A stretch of DNA of 39,137 nucleotides from assembly GCA_016201185.1 (NCBI GenBank), contig JACQDG010000022.1, positions 1 through 39,137 of the forward strand. The letters run 5' to 3'. The translations under genes and the position numbers were made by a program. The notes beneath the pieces are model-generated. The model made no database searches, had not been told where the DNA came from, and saw only the letters and a program-made list of their open reading frames with translations. This document shows, in pieces, positions 1 to 39,137 of this stretch (the first letter of the stretch is position 1; every line of letters begins with the position of its first letter). The DNA comes from Acidobacteriota bacterium (GTDB taxonomy: Bacteria > Acidobacteriota > Terriglobia > Bryobacterales > JACQDG01).

Positions 1-1218
1 CGCCACCACCCCGATCGAACCCGTGTAGGTGCCCGGGTAGGCCACGATAGGGTCTCCGGACATGGCCATGTAATAGCCGCCGGAAGCGGCCACGTCCGAC
101 ATGGAAATCACCATCGGCTTCTTCGTGCGCAGCAGGTTCATCTCGCGCCAAATCTGGTCGCTGGCGATAGCGTCGCCGCCGGGCGAGTCGATGCGCACGA
201 TCACGCCCTTGATGCTCTTGTCATCGCCCACATCGCGGAGCAGCCGGGTGAAGCTGTCGGAGGCGATTCCCTGGTCCCCGCCGAGCGGGTCGAACTGGTC
301 TTCGCCGCGGAAAATTCCCCCTACCGCGTAGACCAGCGCGATGCGGTTGCCGCCGGCCAGCCCCAGCGACTCCAGGCTGATGCGGTTGTAATCTTCCACT
401 TTGAGCTTTTTTACCGACTTCGCCTTGGTCAGCTTTTTCACTTCCTCCAGCACCTGGTCCTCATAGAGCAGGCCGTCGACCAGACGCGCCTGCAGGGCCT
501 GCTGGGGCAGGAACGGCCCCTTGTCGAGCGCCGCTCGCAGGTCTTCGGGGCTCATCTTCCGGGCTGCTCCTACCGTGACGAGGAAGTTGTTCAGCACGGT
601 GTCCAGAACCGAGTTGGTCACCTCGCGATAGGCGTCCGACATTTTGTTCTGGGTGAAAGGCTCAGAAAAGCTCTTATACTTGCCGATATGCTCCAGGTTG
701 GCCTCGACCCCGATCTTGCTGAGTGTGTCCTTGAAGAACATCACCTCGGCCCGCAGGCCTTTGACGTCGAGCAGCCCCTCCGGCGCAAGATAGACCTGGC
801 CAGCGGCGCTGGCCAGGTAGTACTCCCGGGTCCCGGCCACCTGGACAAATGCAATCAGCGGCTTCTTCGACTTTTTGAACTCCTCCAGGTCTGCGCGGAT
901 CTCCTGCGCCTTGCCCCACCCCACAGCCACTCCGCCTGGCTTGAGCAGGATGCCGTTGACGCGCTTGTCCACGGCGGCCTTCTGCAAGATGTCGTGGACG
1001 TCCTTCAAGGTGGGCTTCATGCCGTGCTGGAAGAAAACGGCCGAGACGTTGACCGGGTTGTGCTCCACAATTTCGCCTCCCAGGTCCAGCACCAGCGTGG
1101 AGCCGGCGGCCACGGACGGCGGTCGGCCGGAAAGGGAGACCATCACCACGACCAGCAGCAGGGCCAGGAAGAAGCAGAGAAAAATGCCGCTGATCACCCC
1201 CAGCAAATATTTCGCCAT
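1..1218 (-). CDS. sppA: Signal peptide peptidase SppA, 67K type (start in window, C-terminal end runs off the left edge)
   Basis: Absent from the ORF track because no stop lies in the window. My minus-strand translation from ATG 1218..1216 stays open for all 406 codons. It reads MAKYLLGVISGIFLCFFLALLLVVVMVSLSG (TM anchor), then ...GVIVRIDSPGGDAIASDQIWREM...ISMSDVAASGGYYMAMSGD... These are peptidase S49 motifs with the Ser in the AASGGY context. Confidence 0.85.
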   Translation of the reverse strand, partial: MAKYLLGVISGIFLCFFLALLLVVVMVSLSGRPPSVAAGSTLVLDLGGEIVEHNPVNVSAVFFQHGMKPTLKDVHDILQKAAVDKRVNGILLKPGGVAVGWGKAQEIRADLEEFKKSKKPLIAFVQVAGTREYYLASAAGQVYLAPEGLLDVKGLRAEVMFFKDTLSKIGVEANLEHIGKYKSFSEPFTQNKMSDAYREVTNSVLDTVLNNFLVTVGAARKMSPEDLRAALDKGPFLPQQALQARLVDGLLYEDQVLEEVKKLTKAKSVKKLKVEDYNRISLESLGLAGGNRIALVYAVGGIFRGEDQFDPLGGDQGIASDSFTRLLRDVGDDKSIKGVIVRIDSPGGDAIASDQIWREMNLLRTKKPMVISMSDVAASGGYYMAMSGDPIVAYPGTYTGSIGVVA

Positions 1219-1287
1219 TACAGTCCTCGCTTTCTAGATTATAAGGCTTGACGGCTGGCCCTTGCCGCGAAAGGATTTGTCGGGCTG

Positions 1288-2478
1288 CTACCCGAGCCGA
1301 TCCAGCACAGCGCCGAAAGCTTGCGGCGCGTGGGCGGCGCTGGGCAGGCTGGCCTGGGCGAGGCGGGCGTTGCCGCCGCCGCGGCCGCCCAGGGACTCGG
1401 CCACCGCTTTCACGATGTTGCCGGCATTAGCGTTCAGGTCTTCTGAAAGGGCCAGCAGGAACATCGGCGGCTGCTCCAGGGCCAGCAGGAATACTCCTCC
1501 GGGGCCGGCGGCGATGAAGGCCTGGGCCAGCAGCCGCTGGGGCTCGATGGCCCCGGACGGCTCGACCGCTTGATGCACTCTCCGGCCACGCGCATCAGCG
1601 GAAGTGGCTTGATAGAGTTCCCGGCCCTTGAAGACAGCGAGCTCCGCCTGAAGCTTCTGTTGGACCTTATCCGCCGCTTTGGCGGCTTCGATCTGCGCGG
1701 CCACCAGCGTGGGAACCTGGTCGAGCGGCGCTGAGAAAAGTTGCGCCGACCGCGCCAGGGCATTATAGTCATCGCGCGCCCGGCGCACGGCCCGGCCTCC
1801 GCAGACGAACTCCACGCGAACCGTCTGCCGCACCCGGTCCAGGCGCCGGACCAGAATGGGGCCAATCTCCCCCGTGGCTCGCACGTGAGTTCCACCGCAG
1901 GCGCTGCGGTCGCATCCCTCGATCTGCACTACCCGGATCGGGCCCTCCCGCTCGCTGGGCTTGCGAAGGCCGATCGAAGCCGCCTCTTCGGGGGAGAAGA
2001 AGCGTGCCGTCACCGGCCGGTTTTCAAAAACCAGGGCGTTGGCCCGCGCCTCGACCGCTTCGATCGGCGCTGCGCTGAGCCCCGGCGCATCCAGGTCGAT
2101 GGTCGACGTCTCCGGCCCGAGGTGGAAGCTCACGGTAGAATAGCCGGCCTGCTCGACAAACACCGCCGAAAGCAAGTGCTGGCCGGTGTGCTGTTGCATG
2201 TGGTCGAAGCGGCGAACCCAGTCGATTTCGCAAGCGACCGGGCCGGGGCGCAATTCCACGTCGACCAAGTGGGCAATGCGGTCCCCCTCATCCACCACGT
2301 CGACCACCGCAGCGCCTCCCATCCGCCCCACGTCAAACGGCTGCCCCCCCGAGGCGGGATAGAAGGCCGTGCAGTCGAGGTACGCGTAGAATCGTCCGCC
2401 AGCAGGGCGCACCTCGACGATCTCAGCCTCAAAGCGAGTCAGGTAGGAGTCCGTGTAATAGAGCCGCTCGGTTCCCAC
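1288..2478 (-). CDS. alaX: AlaX-L type alanyl-tRNA editing protein (Ser-tRNA(Ala) deacylase-like)
   Basis: 396-aa ORF with HxxxH (HTGQHLL) and CxxxH (CGGTHV) motifs of the AlaRS editing domain. It also has a C-terminal DHHA1-like segment (LGGRGGGNARLAQ). Confidence 0.8.
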   Translation of the reverse strand: MGTERLYYTDSYLTRFEAEIVEVRPAGGRFYAYLDCTAFYPASGGQPFDVGRMGGAAVVDVVDEGDRIAHLVDVELRPGPVACEIDWVRRFDHMQQHTGQHLLSAVFVEQAGYSTVSFHLGPETSTIDLDAPGLSAAPIEAVEARANALVFENRPVTARFFSPEEAASIGLRKPSEREGPIRVVQIEGCDRSACGGTHVRATGEIGPILVRRLDRVRQTVRVEFVCGGRAVRRARDDYNALARSAQLFSAPLDQVPTLVAAQIEAAKAADKVQQKLQAELAVFKGRELYQATSADARGRRVHQAVEPSGAIEPQRLLAQAFIAAGPGGVFLLALEQPPMFLLALSEDLNANAGNIVKAVAESLGGRGGGNARLAQASLPSAAHAPQAFGAVLDRLG

Positions 2479-2481
2479 TCC

Positions 2482-4221
2482 CTACTTGCTTTCGACGGCG
2501 ATAACGACTGTATTGCTGGTGCTGCCGTCGGGCCAGATGAGCTGTACCGGCACTGCTGGATTCGGCACGACCCCATCCGGCACCCGCACGTTGAGTTGGT
2601 AGAGTCCCACAAAGCTCGGAGTGAAGCCGATGTAATCGGGGACCGTGGAAATGCGGAATACCGCCGTATGGAAGACCACCTGCGGCGTCCCCGTCACAGT
2701 GGAAAGCGGCTTGGCGCCTGCTGCCGCTCCGGTCGCCACCGGCGGGTTCACCGGGCCGAAGCCGCTGCCGTAAAACACCAGCACATCGCAGATCCGGGCG
2801 GGGGCTTTGGGGATCGCGGCAAACGCGGGAATATCCGGTACCGGGAAACCATTATTGCGGGTGGCATTCTGGGCAATGCCGTAGTTCGTCCCGGGGAAGA
2901 AGTAGAAGCCGGCTGCCCGTCGCGCTACCGGCACGGTAATGGTGTTTCCCCGCTGTCCGTTCAACTCCACCCAGACGGCAGCCGTGCCGGAGGCTTCAAA
3001 CGGCATCTGGAAATTGATCTGCCCCGGCGAAGCATAGATCAGCGGGACAGATGTGCCGCCTACCTTCACCACGGCGTCCGCCAGGGTGGTCGGCAAGGGC
3101 ACTGACGAGGCGAAGGCCACGCCGCTGGCCATTTGCGACCCGAACAGGGAGGCCAGCGCTCCGGCTGCTACCGGGGAAGTAAAGGAAGCCGCGTCGACAA
3201 CGCCGCCGAAAAAAGCCAGCGGCGGGGAGACCGCCTGCACCTCGAACTCTACGGGCACGGTCAGCGGGTTGTTGGCTGCATTGGTATCAATAGTAACAGA
3301 ACCGGTATAGAACCCGGCGGCCAGCGGCCCCGCATCCGCGTTCACCTGGATCGACCCGTCGGATTGGACTGCCGCGCTGAGCCAGTCGCCGCCAGCGGCG
3401 GTCGCCCCGCTGACGCTCAGGGTCCCCTGGCCGGCATTGGCCACGCTGACGGTCTGCGTTCCGGCCGCCGCCCCCTGCACTACCGTGAAGTTCAGAGCCT
3501 CGGCGCTCGGCTTCGCGATGGGCTGGGCGGTAACATGCAGCACCACGGGAACGGACTTATTGTCGGCGGCAAACGCGGAGTTGCTCACAGCCACCGACCC
3601 GTTGTAATCTCCTGCCGCCATTCCGTTCCGAACCTTGGCCTGGACCGCGTGGGTGTAGAGAAACTGGAACGACCCCATGCCGGAACTAGAAACGGCCAGC
3701 CACGGCCCCCCGGATTGCGTGGTGGCCTTCAATACGGGGACTGGCCCGCCGGGCGTTTGAAAGGTGGCCGAATCTTCTGCTCCTGCGTTCGGCGGTAGAT
3801 AAAAGTCCACCCGCGCCGGCACGTTGCCGCCGACGTAGATCTTCACGGGAATGGTCTGCGGTGTGTCGAAAGCGTTGGGGTCATTGATTGTGATCAGCCC
3901 GGTGTAAGTCCCTTCCGCCAGCGAAGCGCTGTCGAACAACACCTTGATGGGCAGGCAGGTTTTGGAGGCGTCGAAGGAGCACTTGGCCGCGGCGCCCACC
4001 GCCGGCGTCAGCCAGGGGTAGTTGCCCGAGACCTGCAGGTTCAGCGATCCATCGCCGATGTTATAGGCCTCAATAACAGTGGTCGTAGGACCATCAGCGC
4101 CGGTCTGAACCCAGATGGGAAGCAACTTGGCGCCGTTCAATCGCAGAATCGGCGCGGCCCAGACGGTCGTCGTGCAGCACAGAAGCACACAATAAGCGAC
4201 AAAATGCCTTTGAAGAGTCAT
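2482..4221 (-). CDS. Secreted repeat protein with TIGR03437-type (Solibacter uncharacterized C-terminal) domain
   Basis: The track ORF is 2482..4263. I prefer the internal ATG at 4221 because MTLQRHFVAYCVLLCCTTTVWAAP is a signal peptide. The N-terminal two thirds look like tandem Ig-like beta-sandwich segments. The C-terminal part (ASFTSPVAAGALASLFG...PLIYASPGQINFQMPFE...VLVFYGSGFGPVNP...YQLNVRVPDG) matches my memory of TIGR03437. Confidence 0.7.
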   Translation of the reverse strand: MTLQRHFVAYCVLLCCTTTVWAAPILRLNGAKLLPIWVQTGADGPTTTVIEAYNIGDGSLNLQVSGNYPWLTPAVGAAAKCSFDASKTCLPIKVLFDSASLAEGTYTGLITINDPNAFDTPQTIPVKIYVGGNVPARVDFYLPPNAGAEDSATFQTPGGPVPVLKATTQSGGPWLAVSSSGMGSFQFLYTHAVQAKVRNGMAAGDYNGSVAVSNSAFAADNKSVPVVLHVTAQPIAKPSAEALNFTVVQGAAAGTQTVSVANAGQGTLSVSGATAAGGDWLSAAVQSDGSIQVNADAGPLAAGFYTGSVTIDTNAANNPLTVPVEFEVQAVSPPLAFFGGVVDAASFTSPVAAGALASLFGSQMASGVAFASSVPLPTTLADAVVKVGGTSVPLIYASPGQINFQMPFEASGTAAVWVELNGQRGNTITVPVARRAAGFYFFPGTNYGIAQNATRNNGFPVPDIPAFAAIPKAPARICDVLVFYGSGFGPVNPPVATGAAAGAKPLSTVTGTPQVVFHTAVFRISTVPDYIGFTPSFVGLYQLNVRVPDGVVPNPAVPVQLIWPDGSTSNTVVIAVESK

Positions 4222-4311
4222 AGAATTGTTCCGTTCAGATTTGAATGGGACGCGGAAACACAATTATAGCAGATTGACGGGCCGGGATAGCAGACCCTTT
4301 GTGCGTACAGC

Positions 4312-4370
4312 TACACCGTATCGGTCTGCGACTCCCGCCAGAACTTTCGCACCCGCTCGAACCCTTCCTG
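4312..4370. repeat. Left 59-bp direct repeat (orphan copy of the cvpA 3' end)
   Basis: tacaccgtatcggtctgcgactcccgccagaactttcgcacccgctcgaacccttcctg is identical to 6952..7010. The flanks diverge immediately on both sides. Confidence 0.95.
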
Positions 4371-4483
4371 CCCCCCTCGGGAGTGGCGGCCCGGACGAGA
4401 GCAGCCAGTCAGTCCCCAGGCTCTTGGCCAGCTTAAGATTAAGATAAGACGCCATAGAACTTGAGAACCATGAAGGGTTCCGT

Positions 4484-5467
4484 TCACGTGGGTTTGATCA
4501 AATCGCAGGCTTCCGCAATCTGCTCGGCCAAACGCCGGAATTCAACCTCACAAATGTGCGCAAGCTGCGCATGACTGCCGATGGCTCCGTCCGCGGGCCG
4601 AAGGTCGAACATCGGCTTGCGCGCGTCCTGCGCCATCGGCATGAGGCTCCGGAAGTTCCGCAGGGTGGCAAGACAATGGTTGTCCTCGTCGCCGCCGCCA
4701 ATCTTACCCGGCTTCTGGCCCAAAACTGACTCGCGATAAACAGCAGGGATCCGGTCTAACCACCGACCGTAGGCGCGCACCGGGCGGTCGAGACGGACGG
4801 CATGTTGTAGCACAACGTACCCTGCGGGAGTCATGAGGCCCTCGGGCAAGTCGATCTTCGTCGAAACGAGCTTCTGGACCTGCTGCCACTGTTGTCGCCA
4901 ATCACGAACTGTCGGACCAAGGTTTCTTAGACCTTGAAGAGAGAAGAGATCTGCAGCCAGCGGGATCACGAGAAAATCTGCCGCTAGCAAGGCCGATCGA
5001 TTGATTGCACCCAGATTCGGACCCACATCGAGGAGGGCCACCGCGGCTCCGACATCGCTTGCGGCCTTCCTGATGACGCGGTGGAAGGCTGATGTGGTTC
5101 TCAGAGCGGCTGGGTCTCCCTCGTAGCCCCGAGGCCAACTGGCGGAGAGTCTGTCTTCAAAGCGGGAAAGGCCTAAATCCCCAGCTATAACCGAGAGACC
5201 TTCTGCAACTTCTAATGGAAACGGCTCTTTAATATCCCCCGTCCCTTCGAGTATTGGATTGACGCAGGCCAGAATCGTTGCGGTCTCCTCCTCCCAAAGG
5301 GCCTCTAGTAGGTCTTCGTCAAAGAAGGCACAGGTTAGGTTGGCCTGCGGGTCAAGGTCTACTGCAACTGTCGGATAGCCGATTCGGGGCAGCATGTGCG
5401 CGAGATGGTATGCCAACGTGGTCTTTCCTACCCCGCCTTTGTTGTTGAAGAAGGCGATCGTTTTCAC
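4484..5467 (-). CDS. ParA/MinD-superfamily ATPase (deviant Walker A)
   Basis: 327 aa, MKTIAFFNNKGGVGKTTLAYHLA (KGGxGKT deviant Walker A), VDLDPQANLT, LLDVGPNLG. The GTG start at 5467 overlaps the upstream stop (GTGA), so translation is probably coupled. Confidence 0.85.
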   Translation of the reverse strand: MKTIAFFNNKGGVGKTTLAYHLAHMLPRIGYPTVAVDLDPQANLTCAFFDEDLLEALWEEETATILACVNPILEGTGDIKEPFPLEVAEGLSVIAGDLGLSRFEDRLSASWPRGYEGDPAALRTTSAFHRVIRKAASDVGAAVALLDVGPNLGAINRSALLAADFLVIPLAADLFSLQGLRNLGPTVRDWRQQWQQVQKLVSTKIDLPEGLMTPAGYVVLQHAVRLDRPVRAYGRWLDRIPAVYRESVLGQKPGKIGGGDEDNHCLATLRNFRSLMPMAQDARKPMFDLRPADGAIGSHAQLAHICEVEFRRLAEQIAEACDLIKPT

Positions 5468-6651
5468 GGCCGCCTCCAGACGGTGACCAATACGTGGGTC
5501 GGCTCAAACCTAAACTCAGAGAGCTGATTACCGTTTGCAGACAGCGCCGCTTTGGCCCTTGCGATGCCAGTGCCGAACCGCTCCACATAGCCCAGCGCTT
5601 TCATTGCCTCGGCGATAACGGGGTTTCGGTAATCGCTAACTCGTTCGTAATTGTCCTCTGTCACCTGACCGTATAGACCGCCGGGGTTCTGCATTTCCAC
5701 GCGGTTTGCGAACCAGTTGATGCGTACGGGGGCGTTAGTTCCTTCGTATGTTCGATGCATCACAGAATTAAGTGCAAACTCGCGGATGGCAACCATGGGG
5801 TAATCCGGCAGTCCCTCGTGATGAAGCCCGGTAGCGGGAACCCGTGCCGTGTGGATCTGAAGCGGGAGCAAGCTGTCAAGTTGAGTGAGTTGAGTCAGCA
5901 GGTTGCCCGTGATCTGCTTTTCGTCCTGCACTGGGTCTGCCAAAGTTTCACCATCAAACCGGACCAACTGGATGTAGGCCCCAGGCAGGTACTCAAGTGG
6001 ATCTGCGCCAAACACCAATACGCCAGCGTGTGTGGGCGCCTGACTTCTTAAGTCAAAGAAACGTAGCGAGGCGAGTTGTTCCTCAACGGTTCTGTTGTTC
6101 TCGGAGATCACGCCCCGATCTACCACCCTGGGGAGATAATCGATCCGGAATGTGTTAAGGAGCAGGTCGTTAATCGTCGCGCCGGCACACGGCCGCTGAT
6201 CAAAAGTCCGTGCCCCGGCGACCTGGCGTTCGGTCAACCGCCGCTCCTCCTCAAGCGTGGCAATCGCCCGACGTGGACCTACACGGATCCAGACTTGGCC
6301 CTTGAAACGAACCGGGGGTGTGTCTGAAGGGTATACCTCCACCACCGCGACCGGGGATCCTCGAAGGGTTACCTTCTGGACCGTCATAGTTGGTATAGGG
6401 AGAATATTGCCATCCGATCGCATGTCCGCTAAAGTTCGCAGAAGTTCGTCAGTGATCAGGAGCGAGGTCGGCAGACCCGCGTCGTTTACTCCGACAAATA
6501 AGTACCCTGGAGATCGGTGCCCAGGGAGGTCGTTAGCAAACGCACAGATGGCCTGTCGGATCTTGTCTCGCTCCACTAGGGACGCCTTACGCTCGACCTG
6601 ATCCGATTCCAAGTCCGCCATCAGCCGCTCGAGTTCTTCGACTGTAAGCAT
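5464..6651 (-). CDS. AlbA_2 (Schlafen-like) + HATPase_c_4 + wHTH protein, of the kind usually annotated RecG-like / putative transcriptional regulator
   Basis: 395 aa. The N-terminal LESDQVERK...ICAFANDLPG...GYLFVGVNDAG follows the AlbA_2 pattern. The C-terminal NSVMHRTY...QNPGGLYG...YRNPVIAEAMKALGYVERFGTGI follows the HATPase_c_4/wHTH pattern. Confidence 0.75.
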   Translation of the reverse strand: MLTVEELERLMADLESDQVERKASLVERDKIRQAICAFANDLPGHRSPGYLFVGVNDAGLPTSLLITDELLRTLADMRSDGNILPIPTMTVQKVTLRGSPVAVVEVYPSDTPPVRFKGQVWIRVGPRRAIATLEEERRLTERQVAGARTFDQRPCAGATINDLLLNTFRIDYLPRVVDRGVISENNRTVEEQLASLRFFDLRSQAPTHAGVLVFGADPLEYLPGAYIQLVRFDGETLADPVQDEKQITGNLLTQLTQLDSLLPLQIHTARVPATGLHHEGLPDYPMVAIREFALNSVMHRTYEGTNAPVRINWFANRVEMQNPGGLYGQVTEDNYERVSDYRNPVIAEAMKALGYVERFGTGIARAKAALSANGNQLSEFRFEPTHVLVTVWRRP

Positions 6652-6950
6652 TGTCGGATGTGCTGTTCAGTCGTATGCTTTGAGGGACAGGTGCCCGAAC
6701 CCTGGGCACTGCGCTGTTCAGCACGGATCTCTATCTTAATTCATATACCTTTTGGAAGCCCATCAGCGACGCTGGCGAGCCTCCTGTCTGACGTAACCGT
6801 CAGAGTGCCGTTGCCTTCCTAAGGCGGCTTTCCTTTGACTCTTTTCGTTAGCCGCGAACTTATTGCGGGGGTCGCTTGAGCAGGAGGCGCGAACCCTGCG
6901 GAGTTAGGAAGCGGTTAGCTGCTGGCTGCTTGCTGCCTTGAGTTGTACTT

Positions 6951-7496
6951 TTACACCGTATCGGTCTGCGACTCCCGCCAGAACTTTCGCACCCGCTCGA
7001 ACCCTTCCTGGAAACCGTCCTTCAGCTTGCGCGGGGCGACGGAAACAATGGCGCGGGCGCACTGCAACACCATGGGCGCGAGGCGCGACCTGCCCACCAA
7101 TTCAGTCGGCTCTCTGCCTGGCGCGAAGGTCACCAGCGCCAGCACCAGCGCCGCCGTCAGCAGCAAACCCCGGACTAAGCCAAACGCCGCCCCGAGCAAC
7201 CGGTCGAACCACCGCAGCCCACTCGCCTTCACCAGCTTCCCCATCAACTTGGAAACGATTGCTCCCAAAATCAGAAACGCGACGAGAATGACAACAAAGC
7301 CCACAAAGTCGGCTATTCCCCGGCTGCTGGTGTACGGCTCAAAACGCCTCCCGACACCGGGGTACCACCACAGCGCCGCCAGCAGACCCAGGACCAGCCC
7401 TGCCAGGCTTATCAGTTCGTGGGTCAGTCCCTTGACGATGGCGCCCACAAACGAAATCAATATTATGACGGCGATCAACCAGTCCAGCCAGTTCAT
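6951..7496 (-). CDS. cvpA: CvpA family (colicin V production) membrane protein
   Basis: 181 aa with four hydrophobic segments: MNWLDWLIAVIILISFVGAIVKG...LSGLRWFDRLLGAAFGLVRG. The ATGA overlap with purC (7493..7496) indicates an operon. Confidence 0.8.
   Translation of the reverse strand: MNWLDWLIAVIILISFVGAIVKGLTHELISLAGLVLGLLAALWWYPGVGRRFEPYTSSRGIADFVGFVVILVAFLILGAIVSKLMGKLVKASGLRWFDRLLGAAFGLVRGLLLTAALVLALVTFAPGREPTELVGRSRLAPMVLQCARAIVSVAPRKLKDGFQEGFERVRKFWRESQTDTV
6952..7010. repeat. Right 59-bp direct repeat (= last 19 codons plus stop of cvpA)
   Basis: Identical to 4312..4370. On the minus strand it reads FQEGFERVRKFWRESQTDTV*. Confidence 0.95.
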
Positions 7497-8392
7497 AATG
7501 ACCGGCCCGTTAGAGCCCGGTAAGCTTCCAGATACTTCTCGCTGGTTTTTTGAGCCACCCCCGCTGGCAGCGGCGGTGCCGGTGGCTGTTTTGACCAGCG
7601 GATCGATTCCAGGTAGTCCCGCACGTACTGCTTGTCGTAAGAAAATTGCGGCCCGCCCGGCTGGTAGCTGTCGAGCGGCCAGAAGCGCGAGGAATCGGGG
7701 GTCAGAACCTCGTCGCCCAGGATCAGGCGGCCCCCGGCGTGTCCGAACTCAAACTTCGTGTCGGCGATAATGATCCCACGGCTCAAGGCGTAGGCGGCGG
7801 CTTTCGAATAAATCTCCAGGGTCAGATCCCGCAGCTTGGCGGCCTGCTCGCTGCCCACCAGGCTTGCCATCCTGGCGAAGGGGATGTTCTCGTCATGCCC
7901 CGAAGTCGCCTTGGTGGCGGGCGTGAAGATCGGCTCCGGCAGCCGTTCGCTCTCCTTCAAGCCGGATGGCACCCGGATGCCGCATACCGTTCCGTTCTGC
8001 GCATATTCTTTCCAGCCCGACCCGGAAAGATAGCCTCGGGCCACGCATTCGACCGGCGTCATCTCCGCTTCCACCACCAGCATGGACCGGCCTTCAAGCT
8101 GGCCGCGGTACTTCGGCAGCGGCTCCGGGTATGCACCGACTTCGGCGGTGAGGAAGTGCGTCGGGACGATGTCCTTCAGAAAGTCGAACCAGAAGATCGA
8201 CAGTTGGGTCAGCACCTCGCCCTTGCGGGGAATGCCCGTAGGGAGAATGTAGTCGAAGGCCGATATGCGGTCCGTGGCCACGATCAGCAACCGGCCGTCG
8301 ATGCGGTAGACGTCCCTGACCTTGCCCCGGCCGGCCAGCCGGCACTCTGGAAGCTCGGTCTGCAGCAGGATTTCTTTCGTCGTTGGATTCAC
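7493..8392 (-). CDS. purC: Phosphoribosylaminoimidazole-succinocarboxamide (SAICAR) synthase
   Basis: 299 aa with the motifs GKVRDVY and ATDRISAFD, typical SAICAR synthetase length, and a GTG start. Confidence 0.9.
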   Translation of the reverse strand: MNPTTKEILLQTELPECRLAGRGKVRDVYRIDGRLLIVATDRISAFDYILPTGIPRKGEVLTQLSIFWFDFLKDIVPTHFLTAEVGAYPEPLPKYRGQLEGRSMLVVEAEMTPVECVARGYLSGSGWKEYAQNGTVCGIRVPSGLKESERLPEPIFTPATKATSGHDENIPFARMASLVGSEQAAKLRDLTLEIYSKAAAYALSRGIIIADTKFEFGHAGGRLILGDEVLTPDSSRFWPLDSYQPGGPQFSYDKQYVRDYLESIRWSKQPPAPPLPAGVAQKTSEKYLEAYRALTGRSL

Positions 8393-8463
8393 CTTAGCGC
8401 CTGAAAGTGTTTAGGATGAAGTTTGATCATAGCCCCGGCAGGGTTCCCCTCACAAGGACTTAT

Positions 8464-9813
8464 ATGAAAACCATTATCGAGCCGTTCAAGATCAAGGCCA
8501 TCGAGCCGATCCGCCAGACGACGGTCAAAGAACGCGAGGCCCACCTGGAAGAGGCCGGTTATAACCTGTTCCTGGTCCACGCGCGGAACGTCTTGATCGA
8601 TCTGCTCAGCGACTCCGGCACCAGCGCCATGAGCACTGAGCAATGGGCGGCGCTAATGCGCGGCGACGAAAGCTACGCCGGCAGTGAAAGCTTTTACCGC
8701 ATGCGGCGAGTGGTGCAGAACATCTTCGGGTTTCGTCATGTGATCCCCGCCCACCAGGGAAGGGCTGCCGAGCGCATTCTGTTCTCGGTGATGTGCAAGC
8801 CCGGCGACGTCGTTCCTTCCAACACCCACTTCGACACCACTCGGGCCAACATCGAGTTCGTCGGCGCCCGCGCCGTCGATCTGCCCATTCCGGAGGCCGC
8901 CGACACCCAGGCCCGGCTCCCCTTCAAAGGCAACATGGACGTGGAGGCGCTGCGCAAGCTGATCGTCGAGGTTACCCCGGCCCGCATCCCGCTAATTATG
9001 GTTACGGTGACCAACAATTCCGCCGGCGGCCAGCCGGTCTCCATGGCGAACCTGCGGGCCGTGCGCGCGGCGGCCGACGAGTTCGGCGTCCCGCTGTACA
9101 TCGACGCCTGCCGGTTTGCCGAAAACGCCTATTTCATCAAGCTCCGGGAGCCCGGCTACGAGTGCCGCACGCCGAAACAAATCGCCCAGGAAATGTTTTC
9201 ATTGGGCGACGGCTGCACCTTCTCCGCCAAAAAGGACGCCTTCGCCAACATCGGCGGTTTTCTCGCCACCAACAGCGACTCCCTGGCCGAACTGGAAAAG
9301 AACCTGCTGATCCTGACCGAGGGCTTTCCCACTTACGGGGGTCTGGCGGGGCGCGACCTGGAGGCGATCGGCGTGGGCCTGGAGGAGGTGCTTCACGAGG
9401 ATTACCTGCAATACCGCATCGCCTCGACCGGCTATCTGGGCCGCCGCATCGCCGACCATGGCGTGCCCATCGTCGAGCCGCCCGGCGCCCACGCCATCTA
9501 CATCGACGCCGGCCGCATGCTCCCCCACATCCCGCGGGCGCAGTTCCCAGCCCAGGCCCTGGTGGTGGAGCTTTACCGCCACGCCGGCATCCGCTCGGTG
9601 GAGATCGGCTCGGTGATGTTCGGTGAAAACGCCACGCACGAGCTGGTGCGGCTGGCCATCCCCCGCCGCGTCTACACGCAAAGCCACATCGATTACGTGG
9701 TGGAGGCGATCCTGGAAGTGAACGACCGCCGCGAGAAAATCCGCGGCCTGCAAATGACCTACGAGGCGAAGTTCCTGCGCCACTTTACGGCGCGGTTCCG
9801 GCCGGCGGCATAG
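8464..9813 (+). CDS. Beta-eliminating lyase (tryptophanase / tyrosine phenol-lyase family)
   Basis: The track ORF starts at 8407. I prefer ATG 8464 (MKTIIEPFKIKAIEPIR) because TnaA/TPL proteins start this way. The PLP-lysine context is FSAKKDAFANIGGF. I cannot tell TnaA from TPL by eye. Confidence 0.85.
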   Translation: MKTIIEPFKIKAIEPIRQTTVKEREAHLEEAGYNLFLVHARNVLIDLLSDSGTSAMSTEQWAALMRGDESYAGSESFYRMRRVVQNIFGFRHVIPAHQGRAAERILFSVMCKPGDVVPSNTHFDTTRANIEFVGARAVDLPIPEAADTQARLPFKGNMDVEALRKLIVEVTPARIPLIMVTVTNNSAGGQPVSMANLRAVRAAADEFGVPLYIDACRFAENAYFIKLREPGYECRTPKQIAQEMFSLGDGCTFSAKKDAFANIGGFLATNSDSLAELEKNLLILTEGFPTYGGLAGRDLEAIGVGLEEVLHEDYLQYRIASTGYLGRRIADHGVPIVEPPGAHAIYIDAGRMLPHIPRAQFPAQALVVELYRHAGIRSVEIGSVMFGENATHELVRLAIPRRVYTQSHIDYVVEAILEVNDRREKIRGLQMTYEAKFLRHFTARFRPAA

Positions 9814-9878
9814 GTGGGCTACTTCGGACCCGGGGGGGGCGCTGTTGTTGCCCGGCAGGCCGCAGCAAACTCAAAGCC

Positions 9879-10109
9879 TCAGAGCTTCTCGGCGACCTCC
9901 AGGAACTCCTCCACGGAGAGTCCTGCCCTTGCAATGAGGGTTCGAAGGCTTCCTCGAGCGACTTCCGGATGGTTTGGAATGGAGAGCGTGGCGACATGAC
10001 CAGGCCTGGTCATGATAATGTGGCTGCCCCGCTGTCGAGCCACCTGCCAGCCAAGTCTCTCAAAGACCCGCAGAACCTGCCGTGGACGCAGGATCGGTAT
10101 GACAGCCAC
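9879..10109 (-). CDS. hicA: HicA-family (YcfA-like) mRNA interferase toxin
   Basis: 76 aa, ...VLRVFERLGWQVARQRGSHIIMTRPG... (GSH motif). The GTG start shares 1 nt with the hicB stop. Confidence 0.8.
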   Translation of the reverse strand: MAVIPILRPRQVLRVFERLGWQVARQRGSHIIMTRPGHVATLSIPNHPEVARGSLRTLIARAGLSVEEFLEVAEKL

Positions 10110-10315
10110 TAGGCCGGTACTTCCACTTCGCGGGTCGCGATTGTCAATGGCAGGCCCTTTTCAGCGCGCACCTGAAGGCATTCCACGATCGCTTCCCGGA
10201 TATTCTTTTCTGCTTCATCTTCGGTGGAACCTTGACTGACACACCCAGGTATCGCGGGACATTCCGCTATGAATACACCGTCCTCGTCCCGAAAAATTGT
10301 CACCTGCAGTTTCAT
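10109..10315 (-). CDS. hicB: HicB-family (UPF0150) antitoxin
   Basis: 68 aa, MKLQVTIFRDEDGVFIAECPAIPGCVSQGSTEDEAEKNIREAI, the typical HicB N-terminal fold signature. Confidence 0.8.
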   Translation of the reverse strand: MKLQVTIFRDEDGVFIAECPAIPGCVSQGSTEDEAEKNIREAIVECLQVRAEKGLPLTIATREVEVPA

Positions 10316-10361
10316 CGGAGCCTCGCCTTACCCCTTTTGTCTAGTATAGCTGAATGCACGG

Positions 10362-11522
10362 TCACGGCTTAGGGCCCGTGCCCCGATAAATGATCTTACC
10401 CCTCTGCAGCGTGTATCTAACCTTCGAGAAAGCTGCGATCTCCCCCGCCGGATCGCCGGCCAGCACCACGAGGTCGGCCTCCATTCCCGGGGCCACTCTG
10501 CCCGTGCGCTTCGATCCGCCGAAGCGCTCGGCCGGGGCGGTGGTCAGCGAAGCCAGGATTTGGCGGAAGCTTAAACCCGCCTCCGCCATCAGGCGGTATT
10601 CGTCGGTAGGATCGTAGTCCGACATATACCCCACGTCGGTGCCGAAAAGAATTTGCCCGCCTGCTTGCGAAAAAGCCCGAAGCTGGTCCTCACCCACACG
10701 GAGGAACTCGCTGGTTCCCTTCTCGCTGGCGTGTTTGCGTTCCAGCTCAAACTTCCACAACTTAAGCGTGGGCATCAGGGCCAGGGTGGTGTGAGCGAGG
10801 ACATCGACGCCCCCCTCGACCGCCGCCTTCAAGCCGGCCAGGTTCTGGGGATGCGCCAGGACCAGCTTGCCTTGCTGGTGTGCCTCCGCCGTGACGGCCT
10901 TCACCAGCTCCAGCGGCATCGCTCCCTCGACCCCCGCCGAGGCGGAAAAGATCTTGATCCCATCAGCGCCGTCCTTCAGTTTCTCCCGAACCATGGCCGT
11001 GGCCTCCTCGGGAGTGCGAACCTCGGGAAGCCGCAACGGCCGGAGGTAAACGGGAGTGCCGCCCTTCTTCACCAGTCCCGGGCCGGTCGTGAAAATTTTC
11101 GGTCCGGCGATCTGGCCGGCTTCGATGCGCCTTCGAATGGCCGCGGTGTTCCCAAAGAACGACCCCGTGTCGAAGACCGTGGTGAAGCCATATCTGGTGA
11201 ACATCTCCTCAAGCTGTCGCGCCAGCCGGGAGGAGGGCTGGACAGCGGCGAGCAGCCACTTCATCTCGGAAAAATGCACGTGGCTGTTCCAGAAGCCCGC
11301 CGTCACCGTAAGCCCCGTGCAATTGAGCACCCTAATGCCAGCGGAAAGCTGGACCTTGTCTTTCTCGTCCACGGCGGCGATCCGACCGTCGCGGATCCAC
11401 ACGACTCCGTTTTGAATTGGGTTTGAATCCGGCGAGGGATAGATCTTCCCGCCCACCAGCGCCAGATCGCCCGTGGCCGCCCAGGCGCAACAGGCGAATA
11501 GACCAAGCAACAGAGGCTTCAT
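10362..11522 (-). CDS. Secreted amidohydrolase-family metallohydrolase
   Basis: 386 aa with a signal peptide (MKPLLLGLFACCAWAA), the HxH metal motif (NSHVHF), and GKI...DGRIAAV typical of the amidohydrolase_1 N-terminus. The ATGA overlap (11519..11522) couples it to the upstream glycosyltransferase gene. Confidence 0.75.
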   Translation of the reverse strand: MKPLLLGLFACCAWAATGDLALVGGKIYPSPDSNPIQNGVVWIRDGRIAAVDEKDKVQLSAGIRVLNCTGLTVTAGFWNSHVHFSEMKWLLAAVQPSSRLARQLEEMFTRYGFTTVFDTGSFFGNTAAIRRRIEAGQIAGPKIFTTGPGLVKKGGTPVYLRPLRLPEVRTPEEATAMVREKLKDGADGIKIFSASAGVEGAMPLELVKAVTAEAHQQGKLVLAHPQNLAGLKAAVEGGVDVLAHTTLALMPTLKLWKFELERKHASEKGTSEFLRVGEDQLRAFSQAGGQILFGTDVGYMSDYDPTDEYRLMAEAGLSFRQILASLTTAPAERFGGSKRTGRVAPGMEADLVVLAGDPAGEIAAFSKVRYTLQRGKIIYRGTGPKP

Positions 11523-13891
11523 ACCGTGAAGAGGTTACGGTATGCTTGGCGGAATTGTTCCCGGTTGTATTCGGCCTCGACTCTGTGACGCCCCGCCTGT
11601 CCCATGTCGGCCCGCCGCCGCGGGTTCTCGAGTAACTCGTGTAACGCGGCAGCAAAGCGAGCGGCCTCTCGCGGCCCGGGCTCAACCAGCACGCCGGCGC
11701 CCGAATTCACTACTTCACCGGCCGCTCCTGCCCGAGAACACACCACCGGCCTTCCGCTGGCGAAGGCTTCGAGCACAATCAGCGGAATGCCCTCAGCCTG
11801 CGACGGAACCACCACTACATCTGCTTCAGCGAGCAGCGGCGGCATTTCTTCGACATGACCCAAGAGCGCGAACAGCGGTTCCAGGCCCGCCCGGCCTACT
11901 TGATCGCGAAGCCGGTTGCTTTCCGGACCGTCGCCCGCCACCAGAAAGCGAAAGTCGCGGGTGGGGCGGAGCCGCGCTATCTCGACGGCCATATCGACCA
12001 GCAGCAAAGGACGTTTGACCGGGTCGAGTCGCCCGGCAAAAAGGATGTTCTTGTTCTCTCCGGCCGCTCTGGGCGGAGCGGGGCGGAAGCGCTCGAGATC
12101 GATCCCGTTGCGGATCAGGCGGATCTTTTCCTCCGGCGTTCCCAGTTCCAGCATCCGCCGACGGCCGGCCTCGGATATCACCACCCGCACATCAATCTGG
12201 GCCGCCACCGGTGCGGTTGCGGAGACGAAATCCCAGCGCGGGTCCACCGCGTGGATCAGATCGACAATCTTCACCCGTGGCAACTCCCGGCGGATGTGCG
12301 GGATGGCGCTGTAGGCGGCGAGCGAGTTTTGAATCAGCAGGGCATCAAGCTCCCAGTTAACGGCCATGGAACATACCGCCGCGATCATCCGCTCCGGCAG
12401 CACCAGCACAGCGAGATCATAAACGTGGGAGACGGCCTGCCCCCACCGCGGCCGCCAACGGGAATCCTGTGATTGGGTGGCGATCAGGAACAACTCGTGA
12501 CCCTCGTCGCCGATAGCGCGAGCTACCTCCAGGAGCACGCTCTCGGCCCCGCCCGGGCCGAGATGAGGGGTAACCAAGGCCATGCGCCGCAGGCCGCCCG
12601 AAAGCCGGGGCAAATAGGGCAGAGGCTCGACCAGTGCCCCGGCAGCCAGCACGGATTGCGGCTGGAATCGAAGATAAAAGCTCAGGTCAAAGATGGAACG
12701 CCCAGCGGCCCGGTTGATGCGTTCCTTCACGCGCAGTGGGATCAGCCGCGAAACCGAGCGCAGCGGATGCCGCACCCAGGAATCAAGTGAGGTGAGCTCG
12801 GCATTCACCAGGTGGCGCTGGAGCCGCTCCAGCCGGAGCGGCCAGGCTGTTGGCGGTTCCCCCCGCGGTGACGCGATTGGGCCTTCCGCTTTCTGCGCCA
12901 GCTCCGACAAGCTGCCCGTTGCAGCCAGCGCCTGGCGCGAAACGGCCAGCGAATCGTCGGGGAGCCGCAATACGCCATGGCCGCCCCAAACCGCCAGCGC
13001 GCAAAGCTCGGCGCTGTGCGCATCGGCCGCCTGTCCGGCAGAAGGTACCAAGAATGCTTTCGCGCTCGATTGCTCGAGCGCTCGGCGCGGATCGGTCGTG
13101 GGAAGCCTCTCCCAATCCTCAATGGTCTGGCTTGTTTCGAGTTCCGCCCCCAGCACGCACACCGCCGGCGCCCAGCGCGACTTGATCCTGGCCCGTCCTT
13201 CCCGGGAATAAAGCGCGGGATGGTTACTACGAATCTTTTCGACCAGCTCCCGGTGATGCTCTCTCGACAGGCTCAGCAGCGAGCGGCCGTGCTTCCGGTA
13301 ATGGAAAAGCGGCCGGGGCAGGCGTCTTCCGAAGCGGGCTCGCTCGGCCAGGCGGAGCCAGAAGTCCCAGTCTTCGTAACCCAGCCGCATCGACTCGTCG
13401 TAGCCACCAGCCATCTCCCAATCGGCCAGCCGGATCAGAGAAGCGTAAATCAACGTGTTTTGCCACAGCAGGTCGTAGAGGTTGTAGTCGCGCAGCCGCT
13501 CGACGTACCGCGTGTCGCCGAAAACCTGGTAGTCGGTGTAGACGAAAGCGGCCTCCGGGTGGGCTTCAAGCGCGGCCACGCATTCGGCGATGAAGGCGGG
13601 CTCGAGCCGGTCGTCGGCGTCCAGCGGAACCACGTAAGCCCCGCCGGCGGCCCGGACGCCTGTATTTCGCGCTGCAGGCAAGCCCCGGTTCGCTTGTTCG
13701 AGATAGCGCCTGACGCGGCCCCGCAGCGATTCGAGGAGTCGAAGCCCCTCGGGCTCGTTCGTGCCGTCGTTCACCAGGATGATTTCGATGGGTTGGTGCG
13801 TCTGCGCCTCGACGCTGGATAGGGTCTCTTGCAAAAGGTGAGTCGGGTTGTAGCAGGGGATGACGACTGAGACCAGGGCCGGCGAGAGCAT
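11519..13891 (-). CDS. Bifunctional glycosyltransferase, GT2 (GT-A) N-terminal + GT4/GT1 (GT-B) C-terminal
   Basis: The track ORF extends to 14329, but that part overlaps the upstream gene and is Arg/Pro/Ala junk. I start at ATG 13891 (MLSPALVSVVIPCYNP), 5 nt after the upstream stop. GT2 motifs: VIPCYN, LVNDGT, PLDADD, YEDWDFWLR. GT4 motifs: FAGRLDPVKR, AEGIPLIVLEAFASGRPVV. Confidence 0.85.
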   Translation of the reverse strand: MLSPALVSVVIPCYNPTHLLQETLSSVEAQTHQPIEIILVNDGTNEPEGLRLLESLRGRVRRYLEQANRGLPAARNTGVRAAGGAYVVPLDADDRLEPAFIAECVAALEAHPEAAFVYTDYQVFGDTRYVERLRDYNLYDLLWQNTLIYASLIRLADWEMAGGYDESMRLGYEDWDFWLRLAERARFGRRLPRPLFHYRKHGRSLLSLSREHHRELVEKIRSNHPALYSREGRARIKSRWAPAVCVLGAELETSQTIEDWERLPTTDPRRALEQSSAKAFLVPSAGQAADAHSAELCALAVWGGHGVLRLPDDSLAVSRQALAATGSLSELAQKAEGPIASPRGEPPTAWPLRLERLQRHLVNAELTSLDSWVRHPLRSVSRLIPLRVKERINRAAGRSIFDLSFYLRFQPQSVLAAGALVEPLPYLPRLSGGLRRMALVTPHLGPGGAESVLLEVARAIGDEGHELFLIATQSQDSRWRPRWGQAVSHVYDLAVLVLPERMIAAVCSMAVNWELDALLIQNSLAAYSAIPHIRRELPRVKIVDLIHAVDPRWDFVSATAPVAAQIDVRVVISEAGRRRMLELGTPEEKIRLIRNGIDLERFRPAPPRAAGENKNILFAGRLDPVKRPLLLVDMAVEIARLRPTRDFRFLVAGDGPESNRLRDQVGRAGLEPLFALLGHVEEMPPLLAEADVVVVPSQAEGIPLIVLEAFASGRPVVCSRAGAAGEVVNSGAGVLVEPGPREAARFAAALHELLENPRRRADMGQAGRHRVEAEYNREQFRQAYRNLFTV

Positions 13892-13896
13892 TGCTG

Positions 13897-16437
13897 TCAC
13901 CGGGCCGCCGGGGCGGGCGGCTGCTCGGCGGCGGGTAGAGGCAAGAAAATGGCTTTCTGTTTCCCATCCATCGGGAGGCTGCTCGACAGAATCTTCAGCC
14001 GGTCGAGCGGCTGCGCAATATCGAAAACGCCGGCCCGCAAAAGTCTGGCCTGAGCGCTGAGCTTCGAGATGTCGCGCACAACATCCTGGATTACCACCAA
14101 CGGGCTGCCGCGCGGCGGAGGAGCGAGCTTGTCGAGGCCGATGTCCTGGTCGAACGAGAGCAGGATAGGCGTTTCCGACGGCTGGTCGGCCACGGCGTGG
14201 CCGAAGAAGCGAAGCTGGGCGCTGGCCGGGCGGGGCGCTTCCCACCGCAGGCGCAGCCAGGCAACCTCGCCTGCGCGGCGCAGCGAGTAGCCCGTCAGGC
14301 GCAGCCCCCCCTCGAAGGCCACGTCGCAATCGACGACTGGGGCTGGGGCCATCTTGAACGTGTAAACCGCCGTCGGCCCGGCATTAGAAATTACTACAGC
14401 TGCCGTGTAGTCGTCCTTGAGGGGCAGGGTGGAAGCCCAAACCGGCACCCGCAGGCGGGTTTCCGGATCAAACAGGCCGAGCCGCAATTGCGTCCCCTTT
14501 GCGGTCGCCGCCCGTAGAATCAGGTGGCGGGTCTCCTGGCCCTCGTCTCCCGGCTGCCACTCGGACACCGGCGGACTGCCGTGCAGGATCTCGTGGTCCA
14601 GGGAGCCGAGCAGACTGCCCTGGGCATCGACAATATGCGCGAAGCACCGCAGCGGCGCCGGCGGGGGATTCCGGCAGCGCCAGCGAAGCCCCAGGTTGAA
14701 AAGCCCTTCCCTTTCGGAAAACTTCAGGTCCGTCACCTGGAGATAGTTCCCAAAGTTCAGGTCGACTTTGTCGAGAGAAAGCGGCGGGGCGCCCTGGCGA
14801 GCGGGAAAGAAGGCATCCGGTCCACCGTCGGCGGTGTTTTCAAAGATGCGGATGCGGCCCCCGTCCGGAGCCTCGATGCCCGGCTGGACTTCCCGGAACA
14901 GCGGCCCGTGCAGCAGGAAATCGATGGTCCGCGGGCCGCTGCGGAAGCGGTCGGGGGGTTTTTGTGTGCCACCGTCCTTGAACAGGAAATACTGCACGCC
15001 GCTCATGATCTTGTGGATTTGATCCGTATCGGCGGTGTAGGCGGTGGTGTAAAACTCGAATGGATACTTCAGCAGGGCCGCCTCCAAATCCAGGTCGTTG
15101 CTGTTGAAGGACCAGGTGTCGGCCCCCAAGCCGATGATGAGCTTCGAGCCGGGGCCGATTCGCTCGCGATGGGCGATCCGTTGCAATGCCTCGCCCAGAG
15201 GCCAGTGCTGGGGATTGGGCGGAAACGCGTAGGCCGTGGCCGGAGAAAAAATCGACCACCGGCCCAGCCCCATGGTGCGCGAGCCGAAAATGGGGAAGGA
15301 ATTTCCCAACAGGATCAAGGACGTGCCACCGGCCACGGCAGCCAGCAGCGGGCGGCGAAGGATGGGCCAGCGTTCGAGCAAACCGTCGAACAACGCCGCC
15401 GCCACAAGTGCAAAGGCCGGCAGTATGGGCGCGATCAGGCGCACATCGCGGTTGTCCGAAAGCGCAAAAACCGGCAGCGTAGCCACCCAGGGAACCACGT
15501 AAGCCAGGGCGCCGCGAAGAAAATTGTCCCGCCGCACCGCCGCCCAGAAAACTAATCCCGCCGCGCCCACTAGCAAGTGAATCGCCGAAACGCCATGGTT
15601 GGCGAACATGAAAAAGTAATCGACCGCCATGCCCACCGGCGACTGCCGCTCGACCGGATGCACCGGCATGAAGTAGCTTTCCTGGAACGAGCGGCGGGTC
15701 ACTGCTTCCCAGTTGTGGTAATACCATGGTCCGGCCAGGATTATAGCCGGGGCCGCGATCAGCGCCACGTCCGCCACCAGCCGGCCGATTCGCCGCCCCC
15801 TCGCCCGCACCAGAATCACCGCCACGACCGGTCCCACAAACAGCGGGAAGGTGATCTTCATCAGCAGCCCGAGCCCGCACACCACCCCCAGCCACAGCAG
15901 CAAGCGATTCCTGCCCGTCCGCTCCCATTCGGCCAGGACCAGGCAGGCCGACACCACCAGCGCGGTAAGCCAGTATTCCGGCAGGTAGAGGCGCGACAGA
16001 CCGGCCAGCATTGGCGAAGTGAGTGCCAGGAACAGGGCCAGCAGCGAGATCCTTTCGCTGAAAAATTTGCGGCAGAACCGGTACAGCGCCGCTGACACAA
16101 CGATCAAGGCGACAGCATTGACCAGATAAAGGACAAACGTGGATCGCCCTAGCAAGCAAAAAAACGGCAGGGGCAGAACGGTGATCAGCGGGGCTTTGTC
16201 TCCCAGGGCGTGCTGGAAGCCTTTCCAGTAGGCCGCCAATCCTTGCTCGGCGAAGCGATCGAACAGACGCAGCGAGCTGGCCAGGTACCAACTGTCGTCC
16301 CAGCGGGTGGGGCCCTTTTCCGCCGCGGCCCAGGTGAAGAGCAGAGCCAGAGCGGCAGCCACGACCAGGTAAAAGAGAAAAGGAAATCTGGCGGAGTGGA
16401 AATCGGCGGGCGGGGAGACGGCGGGAGCCTCGCTCAT
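13897..16437 (-). CDS. GT-C membrane glycosyltransferase, GT39/PMT_2-like (paralog D), with two tandem beta-rich C-terminal domains
   Basis: I start at ATG 16437 (MSEAPAV...), which overlaps the upstream stop by 1 nt (TGATG). It shares DDSWYLASSLRLF, KAPLITVLPLPFF and GLGLLMKITFP with paralogs A-C and has many hydrophobic segments. The C-terminal region (about 13897..14765) contains two copies of the L..Y....L.L.W.......F.H..D pattern. Confidence 0.75.
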   Translation of the reverse strand: MSEAPAVSPPADFHSARFPFLFYLVVAAALALLFTWAAAEKGPTRWDDSWYLASSLRLFDRFAEQGLAAYWKGFQHALGDKAPLITVLPLPFFCLLGRSTFVLYLVNAVALIVVSAALYRFCRKFFSERISLLALFLALTSPMLAGLSRLYLPEYWLTALVVSACLVLAEWERTGRNRLLLWLGVVCGLGLLMKITFPLFVGPVVAVILVRARGRRIGRLVADVALIAAPAIILAGPWYYHNWEAVTRRSFQESYFMPVHPVERQSPVGMAVDYFFMFANHGVSAIHLLVGAAGLVFWAAVRRDNFLRGALAYVVPWVATLPVFALSDNRDVRLIAPILPAFALVAAALFDGLLERWPILRRPLLAAVAGGTSLILLGNSFPIFGSRTMGLGRWSIFSPATAYAFPPNPQHWPLGEALQRIAHRERIGPGSKLIIGLGADTWSFNSNDLDLEAALLKYPFEFYTTAYTADTDQIHKIMSGVQYFLFKDGGTQKPPDRFRSGPRTIDFLLHGPLFREVQPGIEAPDGGRIRIFENTADGGPDAFFPARQGAPPLSLDKVDLNFGNYLQVTDLKFSEREGLFNLGLRWRCRNPPPAPLRCFAHIVDAQGSLLGSLDHEILHGSPPVSEWQPGDEGQETRHLILRAATAKGTQLRLGLFDPETRLRVPVWASTLPLKDDYTAAVVISNAGPTAVYTFKMAPAPVVDCDVAFEGGLRLTGYSLRRAGEVAWLRLRWEAPRPASAQLRFFGHAVADQPSETPILLSFDQDIGLDKLAPPPRGSPLVVIQDVVRDISKLSAQARLLRAGVFDIAQPLDRLKILSSSLPMDGKQKAIFLPLPAAEQPPAPAAR

Positions 16438-17891
16438 CAGAAGAATTTGAATTTCCGGGTGGCGAACAGGCACATCCGCAACAGCAGCCACCCGTGACGG
16501 AAGCGGCTGATGTTGGTCGAGCCGTAGGAGCGCTCCCGGTACCGGATCGGAATCTCGACGATCTTCAGATTCTGTTTGGCCGCCCCGAACAGCAGGTCGA
16601 AGTCGCCGAACGGATCGAAATTGCCGAAGTAGGAGCGGTTGGCGGCGATCCTCTCATAATCCTCCCGCAGCAGGACCTTGGTGCCGCACAAAGTGTCCTT
16701 GATGGGCTGCTCCAGCAGCCAGGAGAAAATCTTGCTGAAGAATTTGTTCCCCAACAGGTTCAGGTAGCGCATGGCTTCCTTTTCCATGGGGTAGACCAGA
16801 CGGCAGCCGTTGATGAACTCCCCGGTGCTGCTTTCGATGGCGTCGAAGAAGCGGGGTAGATCTTCCGGCGCCACGGTCAGGTCAGCGTCGAGGATCAGCA
16901 GCACGTCGCCGGTGGCGGCGGCAAAGCCCTTGCGCACGGCGTCACCTTTGCCGCGCCCCTCGCCTTGCTCGATCAGCTTCAACTGGTGGTGGCCGCGATA
17001 GCGGGCGATCACGGTCCGGATTTCCTCGAGCGTGCCATCGGTCGAGTTGCCTTCCACAAAAATAATTTCCGTGCGCGTCCCCATTATGGGCGTGCGCTCG
17101 ACCACCGAGGCGATGTTGCCCCGCTCGTTGCGGCACGGCACGACGAGAGAGCAGGAATACCGCGGCCGCTCGCCGGCCGGCCGGGGCCGTGCCACAAGAT
17201 ATTGCTGCAACCCAAGGCGGCGCAGCAACGGTACGAGCTCGACCAGCCGGTTCACCACTTCAGAAACCAGTGGCAGGTGCAACGGCAACGGCATCCGCCG
17301 GCCGCCCCTGATCACTTCGAAGCCGCTCAGGTCGAGCAGGTTCTCCAAGTCCTGGTGGGTAAGCCAGTTTTGCAGGTTCTGCCGGGTCTTCAGTCCTAGC
17401 CGCTCGACCGCCTTCAGCACCGGCTCCCAAATATAGTTGTAGAAGTTGACGATCACGCGGGTCCGGGAGTGGCAGACCTTGCTGAGCTGTTGGAACGCAG
17501 CCTGCACGTCGTACAGGTCGCCCACCAAGTCGGAGAGGATGACATAGTCAAAAGGCTCGGCCAGAGCCGGGTGGGGCTCGATCTCGTGGGCGTCCATCCG
17601 CACGAAGCGGAGGTGCGGATGGCGCTTTTGCGCCACCTCCACCATGCGACTGCTCAGGTCCAGGCCCACCCCGTAGGCCGGATTCAGCGCCGCCAGCAGG
17701 TCGCCGTTGGCGCACCCGATCTCCAGCACCCGCGAGCCCTGCGGGACCAGGAACCGGCAAAGCCGGATAATACCGTCGAAGTAGTTCCGGTTTTTGCGTT
17801 CGGCCCACTGCGAGGCCAGCGCATCGTAATAGCCGGTCAGGTCGCGGTGGGCGTGGCTGGCGCGGCCGGCCGTGGCAGTCGGGGTCGGCAT
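16437..17891 (-). CDS. Bifunctional class I SAM methyltransferase + GT2 glycosyltransferase
   Basis: 484 aa. MT motif I is VLEIGCANGDLL. The GT2 part has SLVVPCRNERGNI, FVEGNSTDGT and ILDADLTV, resembling dolichyl-phosphate sugar synthases. Confidence 0.85.
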   Translation of the reverse strand: MPTPTATAGRASHAHRDLTGYYDALASQWAERKNRNYFDGIIRLCRFLVPQGSRVLEIGCANGDLLAALNPAYGVGLDLSSRMVEVAQKRHPHLRFVRMDAHEIEPHPALAEPFDYVILSDLVGDLYDVQAAFQQLSKVCHSRTRVIVNFYNYIWEPVLKAVERLGLKTRQNLQNWLTHQDLENLLDLSGFEVIRGGRRMPLPLHLPLVSEVVNRLVELVPLLRRLGLQQYLVARPRPAGERPRYSCSLVVPCRNERGNIASVVERTPIMGTRTEIIFVEGNSTDGTLEEIRTVIARYRGHHQLKLIEQGEGRGKGDAVRKGFAAATGDVLLILDADLTVAPEDLPRFFDAIESSTGEFINGCRLVYPMEKEAMRYLNLLGNKFFSKIFSWLLEQPIKDTLCGTKVLLREDYERIAANRSYFGNFDPFGDFDLLFGAAKQNLKIVEIPIRYRERSYGSTNISRFRHGWLLLRMCLFATRKFKFF

Positions 17892-17977
17892 CCGTCAACG
17901 ACTTCTACAAAGTGGCGTTTCTGGCCTATGATAGCACCACGCACCTACCGCCTGACCGGCCGAGGTCTCCGGCTCCC

Positions 17978-18568
17978 CTACTCTATCCGGCAGTCGCCCA
18001 CATAAATCCAGTTCTCGCACCAGCCGGCTTGCTCTTGCCTCACCCCTCGGAACCCATGCACCCGCAGGTGCCGTTGCTCCTCAGGCCACCAGATGCCCAT
18101 TCGGATCGCGTATTCGCCTGACGCCGCCTCTTGCGGAACGGGAACCGGCACCCCGTAGTACAGAAAACCCAACGGATCCAACAGGCGGCGCCCGAACACG
18201 TGGTCCCCCTGGAAACAAATCTCCCCTCCGGCGTCCAGGAAATGGACAAAAACGCGCCATTCCGGCCGGAGACAACGTCCCTGCCACACCATACGCAACC
18301 GCAGCCGCCGGGGTCCGTCTCGGACGCAGCGAAACCGCAGCAGGGAGAGATCGCCTTCAAATGCCACTCCGAAGCGGAGAAAATGCAGACGCCGAATCCA
18401 CTCACCGACCCGCAGTCCCCACGCTCCCGGCGAGAGCGGGCGGCATGCGGGCCGGCGCACACGCCAGCCCCGCAGGTTCGAGAGCAGGTCGTAAACCTGG
18501 CCAAGCTCAATCTTGTTGTTCGCGCCCGGTTCGTAACTGGTATCGATTCCGGCAGTTCTTCCTGACAT
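17978..18568 (-). CDS. Hypothetical protein; free-standing homolog of the C-terminal domain of the GT39-like paralogs
   Basis: 196 aa, with GAGGA 9 nt upstream of the ATG. The segment LSLLRFRCV...LRLRMVWQGRCLRPEWRVFVHFLDAGGEICFQGDH...PVPQEAASGEYAIRMGIW follows the same pattern as the A/C/D C-termini (IRFLGYDW...LSFYWTT...VNLDFRRGGQTVLLQDH...). Confidence 0.55.
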   Translation of the reverse strand: MSGRTAGIDTSYEPGANNKIELGQVYDLLSNLRGWRVRRPACRPLSPGAWGLRVGEWIRRLHFLRFGVAFEGDLSLLRFRCVRDGPRRLRLRMVWQGRCLRPEWRVFVHFLDAGGEICFQGDHVFGRRLLDPLGFLYYGVPVPVPQEAASGEYAIRMGIWWPEEQRHLRVHGFRGVRQEQAGWCENWIYVGDCRIE

Positions 18569-18583
18569 CGCGGCAGATCCTCG

Positions 18584-19786
18584 CTATACCCTGGCCGAGA
18601 GCGCGCGGTCCAGCAAAGCCATGGACCGCGACACCCTTTGATTCGCGCGGCACCACTTGTAGTAAGTGGCGGCGAAGTGTCCAATGCTTTGAGCCATGGC
18701 CCGGACCAAGACCCTCCCCGTCAATCCTGTCGTGTCGCTATTGTCAAACGCCTCGAGCTCCCGCAGCAGGGAATAAAAATGCCTCCGCATGGGGTTGTCT
18801 GTGGAGCTGTGCGGCGGAGCACACAATCCGAAGATCCCTCCCCACGACCGCAAGAAATTAGGCGGGAGTTCACAACATTCCTCCCTCTCCCACAAGCGGC
18901 GCCAGTCTGCCGCTCGTTCCTCCAAGATAGATTCCACTTCGCCGCACAACGCGGCGGCAAGAATGCGAAATTCTCGGTCTCCCTGAATGTCCGACTCGAA
19001 GTCCTGGGCGCCCAGCAGTTCTGGGACAGTCTTCCAGGCCAAGTAGTGGCGCCTCAGGTCATACGAAGCCGAGCGGTTGTGGGAGTGAATCACACGCGCC
19101 GCCGGGTTGTAGGCGATGCACAAGCCTTTTTCCAGCGCCCGCACCCCCCAGTCCAGATCCTCGGCGAATGGCAGCTGGCGAAAGGGCTGCGCCTCCCAGC
19201 AGCTTCGCCTTACAGCCGAGCATACGTTATTGAAGGCCGCCATCTGTAGCCGTTCCGGCAAACTTGCCGTCAGAAAGGAACACCAGTTCTCAACCTGCTG
19301 CAGGCGGAACTCGTCCCCCAGCACACGCCTCGAATATGCAACTTCCCAGAGGGCTACCAGATCGGCGTCCGCCCGCGGAGTTTGGGCGCCCGATACCCCG
19401 GCCACTCGCTCGTTCTCAAAAGGCCGGATCATTTCGGCCAGCCAGTTGGTTCCCTCCGGGACCGCATCCTGCACGAGCAGGACGCCAATCTCTCCTCTCG
19501 CCGCCGCAAGCCCCAGATTGCGCGTTTCTCCGTGATTGAACGATTCCGGCGGAATGGTTAGTACTTTCGCGCCGTAGCTGTCGGCCAGCCGGGGAGTTCC
19601 GTCTACGGAGCCGGAATCCACAACGATCAGTTCCGCAGGAGCAGGGTCTTGGGCCTGAATCGCTTCCAACGTCTCCCGAAAGCCATCTCCGGCATTCTTG
19701 GTCGGAATGACGATCGAGGCGCGGGTTGCCATCTGGGGCGGACACCCCACGAAGGACGGCGTGGGAGCTTTGACCTTCCACAGCAT
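18584..19786 (-). CDS. GT2-family glycosyltransferase (GT-A fold)
   Basis: 400 aa with IVIPTKNAG, LIVVDSGSVDGT, FNHGETRN, LLVQDAVP and AEDLDWG. GGGGAG lies just upstream of ATG 19786. An alternative ATG at 19732 would remove 18 aa. Confidence 0.8.
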   Translation of the reverse strand: MLWKVKAPTPSFVGCPPQMATRASIVIPTKNAGDGFRETLEAIQAQDPAPAELIVVDSGSVDGTPRLADSYGAKVLTIPPESFNHGETRNLGLAAARGEIGVLLVQDAVPEGTNWLAEMIRPFENERVAGVSGAQTPRADADLVALWEVAYSRRVLGDEFRLQQVENWCSFLTASLPERLQMAAFNNVCSAVRRSCWEAQPFRQLPFAEDLDWGVRALEKGLCIAYNPAARVIHSHNRSASYDLRRHYLAWKTVPELLGAQDFESDIQGDREFRILAAALCGEVESILEERAADWRRLWEREECCELPPNFLRSWGGIFGLCAPPHSSTDNPMRRHFYSLLRELEAFDNSDTTGLTGRVLVRAMAQSIGHFAATYYKWCRANQRVSRSMALLDRALSARV

Positions 19787-19827
19787 AACACTCCCCGCCA
19801 GCTATGCGGCGCTGCGGGAACGTCAGG

Positions 19828-19889
19828 GGGTGCGCGACATACCGGCTCGGAATGGCCTTCGGAGCCTCTCACATTTATGTCGCGCACCC
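19828..19889. promoter_or_regulatory. 14-bp perfect inverted repeat (34-nt spacer) in the divergent promoter region of the glycosylation operons
   Basis: gggtgcgcgacata (19828..19841) is the exact reverse complement of tatgtcgcgcaccc (19876..19889). It lies inside the 218-nt gap between the divergent starts at 19786 and 20005. Confidence 0.4.
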
Positions 19890-20004
19890 GAGCGTTAGGG
19901 CAGCGCCTGTCTAGGCGCTCCCCGCAGACTTCGATACAATAGCGGTTCCGGCGGCACACAGCCTCTGGCGGCCGCCCCACCGGGCGGTCGCTCGCCCCAT
20001 TCTT

Positions 20005-23000
20005 ATGTCCCGCGTTTTGACTCCCGAAGAGCGGCGCAAGATCTTCCTCGACGGTCAGGCCGACGCAGCGGACTCGGAACGCATCGGCGCCGAAGAGCGC
20101 TTCTGGCCGCTCCGGTCTCGCAAAGGCCTCACTTCGGGAGACCACTTTGCCCGCTATTTGTTTGCCGCTGGCTACTGTGCCGGCAAGAGGGTGCTGGACA
20201 TCGCCTGCGGAACCGGCTACGGCTCCTACATCCTCAAGACGCTCGGGGCCTCCGAGGTCGTCGGAGTGGATTACAACCGGGCTGTCATCGACGTCGCCCG
20301 CCGCGCGTACAGCGCCCCGGGCATCCATTTCCTAACGGGTGATGCGGCAGCGCTCCGCCTGGCGGGCGAGCCCTTCGAGGTGGTCGTCTCTTTCGAGACT
20401 TTGGAGCACCTCGCGGACCCGGACGCCTTCCTCGAGACTATCCGGCGTCACCTCGCCCCGGACGGACTCTTCATCGTCTCCTGTCCTCACGACGCGCGCA
20501 GCTCCTGGGTCAGCTCGTTCCACGTGCAACACTACACCTACCCGGAATTCCGCGCGGTGGTGGCCCGGTATTTCCCCAACCCGATTCCGGTCGCTCAGAT
20601 CCACGGCATCGCCTCGCTGGTCCTGCCGCTGGAGGCCGCTGGGGCCGATGATCTCGCGCCGGCGGCGTTTGAGCGGGCGTATCTCGAGGTCGGCAAGCCC
20701 GTCGAGGACAGCGATGGGTTCCTGCTGCTGTGCGGCGCTATGCCTCATCCGCCGCAACCGCTGGCCGTCCTCACCAAGAACCTTTCGGACTTCCTGCAGG
20801 AGATCTTCTCCGGAGTAAGCTACATGCGGGAGCGTTTCCCCCGCCTGGAGGCCGACCTCGCCCAGACGCTCTCCAAGCTGGGTCGCGCGAACCGGCGGCT
20901 CATCGCCGTGACTCGGGCCCTGGACAACCAGAAGGCATACACTCTGGAGGTCCAGCACAACCGGGACGCCATGTACTACTCGCGCACCTGGCAACTCATG
21001 CTCGCCTGCCGGGACGCGCTCCGTTCGGTTCGAGGCCTGATCCAGCTTCCCCTGCGGGTGGCGCGGATTCTCACGCAACCGCCGCAGCTTTCCGGCGGCG
21101 GGGAGGCCAAGCCGCCGCTGGGGGTTTTGGCCCAATATCTGCCCCACCGGAAATCGTCGATCGCCGGGTGGCCGGCCAACCGCCCGCTCGTCACCATCGG
21201 GATTCCCTGCCACAACTACGGTCGCTTTCTCCGCGAGTGCATCGCGAGCATAGCGGCTTCGACCTTTCAGGATTTCGAGATCATCGTCGTGAACGATGGC
21301 TCGACCGATCCTGACACGCTGGCGGTGCTGGCCGAACTCGAGCAGTCCCCGCCGCCGGGCATCCGATTCCGCGTTGTCCACCAGGAAAACCAGGGCCTGG
21401 CCGCCGCTCGTAATAAGGGGTCCGCCCTGGCGCTCGGGAAGTATGTCGTATCGCTCGACGCCGATGACCGTATTGAACCGACCTATCTGGAGAAGGCCCT
21501 TTGGGCGCTGGAGCACAACCCCGAGTACGCCTTTTGTTATTCCCTGGTGCAAATGTTCGGCGCCGAGGAAGCCGTCTGGAAGACCGAGCCGTTCAGCCTG
21601 GAAAGGGCGTTGCGCTACAATCACGTTCCAACGGCAGCCGTATTCCGCAAGGAGGCGTGGGTCGAGGCAGGCGGTTTCCGCGACGAGCTCTACGGCCAGG
21701 ATGACTGGAATTTCTGGATCACGCTCGGCGCCAAGGGCTGGGACGGCTTCCTGATTGAGGAGCCTCTGTTCTTTTACCGCAAGCATGAAAGCAGCATGTG
21801 GTCCGGCCTGCCCCCGGAGGAACGGCAGCGGACGGCCCAGAAGATCCAGTCCATGCACGCCTACCTATTCGGCCATGGCGATAGCCGGGAAGCCGAGGCG
21901 TTCCACCCGCCCCAAGATCCGGTCGTGCGCGCCGCTTTGGACCATCCCGAACCTCCACCCTCGCGCGGCGGCCCGATCGTCGAGCGCCGGCATCTGAACT
22001 TTGGCAACGGCAAGCCGGCCCTGCTGTTTGCCATTCCCTGGATGGATCTGGGCGGCGCAGAGCAGGTGGTGCTGCAAGTGATGCAGGGGTTAGCCGCGGA
22101 CTACAACCTGGCCGTCGTCACGACACTGGATTCGCAGCATGAATGGGAGGCCGAGTTTCGACGGCTCACACCGTGGATTTATCACTTGGCGCGACTTCCC
22201 CTGCGCGCTCCGGCGGAGTATCTTCGTGAACTCATCCGCCTTCACAACCTCTGCGGCTTAGTGATTTCAGGCACGGCTCTGGCCTACGAGGCCCTGCCGG
22301 CGCTAAAGCAGGGCCTGGATCTGTGGACCGCCGATATCGTTCACAACACGGCGCCGGAAGGGTATTTGGCGACTGCCATTCGCCAGGACCCCTATATCGA
22401 CTGTCATTTCGCCGTGGGCAGGCCGCAGCACGAAGGGCTCGTCCGCCAAGGAGGCGTGCCTCAGGAGAAGGTCCGCCTGGCCCCCACTGCCGCCGACGCC
22501 AGCGTGCGGTTCAACCCCGCCCCATACGCCTCTCGGCTGCCCGAGATCCGCCGCAAGTTCGGTCTGATCGGCGGCGAAACCGTCCTCACTTACACGGGGC
22601 GCCTGGCCGTTGAGAAGGACGTTCCGTTGTTTGTCCGGGTAGTCTCCGAGCTGGTGCGACGGCATCCGGACAAACACTTTCGGGCTTTCATCGCGGGAGA
22701 TGGGCCGGAACTGGCCCGCATAGAGCACGAAATCCGGGCGCGGGGCCTGCAAAGCGTCATCGACCTGCTGGGCTTTTGCGACAACATCCCGGAAATGCTG
22801 GCCGTTTCCCGCTTCGCTTTTTTGACCTCGCGCTTCGAGGGCAGCTCGATCACCCTGCTAGAAGCCATGAGCATGCGGCAGGTAGTTCTGGCGACCGACG
22901 TGGGCAACATCCGCGACGTGATCGAGAACGGGGTGAACGGCTTCATTGTTCCCAGCCGCGAGCCGGCCGACTTTGCGGCGCGGGTCGGCGAAGTGCTGGC

Positions 23001-23136
23001 CGATGCGGCGCGCGAAGCCGAGATCAGCAAGTGCGCCCGCCGGACGGTCCTCGAACGCTACGAGCTCTCCTCCATGGTTCGCATCTATGCCGACGCGATC
23101 GCCCAGGCCCTGGCTGAGCGCCGGCAGCCGGCATGA
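20005..23136 (+). CDS. Trifunctional fusion: class I SAM methyltransferase + helical linker + GT2 + GT4/GT1 glycosyltransferase
   Basis: 1043 aa. MT motif I is VLDIACGTGYGS. The helical linker spans about 20770..21060 (RLEADLAQTLSKLGRANRRLIAVTRALDNQKAYTLEV...YSRTWQLM). GT2 motifs: IGIPCHNYG, VVNDGSTD, SLDADD at 21457..21468, QDDWNFWI. GT4 motifs: YTGRLAVEKD, FEGSSITLLEAMSM. Confidence 0.85.
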   Translation: MSRVLTPEERRKIFLDGQADAADSERIGAEERFWPLRSRKGLTSGDHFARYLFAAGYCAGKRVLDIACGTGYGSYILKTLGASEVVGVDYNRAVIDVARRAYSAPGIHFLTGDAAALRLAGEPFEVVVSFETLEHLADPDAFLETIRRHLAPDGLFIVSCPHDARSSWVSSFHVQHYTYPEFRAVVARYFPNPIPVAQIHGIASLVLPLEAAGADDLAPAAFERAYLEVGKPVEDSDGFLLLCGAMPHPPQPLAVLTKNLSDFLQEIFSGVSYMRERFPRLEADLAQTLSKLGRANRRLIAVTRALDNQKAYTLEVQHNRDAMYYSRTWQLMLACRDALRSVRGLIQLPLRVARILTQPPQLSGGGEAKPPLGVLAQYLPHRKSSIAGWPANRPLVTIGIPCHNYGRFLRECIASIAASTFQDFEIIVVNDGSTDPDTLAVLAELEQSPPPGIRFRVVHQENQGLAAARNKGSALALGKYVVSLDADDRIEPTYLEKALWALEHNPEYAFCYSLVQMFGAEEAVWKTEPFSLERALRYNHVPTAAVFRKEAWVEAGGFRDELYGQDDWNFWITLGAKGWDGFLIEEPLFFYRKHESSMWSGLPPEERQRTAQKIQSMHAYLFGHGDSREAEAFHPPQDPVVRAALDHPEPPPSRGGPIVERRHLNFGNGKPALLFAIPWMDLGGAEQVVLQVMQGLAADYNLAVVTTLDSQHEWEAEFRRLTPWIYHLARLPLRAPAEYLRELIRLHNLCGLVISGTALAYEALPALKQGLDLWTADIVHNTAPEGYLATAIRQDPYIDCHFAVGRPQHEGLVRQGGVPQEKVRLAPTAADASVRFNPAPYASRLPEIRRKFGLIGGETVLTYTGRLAVEKDVPLFVRVVSELVRRHPDKHFRAFIAGDGPELARIEHEIRARGLQSVIDLLGFCDNIPEMLAVSRFAFLTSRFEGSSITLLEAMSMRQVVLATDVGNIRDVIENGVNGFIVPSREPADFAARVGEVLADAAREAEISKCARRTVLERYELSSMVRIYADAIAQALAERRQPA

Positions 23137-25262
23137 AAAACTCCAGCCTTCTTTCTCAAGCCGACACCACCGGTTCAAGGCGCGAGGACGTGCTCTGTGG
23201 TGCGCTGCTGGCCCTGTTTACCCTCTGCTTGTTGCTGGTGGCCCGCTCCTATCACCTTACCGACCGGCGCCCGCCTACCTTTGACGACGCCTGGTACCTG
23301 GAATCCAGCCTGCATTTCTATCACCAGCTCACCAGCGGCGGCCTGCCCGAACTGGTCTCCGCTTATGCCGGATCGTTCCGAACCAAGGCGCCTTTGATCT
23401 CGGTGCTGCCCCTGCCTTTTTATTTGCTCCTGGGCGAGCGCTTTCAATCGGCCATACTGGTGAATTTCACCTTCCTCGCGCTGACCAGCGTCTACCTTTT
23501 CCTGCTGGGACGCCGGCTGTTCTCGGCCGGCGTGGGGCTGGCAGCGGTGGTGTTTTACCAGACCATGCCGCTGGCGTATGGCCTGGCGCGGGTCTTCATG
23601 CCGGATTACGGGCTGGCTGCCCTGGTGGTGATCTGGCTGTATTACCTGGCAGCTTCCGATCGGCTCCGCCGGGGGAGCGCCATTTTCGCCCTGGGGGTGG
23701 TTTCAGGCCTCGGCCTGCTGATGAAGATCCTGTTTCCTGTTTATGTCGCCGCACCGCTGCTGGTTGTTTTGCTGCGGCGCCGCAAGGAAAAGCCGGAACC
23801 GGCCGAAGAAGCTTTCTGGCTCTGGCGCTTTGGAGCGCGACATCCCCTGGTCGCCCTGGCAGCGCCGTGCCTGGCCCTGGCCGCGAGCTGGTATCCCTTC
23901 CATCTCGGGACCATCTTGCGCTACGCCTGGGAGGCCGGCTACGGCGAGATCGGCAGCCAATACAGTGATGCCGGCGTGGCCCGATGGATCGTTCAGGTCA
24001 TTAACGAGGGCATGTCGTCTTACTATGCGGCGGCGTTTGGCATGCTGGGCTTGGCGGCGCTCGCCTTGGTTAGGCCGCCTCACGTGGCGGGCCCGTCCGG
24101 CCGGGGCGACCGTGCCGGGCTGCTTCTGGGTTGGATCGTTCCTCCGCTGCTGGCGATCGTTGCCGGGCGCAACCGCGAGATCCGCTTCATCCTCCCCGTG
24201 CTGCCGGCCTTCGCCCTGCTGCTGGCGGCTTCCGTATTCCGGCTGGGGCGCCGGCCCGCGGTACAGGCGCTCCTGGTGGCGCTGCTGGCGATCGTTCCGC
24301 TGCGCTTGTTTGCGGTGTTAAGTTCCCATTCCTCCGTGCCGCAGCACCACGGCTTCGAACACCCTCTGATGCTGGGGCCTTTCATTCTCTTCGGCCGCGA
24401 TCTCGGCTGGGCGCGCCCGCCGGATGCCGAAGGCCGCTGGGGCCAGGAGCGGATTCTCGGGGCCCTGGATCAGATGGGCCCCCCTTCTGCCACTCCTCGC
24501 TACGTGGTGGTTGGGGTGGAGCATCGCTTTCTGAACGCCAACCTGCTCAGTTACCTGAATTCCTACACCCACTATCCCCTGCTGTTCCATTCCCTGGGCT
24601 ACGCGGAATCTTCCGAGGAGCGGGCCGTGGAGCGCATTTACAGCCTGGATGCCCGTTTCCTCGTCACGGCCGAAGGGTTCCACAGCTTCGAGCTGGCACA
24701 AGTTTTCAACCAGGTGAACGGCGGGATTCAGCAGCGGCTGGATCGCGGAGAACTGCCCTTCCGCCTGCGGGCCAAGGTGGCCCTCACCGATCGGGTGAAA
24801 GCGGCCATCTATGAGCGGGAATCGCCTTGGGTTCGCTTTTTGCCTGGCGCGCCGGCGGAGGCGCCTTCTCATCCCTTGCCCGTGGATTTCTACGGGGGGA
24901 TCCGCTTCCTGGGCTACGACTGGAAGCGCGTCAATCCTTATCTGTACCAGCTCTCTTTCTACTGGACGACTGTGCATCGGGTCTACGAGGACTACCGCGT
25001 AAACCTGGATTTCCGGCGAGGAGGGCAAACCGTTTTGCTCCAGGACCACTATGTTGGCGGCGGCCTGCATCCCTTCTACGAATGGGAGCCGGGCGAGGTG
25101 GTAAAGCAAAGCATGGCTGTGTACTCGCCGGTGGGCGGGCCGTCCGGGCCATCGGAGTGCCGCCTGTGGCTGACCCGGTGGGGCATGGGCGACCCGCATC
25201 AGATCACGGATCCGAAGGAAATGATCCACCAGAGTGTGGTTCCATTGAGGCTGGAGGAATGA
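23133..25262 (+). CDS. GT-C membrane glycosyltransferase, GT39/PMT_2-like, paralog A (full length with C-terminal domain)
   Basis: 709 aa, with an ATGA overlap to the upstream gene. Motifs: FDDAWYLESSLHFYH, KAPLISVLPLPFYLL, GLGLLMKILFP. It has a periplasmic segment (VVGVEHRFLNANLLSYL...SLGYAESS) and a C-terminal beta domain (IRFLGYDWK...LWLTRWG). Confidence 0.8.
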   Translation: MKNSSLLSQADTTGSRREDVLCGALLALFTLCLLLVARSYHLTDRRPPTFDDAWYLESSLHFYHQLTSGGLPELVSAYAGSFRTKAPLISVLPLPFYLLLGERFQSAILVNFTFLALTSVYLFLLGRRLFSAGVGLAAVVFYQTMPLAYGLARVFMPDYGLAALVVIWLYYLAASDRLRRGSAIFALGVVSGLGLLMKILFPVYVAAPLLVVLLRRRKEKPEPAEEAFWLWRFGARHPLVALAAPCLALAASWYPFHLGTILRYAWEAGYGEIGSQYSDAGVARWIVQVINEGMSSYYAAAFGMLGLAALALVRPPHVAGPSGRGDRAGLLLGWIVPPLLAIVAGRNREIRFILPVLPAFALLLAASVFRLGRRPAVQALLVALLAIVPLRLFAVLSSHSSVPQHHGFEHPLMLGPFILFGRDLGWARPPDAEGRWGQERILGALDQMGPPSATPRYVVVGVEHRFLNANLLSYLNSYTHYPLLFHSLGYAESSEERAVERIYSLDARFLVTAEGFHSFELAQVFNQVNGGIQQRLDRGELPFRLRAKVALTDRVKAAIYERESPWVRFLPGAPAEAPSHPLPVDFYGGIRFLGYDWKRVNPYLYQLSFYWTTVHRVYEDYRVNLDFRRGGQTVLLQDHYVGGGLHPFYEWEPGEVVKQSMAVYSPVGGPSGPSECRLWLTRWGMGDPHQITDPKEMIHQSVVPLRLEE

Positions 25263-26935
25263 GCCCGGAGCCGCAACCCCTCCCTCGCCCCGGCGCTGCT
25301 CGAGAGGCGTTCTGCTGGTCGGCGCTGGCCCTCTTTACCCTTTTTTTGCTGGTGGTCAACCACTATTACTACCTGAAGAACACCCGCGTTCCCATTCAGG
25401 ATGAAGCCTGGTACCTGGAGACCAGCCTTCATCTCTACCACGGCCTGGCCGATCGTGATCTGGATCGTTTCGTTTACCATTACAAGACCGCGTTCCAGAC
25501 CAAGGCCCCTCTGATCTCCGTTCTCCCCTTGCCTTTTTACCTGCTGTTCGGGCCCAGCCGTTGGTCGGCGCTGCAGGTGAATGGTTTGTTCTTGGTTGTA
25601 TCCAATCTGTGGCTGTTTCTCCTGGCGCGGCGGCTCTTCTCGGCCGAAGTGGGATTGGCCGCCGTTGTGTACTACCAAACCATGCCTTTGGCTTTCGGAC
25701 TTTCGCGGACCCTGATGGTCGAGTATGGCCTGGCCGCCCTGGTCCTGGTCTGGCTCTATTGCTTGGTGGCCTCCGATGGACTGAGCCGGGGCGTGGCCAA
25801 CTTTATGCTGGGCGTGGTCCTGGGTCTCGGCCTGCTGATGAAGGTTATTTTTCCCGTCTTCATTGCGGGACCGTTCCTGGTCGTGTGGCTGACGCGCCGC
25901 CGTCACGGAGCGGTCCCTCGTGCTGAGTCTCCGTTTTGGCGCTCCTGCGCCCGCTGGCCGCTGGCGGCCATCGCCCTTCCGGCCTTGGCCATTGCCGGCT
26001 CCTGGTACGCTTTCAATCTGATTCACGTGTTGCAGTTCGCCTGGGAAAATACTTTCGGCCAGATTGCCTCCGGGTATGTCGCTCCGGGGCAGTCCTCCCG
26101 GCTCCTGCTCGTGATCAATGAAGGCATTTCGTCTTACTACACGACAGTTGTGGCAGTTCTGGGATTCGCTGCCCTGGCGGCGGCCGTGAGACGCCTGGGT
26201 TGGAAGAAGCTAGTCTCGAACGAACGCGCCCTGCTTTTGCTTGGCTGGTTGGTCCCTCCCATGCTTGTTATGGCGGCCAGCACAAACCGGGAGATCCGTT
26301 TCGCCATTCCGTTGCTGCCCGTAATCGCCATCTTCTTCGCGGTTTCAATCTTTCATTTGGGCCGCCGGCGGGGCTGGCAGGCGATTCTGGCGCTGCTGAT
26401 CGTCATTTTTCCGTTGCGGCTTTTTGCCGAACTCAGTTTTCCCGCGCGCGCGCATTCTCATGACAACACTATACAATGGGGGCCTTTCCTGATTTTCCGG
26501 CACGTGATGGCCTGGGCCCATCCACCCGATTCGCAGGGCGCCTGGGACCAGCAGCGGATCGTCGAAGCGATTCATCGCATGGATACGCCGGAGGCGGAGT
26601 CTCACTACGTTGTCGTGGGCGTGGAGCACCCCTATTTCAATGCCAATCTGCTCAACTATCTGGATGCGTACCGGCGATCCAACCTGCACTTTACTTCCTT
26701 GGGCTACGCCGAGTCTTCCGCGGACCGGGCCATCGAGCGAATCAACAAGCTGGATGCGCGCTTCCTGGTCATGGCGGAGGGTTTCCACAACTTCGAGCTG
26801 AGCGATTTCTTGAACCAGATCAACGGCGGGATTCAACACCGCCTCGATCAGGGGCAACTGCCCTTTCGTTTTCGGGCCCGCATACCGCTCGATGGCGGCA
26901 TCCAGGCTGTCATCTACCAGAGGGAAGCGCCGTGA
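25259..26935 (+). CDS. GT39/PMT_2-like paralog B (lacks the C-terminal domain)
   Basis: The track ORF starts at 24827 (TTG) inside paralog A. I start at ATG 25259 (MSPEPQPLPRPG...), which forms an ATGA overlap with the stop of A. The protein is 558 aa and collinear with A and C up to IYQREAP*. Confidence 0.75.
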   Translation: MSPEPQPLPRPGAAREAFCWSALALFTLFLLVVNHYYYLKNTRVPIQDEAWYLETSLHLYHGLADRDLDRFVYHYKTAFQTKAPLISVLPLPFYLLFGPSRWSALQVNGLFLVVSNLWLFLLARRLFSAEVGLAAVVYYQTMPLAFGLSRTLMVEYGLAALVLVWLYCLVASDGLSRGVANFMLGVVLGLGLLMKVIFPVFIAGPFLVVWLTRRRHGAVPRAESPFWRSCARWPLAAIALPALAIAGSWYAFNLIHVLQFAWENTFGQIASGYVAPGQSSRLLLVINEGISSYYTTVVAVLGFAALAAAVRRLGWKKLVSNERALLLLGWLVPPMLVMAASTNREIRFAIPLLPVIAIFFAVSIFHLGRRRGWQAILALLIVIFPLRLFAELSFPARAHSHDNTIQWGPFLIFRHVMAWAHPPDSQGAWDQQRIVEAIHRMDTPEAESHYVVVGVEHPYFNANLLNYLDAYRRSNLHFTSLGYAESSADRAIERINKLDARFLVMAEGFHNFELSDFLNQINGGIQHRLDQGQLPFRFRARIPLDGGIQAVIYQREAP

Positions 26936-29010
26936 AACGGACCGCTGTCAGCTTCCTTTGCTGGTCGGGCCTGGTGTTGTTCACCCTTTACCTGCTGCGG
27001 GTGAACCAGTTCTACTATCATGCCAACACCCATGTCCCCACCTACGACGAAGCCTGGTACCTGGAGACCAGCCTCCGGCTTTACCACCGGCTCGCCGGCG
27101 GCGGCCTGGGCGAGTTCCTGGAAGCCTACCGGGGCTCCTTTGGCTCCAAGGCGCCGCTCATATCGGTTCTTCCTGCGCCTTTTTACCTGGTCTTCGGCGT
27201 GAGCCACGTCTCCGCCTTGATGGTGAACAGCCTCTGGATTGTCATCGCCAATCTATATCTGTTTCTGCTCGTGCGGCGACTGTTTTCGGCCGAGGCCGGG
27301 CTGGCGGCGGTGGCTTTCTATCAGACTATGCCGCTCGTTTACGGACTTTCCCGGGTCGTCATGGCGGAGTACGGGCTCGCAGCGCTGGTCCTGGTGTGGC
27401 TCTATTATCTGGTCGCTTCTGAAGGGCTGCGGCGCGGCCGGGCGAATTTTGCTCTGGGAGTGGTGCTGGGTCTGGGCCTGTTGATGAAGGTCCTGTTTCC
27501 CGCCTTTATCGCCGGGCCGCTGCTCGTGACCTGGCTCTGGCGCCGGCAGGAAAAAGCGCCGCTGCCGGACGAGGGTTTCTGGCTCTGGCGGCTGTGCGCC
27601 CGCCGGCCGCTCGTTGCCATCGCGGCCCCTGCCTTGGCTATTGCTGCTACCTGGTACGCCCACCACTGGAAGACGTTGCTGGAATTTGCCTGGCAAAGCG
27701 CCTTCGGCGAGGTGGCCGTGGAGTACGGCGCGGGCGGCCTGGGGCGGTGGATGCTGGCCCTCATTAACGAGGGCATTTCTTCATACTATGCCCTCGCGCT
27801 GATCCTGCTGGGCTCGGTTGCTCTGATAGGAAGCCACAGGCGCGTGGCGTGGCATCAACTTGCCAGGGACGAGCGGACCCTGCTGCTCCTGAGCTGGCTG
27901 ATTCCCCCGCTGGTCGTGTTGGCGGCGGGCCGGAACCATTTGCTCCGCTTCGTCATTCCCCTCCTGCCCGTGTTTGCCATTGTCCTGGCTGTTTCCATCT
28001 TTCAATTAGGCCGCCGGAACCTGGCGCCGGCCTTGCTGGCCTTTCTTCTCGTGATCTACCCGCAGCGGCTCTATGCGGCGATGAGCTACTTCTATCATGG
28101 CCACGAGCAGCATCCCGTGCGCTGGGGCCCGTTCATCCTTTTCAGCCGGGACCTGGGATGGGCTCATCCTCCGGTTTGGGAAAGTGGGCGGGAGCGTCGG
28201 GGCCTGCTGGAGGCTCTCCGGCGCCTGGTCTCCGACGCGGTGCGGCCGGAATATGCCGTGGTGGCCGTCGAGCACGTGTATTTGAACGCCAATCTGCTCA
28301 ATTACCTTAACGCCTATCAGGAATATCCTCTGGTTTTCACTTCGCTCGGCTATGCCGAATCGTCGGCGGAGAGGGGCATCGAGCGTATCTACAGCCTGGA
28401 CGCCCGTTTTGTCATCCTCGGCGAGGGCTTCTTGCAACTGCCAGGCTTCCTGAATCGCGTGAATCGCGAGGTGGCGGCCCGCATCGCGCAGGGCGAGATG
28501 CCCTATCGTCTGCGGGCCCGGGTTCCCCTGGCGCATCAGATGAAGGCGCTGATATATGAGCGTGAGTCCCCGTGGGCCCGCTCTCAGGCCGGTTCGGAGC
28601 CGCCCCGGCCGGCCCATCCGCTGGCCGTCGACTTTCCCGGCGGCATTCGTTTCTTGGGCTACGACTGGAAAAAGAAAGACCGTTTTCTGTGGGAGCTTTC
28701 CTATTACTGGACCGTCCTTGATCGCGTAGCCGAGGATTTTCTCATTAACGTCGAATTCCGCCGGGGAGACTCCGTAGTGGCCAGGCAGGATTACTTTATC
28801 GGCGACGGAAGGTTCCCTTTTCCCGAGTGGCAGCCTGGGGAAGTCGTGCGGCAGACCCGGACCGTCTATCTCGGTCCCCAAAGCGGCGGAGGTCCTGTTG
28901 AGGTCCAACTCTGGCTGACGGCCTGGGGCTTCGGGCCGCCGCGCGGCGAGCGGCTTCCCGCGCGGCGAGCGGCTTCATTTCAGGCTGGGGGAATGATGGC
29001 CGGCCGATGA
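26932..29010 (+). CDS. GT39/PMT_2-like paralog C (full length; 3' end frameshifted by a 19-bp duplication)
   Basis: The track ORF starts at 26476 inside B. I start at GTG 26932 (VKRTAVSFLCWSG...), which forms a GTGA overlap with the stop of B. The protein is 692 aa with TYDEAWYLETSLRLYH and KAPLISVLPAPFYLV, and a C-terminal domain (IRFLGYDWKKKD...). Confidence 0.75.
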   Translation: MKRTAVSFLCWSGLVLFTLYLLRVNQFYYHANTHVPTYDEAWYLETSLRLYHRLAGGGLGEFLEAYRGSFGSKAPLISVLPAPFYLVFGVSHVSALMVNSLWIVIANLYLFLLVRRLFSAEAGLAAVAFYQTMPLVYGLSRVVMAEYGLAALVLVWLYYLVASEGLRRGRANFALGVVLGLGLLMKVLFPAFIAGPLLVTWLWRRQEKAPLPDEGFWLWRLCARRPLVAIAAPALAIAATWYAHHWKTLLEFAWQSAFGEVAVEYGAGGLGRWMLALINEGISSYYALALILLGSVALIGSHRRVAWHQLARDERTLLLLSWLIPPLVVLAAGRNHLLRFVIPLLPVFAIVLAVSIFQLGRRNLAPALLAFLLVIYPQRLYAAMSYFYHGHEQHPVRWGPFILFSRDLGWAHPPVWESGRERRGLLEALRRLVSDAVRPEYAVVAVEHVYLNANLLNYLNAYQEYPLVFTSLGYAESSAERGIERIYSLDARFVILGEGFLQLPGFLNRVNREVAARIAQGEMPYRLRARVPLAHQMKALIYERESPWARSQAGSEPPRPAHPLAVDFPGGIRFLGYDWKKKDRFLWELSYYWTVLDRVAEDFLINVEFRRGDSVVARQDYFIGDGRFPFPEWQPGEVVRQTRTVYLGPQSGGGPVEVQLWLTAWGFGPPRGERLPARRAASFQAGGMMAGR
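28939..28976. repeat. Perfect 19-bp tandem duplication (2 copies) inside the 3' end of paralog C
   Basis: ccgcgcggcgagcggcttc occurs at 28939..28957 and again at 28958..28976. The unit length is not a multiple of 3. Confidence 0.95.
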
Positions 29011-30950
29011 GACCCAACAGACTGTCCCTGACGGACTGGTTGCTCGCCGCTGCGCTATGTTTCGGCACGTTCGTCGTGTTTGCCGCGGGGGCCGGCCGCC
29101 TGGGTTTCTACACTGACGACGCCGGGTGGCTGGCGGGCCTGTCTCCGATAGAGTGGCCCCGCCTGTGGGAGCATATGCGCAGCTATGTGCCGGGTCGATA
29201 CCTCCACGTCCTATGGCAGTACTTGATCTTTAAGGTGGTGGGGCAGCCTGTCACTCATCTTCCGGCGCTTCACATCGTCCAGTCGGCGCTTGATGGTCTG
29301 GTCGTCGTTGGCTTCTTCTTGCTGCTTCGGCTGTTGCAACTGCCTGGTCACGTGGCTCTTATAGCAGCCGGTTTGTTTGGCTTCTGGCCCATCTGTGGCG
29401 AGGTCCATTTCTGGTGCGCTGCGGCTCCTCAGAACCTGGTGTCCACGCTGTTCGTGATGGCATTTGCCATGACCTCCCTGGCCTTACTCGACGGCCGGCG
29501 CTCCTGGTGGTGGTGGGCCTTCGATGCGACGGCCTTTTTCTGCGCACTGTTCACTTACGACCAGGTATTTTTTGTCTTGTTCTTGCTTGCGGGCTTGCGC
29601 TTGGCCGTAATGGTTTCCCGGCCGGGCCGGCGCAAGTGGAGAGTTGGCGTCTTTCACTTGGTCTACTTGGGCGCTGGAGCTTTCTATGTCTGGCTGAAGC
29701 TGGCCATGCCGGCCAGCGCTGGCCCGGTGCTGCGCTCGGAAAGTCTGCGTGCGCTGATCTGGAATATCCGCAATACTGTTTCTAATAATCTCGGGAGAGT
29801 GTGGTGGAAGCAGGTCGCGCCACTTTACGCCAGCGTGACTTTCTTGGACTGGCTGCTGGCGTTGGCGGTGGCGTCGGGGCTGGCGGCACTGGCCATAACG
29901 CTTATGCAGTGCGCGCCGCGCTCTTCTGAGCAGGATGCCGCCAAGCCACGCCTGGGGGCTCTCCTTGGGCTGGCGCTCTTGTTCTTTGTGGCCTCCTATT
30001 TACCAATCTGGCTGTGGTACATTGCCCCGCGCCATCACTTCCTTCCCTCGATCGGGCTGTTTGCCGGTGGAGCGGTGTGCCTGGCTTGGTTTTTGGAGAA
30101 ACTCCGCGCGCGAATGGCGCAAGTGCTCGTGGTTCTGCTTCTGGGAGTAACGATTTTCCTGTTCGCCGCCGCCGACCGTGGGGAAAGCCGCTATTGGGGA
30201 GACGCTTTCACCAGCAAGAAGGAGTTATTCGCCGAACTGAAGCCTTTCCTCGAGGGGAAAGATGCTCTGGCGCTGGAGGATTTTCCTTCCTTTGTGGGCC
30301 CCGCGCCTCTGATCGACCACCACGATGCGACTTTTGCAGCCGCCTTGTTCTACCGCGGCTCCCCCTCGTTCATCCCTCACGCCGGCGGCTCGATTGGCAG
30401 TGTTCCCGCGCCTGGCGGCCTCTTCTTGTACACTCACAGCACTTACGGCCCCCAGAGCTTCCAGTATTTCCCAGGCTACAGGACTCTGGTCGTGCGCTTT
30501 ACCGCATGGGAGAATGGCAGGTTGAAGTTTCAGACGAACCCGGCGCGACCCTTGCCGTACGAGGTGGTTTCCATCAGCCGGACGCCCCGGTCGTGTTCCT
30601 TCGCCGTGCATCGAACCTCCGCCCGGCGAGAGGGCGATGGGATTGCGGTCTCGTTGGAATTCGAAGCAAATCTTTCCCCACACACCTGCGTAGCGGCGGT
30701 CTTCCGCTACCTCCATGGAGGGCAATCCCACCGTTGGGGCCTGCTCGACAGCGAAGGGAGGCTGAATGTCATTCCCGTGGTCCTGACCGGGCCGGGACCT
30801 GACTGGCCTGCGGGCGGCCACCTATGGGTCGAAACCTTGCGGCTTTCTTCCTTCCCGCGCACCGAGCGGATCCACCTCGATTACTTTGTAGCTAGCGACC
30901 ACCATCCTCCGGTGCGCCTGGGCACGTCCGAATCCGCGGTCGAGCCATGA
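29007..30950 (+). CDS. Polytopic membrane protein with soluble C-terminal domain, GT-C-like (unassigned family), protein E
   Basis: 647 aa, with an ATGA overlap to the stop of C. About 12 hydrophobic segments. The motif GFYTDDAGW follows the first TM, the position of the catalytic Asp loop in GT-C enzymes. The C-terminal soluble region is about 200 aa. Confidence 0.6.
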   Translation: MRPNRLSLTDWLLAAALCFGTFVVFAAGAGRLGFYTDDAGWLAGLSPIEWPRLWEHMRSYVPGRYLHVLWQYLIFKVVGQPVTHLPALHIVQSALDGLVVVGFFLLLRLLQLPGHVALIAAGLFGFWPICGEVHFWCAAAPQNLVSTLFVMAFAMTSLALLDGRRSWWWWAFDATAFFCALFTYDQVFFVLFLLAGLRLAVMVSRPGRRKWRVGVFHLVYLGAGAFYVWLKLAMPASAGPVLRSESLRALIWNIRNTVSNNLGRVWWKQVAPLYASVTFLDWLLALAVASGLAALAITLMQCAPRSSEQDAAKPRLGALLGLALLFFVASYLPIWLWYIAPRHHFLPSIGLFAGGAVCLAWFLEKLRARMAQVLVVLLLGVTIFLFAAADRGESRYWGDAFTSKKELFAELKPFLEGKDALALEDFPSFVGPAPLIDHHDATFAAALFYRGSPSFIPHAGGSIGSVPAPGGLFLYTHSTYGPQSFQYFPGYRTLVVRFTAWENGRLKFQTNPARPLPYEVVSISRTPRSCSFAVHRTSARREGDGIAVSLEFEANLSPHTCVAAVFRYLHGGQSHRWGLLDSEGRLNVIPVVLTGPGPDWPAGGHLWVETLRLSSFPRTERIHLDYFVASDHHPPVRLGTSESAVEP

Positions 30951-30990
30951 AGGACGCTTGGGATTCGATGATTGAATTGATGGTGGCGGA

Positions 30991-32721
30991 GTGAACACGG
31001 GGCAGAGTTTGCGGGAGGGCGGCGTTGCACCTTCTGTGGGGTGGATCCTTGCTGTTTACGCCTGCCTCAGCGCTGTTTACCTGCTTTACATTCCCCATGC
31101 GCTGCCGGTGCTGGACGACTGGACCTGTTACGAACAATGCGAGCGAGCGCGCGCCGGCGGGATTGGCGGCGAGTTGTCTTTGCTGCGCCGGGTAATCGAC
31201 AACAGTTGGGGAGATATTTTTCGCATGTATTGGGCCAGCAATGTGGTGGTGGTGGTCCTCTCATTCGCCGCGGGTTTTGCCGGCTGGCCGTATTTCCTGC
31301 TCGCCTGGACGGCGCATCTGCTTACCGCCGTACTGTTGCAGCGCATTGTCTGGCTGCTGGCCCGAGACCAGGAAATCGGATTCTTCGCCGGGGCGATGTA
31401 TGTGGTTTTTCCCGCCGCCAATAATGCGTTGTTCTGGCCCGGGACGAACTGCATCTACTACCTGCAGGCTCTGGGCTTTTTCTGGTGGTTTTACCTTACC
31501 TGGAAGAAGCTGGCAGTCGCCAAAGACTATCGCTATCGCTGGAAGGATCTCGCCCTGCTGCTGCTGGTAGTGTTTTCGGGTGAGCAGATTCTACCCGCCC
31601 TGGTGCTGTTGATGCCCGTGGCTTTTTGGCTGTTCGGAGAGCGGCAGAACCACCGCGCATTCTTTCGCTTCTGGCTGACACATGCGACGATGGTAGCCAT
31701 TCTGGTCATTTCTTATGCCCTGCTGATCAATCGCAACCCCATCTTTCGAAGTTTCGGAATGCGCTATGGCGCAAGCGGCCGCTGGAATCCCCGGCCGGTC
31801 GTCCTCATGCTCTTGGGGTCTCTTGGGCTGGCGCCCCAGACTGCCGGATGGCGGCCCGCCTGGGGGCTTGACGGGATGCTGATCGCAATTCTCGGCTTGG
31901 CCGCGATCGCCCTCTTCTGGGGCTGGCGACGATGCTCCCACTTCTCCCGCACTTCCGTCCGGCAGGGCACGCTCAAAATATTGCTTTGGTCCGTGGCTGG
32001 TGCGGTTTTGACTTACCTTCCCCTGGCCCGGCTGAACACTTTCGAGTGGCGATACCTGTATGTGCTGTCGGTGTTCCTGGTTCCGGCTGGCGCGGCGCTG
32101 CTGGGACTGATGAAGCGTCCTGCGCGCGTCGTCTTAGTCCTGCTAGCCGTGGCTTACGGCGTCTCGGTCACCTACTTTGAAATGCGCCAGTGCTGGGTCC
32201 CGCAGAGCCGGGCGGCGCGAGCCATGCTGGACACGGTTGCCGGGGCAGGCCCGTTCCTGGCGCGTGACGTGCTGATTTTTTCCGGAGATCCGGTTGCGAA
32301 CGGACCCGCGCCGAGCTTCATCAATGGAGCAAGTTGGTCCCTGAACAGCATGCTCCAGCACTACTCGCGCTCCGCGCAGATCCAGGGCGCGCGCGATCTG
32401 GCGATGAACGAGCGCGGCGAGCTGGCATTGTATCGCCCAGGCTCTTTCGTCCCCTGGTTCCACAAGGAGGAGCTTCACCGCCGCCTTCGGGTGTTCGTCT
32501 ACGATCCAAGCAACAACCGCTTTGCGCCCAAATCCCTGCTCGCTTTCCCTGCTGCAGAGGGGCGGTATCAGCTATTTGCCCTGAGGACCTTTCAAGCCGC
32601 GGGTCCGTTTCCGGAACGCGCTTTGACCAGAGAAGAACTGCAGGGGTTGCCATATTCGAACCAGATCTATTTCGTCCACCGGATTCCCGGCCGCCGGCAC
32701 TGGCAAGCGGCGGGATCGTGA
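30991..32721 (+). CDS. Polytopic membrane protein, GT-C-like (unassigned), protein F; paralog of 35377..37068
   Basis: 576 aa, GTG start. YLLYIPHALPVLDDWTCYE parallels YLIYLPHAEFVLDDWFILE in protein H. Many TM segments, and a soluble C-terminus of about 150 aa. Confidence 0.6.
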   Translation: MNTGQSLREGGVAPSVGWILAVYACLSAVYLLYIPHALPVLDDWTCYEQCERARAGGIGGELSLLRRVIDNSWGDIFRMYWASNVVVVVLSFAAGFAGWPYFLLAWTAHLLTAVLLQRIVWLLARDQEIGFFAGAMYVVFPAANNALFWPGTNCIYYLQALGFFWWFYLTWKKLAVAKDYRYRWKDLALLLLVVFSGEQILPALVLLMPVAFWLFGERQNHRAFFRFWLTHATMVAILVISYALLINRNPIFRSFGMRYGASGRWNPRPVVLMLLGSLGLAPQTAGWRPAWGLDGMLIAILGLAAIALFWGWRRCSHFSRTSVRQGTLKILLWSVAGAVLTYLPLARLNTFEWRYLYVLSVFLVPAGAALLGLMKRPARVVLVLLAVAYGVSVTYFEMRQCWVPQSRAARAMLDTVAGAGPFLARDVLIFSGDPVANGPAPSFINGASWSLNSMLQHYSRSAQIQGARDLAMNERGELALYRPGSFVPWFHKEELHRRLRVFVYDPSNNRFAPKSLLAFPAAEGRYQLFALRTFQAAGPFPERALTREELQGLPYSNQIYFVHRIPGRRHWQAAGS

Positions 32722-32732
32722 GGCCCTTCCTT

Positions 32733-33713
32733 ATGCCCGGCGTCTCCATTGTCGTGCCAGTACTAAACGAACGGGAAAACATCGGGCCGCTCATCGCCCG
32801 GTTGGAAGCCGCGGTGGAGGCCGATCTCGAGGAGATTCTCTTCGTGGACGACGGGTCGATCGACGGCACGGCGGAGCTTCTGGCCGAGCTCTGCCGGCGA
32901 TATCCGCGGGTGAAGGCTCTGGTGTTCACCCGCAATTTCGGCCAGCAGGCGGCGCTGAGCGCGGGCCTGGACTTCGCCCGCGGGGACGCCGTCGTGCTGA
33001 TGGACGGAGACTTGCAGCACCCGCCCGAGCTCGTGCCGCGTATGATCGAGTTGTGGCGTGGGGGCGCCGCCATCGTCTCGACCATTCGGCGCGCCCAAAG
33101 CGACGCCGGGTGGTTCAAGCGCGCCGGAACCGCGCTGTTTTACCGCGCCATCAACCTCATTTCGGAGACCCCGATCGAGCCCCACGCCGCCGACTTCCGG
33201 CTGCTGGCGCGGCCCGTGGTGGAGCAGTTGCGCCGCCTGGAAGAGCGGCGGCGCTTCTTGCGCGGCCTGATCCACTGGACCGGCTATCGGCAGGCCACCC
33301 TGGAGTTCGACGCCCCGGCGCGCGCCGCTGGGCGCACCAAGTATTCCGCTTCGCGCATGGCCGCCCTGGCCCTGGACGCCATCCTTTCCTTCTCCCGCTT
33401 TCCGCTCCGGGTCGGGTTTTACGCCGGCCTGTTGCTATGGCTCGTCTCCTGCGTTTACGCGGCCTACGCCCTTTACGTGAAGTTCGTCAAGGATACGGTG
33501 GTGCCCGGCTGGACCTCGATCATCATCGTGGGCACGCTGATCGGCGGGTTCCAGAGCATCCTGCTCGGCTTGATCGGCGAGTACGTGGGTAGACTATACG
33601 AGGAGACGAAACGGCGGCCGCTGTACCTGGTGGCGCGAGCTTACGGCCTGGAATCTGCGCCGGAGGGGCCTGGCGGGCCCGGCGACAGCGCCCTATCGCC
33701 AGGCGGTACATAG
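32733..33713 (+). CDS. Polyprenyl-phosphate sugar synthase, GT2, GtrB/ArnC/DPM1-like
   Basis: The track ORF starts at 32334 inside the previous gene. I start at ATG 32733 (MPGVSIVVPVLNERENI). An alternative GTG at 32718 would overlap the upstream stop as GTGA. Motifs: FVDDGSIDGT, TRNFGQQAALSAGL, MDGDLQHPPE. Two C-terminal TM helices (FYAGLLLWLVSCVYAAY, IIIVGTLIGGFQSILLGLIGEY) are as in GtrB/ArnC. Confidence 0.85.
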   Translation: MPGVSIVVPVLNERENIGPLIARLEAAVEADLEEILFVDDGSIDGTAELLAELCRRYPRVKALVFTRNFGQQAALSAGLDFARGDAVVLMDGDLQHPPELVPRMIELWRGGAAIVSTIRRAQSDAGWFKRAGTALFYRAINLISETPIEPHAADFRLLARPVVEQLRRLEERRRFLRGLIHWTGYRQATLEFDAPARAAGRTKYSASRMAALALDAILSFSRFPLRVGFYAGLLLWLVSCVYAAYALYVKFVKDTVVPGWTSIIIVGTLIGGFQSILLGLIGEYVGRLYEETKRRPLYLVARAYGLESAPEGPGGPGDSALSPGGT

Positions 33714-35368
33714 TAAATCCAGATCGACTTCCCCGCCCGCGCCGTTGGCATCCGTTCGCGCAACCATTTAAACTCGGACCGGTCATTGTATACGCCGATC
33801 AGCTTGTTGAGGCTGATGGCGCTCCAGCCTTCCACTGGCTTAAATGGCGGAAGCTCTATAGCTCGCACTCCCACTTTGCCTGGAATCGTCACTCCAAAAT
33901 AGTTCAAATGGATCGTTTCGATGTGGTGCTCCTGCTGAAAGCGGCCCAGGCGCGCCAGGTCCTGGCCCCAGTCCAGGTTGCTGTCCAGCAGGAACCTCTC
34001 TTCTCGTCCCCGCGCAATCTGGTTGAAGTAAGCCAGGTAGTCCGGGTGGGCGGCAACAGATTCCCCCACCTGCCAGACTGCTAGCGCCGTTGCCGCCAGG
34101 GCGAGCGTCCGCCGCCGGCCGGGCAGGCGCTCCGGATCGGCCCACAGGCCCGCAGCCAGAATGGCGAAAAGCGGATAAATCGGCAGCACGTGCCGCACCC
34201 CGATATTCAGGTTGGCCTGGGTGCTCAAACCCAGGATGACAGCCACCGCCAACAGTGGAGAAAGCGTGCCCCGCGCGCCGGCGGCGTACCGCCCGGTGGC
34301 ATATAGAGCAATTCCCATACCCGCCAGCGCCAGCATCGGAATCGTGGTCTTCACTCCCACCGCGACCGGGAAGTAATACCACCAGCCGTGGTCCGTGATG
34401 TGGCCGAGCAGATAGGCCTTCTGCCCCTGCCGGTTGTGGGACAGCACGTCGATGATGCCTCTGACAAACTGATGGGCGGGCAGGCGTCTGCGGCCCAAAG
34501 TACGCAGCATCAGCCCGGGCGCGCTTTGTTCGGCGCCCCCGCGGAATGGGCCGCGGTATTGATGGCCGGGAGGCAGGATGATTCCCACGTCGAATAAATA
34601 CCCGGCCCACACCAGGAAGAAGAACACCGCGCAAAACACCACACCGCGGCCGGCGCTCTTCCCGATAGCGGCGCCCCTGGGAGCTCCCTCTCGCCTCCAT
34701 CGTCTCAATCCGGCCTCCACAAAATACAGCAGCGCCAGCGGCGGGAGAAAATAGAGGGCGGAAAACTTGGAGAGGGCCGCCAGGCCGAAAGCGGCTGCCG
34801 ACGCCAGGCAGTAGCGCAGCCCGGGCTGCTCGCTCCAGCGCCAAAAGAAATAAGCCGCCGTCACGACGGTGGCGGCGGCCGCCAGGTCCAGCGTTGCCAG
34901 GGAAGCATGGCCGATCAGCGTGGGAGAGCAGACCAGGAGCAGGCAGGCCACTAACCCCGCCCGAACCCCGTAAAGCCGCCAGCTCCAGTGGTAAACAATG
35001 CAAAAAAGCAGGACCGCATAAGCCAGGTTTCCGGCTCGGGCCAGTGCCAGGGATTTCCAGTAGAAGTCGGTGCTGCCGAACGTCCAGGCCCCGTGGCCCC
35101 AGATTTCGTTGTGCTCATTTACGCGCAGGCCGGCCAGGAAAAACGGCAGCACGGCCACCATGAACCTGGCCAGAGGCGGATGCTGGGCCTCGACGGTGTA
35201 GGTCCTTTTCTGCAAGATTTCCAGCCCGGCGCGGATGTGAGTGTTCTCGTCCATGGAATCGTTGAACACCCGGTAGGTGAGCACGATGCGGCCGATAAAC
35301 AGGAATAGCAGCGCCGCCAGCAGAAAACGCTGCCAGGTTCGGGCGTGACTTTGTGGGGACAAGTCCAA
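33641..35368 (-). CDS. GT-C glycosyltransferase, classical PMT_2/ArnT-like (phospholipid-carrier-dependent), protein G
   Basis: 575 aa with FNDSMDENTHIRAG (the DE..H loop-1 motif), QHPPLARF and many TM segments. The start is a TTG at 35368 or a TTG at 35362; the latter has AGGA 7 nt upstream. Confidence 0.75.
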   Translation of the reverse strand: MDLSPQSHARTWQRFLLAALLFLFIGRIVLTYRVFNDSMDENTHIRAGLEILQKRTYTVEAQHPPLARFMVAVLPFFLAGLRVNEHNEIWGHGAWTFGSTDFYWKSLALARAGNLAYAVLLFCIVYHWSWRLYGVRAGLVACLLLVCSPTLIGHASLATLDLAAAATVVTAAYFFWRWSEQPGLRYCLASAAAFGLAALSKFSALYFLPPLALLYFVEAGLRRWRREGAPRGAAIGKSAGRGVVFCAVFFFLVWAGYLFDVGIILPPGHQYRGPFRGGAEQSAPGLMLRTLGRRRLPAHQFVRGIIDVLSHNRQGQKAYLLGHITDHGWWYYFPVAVGVKTTIPMLALAGMGIALYATGRYAAGARGTLSPLLAVAVILGLSTQANLNIGVRHVLPIYPLFAILAAGLWADPERLPGRRRTLALAATALAVWQVGESVAAHPDYLAYFNQIARGREERFLLDSNLDWGQDLARLGRFQQEHHIETIHLNYFGVTIPGKVGVRAIELPPFKPVEGWSAISLNKLIGVYNDRSEFKWLRERMPTARAGKSIWIYYVPPGDRALSPGPPGPSGADSRP

Positions 35369-35376
35369 ATCCTAAC

Positions 35377-37068
35377 TCAACGGCCGCCTTCCTCGGCCCA
35401 TCGGCGGGGGTGGACCGCTTCCGGCGGGCCTTGCCGCTCCTGGTGAGAAAACGGAGCGGCGAAGTAGATGTCGCTTGCAGCCAGGTCCAGTTGCTCCCGG
35501 GTGAACTCCCGCGGGGAAGGCGCCGGTCCGGTGTACCCTTTCAGAGGGTAGAGGCGATAGGCGCCGCCGCGGATTTCCTGCGCCAGCAACCGCCGCTCCG
35601 TGACTTCCCCGTTGGCCTCGACCACCAGGACCCAGGAGCGCCGGGGCTCGTCCGGCTTCAGGTCGCGCATGTAGTTGCGGTGGTAGACACGCAGGCGGCC
35701 GGCGTCGCTTACAATTTCGCAGGCCGCTTCCAGGCCGTGGACGCCGGTTACATGCTCGGCGAAAGGGGTCGAGGCCCATCCCGCCAGGAAGGCAAAATGG
35801 GGCGCCGTGCCCAGCCACAGCGGCGTGTTGGAAACGATGATCAGATCGTGCGGTTCGACCGGAAGCTGTCGCAGCCGGGCTGCGATGGCGCGCAGGTTCC
35901 GGGACTGGGGGATCCAACACTGCCCCATGTCGGCGAGAGTCGCCATGGCCAGCCAGCCCGCCAGGGCGGCGGCCAGCGGCATCCGGAGGGCCGGCACAGC
36001 TAGCGCCGCCGTCGCCAGCGCCAGGGCGAGATACGGCGCGGGAACATAGTCGTAACGATACTCATGGGCCCGCAGAAACCAGATCGGGCCGTAGGCCGCC
36101 AGCCACAGGCCGGCGGCCAGCAGGCACGTGCGTAGTGCCGGAGTTTTCTCCGCGTCCGCCCGGCGCAGGCCTAAGAGCGTCACCGCGGCGGCCAGCAGGG
36201 CTGCCGCCCCGGCCTGCCAGGTGAACTGCAGGCGATAAAAGGCCCCGGGCCCCAACCCGGTGAGTCTCCTATAAGTATTTATAATAGCTATGAAATTCTC
36301 CCAGCTTCTCCGGGGCGAGAATTCGTACCGCAGGCCGAAACCCATGGCCATGAGGGGCGCCTTGTTGACGAGCAGTGTGTAGAAGCCCGCCGCCGTCAGC
36401 ACGGTCCCCCATGCCAGCAGGGTGGCCCGCAGACCGGTCTTCGAGCGGAGGAACCAGGCTGTTAATGGAGCGGTCGCCACAAGTAGCCCGAAGACCGGGT
36501 CCCCGGAGAAAAGCGCCAGCACCAGGAACAGCGCCTGCCGCGCCGCCGCTCTTCCCTCCAACCGGCCGGCAACCAGGCTTGCTGCGAGTGAGCGCCAGTA
36601 AAGTACAAACCAGACCGTGGACCAGACGAAGCAGGAGATGTTGAAGCTCCAGAACAAGGCGCTGTGCGCGGCCGGCGCCAGCAGAAACACGACTCCCACC
36701 AGGAAAGCCGGGCGCGACCCGATCCCCAGCCTCTCGAGGGTCTGGCGCAGCAGGATCGCGTTCCACGCGTGTACCAGCAGGATTACGGCAAAGACCACGC
36801 CGGGCGCATAGCCGGCCGCCAGCCAGACCAGATAGCTTGTGAGGAAGCTGAGCCAATAGAAGCGGAACTGGTTGTGGATCAGGTTCTGGAAGATCGCCAC
36901 AGCCACGCGAAACGGTTCCGCCCCGCCGGCATCTCGCGCGGCCTGGTAGCGCTCCAGAATGAACCAGTCATCCAGCACGAACTCGGCATGCGGAAGATAG
37001 ATCAGGTAAATCGAAGCCAGGAGGAGGTAGGCTATGGCGGCCAGAAGCTGGTAGCTGGGTCGGCGCAA
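35377..37068 (-). CDS. Polytopic membrane protein, GT-C-like (unassigned), protein H; paralog of 30991..32721
   Basis: 563 aa. A TTG start is the only in-frame start before the first TM. It has the LDDW motif after TM1 and a soluble C-terminus. Confidence 0.6.
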   Translation of the reverse strand: MRRPSYQLLAAIAYLLLASIYLIYLPHAEFVLDDWFILERYQAARDAGGAEPFRVAVAIFQNLIHNQFRFYWLSFLTSYLVWLAAGYAPGVVFAVILLVHAWNAILLRQTLERLGIGSRPAFLVGVVFLLAPAAHSALFWSFNISCFVWSTVWFVLYWRSLAASLVAGRLEGRAAARQALFLVLALFSGDPVFGLLVATAPLTAWFLRSKTGLRATLLAWGTVLTAAGFYTLLVNKAPLMAMGFGLRYEFSPRRSWENFIAIINTYRRLTGLGPGAFYRLQFTWQAGAAALLAAAVTLLGLRRADAEKTPALRTCLLAAGLWLAAYGPIWFLRAHEYRYDYVPAPYLALALATAALAVPALRMPLAAALAGWLAMATLADMGQCWIPQSRNLRAIAARLRQLPVEPHDLIIVSNTPLWLGTAPHFAFLAGWASTPFAEHVTGVHGLEAACEIVSDAGRLRVYHRNYMRDLKPDEPRRSWVLVVEANGEVTERRLLAQEIRGGAYRLYPLKGYTGPAPSPREFTREQLDLAASDIYFAAPFSHQERQGPPEAVHPRRWAEEGGR

Positions 37069-37072
37069 ATCC

Positions 37073-37078
37073 TATAAT
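37073..37078 (+). promoter_or_regulatory. Consensus -10 hexamer TATAAT 6 nt upstream of ATG 37085 (possible leaderless transcript)
   Basis: cctataataacgaaATG. The whole divergent intergenic gap is only 16 nt (37069..37084). No convincing -35 box was seen. Confidence 0.35.
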
Positions 37079-37084
37079 AACGAA

Positions 37085-37900
37085 ATGACCTGCGCGATCT
37101 GTAAGGGCCGGAAAGGCAAGCGATTCTGTCCCGCTCTGGGTTCCGAAATTTGCACGCAGTGTTGCGGGAGCGAGCGGGAGGAGTCGATCGATTGCCCGCT
37201 CGACTGCCCATACCTCGTGGAAAGCCGGCAACACGAGAGGCTGGCGGGGATCAGCCCGGAAAATTTTCCTTACAAAGAGATTAAGATTAGTGATACCTAT
37301 CTGCGGGAACGAGAGGAGCTGCTCAACGCCGCCGCCCGGTCCGTGCTGACCGGGGCCTTCAACACGCGCGGCGCGACGGACCACGATGCGCGCGAAGCGC
37401 TGGACGCGCTGGCGCGAACCTACAAAAGCCTGGAAAGCGGGGTCTACTACGAGACCATCCCGCCGTCGCCGGTGGCTCAGGCTCTCGTCAGGCAGATGCA
37501 GGAGCTGCTTAAGCAGTTCCGCGAGGAAGAGACCAAGCAGGCCGGCATGGTCCGGACCCGCGACGCCGATGTGCTGGGCATTCCGGTGCGGGAGGTGGCG
37601 CGGGCGGCGGCGGACCGCTGTGGCTTCCAGTTATGGTCGGAGGCTTTCCTGGAAGGCGGCCGGCCCGACCTGGCTGGAGCGGTGGCCACCCTGATTGCGG
37701 CCGGCGCGCGGCGAATCCTTGTGATCCCCTACTTCCTCACCCTCAGGCTCCATTTGCAGCGCGACCTTCCGCGCCTGGTGGCCGAAGTTTCCCGCGGGCA
37801 TGAAGGGGTAAACATCATCTGCGGCGACCCGCTCGACGGCCATCCGGCCCTGGTCGACATCCTCGCAGAACGGGCCAAGGAAGCGCGGCGAAAGCTTTGA
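37085..37900 (+). CDS. Chimeric-looking protein: N-terminal Cys-rich (zinc-ribbon-like) module + helical region + truncated CbiX-like C-terminus
   Basis: 271 aa, with MTCAICKGRKGKRFCPALGSEICTQCCGSEREESIDCPLDCPYL (9 Cys in 42 aa). The C-terminal ...AGARRILVIPYFLTLRLHLQRDLP...GDPLDGHPALVDILAERA resembles the second half of a CbiX chelatase domain. It lacks the N-terminal HGS strand and has Arg where Gly is usual. Confidence 0.6.
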   Translation: MTCAICKGRKGKRFCPALGSEICTQCCGSEREESIDCPLDCPYLVESRQHERLAGISPENFPYKEIKISDTYLREREELLNAAARSVLTGAFNTRGATDHDAREALDALARTYKSLESGVYYETIPPSPVAQALVRQMQELLKQFREEETKQAGMVRTRDADVLGIPVREVARAAADRCGFQLWSEAFLEGGRPDLAGAVATLIAAGARRILVIPYFLTLRLHLQRDLPRLVAEVSRGHEGVNIICGDPLDGHPALVDILAERAKEARRKL

Positions 37901-37937
37901 TTGGACGGCCGGCCAGACAGTCTGCCAGCGGCGGCGC

Positions 37938-38963
37938 CTATGGATGATAGGCCGGTAGCCCAGCGACAGTTGGCAGCGGAGGCGCGGGAAGCGCCCGGAG
38001 CCGCAGCCGCTCGAAGGCGATCGTTTCCCGGATCATCTGGTCGAGGGAGGTCAGCGGGGACCAGCCGGTGAGGCGCTGCATCTTACAAATACAAGGGACC
38101 CGGCGCCGCATGTCCTCAAAGCCCTTCTCAGGATAGGCCTCGTGATACGGGACGCGGACGACCGGGCTGGCCGAGCCGGTGATCCGCTTGACGCGCTCGG
38201 CGAGTTCCAGGATCGAGATTTCCTCCGGTCCTCCGATGTTGAATATTTCTCCCTCCGCCTGCCGCGAGCCCAGCAGCAAGAGCAGGGCCTCTACGCAGTC
38301 CCGCACGAAGGCGAAATTCCGCGTCTGGCGGCCGTCGCCGAACACCCGGATCGGCTCCCCGGCCAGCGCCGCGCAGACGAAATTGGGCAGCACCATGCCA
38401 TAGCGTCCGGCCTGCCGCGGCCCCACGATGTTAAAAAAGCGCGTGATGATCACCGGCAATCCGTAGGTTTCCGCGTAGGCCAGGGCCAGAAACTCGTCGA
38501 GCTTTTTCGAAGTGGCATAGGACCAGCGGGTGACCGGAGCCGGGCCCAGCACCGAATCGGCCGTTTCGCAGAGCGAGTCCGCATCGTTCTTGCCGTAGAC
38601 TTCCGAGGTGCTTGCCACCAGCGCCTTTCTGCCCAAGCGTGTGGCGGCCCCCAGGACGATGTCCGTGCCGTTCACGTTGGTCCTGAGGGCGCCGAGCGGA
38701 TGGTCAAGAACATACCGCACGCCGACGGCCGCCGCCAGGTGAACGACCAGCCCGCATTTTTCAACCAGCCGACGGACCAGGGCGGCATCGAGCACGCTGC
38801 CTTTCACGAACTCGAATTTCGGGTGGCCGATCAGTCCGCCCAGGTTCTCGATCGAGCCCGTGCTCAGGTCATCCAGCACCACCACGGGCCGGCCGTCGGC
38901 CAGCATGGATTCGGCCAGATGAGAGCCGATAAAGCCCGCGCCGCCGGTAATGAGCGTTTTCAC
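37938..38963 (-). CDS. NAD-dependent sugar-nucleotide epimerase/dehydratase (extended SDR; ArnA C-terminal / UDP-glucuronate decarboxylase-like)
   Basis: 341 aa with the motifs ITGGAGFIGSH, STSEVYG and YATSKKLDE (YxxxK). HPKFEFVKGSV and GPAPVTRWSYATSK resemble the ArnA decarboxylase domain as I remember it. The GTG start overlaps the upstream stop (GTGA). Confidence 0.8.
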   Translation of the reverse strand: MKTLITGGAGFIGSHLAESMLADGRPVVVLDDLSTGSIENLGGLIGHPKFEFVKGSVLDAALVRRLVEKCGLVVHLAAAVGVRYVLDHPLGALRTNVNGTDIVLGAATRLGRKALVASTSEVYGKNDADSLCETADSVLGPAPVTRWSYATSKKLDEFLALAYAETYGLPVIITRFFNIVGPRQAGRYGMVLPNFVCAALAGEPIRVFGDGRQTRNFAFVRDCVEALLLLLGSRQAEGEIFNIGGPEEISILELAERVKRITGSASPVVRVPYHEAYPEKGFEDMRRRVPCICKMQRLTGWSPLTSLDQMIRETIAFERLRLRALPAPPLPTVAGLPAYHP

Positions 38964-39137
38964 GGCCGGGCCTCCAGGCTGACGTAGAAGCCCTGGTACC
39001 AGCCGTTTCTGGCCAGCAGGCTGTAATTTCGGCGCTGGTAGTTCCCGTAAAGGCGCAGGGAACGGGCGAAGCGGATACCGGCCGATGAAGTCACTTCCCA
39101 GTCGACTCGATAGTCGGCGGCCCGCACCACCTGTTGC
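38960..39137 (-). CDS. Hypothetical protein, C-terminal 59 codons only (start beyond the right edge); alternating aromatic pattern suggests beta strands
   Basis: My minus-strand translation is ...QQVVRAADYRVDWEVTSSAGIRFARSLRLYGNYQRRNYSLLARNGWYQGFYVSLEARP*. It is open to the window edge and translationally coupled (GTGA) to the SDR gene. Confidence 0.4.
   Translation of the reverse strand, partial: QQVVRAADYRVDWEVTSSAGIRFARSLRLYGNYQRRNYSLLARNGWYQGFYVSLEARP

What the first reader, a model, noticed from the sequence alone, without database searches (positions are those of the whole stretch)
4312..7010. 2.64-kb lower-GC islet bounded by perfect 59-bp direct repeats that regenerate the 3' end of cvpA, with no recombinase
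4312..4370 and 6952..7010 are identical over 59 nt.
- The right copy is the authentic end of cvpA (FQEGFERVRKFWRESQTDTV*).
- The left copy is an orphan fragment 2,640 bp away with unrelated flanks.

This is the classic attL/attR footprint of a circular element integrating into the 3' end of a gene while restoring it. Two features are unusual:
- The target is a protein-coding gene rather than a tRNA.
- The element carries only two genes, with no integrase, replication or transfer function.

GC in spot-counted 60-nt lines is 52-55% inside the islet, against 68% in cvpA.
Basis: seen in the sequence. Interest (0 to 1): 0.65.

Follow-up and report, generated by a model that had tools for sequence, protein, structure and literature searches.

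The report
Integrase-free defence cassette with duplicated gene-end
A foreign two-gene, probably anti-phage cassette (a Schlafen-type nuclease plus a ParA-like ATPase) was inserted exactly at the stop codon of cvpA and duplicated that gene's last 59 bases; this way of moving small defence genes without any integrase is already known, but its mechanism is unsolved.

Summary
Window 4312-4370 and 6952-7010 are identical over 59 nt, and the sequence occurs only twice in the assembly. The repeats bracket 2,581 bp of lower-GC DNA (57.2% against 63.3%).

**Cargo.** Two overlapping genes only: an AlbA_2/Schlafen + HATPase_c_4 protein and a ParA-like ATPase.

**Empty site.** Four family-level relatives have cvpA directly next to the downstream Ig-like gene, with a single cvpA end. 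The left copy is the displaced original end: it has a TAG stop and is followed by the conserved native intergenic motif. The right copy is the one followed by foreign DNA.

**Wider pattern.**
- The same gene pair is a tightly bounded cassette in many phyla.
- About 7 of roughly 70 independent loci carry flanking direct duplications of another target (about 42-380 nt). The targets are the ends of amidohydrolase, acnB, PilZ and acyl-CoA-ligase genes and of tRNA-Cys, and none of these units encodes a recombinase.
- The two copies differ mostly synonymously and in a mosaic way.

**Verdict.** This matches "insertion with long target duplication", described for restriction-modification genes. It is not a demonstrated attL/attR of a site-specific element. 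Host homologous recombination is the most likely motor, and a trans-acting integrase is not excluded. It is a clean new member of a known kind.

The parts
4222..4311 (-). Native cvpA-downstream intergenic region, which is also the upstream region of the Ig-like/TIG gene. It contains the family-conserved motif TATAAT...TTCCGCGTCC.
   Evidence: The same motif follows the cvpA stop in the empty-site relatives L131, L011, L013 and L015. This shows that this flank is the original neighbour of the cvpA end.
4312..4370 (-). Left copy of the 59-nt direct repeat. It is the displaced original 3' end of cvpA (an orphan fragment; its stop codon TAG covers 4311-4313).
   Evidence: Identical to 6952-7010. 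It is contiguous with the native downstream flank, and relative L131 also ends ...ACGGTGTAG.
4371..4483 (-). 113-nt foreign non-coding stretch between the ParA-like gene stop and the orphan copy (inner right end of the insert).
   Evidence: No similarity to the sequence upstream of the repeat in cvpA. No match in any related cassette locus.
4484..5467 (-). ParA-like ATPase gene (327 aa) with the deviant Walker A motif KGGVGKT. Its start overlaps the stop of the upstream gene by 4 nt.
   Evidence: Pfam AAA_31 (E = 1.5e-26) and CbiA. Homologues of 67-81% identity sit next to the Schlafen-type gene in many contigs.
5464..6651 (-). Schlafen-type protein gene (395 aa) with an AlbA_2 nuclease-like domain and an HATPase_c_4 (GHKL-type) domain.
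   Evidence: Pfam SLFN_AlbA_2 (E = 1e-15) and HATPase_c_4 (E = 4.5e-18). PADLOC gives only partial hits to pAgo-associated proteins. There are thousands of homologues. E15, E20 and D57 are invariant in an alignment of 28 homologues.
6652..6951 (-). 300-nt foreign non-coding leader between the present cvpA stop and the Schlafen-type gene. It probably holds the cassette's promoter.
   Evidence: No ORF in any of the three frames, and no HTH_17 remnant. No Rfam match. Not conserved in related loci. GC is 55.3%.
6952..7010 (-). Right copy of the 59-nt direct repeat. It is the present 3' end of cvpA (stop TAA at 6951-6953) and is joined to foreign DNA immediately after 'TA' of the stop.
6951..7496 (-). 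cvpA (Colicin V production protein family, 181 aa), intact.
   Evidence: PF02674, E = 3.7e-34. The synteny alaX-like / Ig-like / cvpA / purC / tnaA is conserved in relatives.

Best explanation
**What it is.** The 2,581 bp at 4371-6951 are a horizontally acquired two-gene cassette. It encodes a Schlafen-type nuclease/GHKL-ATPase protein translationally coupled to a ParA-like ATPase, and it is probably an anti-phage module.

**What happened.** The cassette was inserted exactly at the stop codon of cvpA, and the last 59 bp of the gene were duplicated. This is an 'insertion with long target duplication'.
- cvpA stays intact. The right copy now ends in TAA.
- The original end, with its TAG stop and the native intergenic region, was pushed 2.64 kb downstream as an orphan.

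**How it most likely works.** The unit encodes no recombinase.
1. The cassette travels physically joined to a piece of a host gene's 3' end.
2. It is integrated by the recipient's own homologous recombination through that piece. This could be a Campbell-type single crossover of a circularised fragment. Once a repeat-flanked unit exists, it could also be a double crossover that uses the orphan copy and the gene body as the two arms.
3. The direct repeats also allow RecA-type excision as a 2,640-bp circle.

**Shown:** the repeat, the cargo, the foreign composition, the empty site in relatives, and the recurrence of the footprint around the same cassette at other targets.

**Inferred:** the recombination route, the circular intermediate and the defence function.
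For: **In the window.**
- A perfect 59-nt repeat, unique to these two places.
- The insert has the lowest GC of the window.
- Relatives G003, G005, G006 and L131 have cvpA followed within about 30-170 nt by the Ig-like gene, with only one cvpA end.
- The orphan's outer flank carries the native intergenic motif.
- No tyrosine or serine recombinase lies on this contig. The only hits in the genome are on other contigs.
- There are no terminal inverted repeats and no tRNA or Rfam match.

**The cassette elsewhere.**
- The Schlafen-type gene is followed by the ParA-like gene in 74 of 80 genome loci from many phyla.
- Between related genomes, homology ends within tens of nt of the two genes.
- Flanking direct repeats were found in 5 of 53 unique loci, against 0 of 53 shifted control segments and 0 inverted (corrected).
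- Two further cases lie on short contigs.

**The other repeat-flanked units.** All are 2.5-3.1 kb with no integrase.

| Locus | Target | Repeat | Identity |
|---|---|---|---|
| L020 | amidohydrolase 3' end | 184-193 nt | 94% |
| L081 | acnB 3' end | 380 nt | 95% |
| L107 | PilZ gene end | 54 nt | 91% |
| L119-128 | AMP-binding gene end | about 270 nt | 89-97% |
| L102 | tRNA-Cys 3' end | about 42 nt | perfect |

**Evidence for recombination.**
- Differences between the copies fall mostly at third codon positions: [3,1,10] in L020 and [4,2,14] in L081.
- The copies are mosaic. L081 has a 150-nt perfect block, and the last 30 nt next to the cassette are only 50-60% identical.
- In L119-128 the copy linked to the cassette is constant across samples, while the orphan copies and their outer flanks vary.

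**Precedent.** R-M genes inserted with 46-423-bp target duplications and no mobility genes (PMC2853133).
Against: - No conspecific genome with the empty site was found. The best CvpA relatives are 62% identical, so the empty site is shown only at family level.
- No circle or empty-site junction was seen. Only 3-5x assembled contigs were available.
- In this window the repeat is perfect, so it carries no mosaic signal of its own. The recombination argument rests on other loci.
- 59 nt is near the lower limit for efficient RecA-dependent recombination.
- How the cassette first became joined to the stop codon of a gene is not explained by homologous recombination.
- Two observations are what a tyrosine-integrase element would give: a tRNA 3' end as target in L102, and an excisionase-like HTH_17 gene in the L119-128 variant.
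- The flanking-repeat enrichment is modest (5/53 against 0/53, one-sided p about 0.03).
Confidence: 0.55

Rival explanations
1. The unit is an integrase-less site-specific element, like a CIME or a satellite. In this reading the 59-mers are true attL/attR sites, and the unit is excised and integrated by a tyrosine or serine recombinase supplied in trans by a helper island, prophage or ICE with the same site specificity.
For: - The geometry is exactly that of attL/attR with restoration of a gene's 3' end.
- In L102 the same cassette sits between copies of the 3' end of tRNA-Cys, the classical integrase target.
- The L119-128 variant carries an excisionase-type HTH_17 gene.
- The own genome has integrase and resolvase genes on other contigs, and it is only 65% complete.
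- CIMEs are a defined class (PMC5704250).
Against: - The conserved content (the two genes) is combined with at least six unrelated targets and repeat lengths of 42-380 nt. Each would need a different helper specificity.
- There is no third copy of the 59-mer in the assembly.
- No integrase lies within 5-6 kb in any repeat-flanked locus.
- The mosaic, gradient-like divergence of the repeats is not expected from a crossover at one fixed core.
- CIMEs are decayed elements with variable content at a fixed site, which is the opposite pattern.
Confidence: 0.2
2. The duplication arose de novo by break repair. Two nicks 59 nt apart on opposite strands at the cvpA end gave long overhangs. These were filled in, and a linear foreign fragment was ligated in by non-homologous end joining. 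The result is a true 59-bp target-site duplication.
For: - The repeat is perfect and ends sharply on both sides, without microhomology beyond it.
- The genome encodes Ku (176.8 bits).
- Long and variable duplications without mobility genes are what Furuta et al. tentatively linked to double-strand breakage.
- The cargo includes a nuclease-type domain.
Against: - In the other loci the two copies are two alleles (mostly synonymous, mosaic differences), not decayed identical copies.
- Nothing explains why a cut should fall at a stop codon.
- The model has no direct support in bacteria, to my knowledge.
Confidence: 0.12
3. The islet is the remnant of a larger integrase-bearing island that integrated site-specifically into cvpA. 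That island later lost everything except this cargo by internal deletion.
For: - Such decay is the accepted origin of CIMEs.
- The cvpA / Ig-like gene junction is a variable spot in the family. G001 and L130 carry an enolase-type gene pair there, with a Fic gene as well in G001.
Against: - There are no gene fragments or pseudogenes in the 300-nt and 113-nt spacers.
- The same minimal content (only the two genes, 2.5-3.1 kb) recurs between repeats at about seven unrelated sites. Independent deletions would not be expected to produce this.
- The other occupants of the site in relatives have no repeats.
Confidence: 0.08
4. The structure is an assembly artefact. A 2.64-kb free circle sharing 59 nt with cvpA was threaded into the chromosome contig by the assembler.
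For: The repeat is short enough to confuse a de Bruijn graph, and coverage is only 3-5x.
Against: - Contigs from two different runs contain the integrated-type junctions. The flank to the repeat to the ParA side is 3933-4862, and the leader to the repeat to the cvpA body is 6896-7072. Neither the attB-type nor the attP-type junction was found.
- The two stop codons differ (TAG and TAA), as expected for two real places.
- The same architecture is present in long-read assemblies of other organisms (L081, L102).
Confidence: 0.03

Closest known systems
Insertion with long target duplication of restriction-modification gene complexes (Nobusato et al. 2000, Gene 259:99, cited from memory; Furuta, Abe & Kobayashi 2010, NAR, PMC2853133)
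   Same: - A small block of defence-type genes with no integrase or transposase.
- Flanked by a long direct duplication (over 30 bp) of a sequence that is single-copy at the empty site.
- The repeat is unique in the genome and overlaps the 3' end of a gene.
- Repeat length varies from case to case (46-423 bp there; 42-380 nt for this cassette).
- The mechanism is unknown.
   Different: - The cargo is a Schlafen-type nuclease/ATPase plus a ParA-like ATPase, not an R-M system.
- Here one and the same cassette shows the footprint at several unrelated targets in several phyla.
- The copies show synonymous, mosaic divergence that points to homologous recombination.
- The empty site is shown only in family-level relatives, not within the species.
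Cis-mobilizable elements (CIMEs) and other integrase-less derivatives of integrative elements (PMC5704250)
   Same: [quoted passage not shown]
- No integration or transfer genes.
- Could in principle be moved by a recombinase in trans.
   Different: - CIMEs keep the att sites of a known integrase family at a fixed target, and their content is variable and decayed.
- Here the content is constant and intact, while the targets and repeat lengths vary.
- No helper element or shared core was found.
Prokaryotic Schlafen defence proteins, pSlfn-HisKinase(-HTH) class (Perez Taboada et al. 2026, Nat Microbiol, PMC13056530)
   Same: The cargo protein has the Schlafen/AlbA_2 nuclease domain fused to a histidine-kinase-like (HATPase_c_4) ATPase domain. 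This is the commonest domain composition in that survey.
   Different: - The ParA-like partner gene does not appear in a term search of that paper.
- No member of this two-gene form has been tested for defence, as far as I could find.
Phage and island integration into the 3' ends of protein genes with an element-borne replacement end (for example lambdoid phage 21 / e14 in icd; from general knowledge)
   Same: - The target gene is kept whole by a substitute 3' end.
- The displaced native end remains as an orphan.
- Similarity between the two copies stops at the stop codon.
   Different: Those elements encode their own integrase and have one fixed target. This unit encodes none.

Membership tests
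Insertion with long target duplication (criteria of Furuta et al. 2010) | The inserted segment carries defence-type genes and is shorter than 20 kb. | tested here: met
   The insert is 2,581 bp with two genes. Schlafen/AlbA_2 + HATPase_c_4 is a defence-associated architecture. Defence activity itself was not tested.
Insertion with long target duplication (criteria of Furuta et al. 2010) | Direct duplication of the target longer than 30 bp. | tested here: met
   59 nt at 100% identity.
Insertion with long target duplication (criteria of Furuta et al. 2010) | No mobility genes (integrase, transposase, resolvase) in or next to the insert. | tested here: met
   Pfam of both cargo genes and of the neighbours. 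PF00589 and PF00239 hits lie only on other contigs.
Insertion with long target duplication (criteria of Furuta et al. 2010) | The repeat aligns with a single-copy target in a genome that lacks the insert (the empty site). | tested here: met
   G003, G005, G006 and L131 have one cvpA end followed directly by the intergenic motif and the Ig-like gene, with no second copy. These are family-level relatives only (55-64% CvpA identity); no conspecific genome was available.
Insertion with long target duplication (criteria of Furuta et al. 2010) | The repeat is not a dispersed repeat family. | tested here: met
   Two copies only in the own assembly. By contrast, the repeat at locus L042 was shown to be a REP-like family and was discarded.
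Site-specific integrative element / CIME | attL and attR share a core recognised by a cognate recombinase. | tested here: inconclusive
   Direct repeats are present. However, there is no cognate recombinase, no third site and no helper in a 65%-complete genome.
Site-specific integrative element / CIME | Excision to a circle and a repaired attB can be detected. | tested here: inconclusive
   No such joints were seen in four runs, but only low-depth assembled contigs were available.
Site-specific integrative element / CIME | The same target and the same repeat end-points occur in related elements. | tested here: not met
   Related cassettes lie at unrelated targets, with repeats of 42-380 nt.
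Transposon / insertion sequence | Terminal inverted repeats, a transposase and a short target duplication. | tested here: not met
   No inverted repeats at the ends, no transposase, and the duplication is 59 nt.
Integron gene cassette | An attC recombination site at the 3' end of the cassette and an integron integrase context. | tested here: not met
   Homology between related cassettes ends 10-70 nt after the ParA-like stop, leaving no conserved attC-sized element. There is no Rfam or structural match and no integrase.
pSlfn-HisKinase(-HTH) Schlafen defence proteins | A Schlafen/AlbA_2 nuclease domain fused to a histidine-kinase-like ATPase domain. | tested here: met
   PF04326 covers residues 15-127 and PF13749 covers residues 307-390. 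Acidic residues E15, E20 and D57 are invariant in 28 homologues. Their spacing resembles the Schlafen catalytic triad, but that comparison is from memory.
pSlfn-HisKinase(-HTH) Schlafen defence proteins | Protection against phage; tRNA cleavage. | not testable with these tools
   Needs expression and phage challenge in a laboratory strain.

The most novel reading that the evidence does not exclude
Small defence cassettes such as this Schlafen-ParA pair may use a dedicated, integrase-free life cycle.

- The duplicated gene end would not be a scar. It would be a portable homology arm that always travels with the cassette.
- Any genome with the conserved target gene could then take the cassette up through its own RecA, whatever lies downstream, and release it again as a circle.
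- A bolder version is that the cassette's own nuclease/ATPase proteins provoke the break at the gene end that starts the first insertion.

This would explain several observations:
- The footprint recurs around one cassette in several phyla.
- Similarity between the two copies always stops at the stop codon.
- The last roughly 30 nt next to the cassette are much more diverged than the rest.
- No copy of this clade is found on known plasmids or phages.
Probability: 0.2. Interest if true: 0.8.

Novelty: new member of a known kind. Interest (0 to 1): 0.5.

Why it matters
How small defence modules spread so widely without plasmids, phages or recombinases is an open question. "Insertion with long target duplication" has had no mechanism since it was described in 2000.

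This locus is a clean, recent example with a perfect repeat. The comparison made here shows that one and the same two-gene cassette carries the footprint at several unrelated gene ends in different phyla, and that the repeats look recombined rather than decayed.

That gives a concrete, testable model: a gene-end homology arm plus host RecA. It also provides a compact 2.6-kb test object that can be rebuilt in a laboratory strain. The cargo itself, a Schlafen-type nuclease with an obligate ParA-like partner, is a candidate untested immune module.

Tried and rejected
- **Reads.** Four groundwater runs hold the locus, but only as 3-5x assembled contigs. No empty-site or circle joints were seen, so there is no power to exclude them.
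- **Conspecific empty site.** The metagenome scan with CvpA gave at best 62% identity. The own family has no same-genus genome.
- **Locus L042.** It first counted as repeat-flanked, but its repeat is a REP-like family with at least 40 copies, so it was dropped.
- **Translated (tblastx) search for older duplications.** It was too noisy in GC-rich DNA, with direct and inverted hits alike, so it was not used.
- **Conserved element ends.** The 300-nt and 113-nt spacers match nothing in related loci. There are no terminal inverted repeats.
- **An HTH_17 (excisionase-like) gene.** It is present in the L119-128 variant but leaves no trace in this window.
- **Empty site for the acnB case (L081).** The left-flank gene is not next to acnB in relatives, so the test was uninformative. 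Laying runs on L081 found only conserved acnB fragments from other bacteria.
- **Plasmid and phage collections.** No homologue of the Schlafen-type protein at E <= 1e-30.
- **Other scans.** Rfam, tRNA and promoter/terminator scans gave nothing informative.


Full report
**1. The observation**

Window 4312-4370 and 6952-7010 are identical over 59 nt. With three mismatches the match extends to 66 nt.

A search of the whole assembly finds the sequence at these two places only. The assembly is 3.64 Mb in 497 contigs, 65% complete, from a groundwater metagenome. The 59-mer is absent from about 110 related loci fetched later.

The right copy is the last 19 codons plus 'TA' of the stop codon of an intact 181-aa CvpA gene (6951-7496, minus strand; PF02674, E = 3.7e-34).

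Between the copies lie only two minus-strand genes that overlap by 4 nt:
- 5464-6651: a 395-aa protein with SLFN_AlbA_2 and HATPase_c_4 domains.
- 4484-5467: a 327-aa ParA-like ATPase (AAA_31/CbiA).

A 300-nt leader and a 113-nt trailer are non-coding.

The insert has 57.2% GC against 63.3% for the rest of the window. It is the lowest-GC 2.58-kb stretch in the 39 kb.

Contigs from two separate public runs contain the two integrated-type junctions, at 3933-4862 and 6896-7072. The structure is therefore not an assembly artefact.

**2. It is an insertion, and the left copy is the original gene end**

The gene order alaX-like / Ig-like (IPT/TIG) gene / cvpA / purC / tnaA is conserved in the family.
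- In G003, G005, G006 and the metagenome locus L131, the cvpA stop is followed within about 30-170 nt by the Ig-like gene.
- Only one cvpA end is present in these relatives, with no orphan copy.
- Their short intergenic region carries the motif TATAAT...(T)TCCGCGTCC.

The same motif follows the left copy in the window. The left copy ends ...ACGGTGTAG, exactly like cvpA of L131. The left copy is therefore the displaced native 3' end together with its native downstream DNA. The right copy (stop TAA) is joined to foreign DNA immediately after 'TA'.

Two relatives (G001, L130) have other genes at this junction: an enolase-type pair, with a Fic gene as well in G001. They have no repeats, so the junction is a variable spot.

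**3. No recombinase**

- Neither cargo protein matches a recombinase family.
- Tyrosine-recombinase and resolvase hits in the genome lie on other contigs.
- There are no terminal inverted repeats, and no tRNA or Rfam match.
- There is no third copy of the site.

**4. The cargo is a widespread, tightly bounded two-gene cassette**

Both proteins have thousands of homologues. The closest are about 80% identical and often lie on the same contigs.

In 74 of 80 genome loci from Acidobacteriota, Cyanobacteria, Proteobacteria, Chloroflexota, Planctomycetota, Actinomycetota and others, the Schlafen-type gene is followed directly by the ParA-like gene. Between related genomes, DNA homology stops within tens of nt of the two genes.

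No homologue was found in 72,556 plasmids or 50,697 phage records at E <= 1e-30.

The protein architecture is the commonest class of prokaryotic Schlafen defence proteins, pSlfn-HisKinase (PMC13056530). A term search of that paper does not find the ParA-like partner.

Earlier notes of this scan independently call the pair a candidate undescribed defence cassette. I treated those notes as leads only.

**5. The footprint recurs around the same cassette at other targets**

I compared 1.5-2.5 kb on either side of the cassette in every locus.
- Direct repeats (E < 1e-8) flank it in 6 of 53 unique loci.
- Segments of the same size shifted to the left gave 0 of 53, and inverted matches gave 0.
- One of the six (L042) proved to be a REP-like family with at least 40 copies and was dropped. 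That leaves 5 of 53.
- Two more cases lie on short contigs.

| Locus | Duplicated target | Repeat | Identity | Note |
|---|---|---|---|---|
| L020 | Amidohydro_3 gene 3' end | 184-193 nt | 94% | |
| L081 | acnB 3' end | 380 nt | 95% | long-read assembly |
| L107 | PilZ gene end | 54 nt | 91% | |
| L119-128 | AMP-binding (acyl-CoA ligase) gene end | about 270 nt | 89-97% | this variant has an extra HTH_17 gene |
| L102 | tRNA-Cys 3' end | about 42 nt | perfect | no integrase within 5 kb |
| L045 | unidentified sequence | 128 nt | 89% | |

Sources.

Where tested (L045, L081, L107), the repeats are two-copy in their genomes. Every repeat-bounded unit is 2.5-3.1 kb and holds only the cassette. The target gene can be co-oriented with the cassette or convergent to it.

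**6. What the repeats look like**

- In L020 and L081 the differences between the two copies fall mainly at third codon positions: [3,1,10] and [4,2,14]. That is 8 and 12 synonymous against 5 and 5 mostly conservative changes, with no stops or indels. They are two alleles of a functional gene end, not one copy decaying.
- In every protein-gene case, similarity ends at the stop codon.
- In L020 and L081 the last 30 nt next to the cassette are only 50-60% identical, while the rest is 90-100%. L081 includes a 150-nt perfect block.
- In the L119-128 family the same cassette was sampled in several metagenomes. The copy fused to the gene and adjoining the cassette is constant there. The orphan copies form at least three haplotypes, have two different internal deletions and have different outer flanks.

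These are signatures of homologous recombination.
- The piece of gene nearest the cassette always travels with it. Crossovers cannot resolve in the last few tens of nt next to heterologous DNA.
- The rest of the repeat is exchanged with each host.
- A crossover at a single fixed core, or simple decay of a perfect duplication, would not give this pattern.

**7. Interpretation for this window**

The locus fits all criteria used by Furuta, Abe and Kobayashi for 'insertion with long target duplication' of restriction-modification genes (PMC2853133):
- a short defence-type insert;
- a duplication longer than 30 bp;
- no mobility genes;
- a single-copy target at the empty site;
- a repeat that is unique in the genome.

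That paper lists 46-423-bp duplications, some overlapping gene 3' ends, in several phyla, and leaves the mechanism open.

I therefore file the islet as a new member of that kind, with a different cargo.

My preferred mechanism (about 0.55) is that the cassette arrived joined to a cvpA 3' end from a close relative and was integrated by the host's homologous recombination. This would be a single crossover of a circularised fragment, or a double crossover that uses the orphan copy and the gene body as arms. The repeats also permit recombinational excision as a 2,640-bp circle.

The perfect 59-nt repeat means the event is recent or the donor was nearly identical. The window itself therefore carries no mosaic signal, and this part is inference from the other loci.

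**8. Rivals**

- **A trans-acting site-specific recombinase (CIME-like; PMC5704250), about 0.2.**
  - For: the geometry, the tRNA-Cys case and the HTH_17 gene.
  - Against: many unrelated targets combined with constant content, no helper or third site, and the mosaic repeats.
- **A de novo duplication by staggered breaks and end joining, about 0.12.**
  - For: it suits the perfect repeat, and the genome has Ku.
  - Against: it does not explain the allelic repeats elsewhere.
- **A decayed larger island, about 0.08.** There are no remnants, and identical minimal content recurs at about seven sites.
- **An assembly artefact, about 0.03**.

**9. Limits**

- The empty site is shown only at family level.
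- No conspecific genome, raw reads or excision products were available.
- The enrichment of flanking repeats is modest (one-sided p about 0.03).
- How a cassette first becomes joined to a stop codon remains unexplained.
- Other notes of this scan report the same footprint around other defence islets. They agree with this reading, but they are unchecked and are not independent evidence.

Noticed in passing
window 4311-4487 (minus strand): A 58-aa ORF starts with GTG overlapping the ParA-like stop (GTGA) and reads through the 113-nt trailer into the orphan cvpA end, finishing with the CvpA C-terminus. It is a chimeric ORF created by the insertion. Whether it is expressed is unknown.
   Followed up: no
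L012 (G001) 605-4511; L130 5547-7918: Two family-level relatives have different genes at the same cvpA / Ig-like gene junction. Both carry two tandem enolase-superfamily genes, and G001 also has a 514-aa Fic-domain gene. There are no flanking repeats. The junction is a variable spot.
   Followed up: partly
window 4247-4272 and the equivalent place in L011, L013, L015 and L131: A conserved motif, TATAAT-like followed by (T)TCCGCGTCC, lies upstream of the Ig-like/TIG gene in all family members. It is probably that gene's promoter or operator. It suggests the gene starts at the ATG at 4221 rather than the TTG at 4263.
   Followed up: partly
L102 5876-5946 and 8443-8485: In a Solirubrobacterales long-read MAG the same cassette sits directly after tRNA-Cys. 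It is followed by a perfect copy of the last roughly 42 nt of that tRNA, and no integrase lies within 5 kb.
   Followed up: partly
L119-L123, L125-L128: This cassette variant has an extra 71-aa HTH_17 (excisionase/MerR-type) gene in front. The orphan copies of the acyl-CoA-ligase gene end carry two different internal deletions (39 and 75 nt) between short repeats, and they have different outer flanks in different samples.
   Followed up: partly
L110 6001-6987 (same assembly as L020): A ParA-like gene 78% identical to the window's stands alone, without a Schlafen-type partner, directly after a response-regulator/AraC gene.
   Followed up: no
L116 77-1120; L124 2757-3719: An IS110-family transposase lies next to one close relative of the cassette, and an IS91-type Y2 transposase lies next to another. 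This is probably coincidental.
   Followed up: no
L042 5370-5425 and 8498-8553: A REP-like palindromic element with at least 40 copies in that genome brackets the cassette. This is a warning that short flanking repeats can be dispersed families.
   Followed up: yes
window 9879-10109: A HicA-like toxin ORF (76 aa) lies next to the tryptophanase-like gene. It is part of a small TA pair that others in this scan have also noted.
   Followed up: no

What the first reader, a model, noticed from the sequence alone, without database searches (positions are those of the whole stretch)
11519..38963. Glycoconjugate supercluster with eight GT-C-like membrane proteins, one lipid-phospho-sugar synthase, fused cytoplasmic enzymes, and no recognisable exporter, polymerase or initiating transferase
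About 27 kb is packed with glycosylation genes arranged around a divergent promoter region (19787..20004) and a convergent junction (about 33.7 kb).

Seen directly:
- Four GT39/PMT_2-like paralogs (D at 13897..16437, A/B/C at 23133..29010) share D(D/E)xWYL(E/A)(S/T)SL and KAPLI(S/T)VLP motifs.
- One classical PMT_2/ArnT-like protein (33641..35368) is present.
- Three further polytopic proteins (E, F, H) have a DD motif right after TM1.
- A single GtrB/ArnC-like synthase (32733..33713) could supply a polyprenyl-P-sugar donor.
- The cytoplasmic enzymes are all fusions: MT-GT2-GT4, GT2-GT4 and MT-GT2.
- Both divergent operons carry the same domain inventory (MT, GT2, GT4, GT39-like) in different fusion states.
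- Most gene junctions are 1-4 nt overlaps (ATGA, GTGA, TGATG).

I could not recognise Wzx, Wzy, Wzz, an ABC transporter, GtrA, WecA/WbaP-type initiators or an O-antigen ligase. The locus therefore does not fit the Wzy-dependent, ABC-dependent or synthase-dependent polysaccharide schemes.

So many periplasm-facing GT-C enzymes fed by one lipid-sugar synthase suggests extensive extracytoplasmic glycosylation, of proteins or of a pre-existing polymer, by a system without a described model.
Basis: partly seen in the sequence, partly recalled or inferred. Interest (0 to 1): 0.8.

Follow-up and report, generated by a model that had tools for sequence, protein, structure and literature searches.

The report
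Acidobacterial glycan cluster with eight GT-C enzymes
A 25.5-kb gene cluster, conserved in uncultured soil Acidobacteria (Bryobacterales), encodes eight membrane glycosyltransferases of the GT-C type, three of them from two families that have no database model, so it most likely builds or decorates an unknown surface polysaccharide on the outer face of the inner membrane.

Summary
Window 11519-37068 is a densely packed glycosylation cluster. Five membrane proteins pass Pfam PMT_2. The three unassigned ones (29007-30950, 30991-32721, 35377-37068) are also GT-C: they give high-confidence AlphaFold models whose credible PDB matches are STT3, AglB, ArnT, Pmt, AftA/B and DPY19, they have an invariant DD after TM1, and profile comparison links them to the PMT_2 paralogs. 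No Wzx, Wzy, ABC transporter, GtrA or phosphoglycosyl transferase is found in the window or in the visible flanks of four related loci.

The interpretation needs three corrections.
- There are two candidate polyprenyl-P-sugar synthases, not one. The MT-GT2 fusion is DPMS/ArnC-like and is present wherever its side of the locus is visible. The GtrB-like gene is missing from several related loci.
- The MT-linker-GT2-GT4 protein has the terminator/spacer/dual-GT layout described for ABC-transporter-dependent O-polysaccharide assembly.
- Described models do exist: mycobacterial LM/LAM/arabinogalactan assembly and three-component periplasmic glycosylation.

A distant relative of the F family sits inside a classical Wzx/Wzy/Bac_transf locus, which points to a polysaccharide acceptor.

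Verdict: a new variant of a known kind, with two unmodelled GT-C families. The product is unknown. Interest is moderate.

The parts
11519..13891 (-). Cytoplasmic dual-domain glycosyltransferase, GT2 (res 8-206) + GT4 (res 446-775), 790 aa. Paralog of the GT2-GT4 part of 20005-23136.
   Evidence: Pfam Glycos_transf_2 95.8 bits, Glycos_transf_1 104.5 bits, Glyco_transf_4 52.5 bits. 40% identity (GT2 domain) and 26% identity (GT4 domain) to 20005-23136. Present in L006, L007, L016 and L021.
13897..16437 (-). D: GT-C (PMT_2) membrane glycosyltransferase, 846 aa. About 11 hydrophobic segments, then a soluble C-terminal region of about 370 aa with no family match.
   Evidence: PMT_2 55.6 bits, Glyco_transf_22 39.8 bits, PMT 23.0 bits. 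TM count. hhalign to the A/B/C family gives 100% probability. It always follows MT-GT2 in related loci.
16437..17891 (-). MT-GT2 fusion, 484 aa: a class I SAM methyltransferase plus a DPMS/ArnC-like GT2 domain. No TM helix; hydrophobic/basic C-terminal tail. It is the invariant candidate polyprenyl-P-sugar synthase, or possibly an initiator.
   Evidence: Pfam. NCBIfam best hits are AglJ (1.5e-28) and Dol-P-hexose transferase, both below the equivalog cut-offs. PDB best hit is PfDPMS 5mlz at 1.2e-13 (full protein; 4.4e-14 for the GT2 domain alone), then ArnC; the alignment includes the DADLxxxPE signature. 73-83% identical across Bryobacterales and 60-64% identical in other phyla.
17978..18568 (-). 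196-aa ORF with no family match. Specific to this window; absent from L006, L007 and L021. Coding status uncertain.
   Evidence: No Pfam or NCBIfam hit. Only a non-significant resemblance to the C-terminal domains of D and A.
18584..19786 (-). Single-domain GT2 glycosyltransferase, 400 aa. Specific to this window.
   Evidence: Glycos_transf_2 66.6 bits. The gene is absent between MT-GT2 and the divergent gene in L006, L007, L009, L011 and L021.
19787..20004 (.). 218-bp non-coding gap between the divergent operons.
   Evidence: No sigma-70 consensus site was found. That promoters lie here is inferred from gene orientation only.
20005..23136 (+). MT / heptad-rich linker / GT2 / GT4 protein, 1043 aa. 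Candidate chain-terminating methyltransferase fused to a two-module polymerase.
   Evidence: Pfam Methyltransf_11 72.7 bits (res 64-158), Glycos_transf_2 105.5 bits (397-535), Glycos_transf_1 102.7 bits (847-1013). The GT2 domain's best PDB hit is chondroitin polymerase at 1e-20. Residues about 255-330 give the top crude heptad scores. Same layout as K. pneumoniae O7 ORF6 (PMC11231755). The MT domain appears to be missing from the orthologs in L003 and L021 and, by ORF length only, L009 (781 and 772 aa products).
23133..25262 (+). A: GT-C (PMT_2), 709 aa, with a C-terminal extension of about 150 aa.
   Evidence: PMT_2 49.3 bits. 54-55% identical to B and C.
25259..26935 (+). B: GT-C (PMT_2), 558 aa. 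Lacks the C-terminal extension.
   Evidence: PMT_2 42.5 bits. Identities.
26932..29010 (+). C: GT-C (PMT_2), 692 aa, with the C-terminal extension.
   Evidence: PMT_2 46.9 bits. Identities.
29007..30950 (+). F: GT-C-fold membrane protein from a family with no Pfam or NCBIfam model, 647 aa. DD at residues 37-38; C-terminal beta-sandwich domain.
   Evidence: No family hit. AF2 pLDDT 91.5. Foldseek PDB hits: STT3A 3e-5, Pmt4 1e-4, ArnT, AglB, DPY19, AftB, Pmt1/2, AftA. 48 homologs, all from Acidobacteria/Bryobacterales. 142 representatives at E<=1e-30.
30991..32721 (+). H: GT-C-fold membrane protein from a second unmodelled family, 576 aa (the public gene call is 561 aa). Invariant D27 D28 W29.
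   Evidence: AF2 pLDDT 93.5. The ten best Foldseek hits are all STT3, AglB or ArnT, with probability 0.97-1.00. hhalign to the F family 98.3% and to the A/B/C family 94.3%.
32733..33713 (+). GtrB/ArnC-type polyprenyl-P-sugar synthase, 326 aa: a GT2 domain plus two C-terminal TM helices. An accessory gene, since several related loci lack it.
   Evidence: PDB GtrB 5ekp 5e-76 over the full length, ArnC 1e-40. NCBIfam PgfS 1.5e-69, below cut-off. TMs at 231-249 and 263-281. Missing from L003, L009, L012 and L014.
33641..35368 (-). Short PMT_2 GT-C, 575 aa. Its 3' end overlaps the convergent GtrB-like gene by 73 nt.
   Evidence: PMT_2 40.2 bits, Glyco_transf_22 26.5 bits. Conserved as a convergent pair with E in L001, L003, L009, L012 and L014.
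35377..37068 (-). E: paralog of H (GT-C fold by homology), 563 aa, with a DD motif (VLDDW) after TM1.
   Evidence: 29% identity to H over 563 aligned positions, E 8e-43. Scores 497 bits against the H-family profile.

Best explanation
The cluster makes a cell-surface polysaccharide or lipoglycan in two compartments.

Inferred cytoplasmic step: the paralogous dual-module Leloir enzymes GT2-GT4 (11519-13891) and MT-linker-GT2-GT4 (20005-23136) build a repeat-unit backbone on a lipid carrier, and the N-terminal methyltransferase caps or methylates it. The backbone crosses the inner membrane using a primer enzyme and a transporter or flippase encoded elsewhere in the genome.

Inferred donor step: two GT2 enzymes make polyprenyl-phosphate-sugar donors. 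One is the invariant DPMS-like MT-GT2, translationally coupled to D. The other is the accessory GtrB-like protein.

Inferred periplasmic step: eight GT-C enzymes use those donors to add branches or side chains to the glycan. They fall into four groups: D plus A/B/C, the short PMT_2, F, and H/E. The copy numbers of F, A-type and H vary between genomes, which would diversify the product.

Shown: the domain and fold identities, the paralogy, the conserved synteny, and the absence of export and initiation genes in the locus and in the flanks that are visible.

Inferred: the donors, the acceptor, the topology, and the order of steps.
For: - GT-C identity of all eight membrane proteins: Pfam PMT_2 for five; AF2 plus Foldseek for H and F; a chain of profile links D-ABC-sPMT and ABC-H-F; acidic DD/DE after TM1 in every one.
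- Donor synthases: GtrB-like, full-length match to a solved GtrB; MT-GT2 aligned to DPMS and ArnC with the DADLxxxPE signature, with a 1-nt overlap to D in the window and a shared boundary base in L006, L007 and L021.
- Cytoplasmic polymerase-like enzymes: a GT2 domain most similar to chondroitin polymerase, and an MT/heptad linker/two-GT layout like K. pneumoniae O7 ORF6.
- Polysaccharide acceptor: a distant F-family member (P0083) lies between Wzx (Polysacc_synt) and Wzy_C genes in a locus that also carries Bac_transf, GT2/GT4 and DegT genes. F has a C-terminal beta-sandwich domain, and D, A and C have long soluble C-terminal extensions of unknown fold. A C-terminal carbohydrate-binding module is described in the GT-C of three-component systems (PMC11127046) and in EmbC (PMC3044687, title listed).
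- The cluster is one conserved unit in about nine other independent assemblies, with variable paralog numbers.
Against: - No transporter, flippase or phosphoglycosyl transferase is encoded in the locus, or in the single visible 4-8 kb flank of each of four related loci. The pathway as stated therefore depends on genes nobody has seen.
- The MT domain of the large fusion appears to be missing in L003, L009 and L021, so methyl capping cannot be essential.
- The coiled coil rests on a crude heptad score only.
- MT-GT2 homologs at about 61% identity lie in polysaccharide loci of other phyla with no recognisable GT-C within 8 kb. Its role as a donor synthase for GT-Cs is therefore not secure.
- No sugar is identified. 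No experiment exists for any member.
Confidence: 0.55

Rival explanations
1. Self-contained GT-C assembly line, like mycobacterial LM/LAM/arabinogalactan or the ER-lumen ALG steps. A short lipid-linked primer is made in the cytoplasm. It could be initiated on polyprenyl monophosphate by the DPMS/AglJ-like MT-GT2 and extended by the GT2-GT4 enzymes, or it could be built on a membrane glycolipid. The primer is flipped, and most of the polymer is then built outside the cytoplasm by the eight GT-C enzymes from polyprenyl-P-sugars. No Wzx/Wzy, ABC transporter or PGT is needed.
For: - No exporter or initiator is seen in the locus or in the visible flank of each of four related loci, apart from a generic RND (ACR_tran) efflux gene next to L003.
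- MT-GT2 is invariant, and its best NCBIfam match is AglJ, the Dol-P-hexose initiating enzyme of Haloferax N-glycosylation.
- Eight to nine or more GT-C genes per locus in the fully visible loci, from four families, is more than any described decoration system. It resembles the GT-C load of LAM/AG synthesis (PMC3485146).
- The soluble C-terminal domains of D, A, C and F could be carbohydrate-binding modules like that of EmbC (PMC3044687).
Against: - PMT_2/ArnT-type enzymes are known as single-sugar transferases.
- The AglJ match is far below the equivalog cut-off (100 bits against 325).
- The MT/linker/dual-GT architecture is known from ABC-dependent pathways (PMC11231755).
- A distant F relative works inside a normal Wzy-type locus.
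- Only part of each genome was seen.
Confidence: 0.2
2. Protein O-glycosylation system. The PMT_2-type enzymes and their relatives transfer sugars from polyprenyl-P-sugars to Ser/Thr of secreted or envelope proteins, as in actinobacterial Pmt/Ppm1 or the S. mutans Pgf system (PgfS/PgfM1/PgfM2).
For: - D reaches the Pfam PMT gathering score, but only marginally (23.0 bits against 22.7).
- F's second-best Foldseek hit is fungal Pmt4.
- The GtrB-like protein's best NCBIfam match is PgfS at 1.5e-69.
Against: - The PgfS match is below cut-off (234 bits against 500).
- The Foldseek hits spread evenly over OST, ArnT, Aft and DPY19 enzymes, so they show the fold only.
- The large cytoplasmic dual-GT polymerase-like proteins have no role in PMT-type glycosylation.
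- No conserved candidate acceptor protein lies in the locus.
- The distant F relative sits in a polysaccharide locus.
Confidence: 0.1
3. Decoration battery only. The GT-Cs and the two synthases modify a polymer made entirely elsewhere (LPS O-antigen or core, lipid A, or an EPS). The cytoplasmic GT2-GT4 proteins make an unrelated product.
For: - Three-component systems are modular and often map apart from the backbone genes (PMC11127046).
- An H-family gene can occur alone, outside any cluster (L022).
- ArnT is among the best structural matches.
Against: The GT2-GT4 genes are linked to the GT-C genes, with 4-nt overlaps or short gaps at the junctions, in every locus. That argues for one pathway.
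Confidence: 0.1

Closest known systems
Three-component extracytoplasmic glycosylation systems (GtrA/GtrB/GtrC of Shigella/Salmonella; CsbB/GtcA/YfhO; GacI/J/K/L; Citrobacter youngae PPPRS / MATE flippase / GT136, PMC11127046)
   Same: A GT2 polyprenyl-P-sugar synthase with two C-terminal TM helices (32733-33713) sits next to GT-C transferases. The GT-Cs have soluble C-terminal domains, comparable to the CBM of GT136. The action would be post-polymerization, on the periplasmic face.
   Different: - No flippase gene (GtrA, MATE or SMR type) is present.
- There are eight GT-Cs instead of one.
- A second synthase, DPMS-like and without a TM helix, is fused to a methyltransferase.
- The GtrB-like gene is dispensable in related loci.
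- F and H/E belong to no described GT-C family model.
Mycobacterial/corynebacterial LM, LAM and arabinogalactan assembly (Ppm1; PimE, MptA-D, EmbA-C, AftA-D; PMC3485146, PMC3044687)
   Same: Many GT-C enzymes are fed by polyprenyl-P-sugars. Cytoplasmic GT4-type steps come first. Foldseek hits include AftA, AftB, EmbB and PimE.
   Different: - A different phylum, and a diderm one.
- The genes form one compact cluster instead of being dispersed.
- There is no sequence-level orthology; only the fold is shared.
- No DPA pathway genes are present.
- The cytoplasmic enzymes here are large dual-module fusions.
Terminator / coiled-coil ruler / polymerase proteins of ABC-transporter-dependent O-polysaccharide assembly (K. 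pneumoniae O7 ORF6, O12 WbbB, E. coli O9a WbdD/WbdA; PMC11231755, PMC3482155)
   Same: 20005-23136 has an N-terminal methyltransferase, a heptad-rich helical linker and two C-terminal GT modules. The paralogous GT2-GT4 resembles a dual-module polymerase.
   Different: - No Wzm/Wzt and no kinase domain.
- The linker is short, about 75-90 residues.
- The coiled coil has not been shown by a proper predictor.
- The MT domain appears to be absent from some orthologs.
- No sequence homology to these proteins was tested; the comparison is of architecture only.
ArnC/ArnT lipid A modification and Pfam PMT_2 / GT83-GT39-type GT-C enzymes
   Same: The synthase and transferase fold types match. A, B, C, D and the short PMT_2 pass the PMT_2 model. 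ArnT is a top structural match for H and F.
   Different: NCBIfam ArnT matches are negligible (E 1e-3 to 5e-3, 15-17 bits against a cut-off of 567). No arnA/B/D/E/F genes are present. Calling A-D 'GT39' is not justified: only D reaches the PMT (PF02366) cut-off, and only marginally.

Membership tests
GT-C glycosyltransferase superfamily (for E, F, H) | Polytopic inner-membrane protein with 8-13 TM helices followed by a soluble extracytoplasmic domain | tested here: met
   Nine hydrophobic segments in each protein. The AF2 models show a helical bundle up to about residue 405-415, then an alpha/beta or beta domain.
GT-C glycosyltransferase superfamily (for E, F, H) | Conserved acidic residue(s) at the start of the first extracytoplasmic loop, which holds two short helices | tested here: met
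   D27 D28 W29 are invariant across the 35 aligned H/E-family sequences. D37 D38 are at least 90% conserved in the F family and invariant in 42 distant members. In both models the motif opens the first of two short helices between TM1 and TM2.
GT-C glycosyltransferase superfamily (for E, F, H) | Fold similarity to solved GT-C structures | tested here: met
   H: the ten best PDB hits are all STT3, AglB or ArnT, probability 0.97-1.00, TM-score 0.34-0.40. F: STT3A 3e-5, Pmt4 1e-4, ArnT, AglB, DPY19, AftB, AftA. No Wzy or WaaL was listed; transporter and receptor hits have probability below 0.2, with one exception at 0.54. The TM-scores are moderate, so this shows the fold class, not a family. E was not modelled; it is included through its homology to H.
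GT-C glycosyltransferase superfamily (for E, F, H) | Use of a polyprenyl-phosphate-linked sugar donor | not testable with these tools
   Needs an enzyme assay.
Pfam PMT_2 (PF13231) for A, B, C, D and 33641-35368 | Score above the curated gathering threshold (26.1 bits) | tested here: met
   49.3, 42.5, 46.9, 55.6 and 40.2 bits respectively.
GT39 protein O-mannosyltransferases (Pfam PMT, PF02366) | Score above the PF02366 gathering threshold (22.7 bits) | tested here: inconclusive
   D scores 23.0 bits, which is marginal. The short PMT_2 scores 17.3 bits, below the cut-off. A, B and C give no hit.
GtrB/ArnC-type polyprenyl-P-sugar synthase (32733-33713) | GT2 catalytic domain followed by two C-terminal TM helices, with a full-length match to a solved member | tested here: met
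   5ekp GtrB 5e-76 over residues 4-310; ArnC 1e-40. TMs at 231-249 and 263-281. The NCBIfam equivalog cut-offs for PgfS and ArnC are not reached, so the sugar specificity is unknown.
DPMS/AglJ-type polyprenyl-P-hexose synthase (GT2 domain of 16437-17891) | Catalytic-domain homology with the DADLxxxPE signature | tested here: met
   5mlz 4.4e-14 over the whole catalytic domain (GT2 domain as query). LILDADLTVAPEDLPRF aligns to VVMDADLQHPPEVIPKL.
DPMS/AglJ-type polyprenyl-P-hexose synthase (GT2 domain of 16437-17891) | Curated equivalog score (AglJ TIGR04182, 325 bits) and membrane anchoring | tested here: not met
   100 bits against 325. No TM segment. The soluble enzyme GpgS also matches, at 4e-8 (GT2-domain query). 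It works like a DPMS-type enzyme at best; membership is not established.
Three-component periplasmic glycosylation system | Dedicated flippase for the lipid-linked donor (GtrA, MATE or SMR type) | tested here: not met
   No such Pfam or NCBIfam hit in any gene of the window. No unassigned gap large enough for a gene in 11519-37068. None appears in the Pfam lists of the related loci.
ABC-transporter-dependent polysaccharide pathway | Wzm/Wzt transporter and a PNPT initiator in or next to the locus | tested here: not met
   Absent from the window, which is the whole contig, and from the visible flanks of L001/L006, L003 and L021. The rest of the genomes could not be searched.
ABC-transporter-dependent polysaccharide pathway | Terminator enzyme separated from the polymerase modules by a coiled coil | tested here: inconclusive
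   The MT domain and the two GT modules are shown by Pfam. The linker, residues about 255-330, gives the highest crude heptad scores among the soluble proteins (above the 99th percentile). No validated coiled-coil predictor or structure model was available.
Wzy-dependent pathway | Wzx flippase, Wzy polymerase, PCP/Wzz | tested here: not met
   No Polysacc_synt, Wzy_C or Wzz hits. E, F and H are GT-C, not Wzy/WaaL.

The most novel reading that the evidence does not exclude
Bryobacterales Acidobacteria may carry a self-contained, compact GT-C assembly line. It would be a Gram-negative counterpart of mycobacterial lipoarabinomannan/arabinogalactan synthesis. A primer would be started by the invariant DPMS/AglJ-like MT-GT2, possibly on polyprenyl monophosphate, and extended by the dual-module GT2-GT4 enzymes. 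Eight or nine GT-C enzymes, including two previously unmodelled families, would then polymerise and branch it outside the cytoplasm. No Wzx/Wzy, ABC transporter or phosphoglycosyl-transferase initiator would be involved.
Probability: 0.17. Interest if true: 0.8.

Novelty: new variant of a known kind. Interest (0 to 1): 0.5.

Why it matters
Acidobacteria are among the most abundant soil bacteria, and their envelope glycans are almost unstudied. This cluster defines two GT-C families (F and H/E) that have confident structure models and invariant catalytic-type motifs but no Pfam or NCBIfam model.

It also gives a compact, conserved set of genes in which GT-C-based extracytoplasmic glycan construction could be studied outside the Actinobacteria. 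If the missing export and initiation steps are truly absent from the genome, it would add a polysaccharide assembly route for diderm bacteria.

The highly conserved MT-DPMS-like fusion (60-64% identity across phyla) is an uncharacterised enzyme of wider interest in its own right.

Tried and rejected
- Exact-sequence look-ups of three window proteins found nothing. The window is a complete 39,137-bp contig, so its own flanks cannot be read.
- Sequence-profile searches of the H and F families against the PDB gave only chance hits. D alone gave none.
- The C-terminal domains of D, A and F and the 196-aa ORF have no Pfam match even at E<=10. The idea that the 196-aa ORF is a free copy of the D/A C-terminal domain is not significant.
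- The only locus outside Acidobacteria from the genome scan (L017, labelled Alphaproteobacteria) gave no informative neighbours.
- I considered that E, F and H are Wzy, O-antigen ligase or transporter proteins and rejected it. All credible structural matches are GT-C.
- I considered that the GtrB-like gene is the central donor synthase and rejected it. It is absent from at least four related loci.
- No sigma-70-type promoter was found in the divergent gap and no terminator at the convergent junction. The window has no Rfam family and no tRNA.
- A literature search found no paper on this cluster or on these families in Acidobacteria.

Full report
**What is there**

The window is a complete 39,137-bp contig: its own protein P0001 is recorded on a contig of exactly that length. 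Its closest relatives are MAGs labelled Acidobacteria, Terriglobia or Bryobacterales.

Positions 1-11.5 kb hold housekeeping genes:
- an AlaX-like tRNA-editing protein
- a TIG-domain secreted protein
- a ParA-like ATPase
- an AlbA_2 protein
- SAICAR synthase
- a beta-eliminating lyase
- an amidohydrolase

From 11519 to 37068 every gene but one, a 196-aa ORF with no family match, is a glycosylation gene.
- Minus strand: GT2-GT4 (11519-13891), D (13897-16437), MT-GT2 (16437-17891), a 196-aa ORF (17978-18568) and a GT2 (18584-19786).
- A 218-bp gap (19787-20004).
- Plus strand: MT-GT2-GT4 (20005-23136), A, B and C (23133-29010), F (29007-30950), H (30991-32721) and GtrB-like (32733-33713).
- Convergent, minus strand: a short PMT_2 (33641-35368) and E (35377-37068).

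**The eight membrane proteins are all GT-C**

A, B, C, D and 33641-35368 pass the Pfam PMT_2 gathering score. A/B/C are 54-57% identical to each other, and D is 28-30% identical to them.

E, F and H hit nothing in Pfam or NCBIfam.
- H and E are paralogs (29% identity, E 8e-43).
- The H and F families are homologous by profile comparison (98.3%, E 2.6e-14).
- H also links to the A/B/C family (94.3%, E 1e-7).

AlphaFold models built on family alignments are confident: H has pLDDT 93.5 and F has 91.5.
- For H, the ten best PDB matches are all STT3, AglB or ArnT. DPY19, EmbB and PimE follow further down.
- For F, the matches are STT3A, Pmt4, ArnT, AglB, DPY19, AftB, Pmt1/2 and AftA. Its C-terminal beta-sandwich also hits Ig/ML-type folds.
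- No Wzy or WaaL appears, and no credible transporter.

The DD after TM1 is invariant or nearly so in both families and in 42 distant F relatives. In both models it opens the first of two short helices in the first loop, which is the GT-C catalytic position.

Both families are small. The word-indexed search found 35 and 48 clusters, all unnamed and all from Acidobacteria. The F profile finds 142 representatives at E<=1e-30 and 1,707 at E<=1e-3 among 1.84 billion proteins. Distant members have almost no Pfam assignment; the few stray hits are to membrane-protein families, at least some of them GT-C-type: DUF6056, PTPS_related, PMT_4TMC and GtrII.

**There are two donor-synthase candidates**

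The GtrB-like protein matches solved GtrB over its full length (5e-76) and ArnC (1e-40), and it has the two C-terminal TM helices.

The GT2 half of MT-GT2 is a second candidate.
- Its best NCBIfam matches are AglJ and Dol-P-hexose transferase.
- Its best PDB match is P. furiosus Dol-P-Man synthase, across the whole catalytic domain, followed by ArnC.
- The alignment includes the DADLxxxPE signature.
- It has no TM helix, and it misses the equivalog cut-offs, so membership of the family is not established.

MT-GT2 overlaps D by one base. It is 73-83% identical among Bryobacterales and still 60-64% identical in other phyla. In the two loci from that group that were examined, it sits in polysaccharide loci with no recognisable GT-C nearby.

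**The cluster is a conserved unit**

I searched six-frame ORFs of all fetched loci with my own family profiles. The same cluster appears in about nine other independent assemblies. Its layout is:
- [MT-GT2, D, GT2-GT4] on one side
- divergent from [(MT-)GT2-GT4, then F x1-3, A-type x2-3, H x1-2 in varying order]
- then the convergent [short PMT_2, E]

MT-GT2 is present wherever that side is visible. The GtrB-like gene is present in the window, L001/L006 and L007/L008, but absent from L003, L009, L012 and L014. The 196-aa ORF and the GT2 at 18584-19786 are specific to this window.

**The visible flanks hold no polysaccharide exporter**

- In L006 the left neighbour is the same beta-eliminating lyase as in the window.
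- To the right of L001: CBS, CbiX, an FAD reductase, GFO_IDH and PDZ genes.
- To the right of L003: CBS, radical SAM, CMD, a nucleoside hydrolase, an adenine glycosylase and an RND pump.
- Beyond GT2-GT4 in L021: a sulfatase, PFK and DUF362.

The second refutation condition, an exporter or initiator module just outside, is therefore not met within the 4-8 kb that is visible beside each of these clusters. Whole genomes could not be searched.

**Mechanism**

The soluble enzymes look like polymerase modules.
- The GT2 domain of the large fusion is closest to chondroitin polymerase.
- GT2-GT4 is its paralog.
- The large fusion has an N-terminal methyltransferase and a linker of about 75-90 residues, which gives the highest crude heptad scores among the locus's soluble proteins.

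K. pneumoniae O7 ORF6 has exactly this layout: methyltransferase, coiled coil, two GT modules. The authors call the coiled-coil terminator a characteristic marker of ABC-transporter-dependent assembly (PMC11231755).

A distant F-family member (P0083, 28% identity) lies between the Wzx (Polysacc_synt) and Wzy_C genes of a classical locus that also carries Bac_transf. This shows the family in the setting of a polysaccharide locus.

My best reading, at about 0.55, is a two-compartment pathway:
1. The cytoplasmic GT2-GT4 enzymes synthesise a backbone, with optional methyl capping.
2. Genes located elsewhere export or flip it.
3. The eight GT-Cs branch or decorate it extensively in the periplasm, using donors from MT-GT2 and, where present, the GtrB-like enzyme.

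Variable paralog numbers fit product diversification.

The rivals are:
- a self-contained LAM-like GT-C assembly line (0.2)
- protein O-glycosylation (0.1)
- a pure decoration battery for a polymer made elsewhere (0.1)

**Comparison with known systems**

The locus works like the three-component periplasmic glycosylation systems (PMC11127046). In scale it resembles mycobacterial LM/LAM/AG synthesis (PMC3485146, PMC3044687). It differs from these in several ways:
- It lacks a flippase gene.
- It carries eight GT-Cs from four groups in one compact cluster.
- It uses an MT-fused, TM-less DPMS-like enzyme.
- It includes two unmodelled GT-C families.

The label 'GT39-like' for A-D is too specific. 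They are PMT_2-type, and only D marginally reaches the PMT model.

**Verdict**

The locus is a new variant of a known kind. Interest is moderate (0.5): it is a good, conserved lead into acidobacterial envelope glycobiology and into new GT-C families, but the product, the donors and the acceptor are all inferred.

Noticed in passing
window 37085-37900 (+); L001 17589-18224; L003 14668-15312: A Cys-rich protein (MTCxIC...CPAL...CxQCCG...CPLDCPYL) lies divergently only 16-19 bp from E in the window, L001 and L003, and is 54-65% identical between them. In the window its first roughly 166 residues run straight into a CbiX domain. In L001 separate CBS and CbiX genes follow it, so the window seems to have a deletion or fusion. 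The very short divergent gap means at least one promoter must lie inside a coding region.
   Followed up: partly
window 33641-33713: The convergent GtrB-like and short PMT_2 genes overlap by 73 nt at their 3' ends. Both tails are low-complexity and rich in Pro, Gly and Ser. In L001 the orthologs do not overlap (14286 against 14308). No terminator-like site is present.
   Followed up: partly
window 17978-19786 (-): A 196-aa ORF with no homolog detected and a single-domain GT2 are inserted between MT-GT2 and the divergent gap only in this contig. An alternative 214-aa ORF (18040-18684) overlaps in another frame, so it is uncertain whether the 196-aa ORF is coding.
   Followed up: partly
L018 8001-10092; L020 8001-9816: MT-GT2 homologs at about 61% identity, from contigs outside the Bryobacterales group (the sources give these two no taxon), are each followed directly by a small stand-alone methyltransferase. 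They lie in polysaccharide loci (UDP-GlcNAc 2-epimerase, GT4s and a heparinase II/III-like protein in L018; Wzi in L020) with no recognisable GT-C nearby. This looks like a widespread, very conserved and uncharacterised enzyme.
   Followed up: partly
L022 10001-11635: An H-family GT-C (P0019, 53% identical to H) occurs as a lone gene among unrelated genes (Omp85, PIN toxin, Rieske). The family is therefore not confined to the cluster.
   Followed up: no
window 2482-4263 (-): A 593-aa predicted secreted protein with a weak IPT/TIG hit and Ala/Gly/Thr/Val-rich repeats of beta-sandwich type lies 7 kb left of the cluster. It has no counterpart next to the related clusters, so it is probably unrelated. 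It was not examined as a possible glycosylation target.
   Followed up: no
window 4484-6651 (-): A ParA/AAA_31 ATPase and an AlbA_2 / RecG-C-terminal (HATPase_c_4) protein overlap by 4 nt in a stretch of lower GC (0.57 against about 0.64 elsewhere). This may be a small mobile or defence-type insertion.
   Followed up: no
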